Assembly (NCBI GenBank): GCA_026770705.1
Contig: JANJGN010000052.1
Span: 3,038,001 to 3,102,000 of the forward strand
Origin: Isurus oxyrinchus
Taxonomy: Eukaryota
DNA length: 64,000 bases
Reading direction: 5' to 3'
Every line of letters starts with the position of its first letter. Within the stretch, counting starts at the first letter, position 1. This document shows, one piece after another, positions 1 through 64,000 of this stretch. A model generated the notes under the pieces. That model had not been told where the DNA came from. It worked only from the letters and a program-made list of their open reading frames with translations, and searched no databases. The translations under genes were made by a program, and so were the position numbers.

Positions 1-112
1 TCAACTTTTTTTTATTGGTTTTAACTGAGCTTTCTGAATGTTGCACCTTTTTCCATGCTGTAAAAGATTGTGAGAAGCTTATGAATTATGTATAATTTAA
101 CATCTGTTAATA

Positions 113-2165
113 CAAGGTGAGGTGAGAGTGACTGTCTTTGACATCAAGGCTGCATTTGACCGAGTGTGGCATCTAGGATCCCGAGCATAACTGCAATCAA
201 TGGGAATCAGGGGTGGTACAAAAGCATAATAATTTGCTTAATATTTTCCTGGTTTGTTGTAAACTAGGTTTATGGGTGTGAGTGTAGATGGGTCTGTCTG
301 TGTGGCTTAATTACATCTGGAGTCAGGTACACTGCAAGTTTGAGATTATCAAAAGAAGCTAGATGTAGAAATGTACTTGAAATGCTAATGAGAACACATG
401 GAGGCTGTGTTAGCATGTAAGGTGTGAAGGGGTTGTTTAGATTTCAAAGGGATGTTGGTCTGTTTGGGACAAGCCCAATAAGCAAAGCTAAGGAGTTTTT
501 TTTTTAATTTTACCCAAACTTCATTGACAATATTGGCAACATGAAAGTTTATATTATGGGAAAGGTACAGCTCCAAAGAATTTACACATCAAAGAGAGAG
601 AAACATGTATAAAGGAGAATGAAAGGCTATGTTGGGGGCCATGTAAGATCTAACAGGAGTGTGTGAAACAGGCTTGAAGAAGCCTCCAGGCATTTGTGCA
701 TAAGTCTGTTATGTTCAGTAAATAAAGTTGGAGAAATCCATTTAGATTTCCAGTGTCAAGTGTGTGCTGTGTTAACTCGCTGGGTTTGTTTTTAATCTAA
801 AATCTTATTTTGGACTGTTGCCTTAAACGGGCTCTGTAACTGGGAGTCAGGTTAATTAGGAATTTGAGAATTTATTTTAGCTGTAACTAACCGTGGTATT
901 ATGTCTGTGCTTGAAATCTTTTATTTTGTTAATAAATATCTTAATCCAATTTTTAAAATCTCTAAAGGTTGTGGTCAACTCATTACTCCTGAATTCAGTG
1001 CACGCTTCTTGTAATAAATACAAATTGCAAAACTATTGTGATAGCATGACCAATTTTCCCTTGTGGATTTGGAGCACCAAGCACACATCATCTGCCATGT
1101 CATATCACAGGGAAAAATCTCCACTCGTTGGATTCATACCAAGTACAAAGGAAGGTGGTTGTGGTTGTTGGAGGTCAGTCATCTCAGTTCCAGGACATCA
1201 CCGCAGGAGTTGCTCAGTGTAGTGTCCTAGGCCCAACCATCTTCAGCTGCTTCATCAATGACATTCATTCTATCAGATGGTCAGAATTATGGATGGTCGC
1301 TGATGATTGCACAACGTTCAACATCATTCATGACTCATCAGATGCTGAAGCAGTCCATGTCCAAATGCAGCAAGACCTGGACAATATCCAGGCTTGGCCT
1401 GACAAGTGGCAAGTAACATTCATGCCAGACAAGTGCCAGGCAATGACCATTTCCAACCAGAGAGAATATATCCATCTCCCCTTAATGTCCAATAGCATCA
1501 CCATTGCTGAATCCCACACTATCAACACTCTGGGGGTTACCAATGACTAGAAACTGAACTGTACTAGCCATATAAACACTGTGACTATAAGAGCAGGCCA
1601 GAGCCTGGGAATCCTGTGGTGAGTAACTCACCTCCTGACTCCCCAAAGCCTGTCCACCAACCTCAAGGCACAGGTCAGAAGTGATGGAATACTCTCCACC
1701 TGCCTAGATGAGTGCAGCTCCAACAACACTCAAGAAGCTCGACACCATCCAGGACAAAGCAGCCCCGCTTGATTTGCGCCCCGTCCACAAACATTCTCTC
1801 CCTCTACAACTGACGCACAGTGGCAGCAGTGTGTGTACCATCTACAAGATGCAACGCAGGGAGTCACCAAGCCTCCTTAGACAGCACCTTCCAAACACAT
1901 GATCACTACCATCTAGAAGGACAAGGGCAGCAGACACATGGGAACACCACCACCTGGAAGTTCCCCTCCAAGTCACTCACCATCCTGACTTGGAAATATA
2001 TCACCGTTCCTTCACTGTCGCTGGGTCAGAATCCTGCAACACCCTCCCAAACAGTTCTGTGGGTGTACATACACCACAGGGACTGCAGCAGCTCAAGAAG
2101 ACAGCTCACCCCCATATTCTCAAGGACAATTAGGGATGGGCAATAAATTCTGGCCTAGCCAGTGT
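113..2165 (+). mobile_element. Degraded CR1-like LINE (RT C-terminal part and 3' end), interrupted by an insertion at about 212-1107
   Basis: DIKAAFDRVWH at about 140 resumes at about 1110 with GVAQCSVLGPTIFSCFIND...ADD...DLDNIQAWPDKWQVTF, typical CR1 RT motifs, with stops. Confidence 0.85.
212..1107. mobile_element. About 0.9-kb solo-LTR-like insertion inside the CR1 RT
   Basis: LINE reading frame is contiguous across the block; CAGG flanks both sides (possible TSD); ends ...gtcatatca, resembling termini of the elements at 19346 and 23726. Confidence 0.55.
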
Positions 2166-2319
2166 CAGTGAATGAATACAAAAAAGAAGCAATTAAAACG
2201 CCCTGACATTTCTGTACATTTTTATCAAATTAAATACGTACTCTAGTGAATAATTCCATTCTCCAAGGCACCACTTCCTGTTGTCACATGTCCTTCTGAT
2301 TATTTAAATTCCTGTAGTC

Positions 2320-2865
2320 ACTGGGGTCAGTCCTGGACCCCGCACCTCAGGGAGGGGATATTGTCCTCGGAGGGGCTGCAACCCAGAGTCACCAGAACGA
2401 TCCCGGGGCTGAAAGGGTTAAATCCCGAGGACAGGTTGCACAGACCAGGCTTGTGTTCCCTCGAGTCTCGAAGATTAAGGGGTGATCTAATCGAGGGGTT
2501 TAAGATGATTAAAGGCTTTGTTACGGGCAATAGAGAGAAACTATTTCCTCTGATGGGGGTGAGGTGAGGGGGTGGTGGTGGGGGTGAGGTGAGGGGGGGG
2601 GTCCAGAACAAGGGGGCAGAACATTAAAATTGGAGCCAGGCCGTTCAGGGGGTGATGTCAGGAAGCACTTCTTCACACAAAGGTGGGGGGTGGAAATCTG
2701 GAACTCTCTCCCCCAGAAAAAGCTGTCGAGACTGGGAGGGGTCAATTGTAAATTTCAAAACTGAGATTGGGAGATGTTTGTTGGGTCGGGGGTTAAGGGT
2801 TACAGAACCGAGGCGGGTGGATGGGGTTAAGATACAGATCGGACGTGATCCAATCAAATGTTAGG
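2320..2865 (+). mobile_element. CR1-like LINE 3' fragment
   Basis: RL..PGLCSLESRRLRGDLIE.FKMIKG motif of the CR1 ORF2 C-terminus. Confidence 0.75.
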
Positions 2866-3939
2866 ACGGTGAGTCTCAGGGAGGCTGGCCCAACCCCAGA
2901 CGCAGCCGTCTCTGTGACCTGCTTCAACCCTGTGAGTCAGCAATGACAACATGAGTTGATGTTAGCCTGATATGTAGTGCATGGAGGGATATTACTCTCC
3001 AGGGTGTGTGTGCATCACAGTGCTCATTCACATGTGTTCCATGTGCACCTACATCAGCTGTGTAGACATACAAGCCTCAATGCTGCATCCGGGGAGTGTA
3101 CCATGTCTCACACCTTAGCTGCAGCACGACCCTTCCCTTGGAGCTCTGTGTGCTCGAGACATATTTTGTTATTTTTTCCTGCCGTCTCTGTGTCCCCCGA
3201 CCCGGGAGTGAAAATCCGGCCTTAACTTCCACTTTCTAGTGTCTGAGACAAGAGGCAATGAGTGAGTGGGCTGACGGTCAGGATTAATGCTGTTAATCTG
3301 TGTTTGAGGGGCTGTGAATTCTCGGGGGACTAGTTACTCTCTGAGCAGCAGCTTCCAAATCCTTATTTGATGCCGTGCATGTGGGGTTGGAGGATTTTTT
3401 TTAAAACCACAGGCAGTTCACAGAAACCCACAGGAAACCCACAGAGAGACAGTCACTGAGAAAGTCACTCACTCCTTGTGGTTTCACCTTTTAACCACAT
3501 CCTGTCTGTGTGGCTTAAATGTTAAACACAGTGGCCAGACTCAAGGAGGTTTCACTCTGTNNNNNNNNNNNNNNNNNNNNNNNNNNNNNNNNNNNNNNNN
3601 NNNNNNNNNNNNNNNNNNNNNNNNNNNNNNNNNNNNNNNNNNNNNNNNNNNNNNNNNNNNNNNNNNNNNNNNNNNNNNNNNNNNNNNNNNNNNNNNNNNN
3701 NNNNNNNNNNNNNNNNNNNNNNNNNNNNNNNNNNNNNNNNNNNNNNNNNNNNNNNNNNNNNNNNNNNNNNNNNNNNNNNNNNNNNNNNNNNNNNNNNNNN
3801 NNNNCTTACAGACAGACACAAACACACACATTCACACACACACACACATTCACTCACACACACACATTCACTCACACACTCACTCACACACACAAACACA
3901 CACACAAAGACAATATCCGAACGACAACAAACTGCGATT

Positions 3940-4977
3940 AAGAACTTCCTGCAACTTAACTAACAGACCAAAGACGTATTGAACTGTCTAAAAGTGATCT
4001 GTTTTTCAAAGAAATACAAGATTGTACACAGATCAAAAATGGCTGACACAAGTCACCTGATTGCTGATACTGTGAAGTTGATCACTTCTCTGGAAAGGTT
4101 CAAATGAATTGCACTGCAGACCTGTTGCATGGAAGTTCACGCCTGGGGTGTGTCAGGGTCCACTTCAAATAGAGACACTCTTAAAAGGAAGGCATTAAAA
4201 TGCAAAGTGCTGGACTTTGATCAGCTGTAGTTCAATCAAAACATTGGGAACTGCTCACCAAGCGGATAATCATCAACCATTCAAAACCCCCTGTGGAGGA
4301 TACAATACCCCCGTCTCCTGTTGATTTATATCTTGAAATGCATCAAAGGTTTCAGAGATGCAAAGATAAAAAAATGGGAATACTTGGTCTATAACAATGA
4401 ATGCAAAACATGCTGATCGAATTGACTTCAGGGATATACAGACAGGAGTTTAACAAATGGTTCTGCCAAGCAGATATAAGAGAAAGGAGGGGAAAAAGAA
4501 ATATGGCAGTCTTCCACAAACACTGCTGGAAAAGAGCAGAAATGATTTCTCCCTCTCTCTCTCTCTCTGTCTGAAGCTAACAGAATGTCTTCAACAATGT
4601 GCAAGTCTGAGCCAGATAAAATACAGGAATCTACAGAAAACCAACTAATTTAAAACAGCTTCAAACTTCACAGCCTACGCTGTAGTACAAGCAAACGACT
4701 CTTTTAATTTTTTATTGGACTCTATAATTATNNNNNNNNNNNNNNNNNNNNNNNNNNNNNNNNNNNNNNNNNNNNNNNNNNNNNNNNNNNNNNNNNNNNN
4801 NNNNNNNNNNNNNNNNNNNNNNNNNNNNNNNNNNNNNNNNNNNNNNNNNNNNNNNNNNNNNNNNNNNNNNNNNNNNNNNNNNNNNNNNNNNNNNNNNNNN
4901 NNNNNNNNNTGCATGTGAGCCTGTCTGTGTGTATCTGTCTGTGTGTGTATGTCTGTGCACCTATCTGTGTGTATGTG

Positions 4978-5019
<42 letters not shown>

Positions 5020-6140
5020 CATTTGTGTCTGTGTTTTGTCCCATTTTAATTATTTTTCCTCCAGTTAGGTAACTAATAAACTTACTCTTTCTTTGACTCC
5101 ACCAAACGTGGTTTAATTGGTTCATTCTTAACAATCAAAGAGACTTGCTTTGGAAATTGCATTTGGGGGAAAATATATTTTAAACCCTTTTTTTCAACCA
5201 ACCATAATTACCTCTTAAACATCTTAATCTCATTACTACTGAATTCAAAGCCCACATCTCAAAACATACAAGTTGGAAATTAGTTGTGACAGTTGTTTCA
5301 AGTTTCCCTCCAGGATTTGAACAGCTCAGCATTTACCATCTGTTGTGTCATAACAGAGCTTCCTTCAACTTAACCAACGAGCCAAAAACGTATTGAACTG
5401 TTTAAAGGAGACCTGTTTTTCAAAAGTACAAGATTAGGCATTGATCAAAAATGGCTGTCACGAGGCACCTGATTGCTGATACTGCAAACTTGATCACTTC
5501 TCTGGAAAGCTTCAAATGAATTGCACTACAGACATGTTGCATGAAAGTTCTCACTGAGGTGTGTCAGGGTCCACCTGAAACAGTGGCTCCATTAAAAATG
5601 CAAAGCGCTGGACTCTGATCACTGTAGGTCTATCAAGCTAATGGGAACTGCTCACCATGCAGATATTCATCAGTCATTCAAAACCCCTTGTGGAGGATGA
5701 AATGCCTTCATCTCCTGTTGATTTATATCTTGAAATGCATCAAATGTTTCAGAGATGCAAAGATCAAAAATGGGATTACTTGGTCTGCGACAATGAATGC
5801 AAGACATGCTGATCGAATTCCCTTTGGGAATATACAGACAGGAGTTTAACAACAGGTTCTGTCAAGCAGATATAAGAGAAAGTAGGAGGAAAAAGAAAGA
5901 TGGCAGTCACTCAAAACACTGCTGGAAAAGAGCAGAAATTCTCTCTCTCTCTCTCTCTCTTTCTGAAGCTAACAGAGCATCTTCAACAAAGTGCAAATCT
6001 GAATCAAATCACCACCAGGATGCCACAGGAAACCAATTAACCTTGAACAGCTGCAAACGTCAATAATCTACACCTCAAAGACAAGCAATTGTATTAATCA
6101 TATATTCTTTTAAATTTTTATTGGACTCTAACTTTTTAAT
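3940..6140 (+). repeat. Two related ~0.8-kb interspersed (LTR-like) repeats at about 3940-4730 and 5365-6140; paralogs at about 40040-40860 and 42790-43560
   Basis: Shared 'caacttaac...gtattgaactg...gatcaaaaatggctg...gatcacttctctggaaag' blocks. Confidence 0.6.
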
Positions 6141-6533
6141 TATGACTTGTGTGTCTGTGTGTGTGTCTGTCTGACTGCTTCTGTGAGTCAGTGTGTGTCT
6201 GTGTGTGTGTCTGTCTGTCTGCTTCTGTGAGTCAGTGTGTGTCTGTGTGTGTGTGTCTGGGTGAACATGTGTGAGTGAGTGTGTGTCTGTCTATGTACCC
6301 TTGTGAGTGAGTGTGTGTGTGTGTGTACATGTGTGCATGCGGATTGTTGCATCTTTATTATTAACGTTATTTAAAAATAGTGATCACACAAGCCTGGTTT
6401 CTAAGGAAATGAAACTGCAAACAATTTACAGTAAAGTGAAACGTACAGGAATAATCTATTTATTTTGAGCTGATGATATATAATTATACATGAGGCATGT
6501 TGCTAATTTCAAATGTCATCTGAAATATGGCAG

Positions 6534-6820
6534 GTCTGACAGAGCAGCATTCCCTCAGTGCCCACCCTCTGACAGTGCAGCACTCCCTCAGCATTGACCC
6601 TTTGAGAGTGCAGCACTCCTTCAGTATTGACCCTCTGGAAGTGCAGCACTCCCTCAGCACTGACCCTCTGGGAGTGCAGCTCTCCCTCAGTACCGACCCT
6701 CTGGAAGTGCAGCACTCCCTCAGTGCTAACCCTCCAACAGTGCAGCACTCTCTCAGTACTGACCCTCTGACAGTGCAGCACTCCCTCAGTACTGACCCTC
6801 CAACAGTGCAGCACTCCCTC
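6534..6820 (+). repeat. 33-bp minisatellite (cagtgcagcactccctcagtactgaccctctga)n
   Basis: Direct tandem units visible; source of the QHSLSTDPLTV pseudo-ORFs. Confidence 0.9.
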
Positions 6821-8239
6821 ACTGGGAAGAGTCCGTCCGCATTTTAAGCTGAAACCTTGAGACGGTCTCAAAATCCCAACCTTCCATCTCAGAGAGAGAG
6901 AGTGCGTTTATGTGAGAGAGAGAGACAATGTATGTGTGAGAGACTGAGAGTGTGTATGTGTGAGAGAGCAAAAGAGAGGTAGAGTGTGTGTGCATGAGAG
7001 AGGGAGGTAGCTTGTGTGTGTGAGAGAGAGAGTGTGTGTGAGAGAAAGAGAACGTCTGTGAGAGTGAGAGAGAATTTATGTGTGAGAGAGAAAGATAGAG
7101 AGAATGTGCGTGTGAGATAGTGTGTGTGCAAAACAGAGTGTGTGTCTGTGAGAGAGTGTTTGTGTATGTGAGAGTGTGTGTGTGAGATCGTGTGTGTGTG
7201 TGTGTTTGAGAAAGAGGGTGTGTGTGTTTGAGAGAGGGAGTGTGCGAGAAAGAGATGGTGTGAGTGTTTGAGGGAGGGGGAGATTGTGTGTTTGAGACAG
7301 GGAGTGAGAGAGAACATGTGAGTGAGAGAGAGAGTGTGTGTGTATGTGTGTGTGTGAAAGAGAAAGTGTTTGTGCAAAACAGTGTGTGTTTGAGAGTATG
7401 TGTGCATGTGTGAGTGTGTGTGTGTGTGTGCTAATGTTTGTGTCTGTGTGTGTGTGAGGGTTTGTGTGTGAGTGAGTTTGTGCGTTTGTGTGCGTGTGTG
7501 TGTGCATGTGTGTGCGTGAAAGAGTGTTTGTGCAAAAGAGTGNNNNNNNNNNNNNNNNNNNNNNNNNNNNNNNNNNNNNNNNNNNNNNNNNNNNNNNNNN
7601 NNNNNNNNNNNNNNNNNNNNNNNNNNNNNNNNNNNNNNNNNNNNNNNNNNNNNNNNNNNNNNNNNNNNNNNNNNNNNNNNNNNNNNNNNNNNNNNNNNNN
7701 NNNNNNNNNNNNNNNNNNNNNNNNNNNNNGTTCACAGTTACACACGTTGCTAGGGACCACTTTTCCGCCTCTCTGTCAGACTGTGTGTATCTGACAGCAG
7801 GTCAGGCAGAAATAGTCCAGAATGCGCTGTGGTTTTGTAGCATTGAAACAACGACAGGAACTAAATGAGTGCTGCACCAAATAAAGACATGGAGTTACCA
7901 CACCAAAAAACCACGTGACATCCCCAGTTTCACATCTCCCTCAAACACAGAAAAAGTGGGTTAACACTGACCCTCCTCCCAGAGCCAGTTCACCTCGTGT
8001 CCGATGCAGTCAGGAGAGGAAGATCATCTCTCCTCCGATCCTGGTAAACTGAACATTTCCAGAATTAGATCAGCTCCCTGAAGTGTCTCCAGTTAGACAT
8101 TCATCTGACAGGATTGACTCTACAACCCTGGGGACTCATTCTCCTGTAAGTAAAACACTTGCTGCTCCTGTCAAATCTCTTCTGTACAGCATGGTCTCTG
8201 GATGTCCCAGAACACTTTACAATAGAGTTCACCCTTTTT

Positions 8240-8465
8240 TCGAAGTGTGGTTACTGTTGTAATGTAGGAAACGCAGCAGCCAATTAGCGCACAGCAAGCT
8301 CCCAAAAACAGCAATGTGATCATCTGTTTTTAGTGATGTTGGTTGAGGGATAAATATTGGTCCCAGGACACCGGGGAGATCTCCCCCCTGCTCTTCCTCC
8401 AAATAGTGGCTGTGGGATCTTTCACACCCGCCCGAGAGGGCAGACGGGGGACTCGGTTTAGTGTC
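8240..8465 (-). mobile_element. SINE fragment (Deu/shark SINE-like); related copies at about 15170-15440 (+) and 45445-45665 (-)
   Basis: 'gtaatgtaggaaacgcagcagccaatt...gcacagcaagctccc...gagggataaatattgg' recurs in both orientations; family assignment from memory. Confidence 0.6.
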
Positions 8466-9489
8466 TAATATTGGACTAATCTCCAGGTGAGGTTGGCTAG
8501 ATGGTTTATTGACAAGGTCCATTCACCCTGTAAAGAGTTTCTCTGGTTTGAAATACCCGATCAAACATCGAGTTCTGTGTCTAAACCTTGTGTTGAAAAG
8601 ACACCTTTCCAGCTCTTCACCTGCCATTAGCTTGTTGAGTCTTCACATGCTCCGTCTGTCCGTGACCAACCCCTCTTAGCTCATCCTTTCCTTGTCGTAC
8701 ATCGAGCTGTTCATCCTGACGGGTTCCCTCCTTCCCAGTAACACTCCATCTCCGACATCAAACTAACTCCCAACACGTTGATGAATTGTATGGATTCCAG
8801 CGTCAGTTGGTTCTGTCTGAGGCTGTTTCTCTGATCGGGGACCGAGCTGTTCTGAATGGACATTGTGTTCAGTACTGATCCTCCGACAGTGCAGCACTCC
8901 CTCAGTACTTACCCTCTGACAGTGCAGCACGCCCTCAGTACTGATCCTCTGACAGTGCAGCACTCCCTCACCACTCCCTCACTGGGGAGAATCTACCTGG
9001 GTTTTGAGCTGAAATCATGAGCAGGTCTTAAAACATTCTGTATCAGAGAGAGAGAGAGTGTCTGAGAGAGAGAGAGAGACAGAGAGACTGTGTGAGAGAG
9101 AAAAAGAGATAGAGAGTGTGCATGTGTGAGGGCGAGTGTTTGTATATGAGGGAGAGAGGGTGCATGTGAGAGTGTGTGAGAGAGAGTGTGTGGGAGAGAG
9201 CGTGTGTTTGTGACAGAGAGTGTGTGTGTGTGTGCGAGGGAGAGAAAGAGAGAGACAGCAGAAGATCGAGATGAAGAGAAATGTTAAATGTTTGAGAGAG
9301 AGATAATGTGTGTGTCTGAGAGAGAGAGTGTGTGTGTGTGAGAGAGAGTGTGTGCTTGACAGAAAGAGAGATTGTGTTAGTTTTAGGGAAAGTGTGTGTG
9401 TGTGAGAGAGTGTTTGTGTCTGAGAGAGAGAGAGAATGTATTTGAGGGAGGGAGACAGAGAGAATGTGTATGTGAGAGAGAGAGAGAGA

Positions 9490-10143
9490 GCAGAAGAGTG
9501 CGATAGAGAGAGATTGTGAGTGTTAGATAGAGAATGTGTGTGTGTGAGAGAGAGAGAGAGAGAGCAGAAGAGTGTGATAGAGAGAGATTGTGAGTGTTAG
9601 AGAGAGAATGTGTGTGTGTGTGAGAGAGAGATAGAGCAGAAGAGTGTGATAGAGAGAGATTGTGAGTGTTAGAGAGAGAATGTGTGTGTGTGAGAGAGAG
9701 AGAGATAGAGCAGAAGAGTGTGATAGAGAGAGATTGTGAGTGTTAGAGAGAGAATGTGTGTGTGAGAGAGAGAGAGATAGAGCAGAAGAGTGTGATAGAG
9801 AGAGATTGTGAGTGTTAGAGAGAGAATGTGTGTGTGTGTGAGAGAGAGATAGAGCAGAAGAGTGTGATAGAGAGAGATTGTGAGTGTTAGAGAGACAATG
9901 TGTGTGTGAGAGAGAGAGATAGAGCAGAAGAGTGTGATAGAGAGAGATTGTGAGTGTTAGAGAGAGAATGTGTGTGTGAGAGAGAGAGAGATAGAGCAGA
10001 AGAGTGTGATAGAGAGAGATTGTGAGTGTTAGAGAGAGAATGTGTGTGTGTGAGAGAGAGAGATAGAGAGAGATTGTGAGTGTTAGAGAGAGAATGTGTG
10101 TGTGTGAGAGAGAGAGATAGAGCAGAAGAGTGTGATAGAGAGA
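9490..10143 (+). repeat. Compound ~62-66-bp GA/GT-rich tandem repeat
   Basis: Unit agcagaagagtgtgatagagagagattgtgagtgttagagagagaatgtgtg... repeated about 10 times. Confidence 0.85.
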
Positions 10144-10635
10144 GTTCTAATCAAATCAAGGTTCGTTCTTTGTTTGTCTTTGGTGGGCTTCCCCAGGTGA
10201 TTGATGTCTCGTTGTTGTTAATGGGCTCGCATGATGTTTATCATTGTCTTCCTGCCCAGTAACTAGTTTTGAACTGAAAGCCATTGTATGTGTGGAGTAT
10301 TGATGGGTTCGCATAATTAAATTGCCGGCCTCAGAAGTTAGGAGCGATTATTGATGCAAGATTTAGATGGGCTTCAGTTGCGTGTGAAGTGAAGTCTTTC
10401 TCTGGGTTGATTGTATTAAAGGGAAGAATGCGTATTCTGTCTCCTCTCGTTGTCTGGTTTCAGGCCAAACATTCCACACTGCTCTCAATAAGCCCGGACA
10501 TGTGCAGCCCCAGGCCTTCATGGGCCCAGCCTCCTGTCTGCAGGGTTTTCCACTTAACTCAGCAGTTTAAAGGTGCAAAAGTGATATCCTTGTTGATGAT
10601 ATGGAAAATGTGGGAATTTTGAGAACCCTTCAAGA

Positions 10636-11232
10636 GATAGGGAGGGTTACAGGGGCTGGAGGAGGTTACAGGTATAGGGAGGGGTGTAGGGGTTGAAGGT
10701 GGTTACAGAGATGGGGAGGGTTACAGGGGCTGGAGGAGGTTACAGAGATAGGGAGGGGTGTAGGGGTTGAAGGTGGTTACAGAGATGGGGAGGGTTGTGG
10801 GGGTTGGAGGAGGTTACAGATATAGGGAGGGGTGTAGGGGTTGAAGGTGGTTACAGAGATAGGGAGGGTTACAGGGGCTGGAGGAGGTTACAGGTATAGG
10901 GAGGGGTGTAGGGGTTGAAGGTGGTTACAGAGATGGGGAGGGTTGTGGGGGTTGGAGGTGGTTACAGATATAGGGAGGGGTGTAGGGGTTGAAGGTGGTT
11001 ACAGAGATGGGGAGGATTGTAGAGGCAGGTGGAGGCTGCCTTAGGGAGGGTTGTTGGGGCTGGAGGAAAGGGAGAGAGAGAGGAGGTTACAGATATAGGG
11101 AGGGTTGTGGGAGGTGGAGGAGGTTACAGAGATGGGGAGGATTGTAGTGGCTGGTGGAGGTTACAGAGATAGGGAGGGTTGTAGGGGCTGGAGGAAAGGG
11201 ACAGAGAGAGGAGGTTACAGATATAGGGAGGG
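10636..11232 (-). repeat. ~34-bp minisatellite (ggaggttacagagatagggagggttgtaggggct)n
   Basis: Tandem units; reverse complement of the array at 13886-14735. Confidence 0.85.
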
Positions 11233-12309
11233 AGACAGTCAGAGAGAGAGCCTCCAGGAGATAGAGAGCGATAGAGAGATTGAGAGACAGACAGAGACTG
11301 AGAGAGGGAGAAGAGAGAAGGAGAGTGAGAGAGAGAAAGAACAAGTGTGAAAGATGGAGGAAGGGAAGAGTGGGGAGGTGTTGGCCTGATGGTATTTTCA
11401 CTGGACCAGTAATCCAGAGACCCAGTGTAATGCTCCTGGGACCCTGGTTAGAATCCCACCACAGCAGTTGGTAGAATTTCAATTCAATAAAAACCTGGAA
11501 TTAAAAGTCCGATGATGACCAGGAAACCATTGCTGATTCTTGTATTTGGGTCACAAATGCCCTTTAGGGAGGGAAATCTGCTGTCCTTACCTGGTCTGGC
11601 CTACATGTGACTCCAGACCCACAGCAATGTGGTTCACTTTTAAAAAGTGGCCTCTGAACAAGGGCAATTAGGGTTGGGCAATAAATGCTGGCCTGGGCAG
11701 TGATGTCCACATCACATGAAAGAATGAAATAAAAGGACAGAGAGGGACAGACAGAGTCGAGAGACACCCAGAATGAAAAAAACACAGTAAACACTGGAAA
11801 ATAAACATTCTGGTCTGATCTGGTCTTGTATACCTTCAAATGGAACACCAGTAAAACAGGGAAATAAGAGTACTGGGCCAAACTGTTAGAGAGGGGCACA
11901 TTTAGAGAGAGAGAGAGAGAGAGAAAGAGGGAGACACTGAAAGAGATAAGGACAAGGAAAGAAAGAGTGAGAGAGAGAGACAGACAGAGACACACAAAGA
12001 AGTAGAAAGAAAGTGATAGAGATGAAGCAGGAGAGAATGAGGAGAAAGATAGATAGATAGAGAGAGAGGATGGTAGAGAAAGAGAACGAGAGGAAAAGAG
12101 ACAAAGGCAGAATGTGATGGAACACTGAATCCTTGTCTATGCGTTTTGAAATCCAGCCCAGAACTATCATTGGAAGATTCAGCGAGTGTCCAGTACAGGG
12201 GACCCAGCCCAACCTTCTCATCCTGACCTTCCCAGTGGGGCTGAAGAGGGCAGAGAGGAAACCTTCCTCTGTTATTCTGTTGTCGAATAAACACAACAAT
12301 TCTGGAACT

Positions 12310-12930
12310 CTGCCCTTTCTATCTCACGGATTAGAATATAAGGGGGCAGAGGTCATGCTTCAGTCTACATAAAGCCCTGGCTAGACCACACCTGGAGTCA
12401 CTGTGAGACATTCTGGGCCCCACACCTTAGGAAGGATATATTGACCTCGGAGGGAGAGCAGTGTCAGTTTACCAGAATGAGACCGGGACTCCAAGGGTTA
12501 AATCACAAGGAGAGATTAAACACAAACTCGGCTTGTATTCCCTGGAAGTTAGAATGTTAAGCAGGAGATTTGATGAAAGTTCGCATGATATTAAGGGGAA
12601 CAGATTGGGGGCGATAAAGAGAAACCATTTCCCCTGGTTGGGGGGAGTCTGGGACTCGGGGTCAGAGCCTAAAAAGGAGAGGCTGACCTTTCAGGAGTGA
12701 AATTAGGAAGTACAAAGGGTGGGAGAAATTTGGAACGGTCTTCCCCAAACTGAAACTGATGCACGATCAAGTTGTTCATTTTAAACCTGTGAGACTGATA
12801 GATTTTTGTTATCCAAAGGTATTAAAGGAGATGGGACAAAGCCATATGGGGCTAGTTTGCAGATCAGCCATGATCTCATTGAATGGTGGAGCAGGCTCGA
12901 GGGGCCAAATGGCCTCCTCCTACCCTCATG
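12310..12930 (+). mobile_element. CR1-like LINE 3' fragment
   Basis: GLEYKGAEVMLQ..KALARPHLE and KLGLYSLE remnants with frameshifts. Confidence 0.75.
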
Positions 12931-13299
12931 TAATAGAAACTTACCTGTCAGAAGCCAGTTTATGTTGATGTGAGTCTGAGTCGATGACTGAACCCAGTTG
13001 GTGACTTGTTCCATACAAAGCAAGAACGTTCATGCCCTTCAATGTTCCTGGATAAACCATGAACAAAGCTGGTGACAGACAGTCTCCACATGGTAAACAC
13101 TGACCGATCAACACATGACATGGCTGTTAACCCTGAAACCTCAGCGTAAATCAGTTCCCCCTCGAGGCCCCTTGTCCAAAATAAAAGCAACGCACACAAT
13201 TTGTAAAATAGTAAGTGTAGCAATGAGAGGAGTAAGGGGTTAGGGGGCGTGCGCTTCACCTGATTTGCCGACATAAGAACCAGCCCCTCTGTTTTTGCT

Positions 13300-13520
13300 A
13301 TGTTGTGTTGCATCAATATGAACACATATTTGCACAAGGTGAAGGGCGTTGCGGAGGGACTGACAGTTCTCGGCGCCAGACAGTCAATGTCCCAGTGACC
13401 TTACTGCTGGTCCCAGGCCAGTGGGACAGGGAACATCGACACTGCAATATCCAGAAATGGGTGTGATACCACACAGCAAACCGCCCCCGGCTGTCCCCTT
13501 CAAGTGTTTCAGGTATAAGA
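13300..13520 (+). promoter_or_regulatory. Putative Pol II promoter: TATAAGA (13514-13520), GGCGCC+AGAC SMAD/BMP-type element (13372-13381), TTGCATCA (13308) and TATTTGC (13327)
   Basis: Motifs seen directly, 77-280 nt upstream of a signal-peptide ATG; function inferred. Confidence 0.4.
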
Positions 13521-13590
13521 GCAGGAAGCTCCTCTAGTTACAAACCAAAGCATCAAAGCAGAGCCAGAAGATCAGAAGAGACAGGCAGAG

Positions 13591-13683
13591 ATGGGAAGCT
13601 CCCAGATGAAATGGCGACTTGTCTTGTTCACTCTGACTTTGCTGCTCTCCCTGCAGCTGAGTCACTTCTTCTCCTTGTCGAGG
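13591..13683 (+). pseudogene. Orphan first coding exon of a secreted protein: MGSSQMKWRLVLFTLTLLLSLQLSHFFSLSR, phase-0 donor (hepcidin-like architecture, unproven)
   Basis: 31 codons with a basic n-region and hydrophobic core; AGG|GTAAGC donor; TATA upstream; no complete downstream gene found. Confidence 0.5.
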
Positions 13684-13885
13684 GTAAGCTAAGAGATGTC
13701 CCTCTGGGTGAGGTGTTTCTTGCACATGACTCTACATCTACCACCCAGATAGACTGGTCACTTCCGCAGTTTGATATTATTATGTTCGTGCCTTTAATAT
13801 TGTCGCCCTCTATGAATTTAACATCATTTCCTTCTGTCGTTTCCCCTGAAATTCTCATTCTTGTTTTCAATCCCTCCTCAGCCAC

Positions 13886-14735
13886 TCCCTATCTCTGTAA
13901 CCTCCTCCAGCCCGTACAACCCTCCCTATCTCTGTAAATTCCTCCAGCCCCTACAACCCTCCCTATCTCTGTAACCTCCTCCAGCCGCTACAACCCTCCC
14001 TATCTCTGTAACCTCCTCCAGCCCCTACACCCCTCCCTATATCTGTAACCTCCTCCAGTCCCTACAACAATCCCCATCTCTGTAACTTCCTCCAGCCCCT
14101 ACAACTGTCCCTATCTCTGTTACCTCCTCCAGCCCCTACAACACTCCCTATCTCCGTAACCTCCTCCAGCCCCTACAACCCTCCCTATCTCTGTAACCTC
14201 CTCCAGCCCCTATAAACCTCCCTATCTCTGTAACCTCCCCCAGGCCCCACAACCCTCATGATCACTGTAACCTCCTCTAGACCCTACAACCCTCCCTATC
14301 TCTGTAACCTCCTCCAGACCCTACAACCCTCCCTATCTCTGTAACCTCCTCCAGGCCCCACGACCCTCAGAATCACTGTAACCTCCTCCAGCCCCTACAA
14401 TGCTCATGAACTCTATAACGTCCTCTCCACACTATAACTCTCCCTATCTCTGTAACCTACTGTGGCCCCTACAGCAGTATCTATTTTGGTAACCTCCTCC
14501 AGCCTCTACAACCCTCCTTACCTCTGTAACCTCCTCCAGCCCCCACAACCCCCCCCATCTCATTAACCTCCTACAGCCCCTACTCACCTCCCTATCTCTG
14601 TAACCTCCTACAGCCCCTACAACCTTCCCTATCTCTGTCACCTCCTACAGCCTCTAGAACCCTCCCTATCTCTGTTACCTCCTACAGCCTCTACAACCCT
14701 CCCTATCTCTGTAACCTCCTCCAGCCGGAACAACC
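13886..14735 (+). repeat. ~34-bp minisatellite (ccctatctctgtaacctcctccagcccctacaac)n, probably amplified from an L2-like LINE 3' segment
   Basis: About 25 tandem units preceded by LINE-like 'attctcattcttgttttcaaatccctcc'. Confidence 0.85.
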
Positions 14736-14802
14736 CTACCTAAATCTCTGGTCTGAGTCTCACTCCAGGGAATTCAGTCCCATAACGTCGGTCAACACTC
14801 CG

Positions 14803-15143
14803 TGCTGAGGGAGTGCTGCACTGTCACAGGGTCAGTAGTGTGGAAGTGTTGCACTATTGGAGGGACAGTACTGAGTGAGTGCTATACTGTCGGAGGTCAG
14901 TACTGAGGGAGTGCTGCTGTGTCGGAGGGTCAGTACTGAGGGAGCGCTGCACTGACGGAGGGACAATACTGTGGGAGTGCAGCACTATCGAAGGGTTAGT
15001 ACTGAGGGAGTGCTGCTGTGTCGAAGGGTTAGTACTGAAATAGAGCTGCACTGACGGAGGGACAGTACTGAGGGAGCGCAGCACTATCGAAGGGTTAATA
15101 CTAAGGGAGTGCTGCAGTGTCAAAGGGTTAGTACTGAGGGAGC
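14803..15143 (-). repeat. 33-bp minisatellite array
   Basis: gagggtcagtactgagggagtgctgcactgtc units. Confidence 0.85.
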
Positions 15144-15556
15144 ACAACAATGTTGAATGAGACATTAAACCGAGTCCCCCGTCTGCCCTCTCGGGCGGGT
15201 GTGAAAGATCCCACAGCCACTATTTGGAGGAAGAGCAGGGGGTGTTCTCCCCGGTGTCCTGGGACCAATATTTATCCCTCACCCAACATCACCAAAAACA
15301 GATGATCTAGGCCATGATCACATTGCTATTTGTGGGATCTTGCTGTGCACAAATCAGCTGCCACATTTCCTACAGTGTGAGTGCACTTCAAAAACATCCT
15401 TCAGTGGCTGTGAAATGCTTTGGGATGTGGTGAAAGGCGTTAGAGAAATGCAAGTCTGTCCTCCTCCCCCTCTCTCTCCTGTACCTCTCTCTCTCTCTCT
15501 CCCTCTCCCTCAATCCTCCTCTCACTTTCTCCCTGATAAATTCTTTCTTTTTGCAA

Positions 15557-15613
15557 GTTGACACTGCTTTAGGTTCTTCGACGATTGAGAAATCTGTGGA
15601 TTCCCCGGACACG
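15557..15613 (+). pseudogene. Candidate decayed second exon (VDTALGSSTIEKSVDSPDT, phase 0-0) of the 13.6-kb gene
   Basis: Strong polypyrimidine tract, acceptor reads CAA instead of CAG, 57 nt open, ACG|GTAGGT donor. Confidence 0.3.
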
Positions 15614-17152
15614 GTAGGTGGAAATTCATTCCTTATTTTAAGGTTTCTCCCTGCTCGTTTCTTCCACAGAAAGTTTTCTGATTTCAAGCTGATTTCAGTG
15701 GCAGTCTGTCTCGGTTATACTCAGGAGGCATGTTTGAAATCGAGCCCCCCCCCCCCCCCCGCCCAACTTTTTTGCAAAGCTGGGAAGAGGCAATTCCAAG
15801 GAAGTGAACATATCCCCACAGGAATTTTAAATGTAACCCACGCCGGGAATAGTGAGAGGGAGACTGATCCAGCCTGGGAGTGGGTTAAAGAGAGGCTGGG
15901 AGTCGAGAGTCGGAGAGAGGGATGGAATGGGGGAGGGAGGGATTGGAAGAGAGAGACAGAGAGTGGGACGGGGAGGGGTGAAAGGGAAAGAACATGGGTG
16001 GGAGAGAGTGACAGAGGGAGAAATTAAAGAGATGCAGAGTGAGGGAAAGTGAAAAGAGAAGAGAGATTGTCCAAGAGAGAGAAATTAACAGGAAAGGGAG
16101 AGTTACAGAGTGAGCGAAAGGTACAAAAATAGTGTGAGAGAGAGGGAGAGATACAGAGTGGGAGAAGGAGACAGGGGAGAGAGAGGGAGAGAGACAGGAA
16201 AAGGGAGAGAGGAGAGAAAGATTGGGAGAGAGGGCAGTTGAGAGGAAGAGTAGGAGAGAGAGAGACAGGGAGAGGAGGAGTGGATGAGAGGAAGAGAGAG
16301 AGAGATATGGAGCAGGAGAACACCTCCTCCGGTCCCGATGTTCCTCCAAAATCTCTGACATTACTGCATCTCCCGGGTCCCCCTGATTCCCAACGCTCCA
16401 CCATTGGTGGCCGTGCCTTCAGCTGCCTGGGGCCCTGAGCTCCGGAATACCCTCCCTTAACCTCTCTGCCTCTCTCTCTCTCTCTCCTTTAAGATGCTCC
16501 TTAAAAACTGACATCTTTGACCAAGCTTTTGGTCACCTAACCCTAATATCTCCATATGTGACTCAGTGTTAGACTTCTCTCTGATTTACGCTCCGGTAAT
16601 GTGGGCTGGGACATTTTGCAATATCAGAGGCGCTGTGTAAATGCAAGTTGTGAGTGTTATGTGGAAGGGAGACCCCAGGCGGCAGTCAGTGCCAGAGACT
16701 GGAGTCATTGTGTGCAGACCGTATCTAATCTCTCCGAATGCACAATCGGTTTGACTGTCAGCCAAAGCACTTTTGATATTTGATCCTTCTAACTGTTTAT
16801 AACCAGGCCTACATCAAACACCGAGAGGCTGGTTAATCAACAGACACCTTAGAGGATCAAGTGAAAGACAAAGAGGACTTGCATTTCTCTAGCGCCTTCC
16901 AACACATCAGGACGTCCCAATGTGTTTCGCAGACAATCAAGTGCTTTTTTTCTTTCATGTGAGGTCACTGATGTACTGTGGGAAAAGAATCAGCCATTGG
17001 CGCACAGTAAGATCCCACAGACAGCAGCATGATAATGACCAGCGCGCTCCCAGTACTTGCACTGCAAGTGTCAGTTCAGGATGTGTGCTCGATTCTCTGC
17101 AACTCTCAGCTCTGAGTTAAAAGGACCACCAGGCATAATTGAGAAATTACCG

Positions 17153-17570
17153 AGCTGTCGGAGGGTCAGTACCGGCGGGGGGGCAGGACAGTCGGAGGGT
17201 CAGTACTGAGGGGGTGCTGCATTGTCAGACGGTCAGTCTTGGAGTGCTGCACTGTCAGAGGGTCAGTACCGGCGGGGGACTGCACAGTCGGAGGGTCAGT
17301 ACTGAGGGGGTGCTGCATTGTCAGACGGTCAGTACTGAGGGAGTGCTGCACTGTCAGAGGGTCAGGGCTAAGGGAGTGCTGCACTGATGGAGGGTCAGTA
17401 CTGAGTGAGTGCTGCACTGTCAGAGGGTCAGTGCTAAGGGAGTGCTGCACTGTTGGAGGGTCAGTGCTAAGGAAGTGCTGCACTGTACAGAGGGAGTGTG
17501 AGACTGACAGAGGGTCACTATTGAGGATGTGCTGCACAGTCGGGGGGGTCAGTACTGAGGGAGCACTGCA
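17153..17570 (-). repeat. 33-bp minisatellite array
   Basis: Tandem units immediately upstream of the orphan tail exon, as in the gene A last intron. Confidence 0.85.
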
Positions 17571-17718
17571 CTGCCATAGGTGGTTTCTTTCAGATGACAT
17601 GAGAGAGAGGGTTAAACCCACTGAGACAAGACTGACACTAGCGAGGCTGCTCAATAATTTAACCCTATCAGTGCCAGTAAATAATGTGAGGATGTCTTCT
17701 GTTTCCATTTCTCTGTAG

Positions 17719-17967
17719 GGTAAACAGAACGTGCTGATTACTGAGCCCCGGAACACAACCAGAGACACAACTAGTGAGGGGGAGACCCCAGCTCCCCGGG
17801 GTCTCTCTGAAGGTGCATTGGGAGGCGATGCTGGACATTGGCACATCGACAATCCCAACGGCCTTCTCTAAGCCAATCCCCAAGTATTGAGGATGTCCAG
17901 TGATGATGGGTCTGTCCACAGGGAAGAGGAGACGGAATACGCACAGATCAGGTTCGAGCATAACTGA
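17719..17967 (+). pseudogene. Orphan copy of the Siglec-like terminal cytoplasmic exon with a premature stop at the ITIM tyrosine
   Basis: ctgtag acceptor; 249 nt collinear with 35797-36045; TAC to TAA at 17869-17871. Confidence 0.85.
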
Positions 17968-18164
17968 ATGAGAAATGGGGAGTGGGAGTGAGGAGGTGTG
18001 AGGGTGGGGGTAGTGATTGAGATTCCTGGGAACAGGAAACAACCCACTGGGGGAGAGGGGGAGAGAGGGAGGAAGGGATGCGATTGGGCTGCGGTTGCTG
18101 TGGTTTGGAATGAAATGCTTCTCCAGAGAGGACTGGATGCTGAGCCACTGGGGATAGAGATTCA

Positions 18165-18209
<45 letters not shown>

Positions 18210-18559
18210 TCTTTGTCTTTCTTTCTGTGTCTGTCACTCATTCTCTATCTCCAGCTCCTCCTTTAAGATGCCCGTTAATAACTGACTTTGTTGACTCAGC
18301 TGTTGGTCTCCTGTCCCTTATATCTCCTCATGTGCCTCAGAGTCAGGTGAAGATGTGACTAACAATTCCCGGATGAGCCTTGGGACATTTTGCTACATTA
18401 AAGGTCCTATATAAATGCAAGTAGTTGCAGTAAGTCTGATCTGCTTCGATTAACAATGGAACCACAAAGGCTCCTTCGACAGGGCGTGTGTGCAGGAGGA
18501 TCCCAATAAATACATTGAGCTGTGAGATTTTTAATTCTTACATCGAATGTGGCTGTCAC

Positions 18560-18995
18560 TGGTGATGCCAGCATTAATGCCCATCCCTAATTGCCCTTGA
18601 GAAGGTGGTGGTGATCAGCCTTCTTGACCCGCTGCAGTCCATGTGGTGTAGGTACACCCACAGTGCTGTTAGGGAGGGAGTTCCAGGATTTTGACCCAGT
18701 GACAGTGAAGGAACGATGATATATTTCCAAGTCAGGATGGTGAGTGGCTTGGAGGGGAACTTCCAGGTGGTGGTGTTCCCATGTGTCTGCTGCCCTTGTC
18801 CTTCTAGATGGTAGAGGTCGTGGGTTTGGAAGGTGCTGTTGAAGGAGCCTTGCTGAGTTGCTGCAGTGCATCTTGTAGATGGTACACACACTGCTTCCAC
18901 TGTGTGTTCGTTGTGGAGGGAGTGAATGTTTAATGTGGGGGATGGGGTGTAGATCAATCGGGCTGCTTTGTCCTGGATGGTGTCAAGCTTCTTGA
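18560..18995 (-). mobile_element. CR1-like LINE 3' fragment
   Basis: CTIYKMHCSNSARLLQQHLPNPRP...SKSWNSLPNSTV on the - strand; same family as 1800-2160. Confidence 0.8.
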
Positions 18996-19128
18996 TTCTG
19001 TGCTTTGTATAGAACTGATTTAAAGAGACAGTCCCAGTCGTTGGTCTAAGATTACAGTGGGCTCTGTGTCTGTGCTACACTGACTCTCTGCTATATGATA
19101 ACCACAGTGTGATATTGTGTTATTGCAG

Positions 19129-19210
19129 GAGAAAGACAGCGATGGAGGAGAGAGTTTCAGGGACCAGAGACATTGCATTGACCCCCAGTCCACTCTCTGT
19201 GAAGCACCAG
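19129..19210 (+). CDS. Orphan cytoplasmic exon 1 (phase 2-0), RKTAMEERVSGTRDIALTPSPLSVKHQ
   Basis: Intact tgcag/gtacag sites; 82 nt; paralog of 34202-34283; no TM exon found upstream in the window. Confidence 0.7.
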
Positions 19211-19345
19211 GTACAGGAGCTGTTTACACTCACTCCAAAGCTTCTATCTCAGTGTGTAGACAACACGTGTCCCAGATTCCCAGCCCAGTTACCCACTGAT
19301 TTGTACCTGTGGAGTCAGCAATGGTTCAGTATCATGCTGTCTCTC

Positions 19346-20103
19346 TGTTATGACACAGCAACTGGTAAAGGCTGTTGTTTAAAATCCCAGAGGGAAACTT
19401 TAAACAACTGTCATAACCTATATTTCCCAGTGGAATGTTTGAGATGCAGCTCTAAATTCAGGAATAAGACCATCAGTTCTTGAGATGGGTTTATATCAAA
19501 CTACATGAGACATTTATTAATTTTCACAAGTTAATCATATGCACATGGCTACAAACTAGTATTATCATAACTATTTAACAAATTCCCAAACTAACGTCCT
19601 CTAAGACAACCCATAGACTTTAAGCAGATTCCAAGCGAAGCATTTTCACCTCAGAAATTCCAAATGAGGTTCCTTTCACTTTGGTTCCTTTGCAGACAGG
19701 TGTAGGCTTACAGCTGCTTTGATGTTACAAGCCTCTGCTCTGCACACACAAAACTGCTCAAGTTATACCCAGTGCTTCTCTTTCAATGTAAATTCTCATT
19801 GTATCATCAGGACCTTTGATCTCCATCTCTTCTAACTATAAATCCCGTTTCATAGTATCAATTTTATTAGTAATATAAACATTGATTGGTTTAAGAATTC
19901 ACTCCCAGGCTTTGAATCCTCCTTTTAAAAATGCAATATGCCTCTTTACCTCTTTGTTTACATCTCAAAACTACTATACATAAAAGTACCCAGACCGGCT
20001 GTCTTTAATCCAATTAAAACACACACACACACACCCACAGACTAAACCTCTGTTTAAAAAGACAATTTCCAATTACAATACATACATTAATAGATTCATA
20101 ACG
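19346..20103. mobile_element. Solo-LTR-like insertion (TGTTATGA...TTCATAAC)
   Basis: Inverted terminal octamers; absent from the paralogous gene A intron at about 34415. Confidence 0.65.
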
Positions 20104-20231
20104 CTCAGTCTCTGACCCTTCATCTCTCTCTCTCTCTCTCATCCTCTCTCTGATTACAAGATTCATGTTATTGAGCCTCACACCAGGCACCTGAGTGCAG
20201 AATCCAAGCCGACACTCGCCAGAGCCATTAC

Positions 20232-20512
20232 CGAGGGAGTGCGAGACTGACAGAGGGTCAGTACTGAGGGAGTGCTGCACTGTCAGAGGGTCAGTACTGA
20301 GGGAGTGCTGCACTGTCAGAGGGTCAGTACTGAGGAAGACCTGTACTGTCGGAGGGTCAGTACTGAGGGAGTGCTGCACTGCTGGAGGGTCAGTACTGAG
20401 GGAGCGCTGCACTGTCGGAGGGTCAGTACTGAGGGAGTGCTGCACTGTTGGATGGTCAGCATTGAGGAAGTGCTGCACTATCGAAGGGTCAGTACTGAGG
20501 GAGCACTGCACT
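20232..20512 (-). repeat. 33-bp minisatellite array
   Basis: Tandem units. Confidence 0.85.
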
Positions 20513-20658
20513 GCCATAGGTGTTTTCTTTCATAAGACATGTGAGAGAGGGTTAAACCCACTGACCCACGACTGACACTAACGAGGCTGCAGAATATTTT
20601 AACCCTATCAGTGCCAGTAATTGATGTGAGGATGCCTTCTGTTTCCATTTCTCTGTAG

Positions 20659-20907
20659 GGTAAACAGAACGTGCTGATTACTGAGCCCCGGAACACAACC
20701 AGAGACACAACTAGCGAGGGGGAGACCCCAGCTCCCCGGGGTGTCTCTGAATGTGCAGTGGGAGGCGATGCTGGACATGGGAACCCTGACAATCCCGACG
20801 AGCTTCTCTACGCCAATCCCCAAGTCTTCAGGGTGCCCAGTGGTGATGGGTCTGTCCACAGGGAAGAGCAGACGGAATACGCACAGATCAGATTCAAGAG
20901 AAACTGA
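20659..20907 (+). CDS. Orphan terminal cytoplasmic exon, open, with degenerate ITIM (LLYANP) and retained TEYAQI
   Basis: ctgtag acceptor; 249 nt to TGA; paralog of 35797-36045. Confidence 0.7.
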   Translation, partial: GKQNVLITEPRNTTRDTTSEGETPAPRGVSECAVGGDAGHGNPDNPDELLYANPQVFRVPSGDGSVHREEQTEYAQIRFKRN

Positions 20908-22049
20908 GCGTGAAAAAGGCAGAGGTGGTCAGGAGGTTTGTGGATGGTGGCAGGGATGAAGATTCTTGGGAACATGAGACAACCCACTGGGGGAGAGGGG
21001 GAGAGAGGGAGGAAGGGACTGAATGGGTCTGTGGTTGGTGTGGTTTGGAATGAAATGTTTCCCCAGTGACGACTTGATGCTGAGTCATTGGGGACAGAGA
21101 TTCAGTNNNNNNNNNNNNNNNNNNNNNNNNNNNNNNNNNNNNNNNNNNNNNNNNNNNNNNNNNNNNNNNNNNNNNNNNNNNNNNNNNNNNNNNNNNNNNN
21201 NNNNNNNNNNNNNNNNNNNNNNNNNNNNNNNNNNNNNNNNNNNNNNNNNNNNNNNNNNNNNNNNNNNNNNNNNNNNNNNNNNNNNNATTAACTGGCTTTG
21301 TGAAATCAGCTTTTTGTCACCTGTCCCTAATACCTCATTATGTGTCTCTGAGATGGATTTATATGTAGGTAACAATCCCCTGAAGAGATTTGGGACAGTT
21401 TGTTACATTAAGTGTGCCATATAAATGCAAGTTGTTGCAGGAAAGTTGATTTGCCTCGATTCAGAATGGTAATTCGGAGGGTCCATCGACAGGGCGTGTG
21501 TGCAACAGCCTCGCAATAAATGCATTGCACGGCAACAACTAAGCATGTCCTTTGATGCTGATGCATCCCAGTACTGCTGTGTGGACACATCACAACCGAG
21601 GGACTGCCTGACTGCGTGCAGCCAACATGGCCGAATAGTAATTAGCAGAAATGTGATGTTACTGAACCTTGTTGACATTTCAGAAAGTGCTTTCTGAATT
21701 CTGCAACTTGTTTATTCTGTGATGGATTACAAGAAGCCTTTGCATTTTCTATAATATTACATTTATTGTCACAAGGGATTGAAATGCCCAGACACCACCA
21801 CCTGGAAGTTCGCCTCCAAGACACACATCATCCTGATTTTGAAATATATCGCCATTCCTTCACTGCCACTAGGGTCAAAATCTTGGACTTCCTTCTCTAA
21901 CTGCATTGTGGGTGTACCTACACCACATGGAGTGCAGAGGTTCAGGAAGGCAGCTCACCACCACCTTCTCAAGGTAATTAGGGATGGGCCATAAATGCTG
22001 GCCTAGCCAGTGATGCCCACTTCCCATGGAAGAATGAATATATAAAATA

Positions 22050-24990
22050 TAAAGTTGGAACAAATGAATGAAGTTATAGCACAAATAGAGATTAATGGGT
22101 ACGATAAGATGGACACTGCAGAGAGTTGGTTGCAAAGTGACCAAGGTTGGAAATTGAAAATTGAAGGATATTTGGAATCTTTGAAAGGATAGGAAAAATG
22201 AAAAGGAGGTGGGGTAGCTCTCTTAATAAAAGATGAGACCTGTAAAGTAGTGAGAAATGATTTTGGCTCAGATGTCAAGATGCACAGTCAGTTTGGGTGA
22301 ACATAAGGAATTGCAAGGGAAAGAAATCACTGGTGGGTTGGTTTATACTCTCCCCTGAATGTAGTTACACTGCAGGGATAGATTATAAATCAATACATGA
22401 GGAGGTTTATGAGAAAGGCACCACATTAATCATGGGAGTTTTCAATCGTCATATGGATTAGCCAAATCAGATTAGCAAATGTAGCTTTCAGCGAGGTTAT
22501 ACAGATTGTATTCAGGACAGTATTTTTGAACAATCCAACATGGAACAAACCAGGGAAGAGGCTGTTTTAGTCCTGGCAATGTTTAATGAGACAAGACTAA
22601 TTAACATCTCATTGTAAAGGACCCTCAAGGGAAGAGTAATCATACGGTGTTGAAATTTAATATTCAGTTTAGAAACTTGGTTCTTAAGCTAGTGTCACAA
22701 ACTTAACTAAAAGCAATTACAAGGGTTAAAAGTAGAGTCGGCCCAAGTAGAGTGGGACAGCAGGTTAAAGTGGGGGGGGGGGGGGGGGTGTAGATGAGGA
22801 GTAATAGGCGTCTAAAGAGATGTTTCATAAATTCCAATGAAGATATTTTCCAGTAAGAAAGAAAGAATCTATAAGAAGGATGGATCATCGGCGGCTAACT
22901 CAGGAAGCTAAGGACGGTATCCAATTGTGAGATAAAGCCGGCAATGTTGGGATGCTGAGTGATAGGCTGGAGATTGGGAATATTTGAGAAACCAGAAAAG
23001 TGAGGGAAGAAATATAAGGAGGCAGAAATGATGATATGAGAGTAAACTAGCAAGAACCATAAACAATGACAGTGAGATGTTGTACATTAAAATAAGAGAG
23101 AAGCTCCAGTAATAATGGGACACATAGAAAATCAGACTGGGGAATTAATAATGGGAAACAAGGAAATGACAGAGACTGTCAACAAGAATTTTGTGTCTGT
23201 CTTCACAGTAAAAATCTCTAAAACCATCCCAATAGCAGGAGAAAGTCACGGTGCAACAAGGAGGGAGGAACATAAAACAATCACTATCACCAGAGAAAAA
23301 GTATTAAGAAAACTAATGAGACAAATGCTGACAAGTCCCATGGAGCAGACGGCCTGAATGTGAGGGTCTGAAAGGAAATGGCTGCAGAGACAGTGGATGC
23401 ATTGGTTGTAATCTTCCAGAATTCCTTAGATTATGGGAAGGTCCCAGTGGATTGGAAAAACATAAATAAAACACTTCTGTTCAATAAAGGGGGGAGGTAG
23501 AAAGCAAGAAACTACAGGTCAGTTAGTCTAACATCTGTCATTGGGAAAATACCAGAATTCATTATGAAGGAGGGAGCAGCAGGACATTTAGAAAACCATA
23601 ATTCAATCAGACAGAGTCAACATGGGTTTGTGAAAGGGATATCATGTTTGAAAAAATAATTAGATTTCCTCGAGGATGTAACAAGTGGATTGGATAAAGG
23701 GGAAACTGTAGATGTGGTGTATTAGGGACTATGACACAGCCAAGGGTAAAGGCTGAGTTGTTCAAATCCCAGAGGGAAAATTGAAACAACTGTCGTAACC
23801 CAATTTTGCTGATTGTAATTTCGAGATGAAGACTTTGAATTCAGTAGGAATAAGACCACCGAGGATTGTGGGTTTTTTATATAAAACTAAATAAACCATT
23901 TATTAATTTAACAACAAATTTAACACATACACATTGGCTACAAATAACTACTATAAAAACTTTTTAACAAATCCCCCAATTAATCACCCCCACGTAAATC
24001 TCTACTAAGGCAACAATGAACCATTGACATAATATAGACACCAGGCAAAGCACATTTGACATTACGAATTCTGAATGAGGTTCCTTTGCAAGTTGGTTGG
24101 AGGCTACAGGCTGGTTAGGTCTGAAATGCTCCTGCCTCACACACACAAACTCCTTCCTTTATATAGCTAGCTTTCCCTTTGAATGTAAATTTTCCATTGT
24201 ATCACTCGGACTTCTGAACTCCAGCTCTTCGAACAATAAAACCCCATTTCATAGCACCAATTTCATTAGTAAGTTCAAGAAAAAACACATCTTTTGGCTC
24301 CTTCTAACTAGGTGCAAGATTTTACCCCCAATCTGGAATGGTTTATTCAACAATTGCAAATGAACACTTTACTGTTCTCCTCACAATTCACCCAATTAAC
24401 ATCTCAAAACTACTAAACATCAAAGCACACAGACCAGCTGGCTTTAATCCAATTAAGACACACACAGACACACACCTATACATGGACCACCACTAGAATT
24501 CTATTTTAAATAATAATTTCCAAGCACATTTTACACACAAATATCTCTTCATGACATTGGATTTCCAAAAGGCATTCGATAAGGAGCCACATCAAAGGAT
24601 ACTGCACAGGGTGAAATTGGTTGGCGTTGGAGGGGATATGTTAATACGGATAGAGGACTGGCTAACTGACAGGAAACAGAGAGCCAGGATAAATGGGTGA
24701 TTTTCAGCTTGGTAAACTGTAACTAGTGGAGAGCCACAGGGATCAGTGCTGAGGCCTCAACTATTCACTATCTACATTAGTGCCTTGGATGAAGAGACTG
24801 ACTGTACTGTAGGCAGATTTTCTGACTGCATGGTGAAGATAGGTAGGAAATATATAAAACAAAAACAGAATTACCTGGAAAAACTCAGCAGGTCTGGCAG
24901 CATCAGCGGAGTAGAAAAGAATTGAGGTTTCGAGTCCTCATGACCCTTCAACTGTGAGGAGGACACAAAGGGGCTGCAGAGGGAGAATAA
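22050..24990 (+). mobile_element. Degraded CR1 LINE ORF2 (endonuclease to RT), interrupted at 23726-24556
   Basis: ESWLQSDQGWKL, NYRSVSLTSVIGK, DVVY|LDFQKAFDK and GEPQGSVLRPQLF remnants with many stops. Confidence 0.85.
23726..24556. mobile_element. Solo-LTR-like insertion splitting the CR1 RT motif VVY|LDFQKAFD
   Basis: Starts ...tatgacacagc and ends ...ttcatgaca; similar to 19346-20103. Confidence 0.65.
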
Positions 24991-25149
24991 TAGTTTCAGT
25001 GAGGGGACAAAAAAATGAGTGGTTGGAATGTAAGGAATGAAAATGTCAGGGTGTCCAGCTGATCCTATTTGTTCTGTTCTTATATTCTTATACAGACACA
25101 GGGTTTACTGACAGTGCACAGCTAAGTGCTGTTCACTCACTTTGTTCCA

Positions 25150-25289
25150 ACTTCCTCATTTTGTCTCACAGAGACACATCAACCCTTTCTCATTAAATAC
25201 ACAGAGGGAGCAGCACAGGAAGAGGTCATTCAGCCCAAGCAGAGCGTGTGGGCAGTTCCTCCCCAGGCGAGCAGTCGGACAGGTCCTGG
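25150..25289 (+). promoter_or_regulatory. Gene A presumed promoter and non-coding exon 1 (85-nt module 25205-25289)
   Basis: TGG|GTAAGT donor; ETS/PU.1-like ACTTCCTCATTTT (25150) and TTAAATA upstream; same position before all four signal-peptide exons. Confidence 0.6.
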
Positions 25290-25739
25290 GTAAGTAACGG
25301 AACGATTGGAATTCACTTCCACCACCAACACCGTCCTTTGTTGATGTTGTGACTTAATAAAGACAGATTCCAATGATTGATGCCTTTGAAAGATTTCTAC
25401 TGATTATTGAGATCTGGGTGTGAGGGTCAAGTCTGTTGTACAGAACATCTTTCTAGCTCAAGGGATGAGGGAAGTGGAGTGACATGAGATTTTGGATGCT
25501 CTGAGGTGGTGAAAGGTGCTATACAAATGCAAATCCTTCATTGTTTTTCTTCCTTAAAGCCTTGTAACTCTCTGCAGAGCACCTATCATCCCACCGTGAA
25601 TCAAATTAGTCAGTGAATACATTGTCTAAAAGGAGTTCTGATCTTTCGAGAGCTGTCGGACAAGAGGTGAGGTCTCATTAACTCCTTTCTCTTTCAGAGT
25701 TTGACAGTGAGAAGTGAATGGAATATCTGGGCGTGGACG

Positions 25740-25779
25740 ATGATCGGGAAATCTTACTTCCTCCTGTCACTTCTCCAAG
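25740..25779 (+). CDS. Gene A signal-peptide exon MIGKSYFLLSLLQ (phase 1)
   Basis: acgATG context; CAAG|GTAAT donor; joins to VGLS|QEW. Confidence 0.85.
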
Positions 25780-28700
25780 GTAATATCATCGTCAGCTTGG
25801 ACAGATTTATGGTAAAGGGTCTTTGTAAAGATCATTCTTATTGATCTCTGATTGGGAACCGATTCAGCAGTGAGCCAGTGTACAAACTCATACCAAGTCC
25901 CATTCACCCATCACCCCTGTGCTCACTGATATACACTGACTCCCTGTCTGACAGCAGAATTGGAGAAGAATAGTGATCTCAGAGCGTTGTAGGGGCTGGA
26001 GACGGTTACACAATTAGGCAGGATTGTAGCAGCTAGAGCAGAATCTTAAACTTCAGGTGATGTCGGCTGTTGGTCAGTGAGAGATGGGGAGTGATGGGTT
26101 GAGCAGAAAATCAGGGAAAGAACCTGGGGGATGAAATCTATCCAGGTACTAGGAGTCTGATAGCAATATCCTGAAATTTGTGTCTTTTGCTGATTTTAAC
26201 CAGAATTTCCCATGAAGACAACACAGCAGCTCCTAGAATAGACAGGCTGTTCAGTGTCACACTTCCTGTCCATTCACACCATGCCAGAAACTTTGATTAG
26301 GGAGCAAGATCACTGAAAGAGAGAGGGGAGGCAAAGCTGTCTGTGTATTCTGAGTTATCATGATTGTCTCTGATCTGCTGCAGAGTTTAAATTTCACAGA
26401 ATCTGGGCACTTTGCAGCTCAGAGAGAGACCATTGACTCACTGCCTGAAAGGGCGGTGGAAGCAGATTCAACAGGAACTTTCAGAAGGGGAACTGGATAA
26501 ATACTTGAAGGGAAATTTGCAGGGATGTGTGAAAGGTGCTGGAGAGGAATTGGGAAAGAGCCAGCACATGCACGATGGGTCAAATGAGCTCCTCCTGTGC
26601 TGTATCATTCAACAATCAGAGAATTTTAGATCCTTATCAGCAAATCTTCAGAATCCTGCTGAATCATGGATATTTCAGAAGGACAGTTAACAAGAGGTTT
26701 CTGGTATCAGCGTTTCATATGGGACTCAGTTCAGTTTGAACAAATAAACAACGTCATCTTTGAAAGTCATGAGCCCACCACAGTGGCACCTCCGACACAT
26801 GCAGAGCTCAGGCTAGAGGCGCTTTGTTAGTGTGTTTCACAGTGTCTGCTGGAGTAGGGTCAGTGCTGAGCTTGGGGACAAGTCAGTCTACAATGCTGCA
26901 TCGGAATCAACAATACAACAATATGGGGTTTGGATCAGAAATAATCCCTTAGACAATGAGGATCCAAAGAGATTCCTTAGACAATGAAGATCCAAAGAGA
27001 TTCCTTAGACAATGAGGATCCAAAGAGATTCCTTAGACAATGAGGATCCAAAGAGATTCCTTAGACAATGAAGATCCAAAGAGATTCCTTAGACAATGAG
27101 GATCCAAAGAGATTCCTTAGACAATGAAGATCCAAAGAGATTCCTTAGACAATGAGCATCCAAAGAGATTTCTTATTCCATTGGTTGTCTAATTGTGGTC
27201 CATGATTTTCCAAGGGGTCCTTGGCAGAATCAAATTATCGAGCAAGAGAGAGAAAAACACTGGAGAGAACGGGAAAGGTGGGTTGGGTTCATGACTTTCA
27301 AAGATGGTGTTGTTTATTTGTTCAAACTGAACTGGGCCCCACACAAAACGCTGATACCAGAAACCTCTTGTTCCCTGTCCTTCTGAAATATCCGTGACTT
27401 CAGCAGGATTCTGAAGAGTTGCTGATGGAGGAACAGGCACCCAATTTTTTTTTTGGTGAAGTTCAGTCAGGAACCAATAACGTTTTGTTTCAAGTAGACG
27501 TTGTTTGAGATTCAAGACACTTGCTAAGAGAATAAGGTGACAAGATTCCATTTTTGCACAGACACCCTGGGGTCTGCCTCGGCCCCCCCCAAAAATGACA
27601 GAAGCAGCAAATTGTGCTGCGAGCCCCCCGCGCACGTGTGAACGTCCCGAGGTCTGTGAGGACTCGGCGTTCCGGCTCTCTGCTCACGATGCACGAGGTC
27701 AGTCTGGATCTCAGGCCAAGGTGGGATGGAGGAACACAGGGAGAACGGATACAGATACATCATTCACCAAAAGTTACACCACACATTAACCAGGTCAGAA
27801 AAATAGCAGTCCAAACGCTAGACTTTATTCCGAAAGGGAGTGAATTGAAAAGCAGGGAAGTGATGGAAAACCTGTATTGAACCTTGGTCAGTCTACATTG
27901 ACCGTGCTGCCTGCAGTTCTGGTCACCGTGTTATAAAAAGGATATAGAGACACTGGAGAGGGCGCAGAGAAGATTGACAATGATGATCCCAGAAATGTGG
28001 GGGTAAACATATGAGGACAGGACTGACGGGCTGGGTCTCTCTTCCCTAGAAGAGACAAGGCTGAGGGGATGACCTAATCCAGGTGTTTAAAACTGAGAAA
28101 GGTTTCGATGGAGTGGATACAGAGAGAGTGTTTCCTCTTGTTGGGAGAGGAGACGAGAACTAGGGGCCCTCAATATGAGATCATCACTGATAAACCCAAT
28201 GGGGAATTCCGGAGAAACGTCTTTACCCAGAGAGTGGGGAGAATGTGGAACTCGCTCCCACAGGGAGTGGCTGGGGTGAATAGTATTGATGTATTTAAGA
28301 CGGAACCTGGATTAACACATGAGGGAGAAAGGAACATAGGGGTATGATGGTAGGTTCAGAGGAAAGTTTTTAGTTGACTGGGTAGACAGAGAATATTTCC
28401 CCTTGTGGGGAGGAGAATAACTAGAGGCCGAGTGATTGGTGATTCCTTAAACATTGAAGAGAGAATGAACACCAATCAGATTGAATCAGATTAGCCAATC
28501 AGCTGTGTTGAAGAGCAGACAGGAATGTTAGGCTAATTAGTGATTCATGACGGTGATAATGGGGGGAGTTCTGAGGGCTCCTAATCCATTGTCCTGTCTT
28601 GTAAATCAGCACTGAATGGATCTCAATTGGTGTGTCTTGTAGACACTGTGTTGGGAGGAAGACTGGCTTCATTAAACAGGGTCCTGAGGACCATGAGCCA

Positions 28701-30761
28701 ATGTAGAATGAACTTGTCCACTCCTGTGTCCAGGATTCACTTCCATCCATTGTGAAACCTTGGGGAGTTCCTTGTGTGTCCTGCAGATGGTCCACACTGC
28801 AGCCACTGTGCCCCAGTGATGGAGGGGGTGGATATCGAGTCTAGTGGATCTACAAACCTTCCAGAGTTAAATATTGAGATTTCTCTCCCCAGTTGGACTG
28901 TCACAAGAGTGGAAAGGTGACACTCCACAAGAGGTGTCAGCGCAGGAAGGTTCGTGTGTACAGATTCCATGTCATTACAGTTATCCAGCAAAATTTGAAA
29001 ACCAACAACGAGGTGGAGTCTGGTTTAATAATGAGAAACAGATTCCCTGGGCTCCCATTGCCTTTCACTCCAAGGATCACAGTCACGAGTTACCACGGTT
29101 CCACAATCGGACCCGGCTGTCTGGAGACCTGAAAGATGGCGACTGTTCCCTGATTATAAACAACATCAGACGGGATGATGCAGGACCTTATTTTTTCAGA
29201 ATAGAATTTGACAATTGTCCGAGCCATAACTATTACCCTGTAACCCAGCTTCACGTTTCTGGTAAGTGCTGTGTTATAATTACTCAACAATTCACATTCA
29301 ACACTCGATGGGAAATAACACAAACTGTGACGTTTACATATTAACACAAAACACAGCTTATTATAACACACTGTCTGATTCTCAATAACCTGGTGATCGC
29401 TTCCAGTTCAGTCCTAAAGCAACCTTTAATACTCACTTTAATATCAATGATTAAATGTATTCCACTCCCATCGATCTTTCTAATCGTGTCTAACAGTCTA
29501 TCAGGATCGTTAAAACATCTCAGTTCTGATATCATCCTTGTAAAAGTGCTTTCTCTTGTGGGACTGTGATTTCTATTTGAACTGATGCTTCACGTTATAT
29601 TTCTCTAAAAGGATCCATTCTCTGTCTGTTAGATTTCACAGATAAAACCACGATATTCCCTGCTGAAATTATTGCAGGAAAGCGTGTGGATGTAAGCTGC
29701 ACCTTCAACACAACGTGCAATGGAACAACAGCACCTGTCTTAACCTGGGACACTCCCATTGACGTACCTGGATCAGTCTCAAACACTGTAACTCAGCATG
29801 GTGTCACTCTGACCTATACTTCTGTTCTGACCCTGATCCCATCACTCAAACACCACAGACACACTCTCAGCTGCAGAGTGAGATATCCATCTGTTTCATC
29901 GGAGCGGACCCTCGTACTAACTGTGCAAGGTAATTACATACACCTTTCATTCTATATTAGCTAGAGAGCTCCACATAGTACACTGCAAGATCCCACAAAT
30001 TCATTGTGTTTAGCTACAAATCAATCGTCTTTAACTGATACAAATTCACCTCTGACACTGCAGCAGTCTCTCAGTACTGAACCTCTGACAGTGCAACACT
30101 CCCTCAGTACTGATCCACTGACAGTGCAGCACTCCCTCAGTACTGACCCTTCGACAGTGCGGCACTCCCTCAGTACTGACCCTTCGACAGTGCAGCACTC
30201 CCTCAGTACTGAATCTGTGACAGTGCAACACTCCCTCAGTACTGATCCACTGACAGTGCAGCACTACCTCAGTACTGACCCTCCGACAATGCAGCACTCC
30301 CTCAGTACTGAACTGAGGTGTCTGGCTGGATTATGGGCTTTGTGGTGAAAGAACCTATATTGATATCACACCTTTCACATTCTCAGTGTCTCTCAAAGTG
30401 CTTCACAGTCAGTGTAAGTTAATTGATGTTTATTTGTTTTTAGATGCACCACAGAATCTCTCAATTACTTCTCTTGGTATGATTAACTCTTCATCGATCA
30501 ATATAATTGAGGGGAATTCTGCAGTGATAATCTGCTCTGTCGAGAGCTTCCCAGCTTCTAACCTGACATGGCGACATCTTAATGTCCCAATGAACAGAAC
30601 AAGTTCCAACAATGAGCTGTGGTTGGTGATTCCTCACGTTACATCCAGGGCCACTGGAGACTATCAGTGTGTGGCAGAGAATGAACATGGAGCAGTGGAG
30701 GGATTCATAACCATCACTGTGGAATGTGAGTTAATGCAAACTTCAACATCACTTTCACACA

Positions 30762-30825
<64 letters not shown>

Positions 30826-33800
30826 CACACACATGCACTCGTGTAGACACATACATGCACATTTACACACACAAACATACGCATGCAAAAATATACACAG
30901 AAACATACACACACTCAACTCACACACACACACTCACACATGCACACACATACACATACACATGTACACACATTCACTCATGCACAGAAATATACACAAA
31001 GACACACTCACATATGCGCAAACACATACACACATGCACACACAGACACATGCATGCATACTCACACAAACATACTCACATATGTAGAAACACAAACACA
31101 TACACATAAACACGCGTGAGGTCCCTCTTCTCTCTCAGGGCCGCACTGGAGTCTCAGTATCAGCTTCGATTCTGTGTTGAAGGAAGGTAAACTCCAGATC
31201 AACAAGACCCTGAATTGGATGAGCAACCTCCTGAACAGAGAATGCTAGATTTACCCCTCAGTGCTCCATCAATCAAATACAATTCAATGGCTTTCAATCC
31301 CTTGGGGGCATCTTGAGAGTGTTAAAGAATGTTTCTTTCATTCTAGATGGACAGCAACTCTACTGGTGGGAGAATGCAACTGCAGTGTGACAGTTTACAT
31401 AGGAAACGCCCATTATAAATGTGACAGTAATTTTTCATGAGGGAAGGTACCTGGAAAGGCATTCCAACATCAGATACAGAGAGATGATGCATGGAGTCTT
31501 GCTGTGCACTATGCTTGCTCACATTAAAATCTTTATTTATTTTTAGACGCACCCAGAATCTCTCAATTACTTCTCTTGATATGATTAACGCTTCATCGAT
31601 CAATATAATTGAGGGGAATTCTGCAGTGATAATCTGCTCTGTCGAGAGCTTCCCAGCTTCTAACCTGACGTGGCGACATCTTAATGTCCCAATGAACAGA
31701 ACAAGTTCCAACAATGAGCTATGGTTGGTGATTCCTCACGTTACATCCAGGGACACTGGAGACTATCAGTGTGTGGCAGAGAATGAACATGGAGCAGTGG
31801 AGGGATTCATAACCATCACTGTGGAATGTGAGTGTACACAGACTTCAACATCTCTCTCAGATTTGAACACATATACACCAATGCACATCCACACGCACAC
31901 ACAAGCACTCACTGCACTGGAGTCTCGGTATCAGCTCCAATTCTGGATGGAACGAAGGTAAACTACAGATCAACAAGTCCCTGAACTGGATGAGCAACCT
32001 CCTGAACAGAGAACTGTATATTTACCCCTCAGTGCTCCATCGATCAAACATTGCCTGTCAAGCCCTTGGGGACATCCTGAGGATGTGAAAGGAAGTTCCT
32101 TTCATTCGAGGTGGACAGCGCCTCTACTGGTGGGAGAATGTAACTGCAGTTTGACTGTTTACATAGGCAGTGCCCACTATAAATTTGACAGTGGAAGTTA
32201 TATGGAGTGGAGGGACCTGGCTATGCATACAGACATCAGATACAGAGAGATGATGCATGGAGTCTAGCTGTAAACTGTGCTTGCTCACATTAAACACTTG
32301 ATTTGTTCTTAGATGCACCACAGAACCTCTTATTTACTTCTCTTGAAATGATTAATGCTTCATCGATCAATATAATTGAGGGGAATTCTGCAGTGATAAT
32401 CTGCTCTGTCGAGAGCTTCCCAGCTTCTAACCTGACGTGGCGACATCTTAATGTCCCAATGAACAGAACAAGTTCCAACAATGAGCTGTGGTTGGTGATT
32501 CCTCACGTTACATCCAGGGAAACTGGAGACTATCAGTGTGTGGCAGAGAATGAACATGGAGCAGTGGAGGGGTTCATAACCATCACTGTGGAATGTGAGT
32601 GTGGAGATACATTTGTTTGTTTGTTGTTTCCGTGGTCTCCGTGGAGCCATTGGGATCGTGTTGTTTTTAATCCAGTTTTCTTCAATCCTCGTTCAGTCCA
32701 CGTTATCCACACATCCAATTTTTCCTCTCCCTTTCTGTTTTTGGTCTCAGTTTCTCCTTCAATGGTTGTCAGGACAAGGCTGTCAGGTCTTTGTTTCCAA
32801 TCTCCGTACTTGATGACCTTTCTCTCTCTAACTGTCCTGAACAACCCTTTTAATCGCTGAACTTCTCATTCTTTAATTGATAAATATTATATATAAATGT
32901 TACATGGATTACTTTGAAATGCAACACTTGTATTCATAAATTGCTTAGAAATTACTAAACATTCAACAGCCAGTGAAGCATTATCGAAGTGAGCTCACTG
33001 TTGAAATGTAGGAAACACAGGTACTGATTTGTGCACAGCAAGATCCCGCAAACCACCGTGTGATAATGACCTGATAGTCGATTATTTCAGTGAGGTTGGT
33101 TGTTACATGTGTAGACACTACATACCCTTTAGGGAGGGAAGCATGTCTCGGTGTGGATGTGACTCCAGTCTCAGACACCAACATGGTTAACTCTTACCTG
33201 CCCTCTGAACTGGTCTCCCAGTTTGGGACAAACCAGTGGTTCAGGAGGAAGACCCCCCACCACCTTCTCAAGGGGAAACTAGGGATGGACAATAAATGTC
33301 AGCATTGCCCGAGAATGAGTATTTAAACACTGAGTGAGTGTATCGCTTCTCGAGATACATCGGAGCATCATTGTAAACCTGTAGTGCAGTAATTAATGGC
33401 TGTTTTTACAGGTAGAGACTCCAGTAAATGGACAGTAGGATTGTTCACGGCTGGGATCATGTTGAGTGTTTTCCTGGCTGGAATCTTCATCTTCATCTGT
33501 GTGAGAAAGTAAGTCTGAAGATTTAACTTGATTTTAATATAAACATTTGCTTCAATGTTCTTTCCTGAAGTCGGTGATTGTTTCCCTTGTGTTAAGCGCC
33601 AGATGCCTCTCCGTAACTGGTCTCTTTATCCCTTACGATCCAGACAGTGTTTTTCATTGCCCGTTATCCAGATGAATAATAATCAGTTGCTGTGATCTGG
33701 AAGGCGCTGCCTGAAAGGGCGCTGGAAGCAGATTCAATAGGAACTTTCAAAACGGGAATTGGATAAATACTTGAAGGGGGAACATTTGAAGGGCTACGGG

Positions 33801-36045
33801 GGGAAGAGCAGGGGTGGAGGGGGGGTAAAAGATATGGCGTGTCATTATAATGATATTATACCTTAGGCTTATTTATTGTACAAGAAACAAAGCACCAATC
33901 GCTCACAGGGTTTGGGTGAGAATGTTGTCGGTTTGTTTATCAAGACTCGGCACGAGAACAGTGATACATACGGAGAAAGCTTGAAGGTATCAGAGCTGTG
34001 AGTGTGTGCTCTGCTCAAAGCAAAAGTGAAACTAAGATTGGATCACATGTCACACTTCCATTATAGTGATGTCACGCTGATACCCCTTGTTGGAACTAGA
34101 GACAGTCCAGTCGTTGGTGTAAGGTTACAGTGGGCTCTGTGTCTGTGCTGCACTGCCTCTTTGCTATATGATAACCACAGTATGATATTGTGTTATTGCA
34201 GGAGAAAGACAGCGACGCAGGAGAGAGTTTCAGGGACCAGTGACATTGCATTGACCCCCAGGTCACTCTCTGTGAAGCACCAGGTACAGGAGCTGTTTAC
34301 ACTCACTTCAAAGCTTCAACCTCAGTGTGTAGACAACACATGTCCCAGATTCCCAGCCGGGTTACACATAGATATCTCCCTGTGAAGCAATGGCTCAGTG
34401 GTCAGCACTGTCTCTCGCTCCCAGCCTCTGTCACCCTCCATCACTCGCTCTTTGACCAGAAACCTGAACACAATAATGACAAGGCACCTGATGTCAGTAG
34501 TGAGGGAGTGCTGCACTGTCGGAGGGTCAGTACTGAGGGAGTGCTGCACTGTCGGAGGGTCAGTACTGAGGAAGTGCTGCACTGTCGGAGGGTCAGTACT
34601 GAGGGTGTTGTGCACTGTCAGAGTGTCATTACTGAGGGAGTGCTGCACTGTCGGAGGGTCAGTACTGAGGGAGTGCTGCACTGTCGGATGATCAGTACTG
34701 AGGAAGTGCTGCACTGTCAGCGGGTCAGTACTGAGGGATTGTTGGACTGTCAGACGGTCAGTACTGAGGGAGTGCTGCACTGTCAGAGGGTCAGTATTGA
34801 GGGAGTGCTGCACTGTCAGAGGGTCAGTACTGAGGGAGTGCTGCACTGCCAGAGGGTCAGTATTGAGGGAGTGCTGCACTGCCAGAGGGTCAGTATTGAG
34901 GGAGTGCTGCACTGTCAGAGGGTCAGTAATGAGGGAGTGCTGCACTGTCAGAGGGTCAGTATTGAGGGAGTGCTGCACTGTCAGAGGGTCAGTACTGAGG
35001 GAGTGCTGCACTGTCAGAGGGTCAGTATTGAGGGATTGTTGGACTGTCAGAGGGTCAGTACTGAGGGAGTGCTGCACTGTCAGAGGGTCAGTACTGAGGG
35101 AGTGCTGCACTGTCAGAGGGTCAGTACTGAGGGAGTGCTGCACTGTCAGAGGGTCAGTACTGAGGGAGTGCTGCACTGCCAGAGGGTCAGTATTGACGGA
35201 GTGCTGCACTGTCAGAGGTGAGTTCTGAGGGAGTGCAGCACTGTCAGAGGGTCAGTACTGAGGGAGTGCTGCACTGTCAGAGGGTCAGTACTGAGGGAGT
35301 GCTGCACTGTCAGAGGGTCAGTATTGAGGGATTGTTGGACTGTCAGAGGGTCAGTACTGAGGGAGTGCTGCACTGTCAGAGGGTCAGTACTGAGGGAGTG
35401 CTGCACTGACAGAGGGTCAGTACTGAGGGAGTGCTGCACTGTCAGAGGGTCAGTACTGAGGGAGTGCTGCACTGCCAGAGGGTCAGTATTGACGGAGTGC
35501 TGCACTGTCAGAGGTGAGTTCTGAGGGAGTGCAGCACTGTCAGAGGGTCAGTACTGAGGGAGTGCTGCACTGTCAGAGGGTCAGTACTGAGGGAATGCTG
35601 CACTGTTGGAGTGCGATAGAGATTAAATTATAAAGAGAGAGAGAAAACGAGAGAGAAAGAGAGACAGAGAAAGAGAGTGAAAAAAAGGCTTAAACCCACT
35701 GAGACACGACTGACACTAATGAGGCTGCACAATAATTTAACCCTATCAGTGCCAGTAAATGATGTGAGGATGTCTTCTGTTTCCATTTCTCTGTAGGGTA
35801 AACAGAACGTGCTGATTACTGAGCCCCGGAACACAACCAGAGACACAACTAGCGAGGGGGAGACCCCAGCTCCCCGGGGTCTCTCTGAAGGTCTAGTGGG
35901 AGGCGATGTTGGACATGGGAACCCCGACAATACCGACGAGCTTCTCTACGCCAACATCAACTTTTCAAAGCTGCCCAGCGGTGACAGGACTGTACACAGG
36001 AGCGAGGACACGGAATACACACAGATCAGGTTCCAGAAAAACTGA
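25740..36045 (+). CDS. Gene A: inhibitory Siglec-family receptor (SP-V-C-C2x3-TM-ITIM/ITSM); 565 aa if the frameshifted exon 31547-31827 is skipped
   Basis: join(25740-25779,28893-29261,29633-29929,30444-30725,[31547-31827],32313-32594,33412-33508,34202-34283,35797-36045); all GT-AG with compatible phases. Confidence 0.88.
26946..27172 (+). repeat. 28-bp minisatellite (agacaatgaggatccaaagagattcctt)n, about 8 units
   Basis: Direct tandem units in the SP-V intron; also at 48567 and 62482. Confidence 0.9.
27800..28430 (+). mobile_element. CR1-like LINE 3' fragment
   Basis: ELKSREVMENLY..TLV and RRNVFTQRVGRMWNSLPQ motifs; absent from the gene B intron. Confidence 0.75.
28893..29261 (+). CDS. 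Gene A Siglec V-set exon
   Basis: GSCVQIPC (two B-strand Cys), GVW, GDCSLII, DAGPYFFRIE with the F-strand Arg; 369 nt, phase 1-1. Confidence 0.95.
29633..29929 (+). CDS. Gene A Ig domain 2 exon
   Basis: VSCTFNTTC...PVLTW...TSVLTLIPS..HH..TLSCRV; extra Cys typical of the Siglec V-D2 disulfide; 297 nt. Confidence 0.93.
30048..30310 (+). repeat. 33-bp minisatellite array
   Basis: Tandem units in the D2-D3 intron. Confidence 0.85.
30444..30725 (+). CDS. Gene A C2-set exon 1
   Basis: APQNLSI...IICSVESFPASNLTW...TGDYQCVAENEHG; 282 nt, phase 1-1. Confidence 0.93.
31547..31827 (+). pseudogene. Gene A C2-set exon 2 with a 1-bp deletion (281 nt)
   Basis: 'gcacc-cagaatc' versus 'gcaccacagaa' in the four other copies; TGA at 31582-31584 if included. 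Confidence 0.85.
32313..32594 (+). CDS. Gene A C2-set exon 3
   Basis: 282 nt, intact, near-identical to 30444-30725. Confidence 0.93.
33412..33508 (+). CDS. Gene A transmembrane exon (C)RDSSKWTVGLFTAGIMLSVFLAGIFIFICVRK
   Basis: tttttacag acceptor, AA|GTAAGT donor, phase 1-2, uncharged hydrophobic segment. Confidence 0.9.
34202..34283 (+). CDS. Gene A cytoplasmic exon 1, RKTATQERVSGTSDIALTPRSLSVKHQ
   Basis: 82 nt, phase 2-0; bridges the TM to the terminal exon. Confidence 0.8.
34494..35610 (-). repeat. 33-bp minisatellite array (about 33 units)
   Basis: Long homogeneous array in the last intron of gene A. Confidence 0.92.
35797..36045 (+). CDS. Gene A terminal exon with ITIM LLYANI and ITSM-like TEYTQI
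   Basis: Phase-0 acceptor; motif pair arranged like the Siglec ITIM plus TEYSEI-type motif; TGA at 36043-36045. Confidence 0.9.
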   Translation, partial: GKQNVLITEPRNTTRDTTSEGETPAPRGLSEGLVGGDVGHGNPDNTDELLYANINFSKLPSGDRTVHRSEDTEYTQIRFQKN

Positions 36046-36123
36046 GTGTGAAACAGGGAGCGGGGCTGTGGGGTGTGTGCAGCCAACATGGCTAAATAGT
36101 AATGAACACAAATATGATGTTGC

Positions 36124-39100
36124 TCAACTTTTTTTATTGGTTCTGAGTGAGCTTTCTGAATGCTGCACCTTTTTCCATGCTGTAAAAGATTGCGAGAAGC
36201 TTATGGGTTATGTATAATTTTACATCTGTTAATACAAGGTGAGGTGAGAGTGACTGCCCTTAACATTAAGGCTGCATTTGACCGAGTGTGGCCTCTAGGA
36301 GCCCGAGCATAACTGCAATCAATGGGAATCAGGGGTGGTACGAAAGTATAATAATTTGCATAATATTTTCCTGGTTTGTTGTAGACTAGGTTTATGGGTG
36401 TGAGTGTAGATGTGTCTGTCTGTGTGGTTTAATTACATCTGGAGACAGGTAGACTGCAAGCTTGAGATTATCAAAAGAAGCTAGATGTAGAAATGTACTT
36501 GAAATGCTAATGAGAACACCTGGAGGCTGTGTTAGCATGTAAGGTGTGAAGGGGTTGTTTAGATTTCAAAGGGATGTTGGTCTGTTTAGGACAAGCCCAA
36601 TAAGCAAAGCTAAGGAGTTTTTTTTTTAATTTTACCCAAACTTCATTGACAATATTGGCAACATGAAAGTTTATATTATGGGAAAGGTACAGTTCCAAAG
36701 AATTTACACATCAAAGAGAGAGAAACATGTATAAAGGAGAATGAAAGGCTATGTTGGGGGCCATGTAAGATCTAACAGGAGTGTGTGAAACAGGCTTGAA
36801 GAAGCCTCCAGGCATTTGTGCATAAGTCTGTTATGTTCAGTAAATAAAGTTGGAGAAACCCATTTAGAATTCCAGTGTCAAGTGTGTGCTGTGTTAACTC
36901 GCTGGGTTTGTTTTTAATCTAAAATCTTATTTTGGACTGTTGCCTTAAACGGGCTCTGTAACTGGGAGTCAGGTTAATTAGGAATTTGAGAATATATTTT
37001 AGCTGTAACTAACCGTGGTATTATGTCTGTGCTTGAAATATTTTATTTTGTTAATAAATATCTTAATCGAATTTTTAAAATGTCTAAAGGTTGTGGTCAA
37101 CTCATTACTCCTGAATTCAGTGCACACTTCTTGTAATAAATAAAAATTGCAAAACTATTGTGATAGCATGACTAATTTTCCCTTGTGGATTTGGAGCACC
37201 AAGCACACATCATCTGCCATGTCATGTCACAGGGAAAACTCTCCACTCGTTGGATTCATACCAAGTACAAAGGAAGGTGGTTGTGGTTGTTGGAGGTCAG
37301 TCATCTCAGTTCCAGGATATCACTGCAGGAGTTGCTCAGGGTAGTGTCCTAGGCCCAACCATCTTCAGCTGCTTCATCAATGACATTCATTCTATCAGAT
37401 TGTCAGAATTATGGATGGTCGCTGATGATTGCACAACGTTCAACATCATTCATGACCCATCAGATGCTGAAGCAGTCCATGTCCAAATGCAGCAAGACCT
37501 GGACAATATCCAGGCTTGGCCTGACAAGTGGCAAGTAACATTCATGCCACACAAGTGCCAGGCAATGACCATCTCCAACCAGAGAGAATATATCCATCTC
37601 CCCTTAATGTCCAATGGCATCACCATTGCTGAATCCCCCACTATCAACACGCTGGGGGTTAACGTTGACCAGAAACTGAACTGGACTAGCCATATAAACA
37701 CTGTGACTACAAGAGCAGGCCAGAGGCTGGGAATCCTGTGGTGAGTAACTCACCTCCTGACTCCCCAAAGCCTGTCCACCAACCTCAAGGCACAGGTCAG
37801 AAGTGATGGAATACTCTCCACTTTCCTAGATGAGTGCAGCTCTAACAACACTCAAGAAGCTCGAGACCGCCAAGGACAAAGCAGCCCCGCTTGATTTGCA
37901 CCCCATCCACAAACATTCTCTCCCTCCACAACTGACGTACTGTGGCAGCAGGGTGTGTACCATCTACAAGATGCAACATAGGGATTCACCAAGCCTCCTT
38001 AGACAGCACCTTCCAAACACATGATCACTACCATCTCGAAGGACAAGGGCAGCAGACACATGGGAACACCACCACCTGGAAGTTCCCCTCGAAGTCACTC
38101 AACATCCTGACTTGGAAATATATCACCGTTCCTTCACTGTCGCTGGGTCAGAATCCTGCAACACCCTCCCAAACAGTTCTGTGGGTGTACATACACCACA
38201 GGGACTGCAGCAGCTCAACAAGGCAGCTCACCCCCATATTCTCAAGGACAATTAGGGATGGGCAATAAATTCTGGCCTAGCCAGTGTCAGTGAATAAATA
38301 CAAAAAAGAAGCAATTAAAATGCCCTGACATTTCTGTACATTTTTATCAAATTAAATACGTACTCTAGTGAATAATTCCATTCTCCAAGGCACCACTTCC
38401 TGTTGTCACATGCCCTTCTGATTATTTAAATTCCTGTGTCATTGGTAATGGAACATTCCCATGTAAACATGTCACACTGTAATTAGTGTCATAATTTTGC
38501 TTCTCAGAGACTGGAGGAGCTGTATACTTTGTGTTTACAATATGAGTAACACTCAGGGGTGACCAGGGAGATTCTTTTGGCCAAGTTTACGATGTTGCTA
38601 AGATACAATGGCCCCGTAGGATTTTTCCTACTGCGTTTACAAGGTTGAATTGAAGAGATTTTTGAAGTGCCTGGCACAGTTTTATTAAGGTCCCTGCACA
38701 CCCAATCTGGAGTCACTGGGTTCAGTTCTGAGTCCAGCAGCTTAGGAAGGATATATTGTCCTTGGAGGGGGTGCTGTGCAGTGTCACCAGGATGATCCCG
38801 GAGCTGAAAGGGTTAAATCCCGAGGACAGGTTGCACAGACCAGGCTTGTGTTCCCTCGAGTCTCGAAGATTAAGGGGTGATCTAATCGAGGTGTTTAAGA
38901 TGAGCCGTCTCTGTGACCTGCTTCAACCCTGTTGGTCAGCAATGACAACATGAGTTGATGTTAGCCTGATATGTAGTGCATGGAGGGATATTACTCTCCA
39001 GGGTGTGTGTGCATCACAGTGCTCATTCACATGTGTTCCATGTGCACCTACATCAGCTGTGTAGACATACAAGCCTCAATGCTGCATCCGGGGAATGTGC

Positions 39101-42100
39101 CATGTCTCACACCTTAGCTGCAGCACGACCCTTCCCTTGGAGCTCTGTGTGCTCGAGACATATTTTGTTATTTTTTCCTGCCGTCTCTGTGTCCCCCGAC
39201 CCGGGAGTGAAAATCCGGCCTTAACTTCCACTTTCTAGTGTCTGAGACAAGAGGCAATGAGTGAGTGGGCTGACGGTCAGGATTAATGCTGTTAATCTGT
39301 GTTTGAGGGGCTGTGAATTCTCGGGGGACTAGTTACTCTCTGAGCTGCAGCTTCCAAATCCTTATTTGATGCCGTGCATGTGGGGTTGGAAGATTCTTTT
39401 TAAAACCACAGGCAGTTCACAGAAACCCACAGGAAACCCACAGAGAGACAGTCACTGAGAAAGTCACTCACTCCTTGTGGTTTCACCTTTTAACCACATC
39501 CTGTCTGTGTGGCTTAAATGTTAAACACACTGGCCACACTCAGGGAGGTTTCACTCTGTGAAGCGCTTGCTCTCTCTCTCTCACAAAAACACACACAGAC
39601 ACACACACACAGACACATACACAGACACACCCATACACACATACTCACATACAGAGACACACACACTCACTCACACACACACACAGACACGCACACACAC
39701 ATACACAAACAGACATACACATGCTCACACACATACACAAACACACATACACACGCTCACACACTTACAGACAGACACANNNNNNNNNNNNNNNNNNNNN
39801 NNNNNNNNNNNNNNNNNNNNNNNNNNNNNNNNNNNNNNNNNNNNNNNNNNNNNNNNNNNNNNNNNNNNNNNNNNNNNNNNNNNNNNNNNNNNNNNNNNNN
39901 NNNNNNNNNNNNNNNNNNNNNNNNNNNNNNAGACAGACACAAACACACTCACATTCTCACACACACACAGACACTCACTTACACACACCCAAACACACAC
40001 CCAAAGACAATATCCTGACAGCAAACTGTGATTTAGAGCTTCCTACAACTTAACTAACTGACCAAAGATGTATTGAACTGTCTAAAAGTGACCTGTTTTG
40101 CAAAGAAATACAAGATTGTACACAGATCAAAAATGGCTGACACAAGTCATCTGATTGCTGATACTGTGAAGTTGATCACTTCTCTGGAAAAGTTCAAATG
40201 AATTGCACTGCAGACCTGTTGCAGGAAGGTCACGCCTGGGGTGTGTCAGGGTTCACTGCAAACAGGGACACTCTTAAAAGGAAAGCATTAAAATGCAAAG
40301 TGCTGGACTTTGAGCAGCTGTAGTTCTATCAAAACAGTGGGAACTGCTCACCAAGCGGATAATCATCAGCCATTCAAAACCCCCTGTGGAGGATGCAATA
40401 CCCCCGTCTCCTGTTGATTTATATCTTGAAATGCATCAAATGTTTTGGAGATGCAAAGATAAAAAACGTGAATACTTGGCCTTTAACAATGAATGCAAAA
40501 CATGCTGATTGAATTCCCTTCAGGAATATACAGACAGGAGTTTAACAAATGGTTCTGCCAAGCAGATATAAGAGAAAGGAGGAGGAAAAAGAAATATGGC
40601 AGTCATCTAAAAACCCTGCTAGAAAAGAGCAGAAATGATTTCTCCCTCTCTCCCTGTCTCTCTCTCTCTCTCTCTCGCACCTTCTTTCTCTCTCTCTGTC
40701 TGAAGCTAACAGAGTGTCTTCAATCATGTGCAAGTCTGAGACAGATGAAATACAGGATTCTACAGCAAACCAACTAATTTAAAACAGCTTCAAACTTCAC
40801 AAACTATGCTGCAGTATAATAACTCTTTGATTTTTTTTTAATTGGGCTCCATAATTATTTTACCTCTGATATCTGTGTGTGTGTTTGTGTGTCTGTGTGT
40901 GTGTGTGTGTGTGAGCGTGTGTGTGTGTCTGTGCCTGTCTGTGTGTGGGTGTCAGTGTGGTGTGTGTCTGTGCTTGTCTGTGTTTGTGTGCGTTTGTGTG
41001 TGTATGCGTGTGCACCTGTGTGTCTGTGTGTGTGGGCCTGCGTGTGAGTGTGTGTATGTGTGCCTGTGTGTGAGCGTGTGTATGTGTGCCTGTGTGTGAG
41101 CGTGTGTATGTGTGCCTGTGTGTGAGCGTGTGTATGTGTGCCTGTGTGTGAGCGTGTGTATGACTTGTTATGGAAATTGCATTTGGGGGAAACTATATTT
41201 TAAACCCTTTTTGCAACCAACCATGGGGGTTGAATAGAAAGGGAGCCAGTTCACTGCCCGTCACCCAGTTGTAACAACATTCACACACACACACACTCTC
41301 ACACACACACTCTCACACACACACATTCACACACACCCACATCCACTTACCCACACACAAACACACACACACAAAGATAATGTCCCACTGACAGGAAACT
41401 GCGACTGAGTGACAGCATGTCAGGAATATATAATAATCTCCACAATGTTATTGGAATTTATTGTAAAATAGAGTCCATGTGTCTGTGTCCACATGTGTCT
41501 GTGATGTGTTTGTGTGAGACTTATTGGAATTAGAGGAAGCTGGTCTGGGTGTTTTGATGGAAGAAGAGAAGTTAGGTTTGAACTGTTTATTAGGTAAACA
41601 TGGGGAAGTTTTAGAATGTGAAGTGTAAAGGGGGCAATTTGCATTTTAAGTTAAACCAAACGAGATTGTTTTCAAAGAAGGAGAGAAATGTGTCACCGAG
41701 CCAGCTGAAGATAAGAAACAGGGTGTTTATTTTTGCCAAAGATTACTGGTAAAACTTAGGGCTATGAGAGATTTGTATTATTACAAAGATAAAGTCCAAA
41801 GACATAGTGAAACAATGGGAATTTGCATTCAAAGGGGAAAATATGTATCAAGGAGTGAAGACTGTGTGTAAGGGTCGGTGTTTTTAAGATCTTACAATGA
41901 TGAAAAGCCTTCAGCCTGCATGTACCAAGCTGCTGCCTCCAGGGACTGAAGTTAAGAGAATTCACTTTGAACTCAACTGTTCAGCGTATCGTTTACTGTT
42001 CCTGGGACATTTAAAATCTCTGTCTTTTACTGTTGCCTTAACAGAGATAACAGAGCGTCTTCAACAAAATGCAAATCTGAATCAAATGACCACCAGGATG

Positions 42101-45100
42101 CCACAGGTAACCAATTAACTTTGAACAGCTGCAAACTTCAGCAATCTACGCCTCAAAGACAAGCAAAGGTATTAATCATATATTCTTTCAAATTTTTGTC
42201 GGACTCTAACTTTTTAATTCTGACGTGTGTAAATGGAAGTTAAATTAATTAAGGGATTTAGAAGTTATTATAGTAGTAATTTATAGACAGATGTGTATGC
42301 TTAAAAATCATTTTTTCTTGTTAATCAATGTTTAATTTAGTTTTATAAAATCCTCTTACACTGAAAAAAGGGTGAACTCTATTGTAAAGTGTTCTGGGAC
42401 ATCCAGAGACCATGCTGTACAGAAGAGATTTGACTGGAGCAGCAAGTGTTTTACTTACAGGAGAATGAGTCCCCAGGGTTGTAGAGTCAATCCTGTCAGA
42501 TGAATGACTAACTGGAGACACTTCAGGGAGCTGATCTAATTCTGGAAATGTTCAGTTTAGCAGGATCGGAGGAGAGATGATCTCCCTCTCCTGACTGTAT
42601 CAGACAAGTGGTGAACCTGTTGAGGTGAACAGAATTACCTGTTAAACCTCTTAACCTCATTACTACTGAATTCAAAGCCCACATCTCAAAACATACAAGT
42701 TGGAAATTAGTTGTGACAGTTGTTTCAAGTTTCCCTCCAGGATTTGAACAGCTCAGCATTTACCATCTGTTATGTCATAACAGAGCTTCCTTCAACTTAA
42801 CCAACGTGCCAAAAATGTATTGAACTGTTTAAAGGAGACCTGTTTTTCAAAAGTACCAGATTAGGCTCTGATCAAAAATGGCTGTCACGAGTCACCTGAT
42901 TGCTGATACTGCAAACTTGATCACTTCTCTGGAAAGCTTCAAATGAATTGCACTACAGACATGTTGCATGAAGGTTCTCACTGAGATGTGTGAGGGTCCA
43001 CTTGAAACTGGGACTCCCTTAAAAATGCAAAGTGCTGGGCTTTGATCACTGTAGGTCTATCAAGATAATGGGAACTGCTCACCATGCAGATATTCATCAA
43101 TCATTCAAAACCCCTTGTGGAGGATGAAATGTCTCCATCTCCTGTTGATTTATATCTTGAAATGCACCAAATGTTTCAGAGATGCAAAGATCAAAAAATG
43201 GGATTACTTGGTCTGTAACAATGAATGCAAGACATGCTGATCGAATTCCCTTTGGGAATATACAGACAGGAGTTTAACAACAGGTTCTGTCAAGCAGATA
43301 TAAGAGAAAGTAGGAGGAAAAAGAAAGATGGCAGTCACCCAAAAACACTGCTGGAAAAGAGCAGAAATTCTCTCTCTCTCTCTCTCTTTCTGAAGCTAAC
43401 AGAGCATCTTCAACAAGTCCAAATCTGAATCAAATCACCACAAGGATGCCACAGGAAACCAATCAACTTTGCAAACTTCAACAATCTACACCTCGAAGAC
43501 AAGCAAAGCTATCAATCATATATTCATTTAAATTTTTATTGGACTCTAACTTTTTATTTCTGACATGTGTGTGTGTGTGTGGCTGTCTCTCTGCCTGTCT
43601 GTGTGAGCATGAGTGTGTCTGCCTGCGCGAGCGTGTGTCAGTGTGAACATATGTGAGTGTGTGTGTGTGTCTGAGTGAGTCTATNNNNNNNNNNNNNNNN
43701 NNNNNNNNNNNNNNNNNNNNNNNNNNNNNNNNNNNNNNNNNNNNNNNNNNNNNNNNNNNNNNNNNNNNNNNNNNNNNNNNNNNNNNNNNNNNNNNNNNNN
43801 NNNNNNNNNNNNNNNNNNNNNNNNNNNNNNNNNNNNNNNNNNNNNNNNNNNTATTGTTGCATCTTAATTATTAATGTTATTTAAAAATAGTGATCACACA
43901 AGCCTGGTTCTAAGGAAATGAAACTGCCAACAATTTACAGTAAAGTGAAACGTACAGGAATAATCTATTTATTTTGAGCTGATGATATATAATTATACAT
44001 GAGGCATGTTGTTAATTTCAAATATCATCTGAAATATGGCAGGTCTGACAGAGCAGCTTTCCCTCAGCGCTCACCCTCCGACAGTGCAGCACTCCCTCAG
44101 TACTGACCCTCTGACAGTGCAGCACTCCCTCAGTACTGACCCTCCGACAGTTCAGCACTGCCTCAGTACTGACCCTTTGATCGAGCAGGGTCTCCCTCAG
44201 TACTGACCTCCTGACAGTGCAGCACTCCCTCAGTACTGACCTCCTGACAGTGCAGCACTCCCTCAGTACTCACCCTCTGACAGTGCAGCACTCCCTCAAT
44301 ATTGACCTTCCAACAGTGCAGCACTCCCTCAGCACTCCCTCACTGGGGAGAGTCCATCTGGTTTTGAGCTGAAACCTTGAGATGGTTTGAAAACCCCAAC
44401 CTTCTGTCTTGGAGAGAGAGAGAGAGTGAGTGAGTACGTGTGTGAGAAAGAGAGACAATGTGTGTGTGAGAGAGTGACAGTGCGTATGTGTGCGAGAGAG
44501 AAGGATAGAGAGAAAGAGAAAATGTGTGACAGAGCAAAAGAGAGGTAGAGTGTGTGTGCATGAGAGAGAGAGGTAGCTTAATTGTGTGAGAGAGAGAGTG
44601 TGTGTGAGAGAAAGGGAATGTTTGTGTTAGAGAGAGAGCTTATGTGTGAGAGAGAAAGATAGAGAGAGAATCTGTGTGTGTTAGATAGTGTGTGTGTGAA
44701 AGAGAGAGTGTGTATGTGAGAGAGCGTGTGCATGAGAGCGTGTGTGTGTGTGTTTGAGAGAGAGGGTGTATGTGTTTGAGAGAGGGAGTGTGCGAGAGAG
44801 GGTGTGCGTGTTTGAGAGGGAGTGTGTGTGTTTAAAAGAATGAACAAGAGAAAATGTGTGTGTGTGTGTGTGTGTGAGTGTGTGTGTGTGTTTGTGTGTG
44901 TGTGTGTATGTGTGTGCATTCTGACTGAGTCGAGTTCACAGTTTCACACGTTGCTAGGGACCACTTTTCCGCCTCTCTGTCAGACTGTGTGTATCTGACA
45001 GCAGGTCAGGCAGGAATAGTCCAGAATGCGCTGTGGTTTTGTAGCATTGAAACAACGACAGGAACTAAATGAGTGCTGCACCAAATAAAGACATGGAGTG

Positions 45101-46076
45101 ACCACACCAAAAAACCACGTGACTTCCCCAGTTTCACATCTCCCTCAAACACAGAAAAACTGGGTTAACACTGACCCTCCTCCCAGAGCCAATTCACCTC
45201 GTGTCCGATGCAGTCAGGAGAGGAAGATCATCTCTCCTCCGATCCTGCTAAACTGAACATTTCCAGAATTAGATCAGCTCCCTGAAGTGTCTCCAGTTAG
45301 TCATTCATCTGACAGGATTGACTCTACAACCCTGGGGACTCATTCTCCTGTAAGTAAAACACTTGCTGCTCCTGTCAAATCTCTTCTGTATAGCATGGTC
45401 TCTGGATGTACCAGAACACTTTACAGTTGAGTTCACCCTTTTTTCGAAGTGTGGTTACTGTTGTAATGTAGGAAACGCAGCAGCCAATTAGCGCACAGCA
45501 AGCTCCCACAAACAGCAATGTGATCATCTGTTTTTGGTGATGTTGGTTGAGGGATAAATATTGGTGCCAGGACACCGGGGAGAATTCCCCCTTGCTCTTC
45601 CTCCAAATAGTGGCTGTGGGATCTTTCACACCCGCCCGAGAGGGCAGACGGGGGACTCGGTTTAGTGTCTAATATTGGACTAATCTCCAGGCGAGGTTGG
45701 CTGGATGGATTATTGACAAGGTCCATTCACCCTGTAAAGAGTTTCTCTGGTTTGAAATACCCGATCAAACATCAAGTTCTGTGTCTAAACTTTGTGTTGA
45801 AAAGACACCTTTCCAGCTCTTCACCTGCCATTAGCTTGTTGAGTCTTCACACGCTCCGTCTGTCCGTGACCAACCCCTCTTAGCTCATCCTTTCCTTGTC
45901 GTACATCGAGCTGTTCATCCTGACGGGTTCCCTCCTTCCCAGTAACACTCCATCTCCGACATCAAACTAACTCCCAACACGTTAATGAACTGTATGGAAT
46001 CCAGCGTCAGTTGGTTCTGTCTGAGGCTGTTTCTCTGATCGGGGACCGAGCTGTTCTGAACGGACATTGTGTTCAG
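36124..46076 (+). repeat. Segmental duplication copy 2 (3' flank of gene A), including CR1 remnant at about 36235-38290 with nested LTR-like insertion
   Basis: Collinear with 1-8872, with local indels (e.g. 41.2-42.65 kb block). Confidence 0.9.
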
Positions 46077-46554
46077 CAGTTCTTATTGCAGATCAGGCTG
46101 TTCAACCAATGCTGCTGTTCACTGAGGTGACTCCGATTCTACATTCACACATTAATGATCTCATGTCCAGCAGCAAACATCTGAATGAAGCAAGGTTCAA
46201 GAAAAATCCCAGCTGCTTGATCCGACAGTTATCTGTTCAGGCATGGCCCCTTGTTCCAAATAACAAACATTATTTAAAAATAGTCATCACATGAGCCTGG
46301 TTAACAAGGAAATGAAACCATGAACAATTTGCAGTAAAGTGAAACGTACAGGACAATCTATTTATATAGAGCTGATGATTTATTTTACACGAGACATGTT
46401 GCTAATTTCAAACATCATCCGAACTATGGCAGTTCTGACAGTGCAGCACTCCCTTGGGACTGAATCCAGAGATACAAGGAAGAGACTGAAGAGCTGACGA
46501 TTCAGCTGAATTTAAAAACAGAGGCAGTTACAGAATCACAACAAGTTTACAGAG

Positions 46555-46700
46555 CAGAAGGAGGCCATTCAGCCCCTCGAGCCTGTTACACAGGAACTGG
46601 AGCGGCCATTCAGCCCCCTCGAGCCTGTTACACAGGAACAGGAGGAGGCCCATTCAGCCCCTCGAGACTGTTACACAGGAACAGGAAGAGGCAATTCAAC
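46555..46700 (+). repeat. Short ~42-bp tandem repeat (acaggaacaggaggaggccattcagcccctcgagcctgttac)
   Basis: 3-4 units; same family as 59320-60995. Confidence 0.75.
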
Positions 46701-46779
46701 CACATTCTTGACACCAAAGGGGTTACCAGTTTGCTTACGGTGGAAGACAGAGAGTTGGTTTCTCAAATTCACACAAACC

Positions 46780-46918
46780 AACTCACATTTTGACTCACAG
46801 AGACACATTCACCCTTTCTAATTAAATACACAGAGGGAGGAGCACAGGAAGAGGTCATTCAGCCCAAGCAGAGCGTGTGGGCAGTTCCTCCCCAGGCGAG
46901 CAGTCGGACAGGTCCTGG
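46780..46918 (+). promoter_or_regulatory. Gene B presumed promoter and non-coding exon 1 (module 46834-46918)
   Basis: Paralog of 25150-25289; TGACTCA at 46791; upstream ETS-like site absent. Confidence 0.6.
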
Positions 46919-47351
46919 GTAAGTAACGGAACAATTGGAATTCACTTCCACCACCAACACCGTCCTTTGTTGATGTTGTGACTTTATAAAGACAGATTCC
47001 AATGATTGATGCCTTTGAAAGATTTCTACTGTTTATTGAGATCTGGGTGTGAGGCTCAAGTCTGTCGTACAGAACATCTTTCTAGCTCAAGGGATGAGGA
47101 AAATGGGATGCCCTGAGCTGGTGAAAGGTGCTATAGAAATGCAAGCCCTTCATTGTTTTTCATTCTTAAAGCCTTTTAACTCTCTGCAGAACACCTATCA
47201 TCCCACAGGAAATCAAATTAGTCTTTGAAGTCATTGTCTAAAAGGAGTTCTGATCTCTCGAGAGCTGTCGGACAAGAGGTGAGGTCTCATTAATTCCTTT
47301 CTCTTTCACAGTTTGAGAGTGAGAAGTGGATGGAATATCTGGGAGTGGACA

Positions 47352-47391
47352 ATGATCAGGAAATCTTACTTCCTCCTGTCACTTCTCCAAG
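47352..47391 (+). CDS. Gene B signal-peptide exon MIRKSYFLLSLLQ
   Basis: Paralog of 25740-25779. Confidence 0.85.
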
Positions 47392-50300
47392 GTAATATCA
47401 TCATCAGATTTAATGTTAATAGTCTCTGTCAAGGATCATTCTTATTGAGCTGTGATTGGGAACCGATTCAGCAGTGATCCAGTGTACAAACACACACCAA
47501 GTCCCATTCACCCATCACCCCTGTGCTCACTGATATACACTGACTCCCTGTGTGACAGCAGAATTGGAAGTGATCAGAGATCTCAGAGAGTTGTAGGGAC
47601 TGGAGGACGTTACAAAGTTCAGCAGAATTGTAGCAGCGAGAGCAGGATCTTAAAATTCAGGTGCTGTCAGACGTTGGTCAGTGAGCGATGGGGAGTGATG
47701 GGTTGAGTAGAGAAGCAAAGATAAAAACTGGGGGATGAAGACTATCCTGCTGCGAGGTCTCCGATAGCAATGGCCTGAAATTTGTGTCCTTTGCTGCCTT
47801 TATTCAAAATTGTCCATGAAGACAACACAGCAGCTCCTAGAATAGACAGGCTGTTCAGTGTCACACTTCCTGTCCATTCTCACCTTGCTAGATACTTCAA
47901 TAAGGGAACAAGATAACTGAAAGAGAGAAGGGAGGCAAAGCTGTCTGTGTGTAAAACTGTCAAATATTCTGAGTTATCATGAGTGTCTCTGATCTGCTGC
48001 AGAGTTTAAATTTCACAGAATCTGAGCACTTTGCAGCTCAGAGAGAGACCATTGACTCACTGCCTGAAAGGGCGGTGGAAGCAGATTCAACAGGAACTTT
48101 CAGAAGGGGAACTGGATAAATACTTGAAGGGAAATTTGCAGGGATGTGCGAAAGGTGCTGGAGAGGAATTGGGAAAGAGCCAGCACATGCACGATGGGTC
48201 AAATGAGCTCCTCCTGTGTTGTATCATTCAACAATCAGACAATTTAAGACCCTTGTCAGCAAATCTTCAGAATCCTGCTGAATCACAGATGTTTCAGAAG
48301 GACAGGGAACAAGAAGTTTCTGGTATCAGCGTTTCATGTGGGGCCCAGTTCAGTTTGAACAAATAAACAACACCATCTTTGAAAGTCATGAACCCACCAC
48401 AGCGGCACCTCCAACACATGCAGAGCTCAGGCTAGAGGCACTTTGTTAGTGTGTTTCACAGTCTCTGCTGGAGTAGGGTCAGTGCTGAGCTTGGGGACAA
48501 GTCAGTCTACAATGCTGCATCGGAATCAACAATACAAAAATATGGGGTTTAGATCAGAAATAATCCATTAGACAATGAGGATCCAAAGAGATTCCTTAGA
48601 CAATGAGGATCCAAAGAGATTCCTTAGACAATGAGGATCCAAAGAGATTCCTCAGACAATGAGGATCCAAAGAGATTCCTTAGACAATGAGGGTCCAAAG
48701 TGATTCCTTAGACAATGAAGATACAAAGTGCACCAATCAGATTGAACCAGATTAGCTAATCAGCTGTGTTGAAGGGCAAACAGGAATGTTAGGCTAATTA
48801 GTGATTCATGACGGTGATAATGGGGGGAGTTCTGAGGGCTCCTAATCCATTGTCCTGTCTTGTAAATCAGCACTGAATGGATCTCAATGGGTGGGTCTCG
48901 TAGACACTGTGTTGGGTGGAAGACTGGCTTCACTAAGGGGAAGCGGCAGTAGAGAGGCATTGTCACTGGGCTAGTATTCCAGAGGCCCAGGGTGATGCTC
49001 TGGGGCCCTGGGTGTAAATCCCATCACAGCAGATGAATGGGATTAAAAAGCCTGGTTCACTGATCCCCTTCAGGGAAGGAAATCTCCACCCTTACCGAGT
49101 CTGGCCTACATGTCACTCCAAACCCACAGCAATACAATTGATTCTTAAATGCCTCTGATGGACATGGGATGGGTAATAAATGCTGGGCACATCCCATGAA
49201 CGGATAATTTGAAAAACACATGACTTGGAGACACTGTGTTGGGTGGAAGACTGGCTTCACTAAACAGGGTCCTGAGGACCATGAGCCAATGTAGAATGAA
49301 CTTGTCCACTCCTGTGTCCAGGATTCTCTTCCATCCATTGTGAAACCTTGGGGAGATCCCTGTGTGTCCTGTAGATGGTCCACACTGCAGCCACTGTGCC
49401 CCAGTGATGGACGGGGTGGATATCGAGTCTAGTGGATCTACAAACCATCCAGAGTTAAATATTGATATTTCTCTCCCCAGTTGGACTGTCACAAGAGTGG
49501 AAAGGTGACACTCCACGAGAGGTGACAGCGCAGGAAGATTCGTGTGTACAGATTCCATGTCATTACAGTTATCCATCACATTTGGAAAGCCAACCACGAG
49601 TCGGAGTCTGGTTTAATAATGAGAATCAGATTCCTGGATCTCCCATTGCCTTTCACTCCAAGGATCACAGTCACGAGTTACCACGGTTCCACCATCGGAC
49701 CCGGCTGTCTGGAGACCTGAAAGATGGCGACTGTTCCCTGATTATAAACAACATCAGACGGGAAGATGCAGGACCTTATTTCTTCAGGATAGAATTTGAC
49801 AGCAGTAATAGTTACAACTACTATCCTGTAACCCAGCTTCACGTTTCTGGTAAGTGCTGTGTTATAATTACTCAACAATTCACATTCAACACTCAATGGG
49901 AATTAACACAAACTGTGACGTTTACATATTAACACAAAACACAGTTTATTATAACAGACTGTCTGATTCTCAATAACCTGGTGATAGCTTCCAGTTCAGT
50001 CCTAAAGCAACCTCTAATACTCACTTTAATATCAATGATTAAATGTATTGACTGTGTCCATCAAAGTTATCAGGTTATCCACTCTCATCGATCTCTCTAA
50101 TCCTGTTTAAAATAATTTCCTGATCATTGTATCCTCTCAGTTCTGATATCATCCTTGTAAAAGTGCTTTCTCTTGTGGGACTGTGGTTTCTATTTGAACT
50201 GATGCTTCACGTTATATTTCTCTAAAAGGATCCATTCTCTGTCTGTTAGATTTCACAGATAAACCCACGATATTCCCTGCTGAAATTATTGCAGGAAAGC

Positions 50301-53300
50301 GTGTGGATGTAAGCTGCACCTTCAACACAACGTGCAATGGAACAGCAGCACCTGTCTTAACCTGGGACACTCCCACTGACGTACCTGGATCAGTCTCAAA
50401 CACTGTAACTCAGCATGGTGTCACTCTGACCTATACTTCTGTTCTGACCCTGATCCCATCACTCAAACACCATGGACACACTCTCAGCTGCAGAGTGAGA
50501 TATCCATCTGTTTCATCGGAGCGGACCCTCGTACTAACTGTACAAGGTAAGTACATACACCTTTCATTCTATATTAGCTAGAACAGTGTAGATAATGCAC
50601 AGCAGGATCCCACCAACAGCACTCCCTCAGTACTGACCCTCCCACATGCAGCACTCCCTCAGTACTGACCCTCCCACATGCAGCATTCCCTCAGTACTGA
50701 CCCTCCCACATGCAGCACTCCCTCAGTACTGACCCTCCCACATGCAGCATTCCCTCAGTACTGACCCTCCCACATGCAGCACTCACTCAGTACTGACCCT
50801 CCCACAGTGCAGCACTCCCTCAGTACTGACCCTCCCACATGCAGCACTCACTCAGTACTGACCCTCCCACAGTGCAGCATTCCCTCAGTACTGACCCTCC
50901 CACATGCAGCACTCACTCAGTACTGACCCTCCCACAGTGCAGCACTCCCTCAGTACTGACCCTCCCACATGCAGCACTCACTCAGTACTGACCCTCCCAC
51001 AGTGCAGCACTCCCTCAGTACTGACCCTCCCACATGCAGCACTCCCTCAGTACTGACCCTTTGACAGTGCTGCACTACCTCACTATTGGCTTTAAACTAA
51101 ATAGAGTGTGGGGCGAATGTTTCTGGAGAGGGTATATGTACAGTTACAAACCAAAAGGATTTATTAGCATTGCAGGATAGCTGTTTTGGCAATGATACCC
51201 AGTGTGTGACAGGAAGGGACACAGTGTCCAAACATAAAAATACATCAGCAAATAGTGTCAGAGGGGGGGAAATGATAAAAAGACAAAATTAATGGCTCTT
51301 TACTTAAATGCACAATGTATTTGGAATGCTGACCTTTATTTCAAAGGGAATGGAGTATAAAAATAGGGAAGCCTTGCTAAAACTATACAAGGCACTAGTT
51401 AGACCACACCTAGAATACTGTGAACAGTTTTGGTTCCCTTATCTAAGGAAAGATGTACTGGCATTGGAGGCAGTCCAGAGAAGGTTCACTAGGTTGATCC
51501 CAGTAATGGAGGGATTTTCATATGAGGAGAGGTTGAGTAGGATGGGCCTGTACTCATTGGAGTTTAGGAGAATGAGAGCTGACCTTATTGAAACATATAA
51601 GATTCTTAGGGTGCTTGACAGGGTAGATGCTGAGAGGTTGTTTCCCCTTGTGGGAGAGTCTAGGACCAGAGGGCATAATCTCAGAGTAAGGGGTCACCCA
51701 TTTAAGACAGAGATGAGGAGTTTCTTCTCTCAGAGGGTAGTGAATGTGTGGAATTATTTACTGCAGAGAGCTGCAGAGGCTGGGTCATTAATTATATTCA
51801 AGGCTGAGATACACAGTTTTTTAATCAGTCAGGGAATCAAAGGCTATGGGGAAGAGGCAGGAAAGTGGAGTTGAGGATTGTCAGATCAGCCATGGTGTCA
51901 CTGAATGGCGGAGCAGAGTTGATTGGCCAAATGGCCTCCTTCTGCTCTGATGTCTTGTGGTCTTATGGTCTTATCACCCTCCAACAGTGCAGAGCTCCCT
52001 AATTACTGACCCTCCGACAGTGCAGCACTCCCTCAGTACTGACCCTCTGACAGTGCAGCACTCACTCAGTACTGACCCTCCGACAGTGCAGCACTCCCTC
52101 AGTACTGACCCTCCAACAGTGCAGAGCTCCCTAATTACTGAACATCCAACAGTGCAGCACTTCCTCAGTACTGACCCTCCAACTGTGCAGAGCTCCCTAA
52201 TTACTGACGCTCCGACAATGCAGCATTCCCTAAGTACTGACCCTCCAACAGTGCAGCACTGCCTCAATACTGACCCTCCAACAGTGCAGCACTGTGTCAA
52301 TACTGACCCTCCAACAGTGCAGCACTCCCTCAGTGCTGACCCTCCGACAGTGCAGCACTCCCTCACTACTGACCCTCCGTCAGAGCAGAGCTCCTAATTA
52401 CTGACCCTCCAACAGTGCAGCACTCCCTCAGTACTGACCCTCCAACAGTGCAGAACTCCCTAATTACTGACCATCCAAAAGTGCAGCACTCCCTCAGTAC
52501 TGACCCTCCGACAGTGCAGCACTCCCTCAGTACTGACCCTCCAACAGTGCAGAACTCCCTAATTACTGACCATCCAAAAGTGCAGCACTCCCTCAGTACT
52601 GACCCTCCGACAGTGCAGCACTCCCTCAGTATTGATCCTCCGACAGAGCAACACTCCCTCAGTACTGTCCCACCGACAGTGCAGCACTCCCTCAGTACTG
52701 ATCCTCCGACAGTGCAACTCTCCCTCAGTACTGTCCCACCGACAGTGCAGCTCTCCCTCAGTACTGACCCTCCGACAGTGCAGCACTCCCTCAGTACTGA
52801 TCCTCCGACAGTGCAACACTCCCTCAGTACTGTCCCACTGACAGTGTAGCACTCCCTCAGTACTGATCCTCCGACAGTTCAACACTCCCTCAGTACTGTC
52901 CCACCGACAGTGCAGCTCTCCCTCAATACTGACCCTCCAACAGTGCACCACTCCATCAGTACTGAACCTTCAACAGTGCAGCACTCCCTCAGTACTGATC
53001 CTCCAACAGTGCAGCACTCCATCAGTACTGATTCTCCGACAGTGAAGTCCTCGCTCAGTACTGACTATGCGGCAGTGAAGCTTTCACAGTACCCACCCAC
53101 CATCAGTACAGCAGGTCCTCAGTACTCACCCTCCAACAGTGCAGCACTCCCTCAGTACTGAACTGAAGAGTCTGCCTGAATTATGTGCTCTGTGGTGAAG
53201 GATTGATATCACACCTTTAACATTGTCAGGGTCTCTGAAAGTGCTTCACAGTCAATGTAAGTAACTGATCTTTATTTGTTTTTAGATGCACCACAGAATC

Positions 53301-53747
53301 CCTCAATTACTTTTCATGATATGATTAACGCTTCATCGATCAATATAATTGAGGGGAATTCTGCAGTGATAATCTGCTCTGTCGAGAGCTTCCCAGCTTC
53401 TAACCTGACGTGGCGACATCTTAATGTCCCAATGAACAGAACAAGTTCCAACAATGAGCTGTGGTTGGTGATTCCTCACGTTACATCCAGGGACACTGGA
53501 GACTATCAGTGTGTGGCAGAGAATGAACATGGAGCAGTGGAGGGGTTCATAACCATCACTGTGGAACGTGAGTTAACACAAATTGCAATAACACTGTCAC
53601 ATACAGATGCACACACACACACATAGACATACACATGCACACACACTCACTCATGAACAGATGTATACAAACAGGCACACGCACACATGCGCAAACACAT
53701 ACACACACACACGCACACACAAACACACTCACATGTGCAGAAACACG

Positions 53748-53785
<38 letters not shown>

Positions 53786-56700
53786 TGAGGTTCACTCTCC
53801 TCTCTCAGGGCTGCACTGGAGTCTCGGTATCAGCCCTGATTCTGTGTTGAAGGAAGGTAAACTCCAGATCAACAAGACCCTGAATTGGATGAGCAAGCTC
53901 CTGGACAGAGAATTGTAGATTTACCCCTCAGTGCTCCATCGATCAAATACAATTCATTGCCTGTCAAGCCCTTGGCGAATTCCTGAGGATGTGAATGGAA
54001 CTTTCTTTCATTCTAGATTGACAGCACCTCAACTGGTGGGGGAATGCAACTGCAGTGTGACAGTTTACATAGGCAGTGTCCATTATAAATGTGACAGAGG
54101 AACTTATTCTGAGGAAAGGTGCCTGGAAATGCATTCAGACATCAGATACAAAGAGATGATACATGGAGTCTTGCTGTGCACTGTGCTTGCTCACTCTAAA
54201 ATCTTTATATGTTTATAGACGCACCACAGAATCTCTCAATTACTTCTCTTGATATGATTAACACTTCATCAATCAATATAATTGAGAGGAATTCTGCAGT
54301 GATAATCTGCTCTGTCGAGAGCTTCCCAGCTTCTAACCTGACGTGGCGACATCTTAATGTCCCAATGAACAGAACAAGTTCCAACAATGAGCTGTGGTTG
54401 GTGATTCCTCATGTGAGATCCAGGGACACTGGAGACTATCAGTGTGTGGCAGAGAATGAACATGGAGCAGTGGAGGGGTTCATAACCATCACTGTGGAAC
54501 GTGAGTTACACAGAATTCAACATTCTGTTTTTATTAGCTCATGGGATGTGGGTAGTGTTGACAAGACCAGAAATCATTGCCCATCTGCAACTGCCCCTTG
54601 AGAAGGTGGTGGTGAGCTGCCTTCTTTAACCACTGCAGTCCATGTGGTGTAGGTACACCCACAGTGCTGTTAGGGAGGGAGTTCCAGGATTTTGACCCAG
54701 CGACGGTGAAGGAACGGCCGATATAGTTCCTAGTCACAGGGCAGACCACCACCTCAAGTTCGCCTCCAAGTCAAACACCTCACTGACTTGGAACTGTCTC
54801 GGTGGAAGAGGTTAAGAGTTTGGAAGGTGCTGTCGAAGGAGCCTCGGTGAGTTGCTGCAGTGCATCTTGTAGATGGTGCACACACTGCTGCCATTGTGTG
54901 CCAGTGGTGGAGGGTATCAATGTTTATGCTGGTGGATGGGCTGTCGATCAAACAAGCTGCTCCTGGATGGTGTCGAGCTTCTTGAGTGTTGTTGGAGCTG
55001 CACTTATTCAGGCAATTGGAGATTATTCCATCACACTCCTGACTTGTGCCTTGTCGATGGTGGACAGGCTTTGGGGAGTCAGGAGGTGAGTTATTCACCG
55101 CAGAGTTCCCAGCCTCTGACCCGCTCTTGTAGCCACATTATTTCCTGTTGCTGGGTTGTTGCCAGGGCCAATAGCCTTTGCTGTATCCAGTATCATCAGC
55201 TGATTCCTGATGTCACATGGAGTCAATCGAATTGTCTGAAAGCTGACATCTGTGATGCTGGGACCCTCTGGAGGAGGCCGAGATGGAGCATCCACTCAGC
55301 AGTTCTGGCTGAACATGGTTGCCAATGCTTCAGCCTTGTTGTTTGCACTGATGTGCTGAGCTCCCCCATCATTAAGGATGGGGATATTTGTGGAACATTC
55401 TCCTCCTGTTAGATCTTTAATTGTCCATCACCATTCATGACTGGATGTGGCAGGACTGCAGAGCTTAGATCTGACCTGTTGGTTGTGGGATCGCTTTGTC
55501 TGTCGATAGCATGTTGTTTCCGCTTTTTGGCAGGTATGTCGTCCTGTGTGTCACCTCAGCAGCTTGGCACCTCTGTTATATGTGAATCCTCCTTATAGAA
55601 ACCTGCATGTACATGGATATTATCAATAAATATTACATAGATAAATGTTGTTTGTATAGACCTTTCATGCATAGACAATATCACTTCACAAGTTCAGAAT
55701 TACTACATGTACATAGGGAACCATTCTCAAACTGTACCGGAGTCATTCATTGGCTGATTTTACAGGGCGAGATTCCAATGAATGGAAAGCAGGATTGCTT
55801 GGAGCTGGAATCTGTTTGAGTGTTGGACTGAGTGGATTCTTCATCTTCAAGTGTGTGAGAAAGTAAGTGTGAAGGTTTAATTGGTTGTTTTTGAACATGT
55901 TTTCTTCAACCTTCTCTCCTTATAGAAAGAACTTGCATTTCTATAACATCTTTCACAACCCAAAACCCTTCACAACCCCTGAAGAGCTTTGATGTTCACT
56001 CATTGTTTAACATCTCATCCAACACTCAATGTTTCACAACTCAGTCCTGTAACAGGCAGTGTTGACCCGGACCATAAAATACCTTGTGACTTCCTGAGGA
56101 TGTGAAAGGGGATATATAAATGAAGACATTTCTTTTGTTAGTGAATGCAATCTCTTTCCATTTTCAGTGTCTAACTCACTCTCTCTCTTACCTCCACTAA
56201 TGCTCTCCTTCTCATTCTCTCTCTCTCTCATTCGCTCTCTCCCCAATCTCCACTAATGCTCTCCTTCTCATTCATTCTCTTGTCCTCTTACACGTTGTTC
56301 AGTCTCTCACAATTTTAAGGAGCGCTGAGCAACATCTGCTCCATCAGAAGATCTACCTCAACACCTGGAGCGAGCAATGAATTGAAACTCGCTCAACGAC
56401 TGTTCAGATTTACACAGGAATCACGACACAGAGTCAGGACACAAAGGGTTAACAGTTTGCTTACAACACAACACTAAGGCCTTACGTTTCAGTGAAAGGG
56501 TTTTCACAATTGTTCCCCAATTCCTCAGTTTGTCTCACAGAGACACATCAACCCTTTCTCATTAAATACACAGAGGGAGCAGCACAGGAAGAGGTCATTC
56601 AGCCCAAGCAGAGGGTGTGGGAAGTTCCTCCCCAGGCGAGCAGTCGGACAGGTACTGGGTAAGTAACGGAACGATTGGTACTCACTTCCACCACCAACAC

Positions 56701-58264
56701 CGTCCTTTGTTGATGTTGTGACTTTATAAAGACAGATTCCAATGATTGATGCCTTTGAAAGATTTCTACTGATTATTGAGATCTGGGTGTGAGGCTCAGG
56801 TCTGTTGTACAGAACATCTTTCTGGGAAAATTATGCAGACAGGTTACACACAGTCTACGATAATATTCCCTCAGGTCTAGAAGATTAAGGAGTGATCTAA
56901 TTGAGGGATTCAAAATGATTAAACACTCGAAAGGGTCGATAGAGAGAAGCTATTCCCTCGGGTGGGGGTGGGTGGTGGGGGTCGGGTGGAGTCCAGAACA
57001 AGGGGGCCGGAACTTCAGATTGGAGCCAGGCCGTTCAGGGGTGATGTCAGGAAGCACTTCTTCACACAAAGGGGAGTGGAAATCTGGAACTCTCTCCCCA
57101 ATAATCAAACCCAACACCGAATACACATCATGTTGATTGTCACTCTGTCCATTTCCATCTCTATTACAGAAGAGAGGCGAGGGGAAAGCAGGAATCAAAT
57201 CGAACCATCGTGTTGATGAATATCGAGATCCTGTTTATGAAAACTGTGAGCGTGGTTGGGCTTTGAGGAATCAGGTGAGTCACACACCACAGGATCCCCA
57301 GCCTCTCAGCTGCTCCAGTAGCCTGGTTATTGATATGGCTGCTCCAGTCCTGTATCTGCAATGTTTTATACAGTCACTCCCAAACCCAACCAAACTCACA
57401 CCCAACACCGTTCAGAATCAATAATCAAACCCCGTTCAGTATCAATAATCAAACCCCGTTCAGTATCAATAATCAAACGCCGTTCAGAATCAATAATCAA
57501 ACCCCGTTCAGAATCAATAATCAAACACCGTTCAGAATCAATAATCAAACCCCGTTCAGAATCAATAATCAAACCCCGTTCAGTATCAATAATCAAACCC
57601 CGTTCAGAATCAATAATCAAACACCGTTCAGAATCAATAATCAAACCCCGTTCAGAATCAATAATCAAACCCCGTTCAGTTTCAATAATCAAACCCCGTT
57701 CTGTATCAATAATCAAACCCCGTTCAGAATCAATAATCAAAACCCATTCAGTTTCAATAATCAAACCCCGTTCAGTATCAATAATCAAACCCCTTTCAGA
57801 ATCAATTATCAAACCCTGTTCAGTGTAAATAATCAAACCCCTTCCAGTATCAATAATCAAACCCCATTCAGAATCAATAATCAAACCCCGTTCAGAATCA
57901 ATTATCAAAACCTGTTCAGAATCAATAATCAAACTCCGTTCAGAATCAATAATCAAACCCCGTTCAGAATCAATAATCAAACTCCGTTCAGTATCAATAA
58001 TCAAACCCCGTTCAGAATCAATAATCAAACCCTGTTCAGTATCAATAATTAATGTATCTATTGTGGGTGGAATTTTCGATTTGGATTAATAATACTAAAC
58101 ACTGATCACTCTGATTGTCACTCTGATCATTTCTGTTTCTATTACAGAAGAAAGATGAGAAGGATCTGGAAATGAAATCTAACCGCGGAGTCAATCCTGA
58201 TACAGATGATGATCTTTACGCAAACTGTGATTTTGCCAAGGATTCTGTTTATGGGAATTTATAA
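47352..58264 (+). CDS. Gene B: Siglec-family receptor with a divergent TM and YxN/ITAM-like tail (SP-V-C-C2x2-TM-cyt); 557 aa in the preferred model
   Basis: join(47352-47391,49481-49849,50250-50546,53286-53567,54219-54500,55766-55862,56574-56658,57170-57274,58148-58264) is open throughout (1674 nt). Confidence 0.8.
48567..48720 (+). repeat. 28-bp minisatellite, about 5 units
   Basis: Same unit as 26946. Confidence 0.85.
49481..49849 (+). CDS. Gene B Siglec V-set exon
   Basis: SCVQIPC...GDCSLII...YFFRIE; 369 nt. Confidence 0.95.
50250..50546 (+). CDS. Gene B Ig domain 2 exon
   Basis: 297 nt; 4 aa differences from gene A. Confidence 0.93.
50617..51082 (+). repeat. 32/33-bp minisatellite array
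   Basis: cagcactccctcagtactgaccctcccacatg units. Confidence 0.9.
51308..51965 (+). mobile_element. Relatively intact CR1 LINE 3' end inserted in the minisatellite
   Basis: [24 protein letters not shown]...RLSRMGLYSLEFRRMRADLIE...FFSQRVVNVWN; ends in a tcttatgg-type tail. Confidence 0.9.
51976..53160 (+). repeat. 33-bp minisatellite array (about 35 units)
   Basis: Tandem units. Confidence 0.9.
53286..53567 (+). CDS. Gene B C2-set exon 1
   Basis: 282 nt, phase 1-1. Confidence 0.93.
54219..54500 (+). CDS. Gene B C2-set exon 2
   Basis: 282 nt, phase 1-1; intact counterpart of 31547-31827. Confidence 0.93.
54540..55570 (-). mobile_element. CR1-like LINE fragments
   Basis: SKSWNSLPNSTVGVPTPHGLQ on the - strand, same family as 18560-18995. 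Confidence 0.8.
55766..55862 (+). CDS. Gene B transmembrane exon (R)RDSNEWKAGLLGAGICLSVGLSGFFIFKCVRK
   Basis: ttttacag acceptor, AA|GTAAGT donor, 97 nt as in gene A. Confidence 0.88.
56574..56658 (+). CDS. Gene B candidate cytoplasmic exon 1 (copy of the 5' exon module), GSSTGRGHSAQAEGVGSSSPGEQSDRYW
   Basis: acacag acceptor, TGG|GTAAGT donor, 85 nt, phase 2-0; exactly restores the frame to the next exon. Confidence 0.55.
57170..57274 (+). CDS. Gene B cytoplasmic exon KRGEGKAGIKSNHRVDEYRDPVYENCERGWALRNQ
   Basis: ctattacag acceptor, CAG|GTGAGT donor, 105 nt, phase 0-0. Confidence 0.75.
57405..58049 (+). repeat. 24-bp minisatellite (aatcaaaccccgttcagaatcaat)n, about 27 units
   Basis: Tandem units; gives the INNQTPFR pseudo-ORF. 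Confidence 0.92.
58148..58264 (+). CDS. Gene B terminal exon KKDEKDLEMKSNRGVNPDTDDDLYANCDFAKDSVYGNL*
   Basis: ctattacag acceptor, phase 0, TAA at 58262-58264, followed by unique UTR-like sequence. Confidence 0.8.
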   Translation, partial: KKDEKDLEMKSNRGVNPDTDDDLYANCDFAKDSVYGNL

Positions 58265-59038
58265 ACTGAGCAAGAATGAGACACACACAGTGTGGGGAGA
58301 ATACAGAACGGGAGAATCATTCAAAACTCCAATTTACCTTCCTAATATCCACAGGAACTCACTCCCAGGAAATAGATTTAAACTTCTTGTTACAATCTGA
58401 TGGAATTTCTTTGGAATGATCTATCCAGGATGATTGTCTGTGGGTTTCAATTTGAACATCATCCTTCAGAATTGTCCCTCCCTGTTGGAAACATCCTTCT
58501 CTCCATTCTGATTGTAAATGTCTTTAGATATCGTTCGATGATGTACCAGGACAGAACGGACAAATTCAATCCCGTGTCCGTGATTATGAGTTAATTTTCA
58601 TTCTGTTATTCACCTTCCTGTCTGTCAGTGTTTACAGAATATTCATCAGCCAGTGTAGACTTCATGAAATGCAGGATCGGTGGATAATTGGAGCAGAGGA
58701 GATTGGCAAAACTTACTCACCATTTTGTAGTCAAATGTATTTTCAGAAATGTATTTTGATTTTACACTTCATCGTTAAACAGTGAAACGAACAACAATCT
58801 GGGAAACAGGGAAACAATTTGTTTGGAGATTTGAGAAGTTCTCTGCAGCTCAGAGGATAACAGATGTGCTACAGTGCCACCACTGGTGGGAGGACATCAT
58901 TTCAGCGTGACATGTTTACATTGATGTTGCCAATGAACATTGGAAATTATGATGTCAAAAATTGGTTCCAGCTTTACCTTCTTCAATATGTCATTGGATG
59001 GATGAGACAGCTTTGATAACAGAATGAAATAGAGCTGC

Positions 59039-59044
59039 AATAAA
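59039..59044 (+). terminator. Candidate polyadenylation signal of gene B
   Basis: AATAAA about 775 nt after the stop codon. Confidence 0.4.
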
Positions 59045-59319
59045 CCACCATTTTAGTCTTTCACACTTGGAGAGTACAATTAGCATCCATTCTGAAGGCT
59101 GAGTGGATGGGTGGACTGTGCGATGTGTTTCAGATTACAGAGACCAACTTTCTTGATCCTGGTTCTGCTCTATGTTTGATGACATTCTTGGATAAAAGAT
59201 TGGGAAAATAAATAATCCTCCGGCCTTAACCTGTAACTGGTCTCTCCATCTGTCAATGTCCTGAGGACAGAATTGGGTTTGAGGTCCAAAATCAGACACA
59301 TGCTTTGACTGCCCATTGA

Positions 59320-60995
59320 ATAGGAACAGGAGGAGGCCATTCAGCCCCCTCGAACCTGTTACACAGGAACAAGAGAGTACCTGAAATAAAAACAGAAAAT
59401 GCTGGAGAAACTGAGTAGGTCTGGCAGCATCTGTGGAGAGATAAACGGAATTAACATTTCGAGTCCGTATGATCCTTCTTCAGAGTCTATAAGCAAGAAG
59501 TCTATTTATCTCTCCACAGCTGCTGCCAGACCTGCTGAGTTAAGGCAGCATTTTCTGTGTTTATTTAAGATTTACAACATCTGCGGTATTTATTTTTAAT
59601 GAGACGAGGACATTCAGCCCCTCGACCCTGTTACACAGGAACAGGAGGAGGCCATTCAACCCCATGAGCCTGTTATACAGGAAAAGGAGGAGGCCATTCA
59701 GCCCCTCAAGCCTGTTACACAGGAACAGGAGGAAGCCCATTCAGCCCCTCGAGCCTATTACACAGCAACAGGAGGAGGCCCATTCAGCCCCTCGAGCCTA
59801 TTACACAGCAACAGGAGGAGGCCCATTCAGCCCCTCGAGCCTGTTACAGAGGAACAGGAGGAGGCCATTTCAGCCTCCTTGAGCCTGTTACACAAGAACA
59901 GGAGGAGGCCCCATTCAGCCCCTCGAGCCTGTTACACAGGAACAGGAGGAGGCCCATTCAGACCTTCAAGCCTCTAACACCAGAACGGAAGGAGGTCATT
60001 TCAGCCCCATGAGCTTGATGAACAGGAACAGGAGGAGGTCCATTAAGCCCCTCAAGTCAGTTACATAGGAACAGGAGAAGCCTCATTCAGCCACACGAGC
60101 ATCTTATATAAGAACATGAGGGGGCCCAAACAGCCCCTCAAGCCTCTTACACAAGAAGCAGAGGAGGAGGTTTATTCAGCCTCGAAGCTGTTATACAGGA
60201 ACAGGAGGAGGCCCATTCAGCCACACAAGCCTCTTACACAAGAACAGGAGGAGGTACATTCAGTCCCTCAAGCCTGCTACACAGGAACAGGAGGAGGCCC
60301 ATCAGCCCCCTCGAGCTTGTTACACAGGAACAGGAGGAGGCCATTCAGCCCCCTTAAGCCTGTTACACAGGAACAGGAGGAGGCCATTCAGCCCCATGAG
60401 ACTGTTATACAGGAAAAGGAGGAGGCCATTCAGCCCCTCAAGCCTGTTACACAGGAACAGGAGGAAGCCCATTCAGCCCCTCGAGCCTGTTACACAGCAA
60501 GAGGAGGAGGCCCATTCAGCCCCTCGAGCCTGTTACACAGGAACTGGAGGAGGCCATTCAGCCCCTCGAGCCTGTTACACAGCAACAGGAGGAGGCCCAT
60601 TCAGACCTTCAAGCCTCTAACACCAGAACGTAAGGACGTCATTTCAGCCCCATGAGCTTGATGAACAGGAACAGGAGGAGGTCCATTAAGCCCCTCAAGT
60701 CAGTTACATAGGAACAGGAGAAGCCTCATTCAGCCACACGAGCATCTTATATAAGAACATGAGGGGGCCCAAACAGCCCCTCAAGGCTGTTACACAAGAA
60801 GCAGAGGAGGAGGTTCATTCAGTCCCTCGAAGCTGTTACACAGGAACAGGAGGAGGCCCATTCAGCCACACAAGCCTCTTACACAAGAACAGGAGGAGGT
60901 CCATTCAGCCCCTCAAGCCTGTTACACAGGAACAGGAGGATGCCCGTTCAACCCCCTCGAGCTTGTTGCATGTGAACAGTCGATGGCCCTTCAGC
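59320..60995 (+). repeat. ~42-bp minisatellite array with a higher-order internal duplication
   Basis: acaggaacaggaggaggccattcagcccctcgagcctgttac units; a ~640-bp block repeats (about 59640-60300 vs 60370-60940). Confidence 0.88.
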
Positions 60996-61073
60996 CACAT
61001 TCTTGGCACGCAAAGGGTTGACAGTTTTCTAACTGTGCGAGGCAAAGAGCTGCTTTCTAACTTGGTACTAACC

Positions 61074-61213
61074 ACTTCCTCATTTTGTCTCACAGTGACA
61101 CATCAACCCTTTCTAATTAAACACACAGAGGGAGCAGCACAGGAAGAGGTCATTCAGCCCAAGCAGAGCGTGTGGGCAGTCCCTCCCCAGGCGAGCAGTC
61201 GGACAGGTCCTGG
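61074..61213 (+). promoter_or_regulatory. Leader C presumed promoter and non-coding exon 1 (module 61129-61213)
   Basis: Paralog of 25150-25289 with intact donor and ETS-like site. Confidence 0.6.
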
Positions 61214-61656
61214 GTAAGTAACGGAATGATTGGAATTCACTTCCACCACCAACACCGTCCTTTGTTGATGTTGTGACTTTATAAAGACAGATTCCAATGA
61301 TTGATGCCTTTGAAAGATTTCTACTGATTATTGAGATCAAGGTGTGAGACTCAAGTCTGTTGTACAGAACATCTTTCTAGCTCAAGGGATGAGGGAAGTG
61401 CAGGGACATGAGCTTTGGGGTGTCCTGAGCAGGTGAAAGGCGATATAGAAATGCAAGTCCTTCATTGTGTTACTTTCTTAAAGCCTTGTAACTCTCTGCA
61501 GAGCAACTATCATCCCACAGAGAATGAAATTAGTCTGTGAAGACATTGTCTAAAAGCAGTTCTGATCTCTCGAGAGGTGTCGGACAAGAGGTGAGGTCTC
61601 ATTAACTCATTTCTCTTTCACAGCTTGAGAACCAATGAAATACCTGGGAGTGGGCA

Positions 61657-61696
61657 ATGATCAGGAAATCTTACTTCCTCCTGTCACTTCTCCAAG
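61657..61696 (+). CDS. Leader C signal-peptide exon MIRKSYFLLSLLQ (no V exon follows before the next leader)
   Basis: Intact ATG and donor; intron homology to A and B stops at about 62902. Confidence 0.7.
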
Positions 61697-62481
61697 GTAA
61701 TATCATCGTCAGCTCGGACAGATTTATGGCTAATCATCTTTGTAAAACATAATTCTTATTGAGCTGTGATTGGGAACAGATTCAGCAGTGAGCCAGTGTA
61801 CAATCTCACACCAAGTCCCATTCACCCATCACCCCTGTGCTCACTGATATACACTGACTCCCTGTCTGACAGCAGAATTGGAGGAGAGCAGAGGACTTTG
61901 AGGTTTGCATGGTTGGAGGAGAAAGTGATTGGAGAAGAGGAATGGAGGGAATGGAAATTGAGGATGAGAGTCTTAAACTCGAGGCTCTGCTGGACTGGGA
62001 GCCAGTGCAGGTCAGCGAGTGGCAAAGGGTGTGAGGTGTTGAGTCGAGAAACAGTGATAAATACTGGGGGATGAAGTCTATCCTGATGCTTGGACGCCGA
62101 TAGCAAAGGAATGAAATTTGTGTCTTTTGCTGATTTTAATCAGAATTTCCCATGAAGACAACACAGCAGCTCCTAGAATAGACAGGCTGTTCAGTGTCAC
62201 ACTTCCTGTCCATTCTCACCTTGCTAGATACTTCAATAAGGGAGCAAGATAACTGAAAGAGAGAAGGAAGGTAAAGCTGTCCGTGTGTAAAGGGGTCAAT
62301 ATTCAAATTGTATATTTGTCTTTCTCTCGACACATGCAGAGCTCAGGCTAGAGGCGCTTTGTTAGTGTGTTTCACAGTGTCTGCTGGAGTAGGGTCAGTG
62401 CTGAGCTTGGAGACAAGTCAGTCTACAATGCTGCATCGGAATCAACAATACAACAATATGGGGTTTGGATCAGAAATAATC

Positions 62482-62746
62482 CCTTAGACAATGAGGATCC
62501 AAAGAGATTCCTTAGACAATGAGGATCCAAAGAGATTCCTTAGACAATGAGGATCCAAAGAGATTCCTTAAACAATGAGGATCCAAAAAGATTCCTTCGA
62601 CAATGAGGATCCAAAGAGATTCCTCAGACAATGTGGATCCAAAGAGATTCCTTAGACAATGAGGATCCAAAGAGATTCCTTAGACAATGAGGATCCAAAG
62701 AGTTTCCTTAGACAATGAGGATCCAAAGAGATTCCTTAGACAATGA
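62482..62746 (+). repeat. 28-bp minisatellite, about 9 units
   Basis: Same unit as 26946. Confidence 0.88.
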
Positions 62747-63308
62747 ACATACAAAGTGCACCAATCAGATTGAATCAGATTAACCAATCAGCTGTGTTGA
62801 GGAGCAGACAGGAATGTTAGGCTAATTAGTGATTCATGACGGTGATAATGGCGGGAGTTCTGAGGGCTCCTAATCCATTGTCCTGTCTTGTAAATCAGCA
62901 CCTTAATACTGACCCTCCAACAGTGCAGCACTCCCTCAGTACTGATCCTCCAACATTGCAGCACTCCCTGATTAATGTCCCTCTGACACTGCAGCACTCC
63001 CTCAGTACTGACCTTACACTAGTGCAACACTCGCTCAGTAATGACCATCCGACAGTGCAGCACTCCCTCAGTACTGACACTGGGGAGTTTCAGTCTACTC
63101 TGTGGGGCAGACGTCCCCTGAATCGGGTCTTGAACCCCACAACATTCTGACCCCCTGAATTTGGCTGTGAAACCCACTGACCCACAGGAGAAATTCCTGG
63201 TCAATAACTGTCCACCTGTGAGCAGAAATATCACCACAGGGTCAGGACACAAAGGGTTAACAGTTCACCAACATCTCAAAACATGAGCTGCTCTGACACT
63301 TTGATCCA

Positions 63309-63448
63309 ACTTCCTCATTTTGACTCACAGAGACACATCCACCCTTTCTAATTAAACACACAGAGGGAGCAGCACAGGAAGAGGTCATTCAGCCCAAGCA
63401 GAGCGTGTGGGCAGTTCCTCCCCAGGTGAGCAGTCGGACAGGTCCTGG
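63309..63448 (+). promoter_or_regulatory. Gene D presumed promoter and non-coding exon 1 (module 63364-63448)
   Basis: Has both ACTTCCTCATTT and TGACTCA (63321). Confidence 0.6.
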
Positions 63449-63898
63449 GTAAGTAACAGAACAATTGGAATTCACTTCCACCACCAACACCATCCTTTGT
63501 TGATGTTGTGACTTTATAAAGACAGATTCCAATGATTGATGCCTTTGAAAGATTTCTACTGATTATTGAGATCAGGGTGTGAGGCTCAGGTTTGTTGTAC
63601 AGAACATCTTTCTAGCTCAAAGGATGAGGGAAGTGCAGGGACATGAGCTTTGGGACATCCTGAGGTGGTGAAAGGCGATATAGAAATGCAAGTCCTTCAT
63701 TGATTTATTTTTTTAAAGCTTTTTAACTCTCTGCGGAGCACCTATCATCCCACAGAGAACCAAATTAGTCCGTGAAGACATTGTCTAAAAGCAGTTCTGA
63801 TCTCTCGAGAGCTGTCGGACAAGAGGTGAGGTCTCATTAACTCCTTTCTCTTTCACAGTTTAAGAGTCAGAAGCTAAAGGAATATCTGGGAGTGGACA

Positions 63899-63938
63899 AT
63901 GATCGGGAAATCTTACTTCCTCCTGTCACTTATCCAAG
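63899..63938 (+). CDS. Gene D signal-peptide exon MIGKSYFLLSLIQ; gene continues beyond the window
   Basis: Paralog of 25740-25779 with intact donor. Confidence 0.8.
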
Positions 63939-64000
63939 GTAATAACATCGTCAGCTTGGACAGATTTATGGTGAATAGTCTTTGTAAAAGAACATTCTTA

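What the first reader, a model, noticed from the sequence alone, without database searches (positions are those of the whole stretch)
25740..58264. Candidate paired Siglec receptor system in a probable cartilaginous fish
Seen: genes A and B have near-identical ectodomains (D2 differs at 4 of 99 aa, C2 domains almost identical, both keep the F-strand Arg in YFFRIE), but diverge at the TM and have non-homologous tails. A has LLYANI plus TEYTQI; B has VYENC, LYANC and SVYGNL. Established: mammalian Siglec-5/14 and Siglec-11/16 are inhibitory/activating pairs kept alike by gene conversion, with the activator using a TM basic residue and DAP12. Inference: this is an independently evolved pair in which the partner carries its own tyrosine tail.
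Basis: partly seen in the sequence, partly recalled or inferred. Interest (0 to 1): 0.85.

Follow-up and report, generated by a model that had tools for sequence, protein, structure and literature searches.

The report
Shark Siglec-like neighbours with different tails
Two neighbouring shark immune-receptor genes of the sialic-acid-lectin (Siglec) type share most of their outer part, but one ends in a classic inhibitory tail and the other in an old, conserved double-tyrosine tail of unknown sign that other shark genomes already annotate but nobody seems to have studied.

Summary
The observation largely holds. Gene A (25740-36045) and gene B (47352-58264) are adjacent Siglec-like genes in a lamniform-type shark. 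D2 differs at 4 of 98 aa and the C2 exons are 96-97% identical. V differs at 18 of 123 aa, mostly in loops around the sialic-acid site. The TM exons are only 75% identical. Both assembly gaps lie between the genes.

B's 3' splice chain (C2, TM, e7, e8, e9) appears as GT..AG joints in RNA-type contigs from four studies. B reads as 557 aa, the length and architecture of RefSeq "Siglec-13" in basking and whale shark.

- The tails are not wholly unrelated: B's DDLYANCDFAK matches A's ITIM region at 11 of 17 residues.
- B's C-terminus, [DN]-hydrophobic-Y-[AE]-N-C, seven residues, hydrophobic-Y-x-N-hydrophobic, stop, recurs in 22 shark and ray sequences. It is ancient, not newly evolved here.
- B has no DAP12-type TM charge and no canonical ITAM.
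- Earlier scan notes report TM-arginine Siglec-like genes elsewhere in this genome.
- V-domain and tail histories disagree (AU p=0.005), which fits exon exchange.

Whether B activates or inhibits is untested. My best guess is coupling to Grb2-type adaptors.

The parts
25142..25454 (+). Leader module upstream of gene A's signal exon. It is a paralogue of the module that supplies B's coding exon e7.
   Evidence: 96% identical to 56510-56823. Further copies lie at 46786-47083, 61072-61378 and 63306-63613.
25740..25779 (+). Gene A signal-peptide exon (MIGKSYFLLSLLQ), ending in phase 1.
   Evidence: ATG followed by a CAAG|GTAATA donor. The same leader is present in the shark RefSeq proteins.
28893..29261 (+). 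Gene A V-set exon with YFFRIE.
   Evidence: Pfam V-set and Ig_CD22. Best PDB sequence hits are Siglec-7, MAG and Siglec-5 at E~1e-13.
29633..29929 (+). Gene A D2 exon (C2-set_2).
   Evidence: Pfam C2-set_2. Splice sites.
30444..30725 (+). Gene A C2 exon a.
   Evidence: Pfam Ig_3 and I-set. Boundaries.
31547..31827 (+). Gene A C2 exon b. It is 281 nt, one base short of its four paralogues, so it shifts the frame unless it is skipped or the deletion is an assembly error.
   Evidence: Alignment A1, column 27. A stop follows after 12 codons if the exon is read from the canonical acceptor.
32313..32594 (+). Gene A C2 exon c.
33412..33508 (+). Gene A TM exon (…TVGLFTAGIMLSVFLAGIFIFICVRK).
   Evidence: Aligned to B's TM exon with the same 97-nt length and the same splice sites.
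34202..34283 (+). Gene A cytoplasmic exon 1 (RKTATQERVSGTSDIALTPRSLSVKHQ).
   Evidence: Splice sites. It is 85-93% identical to the great white and basking shark A-type proteins.
35797..36045 (+). Gene A last coding exon, with ITIM LLYANI, ITSM-like TEYTQI and the stop codon.
   Evidence: It is 89% identical to the tail of great white XP_041037216.
39780..39930 (.). Assembly gap 1, in the intergenic stretch between A and B.
43685..43851 (.). Assembly gap 2, in the intergenic stretch between A and B.
47352..47391 (+). Gene B signal-peptide exon (MIRKSYFLLSLLQ).
   Evidence: Aligned to A's signal exon. Boundaries.
49481..49849 (+). Gene B V-set exon with YFFRIE.
   Evidence: Pfam hits. AlphaFold model with pLDDT 89, whose top 47 PDB structural hits are all Siglecs. 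It is 91% identical to the basking shark ortholog.
50250..50546 (+). Gene B D2 exon.
53286..53567 (+). Gene B C2 exon a.
   Evidence: Contigs lie on it with no differences, and joints link it to the next C2 exon.
54219..54500 (+). Gene B C2 exon b.
   Evidence: GT..AG joint 54500>55766 in all four runs.
55766..55862 (+). Gene B TM exon (…AGLLGAGICLSVGLSGFFIFKCVRK).
   Evidence: Joints on both sides. It is 100% identical to great white XP_041037162 over 31 aa.
56574..56658 (+). Gene B exon e7, 85 nt (GSSTGRGHSAQAEGVGSSSPGEQSDRYW). Including it sets the tyrosine reading frame of e8 and e9.
   Evidence: Joint 55862>56574 in X4, X5 and X7. Joint 56658>57170 in X4, with matching loose ends in X1. 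Frames.
57170..57274 (+). Gene B exon e8 (…DEYRDPVYENC…).
   Evidence: Joints. Its 5' third and upstream intron end are a duplicate of those of e9. It is 94% identical to great white XP_041037225.
58148..58264 (+). Gene B exon e9 coding part (…NPDTDDDLYANCDFAKDSVYGNL, stop). The 3' UTR runs on to at least 59100.
   Evidence: Joint 57274>58148 in X4 and X7. A contig covers 58145-59100. The motif is conserved in 22 sequences.

Best explanation
A and B are adjacent members of a large Siglec-like gene cluster found in sharks and rays. It is built from interchangeable exon cassettes.

Gene A has a leader, V, D2, two or three C2 domains, a TM and a two-exon tail. The tail is the archetypal inhibitory Siglec tail: ITIM LLYANI followed 23 residues later by TEYTQI, expected to recruit SHP-1/2.

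Gene B is 557 aa: leader, V, D2, two C2 domains, TM, e7, e8, e9. It is the ortholog of the gene that RefSeq calls 'Siglec-13' in other sharks.

The 5' blocks of A and B, from leader to C2, are 92-98% identical. I attribute this to tandem duplication plus later exon exchange. The TM and tail cassettes belong to two ancient classes.

B's tail has lost the ITIM features (Asp at -2, Cys at +3). It keeps three pY-x-N sites, and the last two have ITAM-like spacing and sit at the very C-terminus. The most likely mechanism is that Src-family kinases phosphorylate these tyrosines after sialoglycan engagement, and that they dock Grb2-family adaptors. This would resemble Shc pYVNV, the IgG-tail YxNM motif or DAP10 YINM. 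The signal would then be non-inhibitory: co-stimulatory or activating.

Shown here: the gene structures, splicing of B's 3' half, Siglec fold and sequence, orthology, motif conservation, and V/tail discordance. Inferred: sialic-acid binding, phosphorylation, adaptor choice and the sign of the signal.
For: - Structure and frames. B's coding sequence is 1674 nt, giving 557 aa.
- Splicing: GT..AG joints 54500>55766 (four runs), 55862>56574 (three runs), 56658>57170 and 57274>58148. Coverage is confined to exons.
- Siglec identity: Pfam V-set, Ig_CD22 and C2-set_2. PDB sequence hits are Siglec-7, MAG, Siglec-5, Siglec-8 and CD33. The model has pLDDT 89 and its top 47 structural hits are all Siglecs.
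- Orthology: basking shark XP_078390089 has the same length and architecture, with V 91%, e8 86% and e9 82% identical. Great white XP_041037225 has the same 3' half, with TM 97% and e8 94% identical.
- Motif: [DN][ILV]Y[AE]NC, then seven residues, then [ILV]YxN[VILM], then stop, in 22 sequences. The spacing is 7 in 20 of 22. The -2 position of the last Tyr is S, A, P or V, so the conserved feature is YxN and not an ITIM.
- Mosaic divergence between A and B: dS is 0.146 for V, 0.026 for D2, 0.03-0.08 for C2 and 0.34 for TM.
- V tree: tail type needs at least 8 changes, and monophyly of shark B-type V domains is rejected at AU p=0.005.
Against: - No read or contig was examined that joins B's V and D2 exons to its C2 and TM exons. 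I laid only 53200-59100.
- The great white model XP_041037225 attaches the same 3' half to a different, MAG-like V-D2 pair.
- The RNA runs are only guessed to be RNA. At least X4 carries great-white-like residues, so part of the splice evidence is from a sister species.
- Grb2 sites also serve inhibition in CD22 and FcgRIIB (my own knowledge).
- SVYGNL fits the loose ITIM consensus.
- V differs most in the BC loop, the C-C' loop and the start of strand G, so A and B may not share a ligand.
- No binding or signalling data exist.
Confidence: 0.55

Rival explanations
1. B is also inhibitory or modulatory. Its terminal SVYGNL would act as an ITIM, and its YxN sites would recruit Grb2-SHIP complexes as in CD22 or FcgRIIB. 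A and B would then be two inhibitory variants with different ligand fine-specificity, not an opposing pair.
For: - SVYGNL fits (S/I/V/L)xYxx(I/V/L).
- B's LYANC region is homologous to A's ITIM.
- V differences cluster in loops that determine specificity.
- Scan notes report a separate TM-arginine class that could fill the activating role; I saw that class in other sharks.
Against: - Across 22 orthologs and paralogs, the -2 position of the last Tyr is S or V in only 11. The first Tyr has D or N at -2 and Cys at +3. ITIM features are therefore not what selection keeps.
- The ITSM-like TEYxQI of A-type tails is absent from B.
Confidence: 0.25
2. There is no functional pairing. The A-B likeness would be a by-product of tandem duplication and exon homogenisation in a birth-and-death cluster, and the true opposing partners of ITIM genes would be the TM-arginine, short-tail genes.
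For: - The window holds at least four gene units and orphan tail cassettes.
- All five C2 exons are 97% alike by column, whichever gene they belong to.
- V identity between A and B (85%) is no higher than between B and A-type genes of sister species (90%).
- TM-Arg proteins exist in other sharks (P0006 and P0023), and scan note s1-868598 reports one in this genome.
Against: - D2 at 98% nt and a dS of 0.026, set against 0.146 for V and 0.34 for TM, show exchange targeted to the ectodomain.
- Discordance between V and tail type recurs in several shark orders.
Confidence: 0.3
3. B's C-terminal tyrosines mainly act as YxxPhi sorting signals for endocytosis or recycling, so B would be a cargo or clearance receptor rather than a signalling one.
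For: YGNL and its orthologous YxN[VIL] fit the YxxPhi pattern at the extreme C-terminus. Siglecs are known to be endocytic receptors (my own knowledge).
Against: The invariant Asn at +2 and the fixed 7-residue spacing of two tyrosines are not needed for AP-2 binding. They are typical of SH2 docking.
Confidence: 0.1
4. Gene B as drawn is an assembly chimera or a pseudogene.
For: The assembly is a draft with six gaps. A 33-bp minisatellite of about 2.5 kb lies between B's D2 and C2 exons. Gene A's second C2 exon has a 1-nt deletion.
Against: - B lies in gap-free sequence.
- Every exon is open and every splice site is canonical.
- The coding sequence gives 557 aa, exactly as in the basking and whale shark orthologs.
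- The 3' half is spliced in RNA-type contigs.
- Gene A has the same order of D2, minisatellite, C2.
Confidence: 0.05

Closest known systems
Automatic RefSeq models 'sialic acid-binding Ig-like lectin 13': Cetorhinus maximus XP_078390089, Rhincodon typus XP_048476476, Chiloscyllium punctatum XP_072409740, Heptranchias perlo XP_067831312. Also the 3' half of Carcharodon carcharias XP_041037225.
   Same: They have the same architecture: leader, V, D2, two C2 domains, TM with FIFKCV, e7, e8, e9. The basking and whale shark proteins have the same 557-aa length. The same C-terminal YANC-x7-YGN[VL] module is present.
   Different: These are names given by a pipeline with no functional study. They are not orthologs of primate Siglec-13. 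The great white model joins this 3' half to a different, MAG-like V-D2 pair.
Mammalian Siglec-5/Siglec-14 and Siglec-11/Siglec-16 paired receptors (PMC4042635)
   Same: These are neighbouring Siglec genes with an ITIM-bearing member and a partner that lacks a working ITIM. Their ectodomain exons are homogenised by gene conversion.
   Different: In mammals the first two domains are over 99% alike. The partner has a TM basic residue, a short tail and signals through DAP12. Here V is 85% alike, B has no mid-membrane charge, and B has a 102-residue tail with tyrosines of its own.
CEACAM1/CEACAM3 pairs and the Xenopus CEACAM pairs (PMC5112662, PMC2832619)
   Same: An ITIM/ITSM receptor is paired with a relative whose own cytoplasmic tail carries an ITAM-like double tyrosine. 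No adaptor chain is needed. The pathogen-decoy reasoning applies to both.
   Different: This is a different Ig family and a different ligand-binding domain. CEACAM3's motif is YxxL-x7-YxxM, without the invariant Asn or Cys.
Grb2-docking pYxN motifs: CD22 YENV, Shc YVNV, the IgG/IgE tail-tyrosine YxNM motif, DAP10 YINM (my own knowledge; PMC2118534 concerns the IgG tail)
   Same: Tyr-x-Asn with a hydrophobic residue at +3. B has three such sites, and the great white paralogue even ends in PVYVNV.
   Different: Binding is untested here. In CD22 the site supports inhibition, whereas in the IgG tail and DAP10 it amplifies activation. The motif therefore does not settle the sign of the signal.
CD33-related Siglec tails (ITIM followed by TEYSEI/V) and the L-MAG C-terminus
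   Same: A's LLYANINF…TEYTQIRF has the same two-motif layout. The same layout occurs in 28 of the retrieved proteins, four of which have ELHYAS…TEYSEI tails of the mammalian kind.
   Different: Published work on fish Siglecs states that fish lack CD33-related Siglecs (PMC7226832, based on teleosts). Orthology of the shark cluster to the mammalian CD33-related cluster was not resolved here.

Membership tests
Siglec (I-type lectin) family | N-terminal V-set domain with the Siglec fold | tested here: met
   Pfam V-set and Ig_CD22. PDB sequence hits are Siglec-7, MAG and Siglec-5 at E~1e-13. The model has pLDDT 89, and its top 47 Foldseek hits are all Siglecs with TM-scores of 0.75-0.87.
Siglec (I-type lectin) family | Essential Arg on strand F (YxFR motif) | tested here: met
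   YFFRIE is present in both genes. The Arg aligns with the YFFRME Arg of Siglec-7. It is at least 90% conserved across 30 relatives. It lies on model strand 98-106.
Siglec (I-type lectin) family | Three-Cys pattern in V (intrasheet pair plus one interdomain Cys) and an extra Cys in D2 | tested here: met
   C22, C27 and C85 are invariant in alignment A2. D2 has three Cys. The disulfide pairing itself is inferred.
Siglec (I-type lectin) family | Binds sialylated glycans | not testable with these tools
   This needs glycan-array or cell-binding assays, with an Arg-to-Ala control.
CD33-related Siglecs | Membrane-proximal ITIM plus distal ITIM-like/ITSM motif | tested here: met
   Gene A has LLYANI and TEYTQI, with the tyrosines 23 residues apart. 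Gene B does not meet this feature.
CD33-related Siglecs | Phylogenetic grouping with the mammalian CD33-related cluster rather than with MAG, Siglec-1, CD22 or Siglec-15 | tested here: inconclusive
   The V domain is equally close to CD33-related Siglecs, MAG and sialoadhesin. It is clearly further from Siglec-15 (1.8e-7) and CD22 (2e-4). No named-outgroup tree was built.
Siglec-5/14-type paired receptors | Near-identical ligand-binding domains in the two partners | tested here: not met
   V has 18 of 123 aa differences and is more diverged than its flanking introns. Only D2 (4 of 98) and C2 are near-identical.
Siglec-5/14-type paired receptors | Partner with a basic residue inside the TM, a short tail and DAP12 coupling | tested here: not met
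   B's only Lys follows 20 hydrophobic residues (FIFKCVRK) and is M, E or R in orthologs. B's tail is 102 residues long.
Siglec-5/14-type paired receptors | Ectodomain homogenised by gene conversion | tested here: inconclusive
   dS is mosaic: 0.026 for D2, 0.146 for V and 0.34 for TM. The V tree is discordant with tail type, AU p=0.005. No orthologous DNA was available for a formal conversion test.
Siglec-5/14-type paired receptors | Opposite signalling by the two partners | not testable with these tools
   This needs reporter assays or SH2-binding assays.
Canonical ITAM | YxxL/I, then 6-8 residues, then YxxL/I | tested here: not met
   B has YANC, seven residues, then YGNL. The spacing fits (7 in 20 of 22 relatives), but +3 of the first Tyr is Cys in 20 of 22.
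pYxN (Grb2-type SH2) docking sites | Tyr-x-Asn, ideally with a hydrophobic residue at +3 | tested here: met
   The sites are YENC, YANC and YGNL. In the last motif Asn is invariant in all 22 sequences; in the first motif it is Asn in 20 and Ser in 2. Only the motif was tested; binding was not.

The most novel reading that the evidence does not exclude
The C-terminal module [DN]-hydrophobic-Y-[AE]-N-C, seven residues, hydrophobic-Y-x-N-hydrophobic, stop, would define a third, undescribed signalling class of Siglec-family receptors. The other two classes are the ITIM class and the TM-arginine class. The module would date at least to the common ancestor of sharks and rays. It would work as a built-in ITAM-like or Grb2-docking activating or co-stimulatory tail. 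Repeated exchange of V and D2 exons between classes would keep inhibitory and non-inhibitory receptors matched in what they recognise, giving a three-way version of the paired-receptor principle long before the mammalian CD33-related Siglecs.
Probability: 0.3. Interest if true: 0.75.

Novelty: new variant of a known kind. Interest (0 to 1): 0.55.

Why it matters
Published work on fish Siglecs is based on teleosts. It states that fish have only Siglec-1, CD22, MAG and Siglec-15 and lack inhibitory CD33-related Siglecs (PMC7226832). This locus, and more than 100 automatically annotated relatives in sharks and rays, show a large, fast-evolving cluster with CD33-type ITIM/ITSM tails in cartilaginous fish. 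They also show a second, strongly conserved double-tyrosine tail class that I could not find described in the library I searched.

If that tail proves to be activating, the paired-receptor logic would be much older than the mammalian Siglec-5/14 and Siglec-11/16 pairs. That logic is an inhibitory self-sensor shadowed by a look-alike that turns pathogen mimicry into an alarm. It would also be shown to use a built-in tail, as CEACAM3 does, rather than DAP12.

The locus also offers a clean natural case of exon-cassette reassortment. One 85-nt module serves as an upstream leader in neighbouring genes and as a frame-setting coding exon in B.

Tried and rejected
- **TM lysine as a DAP12-type charge.** Rejected. 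It sits at the cytosolic end after 20 hydrophobic residues and is M, E or R in orthologs.
- **Canonical ITAM.** Rejected, because +3 of the first Tyr is Cys.
- **Gaps breaking a gene.** Rejected; both are intergenic.
- **B as an assembly chimera.** Unlikely, given gap-free sequence and a 557-aa match to orthologs.
- **Nucleotide homology between the A and B tails.** None above shuffled controls. Only the protein-level 11 of 17 match exists. BLASTP of e8 against e9 found nothing, but their 5' thirds and upstream intron ends are clear DNA duplicates: score 60 against 17±2.6 for shuffles.
- **The e7-skipped splice (55862>57170).** Seen only in X1. It shifts the frame to a 32-residue tail without tyrosines. 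I treat it as a minor or non-productive isoform.
- **Joined spliced proteins of A and B.** Never sent to any search or fold tool. Searches were exon by exon, by reference, or used database proteins.
- **Literature.** Six searches found no paper on shark Siglec pairs.

Full report
**What the window is.** The window is CpG-poor vertebrate DNA (CpG observed/expected 0.28) with six runs of N. The closest proteins are all from sharks and rays. The best matches are lamniform: great white and basking shark, at 90-100% per exon. "Cartilaginous fish" is therefore right. None of the annotated species matches exactly.

**The gaps.** The gaps at 39780-39930 and 43685-43851 lie between gene A (stop at 36045) and gene B (leader from about 46780), next to (CA)n-type repeats. 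No exon or intron of either gene touches them. Gene B lies wholly in gap-free sequence, 43852-64000. The flanks of both gaps are co-linear with a 96-98% identical paralogous stretch at 1-8872, which itself has a gap at the place of the first one. I did not read or fill the missing letters.

**Anatomy of gene A.**
- Signal exon 25740-25779, V 28893-29261, D2 29633-29929.
- Three C2 exons: 30444-30725, 31547-31827 and 32313-32594.
- TM 33412-33508, cytoplasmic exon 34202-34283, last coding exon 35797-36045.
- All have canonical acceptors and GT donors, and phases fit.
- The tail reads …DELLYANINFSKLPSGDRTVHRSEDTEYTQIRFQKN. This is an ITIM plus an ITSM-like motif in the layout of CD33-related Siglecs.
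- The middle C2 exon lacks one base compared with the other four C2 exons. If included, it gives a stop after 12 codons. Without it the coding sequence is in frame at 565 aa. I could not test whether this is a real defect, a skipped exon or an assembly error.

**Anatomy of gene B.**
- Signal 47352-47391, V 49481-49849, D2 50250-50546.
- C2 exons 53286-53567 and 54219-54500, TM 55766-55862.
- e7 56574-56658, e8 57170-57274, e9 58148-58264.
- The coding sequence sums to 1674 nt, or 557 aa.
That 85-nt exon takes the frame from phase 2 after the TM exon to phase 0. Only then do e8 and e9 read …DEYRDPVYENC… and …NPDTDDDLYANCDFAKDSVYGNL-stop.

**RNA evidence.** I laid Logan contigs of four small runs from four studies on 53200-59100.
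- Coverage sits on the exons and drops to about zero in the introns. The exception is a repeat at 54579-55563.
- Contigs show exact GT..AG joints: 54500>55766 in all four runs, 55862>56574 in three, 56658>57170 in one (plus matching loose ends in X1), and 57274>58148 in two.
- One contig runs from e8 through e9 to at least 59100.

Caveats on this evidence:
- The runs are only guessed to be RNA, and contigs cannot give expression levels.
- Organism labels are coded. X4 carries great-white-like residues in e8 and e9, so part of the evidence is from a sister species.
- X1 also shows a joint that skips e7. This shifts the frame to a short tail with no tyrosine.
- I did not lay reads on the D2-to-C2 junction or on gene A; the cap was one call.

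**How alike A and B are.**

| Region | nt identity | aa differences | dS |
|---|---|---|---|
| Upstream and first intron | 91-96% | n/a | n/a |
| V exon | 91.6% | 18 of 123 | 0.146 |
| V-D2 intron | 93.8% | n/a | n/a |
| D2 | 98.0% | 4 of 98 | 0.026 |
| C2 exons | 96-97% | 6-7 of 93 | 0.03-0.08 |
| TM exon | 75% | 11 of 31 | 0.34 |

- Beyond the TM exon there is no DNA homology.
- V is the least conserved ectodomain exon and is more diverged than its flanking introns.
- On the AlphaFold model (pLDDT 89), 11 of the 18 changes fall in the BC loop and start of strand C, the C-C' loop, and the F-G loop and start of strand G. In Siglec-7 these are the regions that set glycan specificity (my own knowledge, using the alignment).
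- The tails are not entirely unrelated. B's NPDTDDDLYANCDFAK aligns with A's NPDNTDELLYANINFSK at 11 of 17 residues. B's LYANC is therefore a decayed ITIM, with Asp at -2 and Cys at +3.
- e8 and e9 are partial duplicates of each other.

**Family membership.**
- Pfam gives V-set plus Ig_CD22 for V, and C2-set_2 for D2.
- The best solved relatives of V are Siglec-7, MAG, Siglec-5, Siglec-8 and CD33 at E~1e-13. The YFFR Arg aligns to the essential Arg.
- D2 hits the second domains of MAG and CD33.
- The top 47 structural matches of the V model are all Siglecs.
- The three-Cys pattern is invariant.
- Subgroup placement is not resolved. V is equally close to CD33-related Siglecs, MAG and sialoadhesin, and further from Siglec-15 and CD22.

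**Relatives.**
- A profile-free HMMER search found 1236 representative proteins at E up to 0.001, 32 of them below 1e-30.
- The named ones are automatic RefSeq models from sharks and rays, called Siglec-5, -8, -10, -12, -13 or -14, CD33-like or MAG-like.
- Gene B's exact architecture and 557-aa length recur in basking shark XP_078390089 and whale shark XP_048476476. The basking shark protein is 91% identical in V, 86% in e8 and 82% in e9.
- The same architecture, with other lengths, occurs in bamboo shark, epaulette shark, sawshark and sevengill shark.
- Great white XP_041037225 has the same C2, C2, TM, e7, e8, e9 half (TM 97%, e8 94%), but on a different, MAG-like V-D2 pair.
- B is therefore an old, conserved gene and not a local invention.

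**The B-type tail.** In 22 shark and ray sequences the protein ends with [DN][ILV]Y[AE]NC, then seven residues, then [ILV]YxN[VILM], then stop.
- The spacing is 7 in 20 of 22 sequences.
- Cys is at +3 of the first Tyr in 20 of 22.
- Asn at +2 is invariant in the last motif. In the first motif it is Asn in 20 and Ser in 2.
- The -2 position of the last Tyr is S, A, P or V.
- What is conserved is thus a double pYxN with ITAM-like spacing. It is neither an ITIM nor a canonical ITAM.
- Similar C-terminal IYxN[MV] endings occur in Siglec-like or CD22-like models of a turtle, a frog and two bony fishes.
- The A-type tail recurs in 28 retrieved proteins.
- A third class, with Arg inside the TM and a short tail, is seen in other sharks (P0006 and P0023). 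Earlier notes of this scan report it elsewhere in this genome (not tested here).

**Exchange between classes.** On a V-domain tree of 32 sequences, tail type needs at least 8 changes. Forcing the shark B-type V domains into one clade is rejected at AU p=0.005. Lamniform V domains are 80-91% alike whatever their tail. B-type orthologs of other orders are only 64-73% like B. Together with the mosaic dS, this supports reassortment or conversion of ectodomain exons between tail classes. It does not support the tight, recent homogenisation of V seen in Siglec-5/14.

**Mechanism.**
- Gene A is most likely a sialoglycan-binding inhibitory receptor acting through SHP-1/2.
- Gene B most likely presents the same kind of ectodomain, but on phosphorylation docks Grb2-family adaptors. 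It might also bind tandem-SH2 kinases weakly. The signal would be non-inhibitory.
- This rests on motif logic only.
- The inhibitory reading (Grb2-SHIP as in CD22, with SVYGNL as an ITIM) and the "no functional pairing" reading remain serious rivals.

**Known or new.**
- The genes are visible in automatic annotation of sister species.
- Six full-text searches found no paper on them.
- The fish Siglec literature I found says fish lack CD33-related Siglecs (PMC7226832).
- The closest concepts are Siglec-5/14 (PMC4042635) and, for a partner with its own ITAM-like tail, CEACAM1/CEACAM3 (PMC5112662).
- I rate this a new variant of a known kind, of moderate interest.

**Limits.**
- The joined spliced models of A and B were not searched or folded; work was done exon by exon.

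Noticed in passing
31547-31827: Gene A's middle C2 exon is one base shorter than the other four C2 exons (GCACC-CAG against GCACCACAG). It would give a stop after 12 codons if spliced in. It could be a dead exon that is skipped, or an assembly error.
   Followed up: partly
25142-25454, 46786-47083, 56517-56823, 61072-61378, 63306-63613: There are five copies, 94-96% alike, of a roughly 300-bp module. Four lie just upstream of signal-peptide exons. The fifth supplies gene B's coding exon e7. Great white and basking shark models read the same module as leader sequence, or run through it into the next gene's signal exon (P0165, P0196, P0206).
   Followed up: partly
17297-18164, 19024-19345, 20226-21104: These are A-type tail cassettes with no Ig or TM exons detected upstream of them in the window. 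In the 17.7-kb copy a stop codon replaces the ITIM tyrosine (LL*AN). The 20.7-kb copy reads LLYANP, so the ITIM +3 residue is lost, and is the best match to the tail of great white XP_041037177. Great white XP_041037216 strings two such cassettes in one model.
   Followed up: partly
1-8872 versus 36124-46076: This is a segmental duplication at 96-98% identity. The stretch downstream of gene A recurs at the start of the window, with an assembly gap at the same place in both copies. An A-like gene probably ends just before the window.
   Followed up: no
60840-64000: A third gene unit starts here, with two successive copies of leader plus signal exon (signal exons near 61660 and at 63899). Earlier scan notes describe a multi-V gene just beyond the window.
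   Followed up: no
30048-30313, 34493-35606, 44047-44336, 50617-51082, 51976-53161, 62900-63090 (also 6480-6870, 17130-17560, 20190-20540): One 32-33-bp minisatellite family fills several introns and spacers of the cluster, in both orientations. It gives long spurious ORFs (…LSTDPPTVQHS…). It is a likely substrate for unequal exchange and a risk for misassembly.
   Followed up: no
57404-58049 and 59611-60967: A 24-bp tandem repeat (27 copies) fills the intron between B's e8 and e9. A 43-bp repeat (31 copies) follows B's 3' UTR.
   Followed up: no
55862>57170 joint (run X1): This is an alternative splice that skips e7. It shifts the frame and ends B after 32 residues with no tyrosine. It could be a signalling-dead isoform or a decay target.
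   Followed up: partly
49481-49849 versus 28893-29261: The V exons of A and B (91.6% identical) are more diverged than the introns on either side (94-96%). The changes concentrate in the BC, C-C' and F-G/G regions. This hints at diversifying selection on the ligand-binding face.
   Followed up: partly
54579-55563 and 37250-38300, 1128-2170: These are fragments of a reverse-transcriptase-bearing retroelement. The copy in B's C2-TM intron draws very deep contig coverage in all four runs, as expected of an expressed repeat family.
   Followed up: no

What the first reader, a model, noticed from the sequence alone, without database searches (positions are those of the whole stretch)
56430..56823. 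A presumed 5'-UTR exon module is reused as a coding cytoplasmic exon in gene B
Seen: the 85-nt module about 450 nt before each signal-peptide exon (25205, 46834, 61129, 63364) has a fifth copy with about 140 nt upstream and 165 nt downstream flank inside the intron after B's TM exon. The TM exon ends in phase 2 and the tyrosine exons start in phase 0. This copy (56574-56658, cag...GTAAGT) is 1+84 nt, stop-free, and restores the frame. Only this copy has TCC changed to TAC, adding a Tyr (DRYW). Inference: exon shuffling between leader and tail built the new tail; the direction of copying is unknown. The copy could alternatively act as an internal promoter.
Basis: partly seen in the sequence, partly recalled or inferred. 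Interest (0 to 1): 0.8.

Follow-up and report, generated by a model that had tools for sequence, protein, structure and literature searches.

The report
Shared leader and tail exon, shark Siglec
In a shark immune-receptor (Siglec) gene, an 85-base exon that serves neighbouring genes as a non-coding leader really is spliced in as a coding piece of the receptor's inner tail, but this double use is ancient in sharks rather than a new invention.

Summary
The window has five copies of a block of about 0.3-0.4 kb, and the fifth lies between gene B's membrane exon and its tyrosine-tail exons.

RNA-derived contigs show both predicted junctions, 55862>56574 and 56658>57170. They also show the direct, frame-shifting junction 55862>57170. 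The copy is therefore a cassette exon. Included, it gives the tyrosine-motif tail. Skipped, it gives a short tail without tyrosines, a switch like CEACAM1 exon 7.

The tail is not new. Among 225 shark and ray Siglec-like proteins retrieved, 23 carry this 28-residue segment directly after the same type of membrane exon. They come from 12 shark species in both major shark lineages. Automatic annotation already predicts the coding use.

The identity of this coding exon with the family's leader exon found no mention in three literature searches. A sevengill-shark model carries both a leader copy and a tail copy, which share derived changes. In the window the core block is 92-99% identical among all five copies. 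Both results suggest concerted evolution.

The extra Tyr is shared only with a white-shark model. The direction of the original copying, and any promoter activity of the tail copy, remain untested. The scan had noted this genome's repeated Siglec start regions on other DNA.

The parts
55766..55862 (+). Gene B transmembrane exon (97 nt). It ends with AA of a Lys codon, so the next exon must supply one base.
   Evidence: Sequence read. tblastn to white-shark model P0155 gives 97% identity. Contig X7 record 24 covers it and joins it to 56574.
56420..56573 (+). Upstream flank of the module, homologous to the leader copies and more diverged than the core. It holds the polypyrimidine tract and AG acceptor used in gene B.
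   Evidence: The last 27 nt translate to the same 9 residues as the N-terminus of the sevengill-shark model P0183.
56574..56658 (+). The module as a cassette exon of gene B (1+84 nt). It encodes a 28-residue juxtamembrane segment ending in ..SDRYW.
   Evidence: GT..AG joints 55862>56574 (X7) and 56658>57170 (X4, X7), and X1 loose ends carrying the TAC variant. Translation. 25 of 28 residues identical to P0155.
56659..56823 (+). 165 nt of intron after the module. It is 97-99% identical among all five copies in the 56688-56788 bin, which makes it better conserved than the exon.
   Evidence: No Rfam family. No unusual fold, z -0.12.
56838..57099 (.). Interspersed repeat that follows the end of the homology.
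   Evidence: 77.6% identity to 2430-2713. Many unrelated contigs pile up here (tables 2 and 7).
57170..57274 (+). Tail exon 1 (35 codons, phase 0 to 0), with the motifs ..DEYRDPVYENC... In the skip frame a TGA falls at 57264-57266.
   Evidence: 94% identity to P0155. Joints 56658>57170, 55862>57170 and 57274>58148.
58148..58264 (+). Tail exon 2 (38 codons plus stop), with ..DLYANC.. and a C-terminal ..SVYGNL.
   Evidence: 90% identity to P0155. Contigs run on from this exon into the 3' UTR (records 10 and 30).
58265..59297 (+). 3' untranslated region of gene B.
   Evidence: Contigs cover it up to 59102 (X7) and 59297 (X4). AATAAA at 59039 and 59207.
25205..25289 (+). Leader copy of gene A. The signal-peptide ATG is at 25740.
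46834..46918 (+). Leader copy of gene B itself. The signal-peptide exon starts at 47312, with its ATG at 47352.
61129..61213 (+). Leader copy of gene C. The ATG is at 61657.
63364..63448 (+). Leader copy of gene D. The ATG is at 63899.

Best explanation
The fifth copy is a working cassette exon of gene B, a Siglec-type receptor with a V-set domain, C2-set domains and one membrane span.

**How it works.**
- Gene B's membrane exon ends two bases into a codon, and the tyrosine-tail exons start on a whole codon.
- The 85-nt module (1+84) bridges the two. It adds a 28-residue juxtamembrane segment and puts tail exons 1 and 2 in frame.
- In frame, the tail carries tyrosine motifs including a C-terminal S-x-Y-x-x-L.
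- If the exon is skipped, tail exon 1 is read out of frame. The protein then ends after 31 further residues without any tyrosine.
- That stop lies 8 nt before the last exon junction, so the message should escape nonsense-mediated decay.

This is a long-tail/short-tail switch of the kind known from CEACAM1 exon 7.

**What is shown and what is inferred.** The junctions are shown. That the switch is regulated and used by the animal is inferred.

**History.** The exon is not a recent acquisition. It is the standard exon after this type of membrane exon throughout sharks. The leader exons of the neighbouring Siglec genes are copies of the same unit of about 0.4 kb: upstream flank with the acceptor, the exon, and 165 nt of intron. 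Leader and tail copies stay alike within a genome, most likely through gene conversion. Which role came first is not settled.
For: **Splicing.**
- GT..AG joint 55862>56574: X7, 1 contig, 40 nt on the shorter side.
- Joint 56658>57170: X4, side 34, and X7, side 71. These come from two studies and two organism labels.
- In X1, loose ends read from the module's end, with the TAC variant, into 57170 and back.
- Joint 57274>58148: X4 and X7.
- Skip joint 55862>57170: X1, 1 contig, side 30.

**Frames.**

**Gene models.**
- White shark P0155 reads TM, module (25 of 28 identical, same ..SDRYW), tail 1 (94%) and tail 2 (90%).
- Basking shark P0153 and P0154 have the same layout.

**Breadth.** 24 of 225 retrieved proteins carry a module-like peptide, and 23 of them carry it directly after the B-type membrane span. 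They come from 12 species, including Heterodontus, Pristiophorus and Heptranchias.

**Leader use.**
- The module is joined to the signal-peptide exon in models P0156, P0157, P0158 and P0196.
- In the sevengill model P0183 the module is joined to a V-set exon. The same protein also has the tail module.

**Concerted evolution.**
- The P0183 leader against its own tail gives 1 conflict of 54 overlapping-frame residues. Against the other tails, with the void Cetorhinus P0153 rows left out, it gives 3-11.
- 3 of 7 inferred leader changes are shared with its own tail. Against 8 other tails the count is 0 or 1.
- In the window, the block 56588-56788 is 92-99% identical among all five copies. The leader introns beyond it are 71-95% identical.

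**Analogue.** PMC2490704, passages read.
Against: - Every RNA run was labelled 'RNA?' and stored as contigs. Each junction therefore rests on one contig per run, depths cannot rank isoforms, and no single contig spans TM, module and tail together.
- TM>module was seen only in X7, whose 3' UTR differs from the window by 42 of 958 letters. X7 is therefore a related species or a paralogue.
- In X1 the skip contig has a depth figure (1855.6) close to the whole depth of the 55700-55820 bin, which holds most of the TM exon (2056). Skipping may predominate there.
- None of the 225 retrieved protein models has the skip-frame tail, so the short form has no support from annotation.
- The cross-species evidence comes from automatic gene models, some of them plainly read-through chimeras.
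- The concerted-evolution test uses peptides in two frames, not DNA, and only one non-lamniform leader.
- Selection on the block could mimic gene conversion.
Confidence: 0.75

Rival explanations
1. Recent, lineage-specific exon shuffling: a leader exon was copied into gene B's intron and created a new tyrosine tail in this species or its near relatives.
For: The tail copy is 95-96% identical to the leader copies, intron flanks included. No other gene in the window has this tail.
Against: The same TM-module-tail order is found in 12 shark species from both Galeomorphii and Squalomorphii. Module peptides there have diverged to as few as 12-17 of 28 identical residues, which indicates age. The high identity within the window is better explained by homogenisation.
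Confidence: 0.07
2. The copy acts mainly as an internal promoter and first exon. Transcripts would start at or near 56574 and carry only the tail exons, and the module>tail junctions would come from those transcripts.
For: The copy keeps about 150 nt of the flank that lies upstream of the leader exons. Module>57170 joints are seen in more runs than TM>module. The TM>module contig and the module>tail contig are separate.
Against: A TM>module joint exists (X7). Models in 12 species read through TM, module and tail in frame. A tail-only transcript has no signal peptide or membrane span. Contigs cannot show transcript starts (header), so there is no positive evidence.
Confidence: 0.1
3. Dead relic. 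This was my own starting idea. A deletion removed the body of a downstream gene and left its leader exon stranded before its tail exons. Gene B's real product would then end in the skip-frame tail or in a small terminal exon at 56320.
For: The skip joint 55862>57170 is present, with a high depth figure, in X1. An open exon-like stretch with a stop exists at 56320-56380.
Against: Inclusion junctions were seen in three runs. No joint to 56320 was listed. Neither the skip-frame peptide nor the 56320 peptide occurs in any of the 225 retrieved proteins. The 28-residue segment is conserved across sharks.
Confidence: 0.04
4. Leader and tail copies are alike because of repeated fresh copying in each lineage, or because of strong selection on the block, and not because of gene conversion.
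For: The 165-nt intron flank is 97-99% identical in all five copies in the 56688-56788 bin, which could reflect a function such as splicing or transcription control. Only one non-lamniform leader was available.
Against: Selection alone does not explain why the sevengill leader and tail share derived changes that the other species' tails lack. No RNA family or special fold was found in the flank.
Confidence: 0.2

Closest known systems
CEACAM1 exon 7 (53 nt) long/short cytoplasmic-tail switch
   Same: A small cassette exon whose length is not a multiple of three lies after the membrane exon. Inclusion sets the frame for a long tail with tyrosine inhibitory motifs. Exclusion shifts the frame to a nearby stop and a short tail (PMC2490704, passages read). 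Gene B shows both inclusion and skipping junctions with the matching frame consequences.
   Different: The gene family is different, and the exon is 85 nt rather than 53 nt. Regulation of inclusion was not studied here. The short form has no support from annotation. The CEACAM1 passages read make no mention of that exon doubling as another gene's leader.
Siglec receptors (CD33-related / CD22 / MAG group) as annotated in sharks
   Same: Pfam places the exons in V-set with Ig_CD22-type first domain, C2-set_2 and Ig_3. The nearest proteins are named Siglec-13, Siglec-12, CD33-like and MAG-like by NCBI. Gene A has the tail with ..LLYANINF.. and ..TEYTQI.. motifs.
   Different: Gene B's tail is a different type, with two related tyrosine exons after the module. 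The names are automatic and imply no one-to-one orthology with mammalian Siglecs.
Exon duplication/shuffling with concerted evolution (gene conversion) in tandem immune-receptor families
   Same: A DNA-level copy includes the intron flanks. Copies within one genome are more alike than expected for their age.
   Different: The two roles differ in kind: an untranslated leader exon versus an internal coding exon. I know of no described case, and three literature searches (listings only) found nothing on shark Siglec leader or tail exons.

Membership tests
Siglec (sialic-acid-binding Ig-like lectin) | N-terminal V-set Ig domain followed by C2-set Ig domains, one membrane span and a cytoplasmic tail | tested here: met
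   Pfam finds V-set (E 9e-13) and Ig_CD22 (E 4e-9) on 49483-49851, C2-set_2 on 50198-50578, and Ig_3 on 53261-53623 and 54200-54598. The TM exon was read.
Siglec (sialic-acid-binding Ig-like lectin) | Conserved arginine in the V-set domain that binds sialic acid (feature recalled from the literature) | tested here: inconclusive
   The V-set exon has ..YFFRIEF.., the place where I recall this Arg. No structural alignment was made.
ITIM-bearing inhibitory receptor | Cytoplasmic [S/I/V/L]-x-Y-x-x-[I/V/L] motif (consensus recalled) | tested here: met
   Tail exon 2 ends ..SVYGNL, but only in the frame set by inclusion of the module. Phosphorylation and phosphatase binding were not tested.
Frame-switching cassette exon (CEACAM1 exon 7 type) | Exon length not divisible by three, lying between the membrane exon and the tail exons | tested here: met
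   85 nt, at 56574-56658.
Frame-switching cassette exon (CEACAM1 exon 7 type) | Both inclusion and exclusion forms present in RNA | tested here: met
   Joints 55862>56574 and 56658>57170 (inclusion) and 55862>57170 (exclusion). Each rests on single contigs.
Frame-switching cassette exon (CEACAM1 exon 7 type) | Exclusion gives a nearby stop and a short tail without signalling motifs | tested here: met
   The skip frame reads 31 residues and then TGA at 57264-57266, with no Tyr.
Frame-switching cassette exon (CEACAM1 exon 7 type) | Inclusion regulated by cell type or stimulus | not testable with these tools
   Contig depths cannot rank isoforms (header), and tissue labels were coded.
Non-coding first (leader) exon, for the other four copies | Spliced to the signal-peptide exon upstream of the start codon | tested here: inconclusive
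   Not tested on this genome's RNA. Models of related sharks join the module to the signal-peptide exon (P0156, P0157, P0158, P0196). Contigs with the leader-type letters dominate the depth at 56614 and 56622 (table 3).
Non-coding first (leader) exon, for the other four copies | Transcription starts at or just upstream of it | not testable with these tools
   Contigs show no starts. X4 record 9 begins at 56572. The X5 record 16 contig carries 128 other letters joined exactly at 56574.
Concerted evolution by gene conversion | Paralogous copies within a genome more alike than orthologous copies between genomes | tested here: inconclusive
   Met in the one case available: the sevengill leader against its own tail gives 1 conflict of 54, with 3 of 7 changes shared, against 0 or 1 for 8 other tails. 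The test was done on peptides only, because orthologous DNA could not be fetched.

The most novel reading that the evidence does not exclude
One module of about 0.4 kb serves two roles. It is the non-coding leader (with promoter-proximal flank) of an expanding Siglec family, and it is the frame-setting juxtamembrane coding exon of the tyrosine-tailed members. The two roles have been kept alike by gene conversion since before the two great shark lineages split. Because every leader copy keeps a working acceptor, a membrane exon can splice into the next gene's leader and signal exon. This gives the cluster a built-in route to new tails and gene fusions.
Probability: 0.4. Interest if true: 0.7.

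Novelty: new variant of a known kind. Interest (0 to 1): 0.55.

Why it matters
- It gives a concrete, RNA-supported case in which the same exon sequence is untranslated leader in some genes and coding sequence in another. That is a rarely documented form of exon reuse.
- It shows that an immune receptor of sharks can toggle between a signalling tail and a bare tail by including or skipping one exon. The CEACAM1 switch in mammals works the same way, which points to convergent logic in receptor families that evolved separately.
- The within-genome similarity of copies that play different roles makes the locus a natural test bed for gene conversion between non-equivalent exons.
- It matters for annotation of shark Siglec clusters, where read-through models are already deposited as proteins.

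Tried and rejected
- **Deletion relic.** My first idea was that the copy is the stranded leader of a deleted downstream gene. I gave it up after one search showed the junctions and one search showed the conservation.
- **Terminal exon at 56320.** No joint was listed and no protein matched.
- **Acceptor five bases inside tail exon 1.** I considered by eye an acceptor with the exon starting at 57175, which would also restore the frame without the module. No such joint was listed.
- **Small RNA in the conserved intron flank.** Rfam gave only one chance-level hit (E 7.3), inside the exon. The fold is no better than shuffles, z -0.12.
- **Homology between the module and gene A's own linker exon (34202-34283).** BLASTP found no alignment.
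- **Homologues of the tail exons elsewhere in the window.** There are none. The orphan cassettes at 17695-20904 are of gene A's type.
- **Similarity of the module's first third to the ~42-nt satellite upstream of two leaders.** It is only slightly above shuffles: scores 16 and 19, against shuffle maxima of 15 and 17.
- **Orthologous DNA.** All cross-species statements therefore rest on proteins.
- **Literature.** Three searches were read as listings only and showed nothing on shark Siglec leader or tail exons. Supplementary files were not consulted.
- **Spliced model.** The joined spliced model of gene B was not searched. Exons were searched one at a time.

Full report
**What the window is.** The window holds a tandem cluster of Siglec-type receptor genes of a shark.
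- Pfam places gene B's exons in V-set/Ig_CD22, C2-set_2 and Ig_3.
- The nearest proteins are NCBI models named Siglec-12, Siglec-13, CD33-like and MAG-like, from white shark, basking shark and other sharks.
- Self-comparison shows gene A (about 25.2-36 kb), gene B (46.8-59.3 kb), a short gene C (61.1-62.9 kb) and the start of gene D (from 63.4 kb).
- I cannot name the species. The RNA runs were coded. Gene B's tail exons are 94% and 90% identical to white-shark model P0155. That fits a close relative or a paralogue.

**The observation.** It is correct.
- BLAST of 56200-57100 against the window gives four further copies, at 25142-25454 (96.2%), 61072-61378 (94.8%), 46786-47083 (95.0%) and 63230-63613 (86.4%, extending back to 56420). 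E-values are 1e-134 or lower.
- All four end at 56823, after which the B copy runs into an interspersed repeat at 56838-57099.
- In the 85-nt exon the B copy differs from all four others at 56614, 56622 and 56654. The last change turns TCC into TAC.
- The phases are as stated. The TM exon 55766-55862 ends with AA of a Lys codon. The module is 1+84 nt and open in the needed frame. Tail exon 1 is 35 whole codons, and tail exon 2 ends in a stop.
- 'Stop-free' is not strong evidence, because all three forward frames are open across the module.
- Gene A has the same TM phase but its own 82-nt (1+81) linker exon before its ITIM exon. Some exon of this phase class is therefore needed in this gene family.

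**RNA evidence.** The look-up of sequencing runs gave runs labelled 'RNA?' under two coded organism names. I laid four of them, from three studies, on 55700-59300. All four are stored as contigs, so depth cannot rank isoforms and starts cannot be seen. GT..AG joints at exon borders show that the material is spliced RNA.

| Joint | Runs | Detail |
|---|---|---|
| 55862>56574 (TM to module) | X7 | 1 contig, 40 nt on the shorter side |
| 56658>57170 (module to tail 1) | X4, X7 | sides 34 and 71 |
| 57274>58148 (tail 1 to tail 2) | X4, X7 | sides 103 |
| 55862>57170 (skip) | X1 | 1 contig, side 30 |

- In X1, loose ends read from the module's last letters, with the TAC variant, into 57170 and from 56658 into tail exon 1.
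- The skip contig's depth figure (1855.6) is close to the whole depth of the 55700-55820 bin in X1 (2056), which holds most of the TM exon.
- No single contig spans TM, module and tail. The TM>module contig and the module>tail contig of X7 overlap by only about 27 nt.
- X7's 3' UTR differs from the window at 42 of 958 letters, so X7 is a relative or a paralogue.
- At 56614 and 56622 nearly all depth carries the leader-type letters (table 3). The other copies in the genome are therefore abundant in RNA as exons, while their flanks are covered far less (table 2).

**Consequences of the two forms.**
- With the module, the frame runs through tail exon 1 (..DEYRDPVYENC..) and tail exon 2 (..DLYANC.., C-terminal ..SVYGNL).
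- Without it, tail exon 1 is read as 31 residues lacking tyrosine and stops at 57264-57266. That is 8 nt before the last exon junction. By the usual 50-55-nt rule (established knowledge, recalled), this should spare the message from nonsense-mediated decay.
- This is the logic of CEACAM1 exon 7. There, inclusion shifts the frame to a distant stop and a long ITIM tail, and exclusion gives a proximal stop and a short tail (PMC2490704, passages read).
- The module's acceptor has a pyrimidine tract broken by A's (12 of 18 pyrimidines, against 14 of 18 for both tail exons). Its donor is a strong GTAAGT. That is compatible with optional use but proves nothing.

**The tail is old.** I searched gene B's V-set exon alone against the representative library. 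I then used three region-limited searches seeded with returned shark proteins. In all, 225 proteins were retrieved.
- A local alignment of the window's module peptide finds 24 of 225 with score 45 or more.
- 23 of the 24 carry it directly after a membrane span of gene B's type (..FIFKCVRK). They come from 12 species: white shark, basking shark, small-spotted catshark, starry smooth-hound, whale shark, two bamboo sharks, epaulette shark, zebra shark, horn shark, Japanese sawshark and sharpnose sevengill shark (names).
- Three more models have a shortened version.
- Identity to the window falls from 25 of 28 (white shark P0155) to 12-17 of 28 in the distant orders.
- Heptranchias is a squalomorph and Carcharodon a galeomorph. 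The coding use therefore goes back to the common ancestor of living sharks.
- The ray proteins retrieved show other linkers. The searches were seeded with shark sequence, so absence in rays is not established.
- Membrane spans of gene A's type are always followed by the RKTA.. linker and the ITIM exon.
- The Tyr of ..SDRYW is shared only with white-shark P0155 and P0161. None of the 225 proteins has the skip-frame tail or the 56320 peptide.

**The leader role, and read-through.** Models of relatives support it.
- P0196 (white shark) begins inside a module and runs into the signal-peptide exon.
- P0156 (white shark) reads TM, leader-type module, then signal-peptide exon in a shifted frame.
- P0157 and P0158 (basking shark) read TM, module, a second module in another frame, then signal-peptide exon.
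- These read-through models show that the AG in front of a leader copy can serve as an acceptor for an upstream gene's TM exon.
- In one search, one X5 contig carries 128 other letters joined exactly at 56574. Its origin is unknown.

**Both roles in a distant shark, evolving together.** The N-terminus of the sevengill model P0183 is a leader module read in another frame. It includes nine residues (QPFLIKYTE) that match the translation of the 27 nt just upstream of the window's modules, and it is spliced to a V-set exon. The same protein has the tail module after its TM. Because the two peptides are translations in overlapping frames, I asked whether one DNA sequence could encode both.
- The sevengill leader against its own tail leaves 1 conflict of 54 residues. 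Against the other tails it leaves 3-11.
- The window's leader against the window's tail leaves 1 conflict.
- The rows for Cetorhinus P0153 are void, because my slice was off by one.
- By parsimony against the window's leader DNA, 3 of the 7 changes inferred for the sevengill leader are the same changes inferred for its own tail. Against eight other tails the count is 0 in seven and 1 in one. The other four changes fall on positions that are silent in the tail frame.
- In the window, 100-column bins show 92-99% identity among all five copies over 56588-56788. The upstream bin 56491-56588 gives 70-89% among all five copies. The leader introns from 56788 to about 57129 give 71-95% among the four leader copies.
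- Genes A and B are otherwise about 89-90% alike.
- Copies in one genome thus look more alike than their age allows, which points to gene conversion. Selection on the block, or repeated recopying, is not excluded.
- The 165-nt intron flank matches no RNA family and has no special fold. Its conservation is unexplained.

**Direction of copying.** This is not settled. The coding role is documented in 12 species. The leader role is documented only in lamniform models and one sevengill model. Both roles therefore seem to predate the split of the two shark lineages. Outgroup DNA is needed.

**What is known and what is new.** Automatic annotation already predicts the coding exon in several sharks, so the protein is not new. 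Three searches of the held literature returned nothing on shark Siglec leader or tail exons (listings only). I therefore rate the dual use with concerted evolution, and the frame switch, as a new variant of known kinds: exon duplication with conversion, and a CEACAM1-type switch.

**Earlier notes of this scan.** They identified the neighbourhood as a shark Siglec cluster. They also reported about twenty tandem start-region cassettes on another piece of this genome. That fits the high RNA depth of leader-type module contigs, but I did not check it.

**Limits.**
- All RNA evidence is from contigs of coded runs.
- The joined spliced model was not searched.
- Supplementary files were not consulted.

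Noticed in passing
window 56659-56823 and the same stretch after 25289, 46918, 61213 and 63448: The 165 nt of intron after the module are better conserved than the exon itself: 97-99% among all five copies in the 56688-56788 bin. There is no Rfam match and no special fold, so the reason is unknown.
   Followed up: partly
window 56574 (X5 record 16): A 199-nt contig lies on 56574-56644 with its last 71 letters. Its first 128 letters fit nothing in 55700-59300, and the break falls exactly at the acceptor. Some other exon is spliced to a module copy somewhere in that organism.
   Followed up: no
proteins P0156, P0157, P0158 and P0192 (white shark, basking shark, catshark): Deposited gene models read from one gene's membrane exon into the next gene's leader and signal-peptide exon in a shifted frame. 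These are read-through chimeras across tandem Siglec genes.
   Followed up: partly
window 57404-58052 and 57100-57115: A tandem array of a repeat unit with a period near 36 nt fills the intron between the two tail exons, and a fragment of the same unit lies just before tail exon 1. The two tail exons and their acceptor regions look like a tandem duplicate.
   Followed up: no
window 46464-46790 and 59322-61000: Arrays of a repeat of about 42 nt lie directly upstream of the leader copies of genes B and C. The unit resembles module bases 6-32 (up to 23 of 26), only slightly above shuffled controls.
   Followed up: partly
window 17695-17964, 19109-19234 and 20641-20904: Orphan linker and ITIM-type tail exons of gene A's kind, some with in-frame stops, have no Ig exons nearby (tblastn).
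   Followed up: no
window 61129-62900: Gene C has a leader copy, a signal-peptide exon and pieces matching gene A/B introns. No intact V-set or TM exon was found, so it looks truncated.
   Followed up: no
window about 56525-56535 and the same place in the four leader copies: A TTCCTC core (GAGGAA on the other strand) lies about 40 nt upstream of the exon. From memory it resembles an Ets/PU.1-type site of myeloid promoters. This is a lead only and was not tested.
   Followed up: no
proteins P0155 (tail module) and P0196 (leader module), white shark: Both have Met where all five window copies have Val, at the same module position. This may be another sign of exchange between leader and tail copies within a genome.
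   Followed up: no
protein P0162 (starry smooth-hound): The model uses only the first 14 residues of the module before tail exon 1. That implies an internal donor which still keeps the 1+3n length.
   Followed up: no
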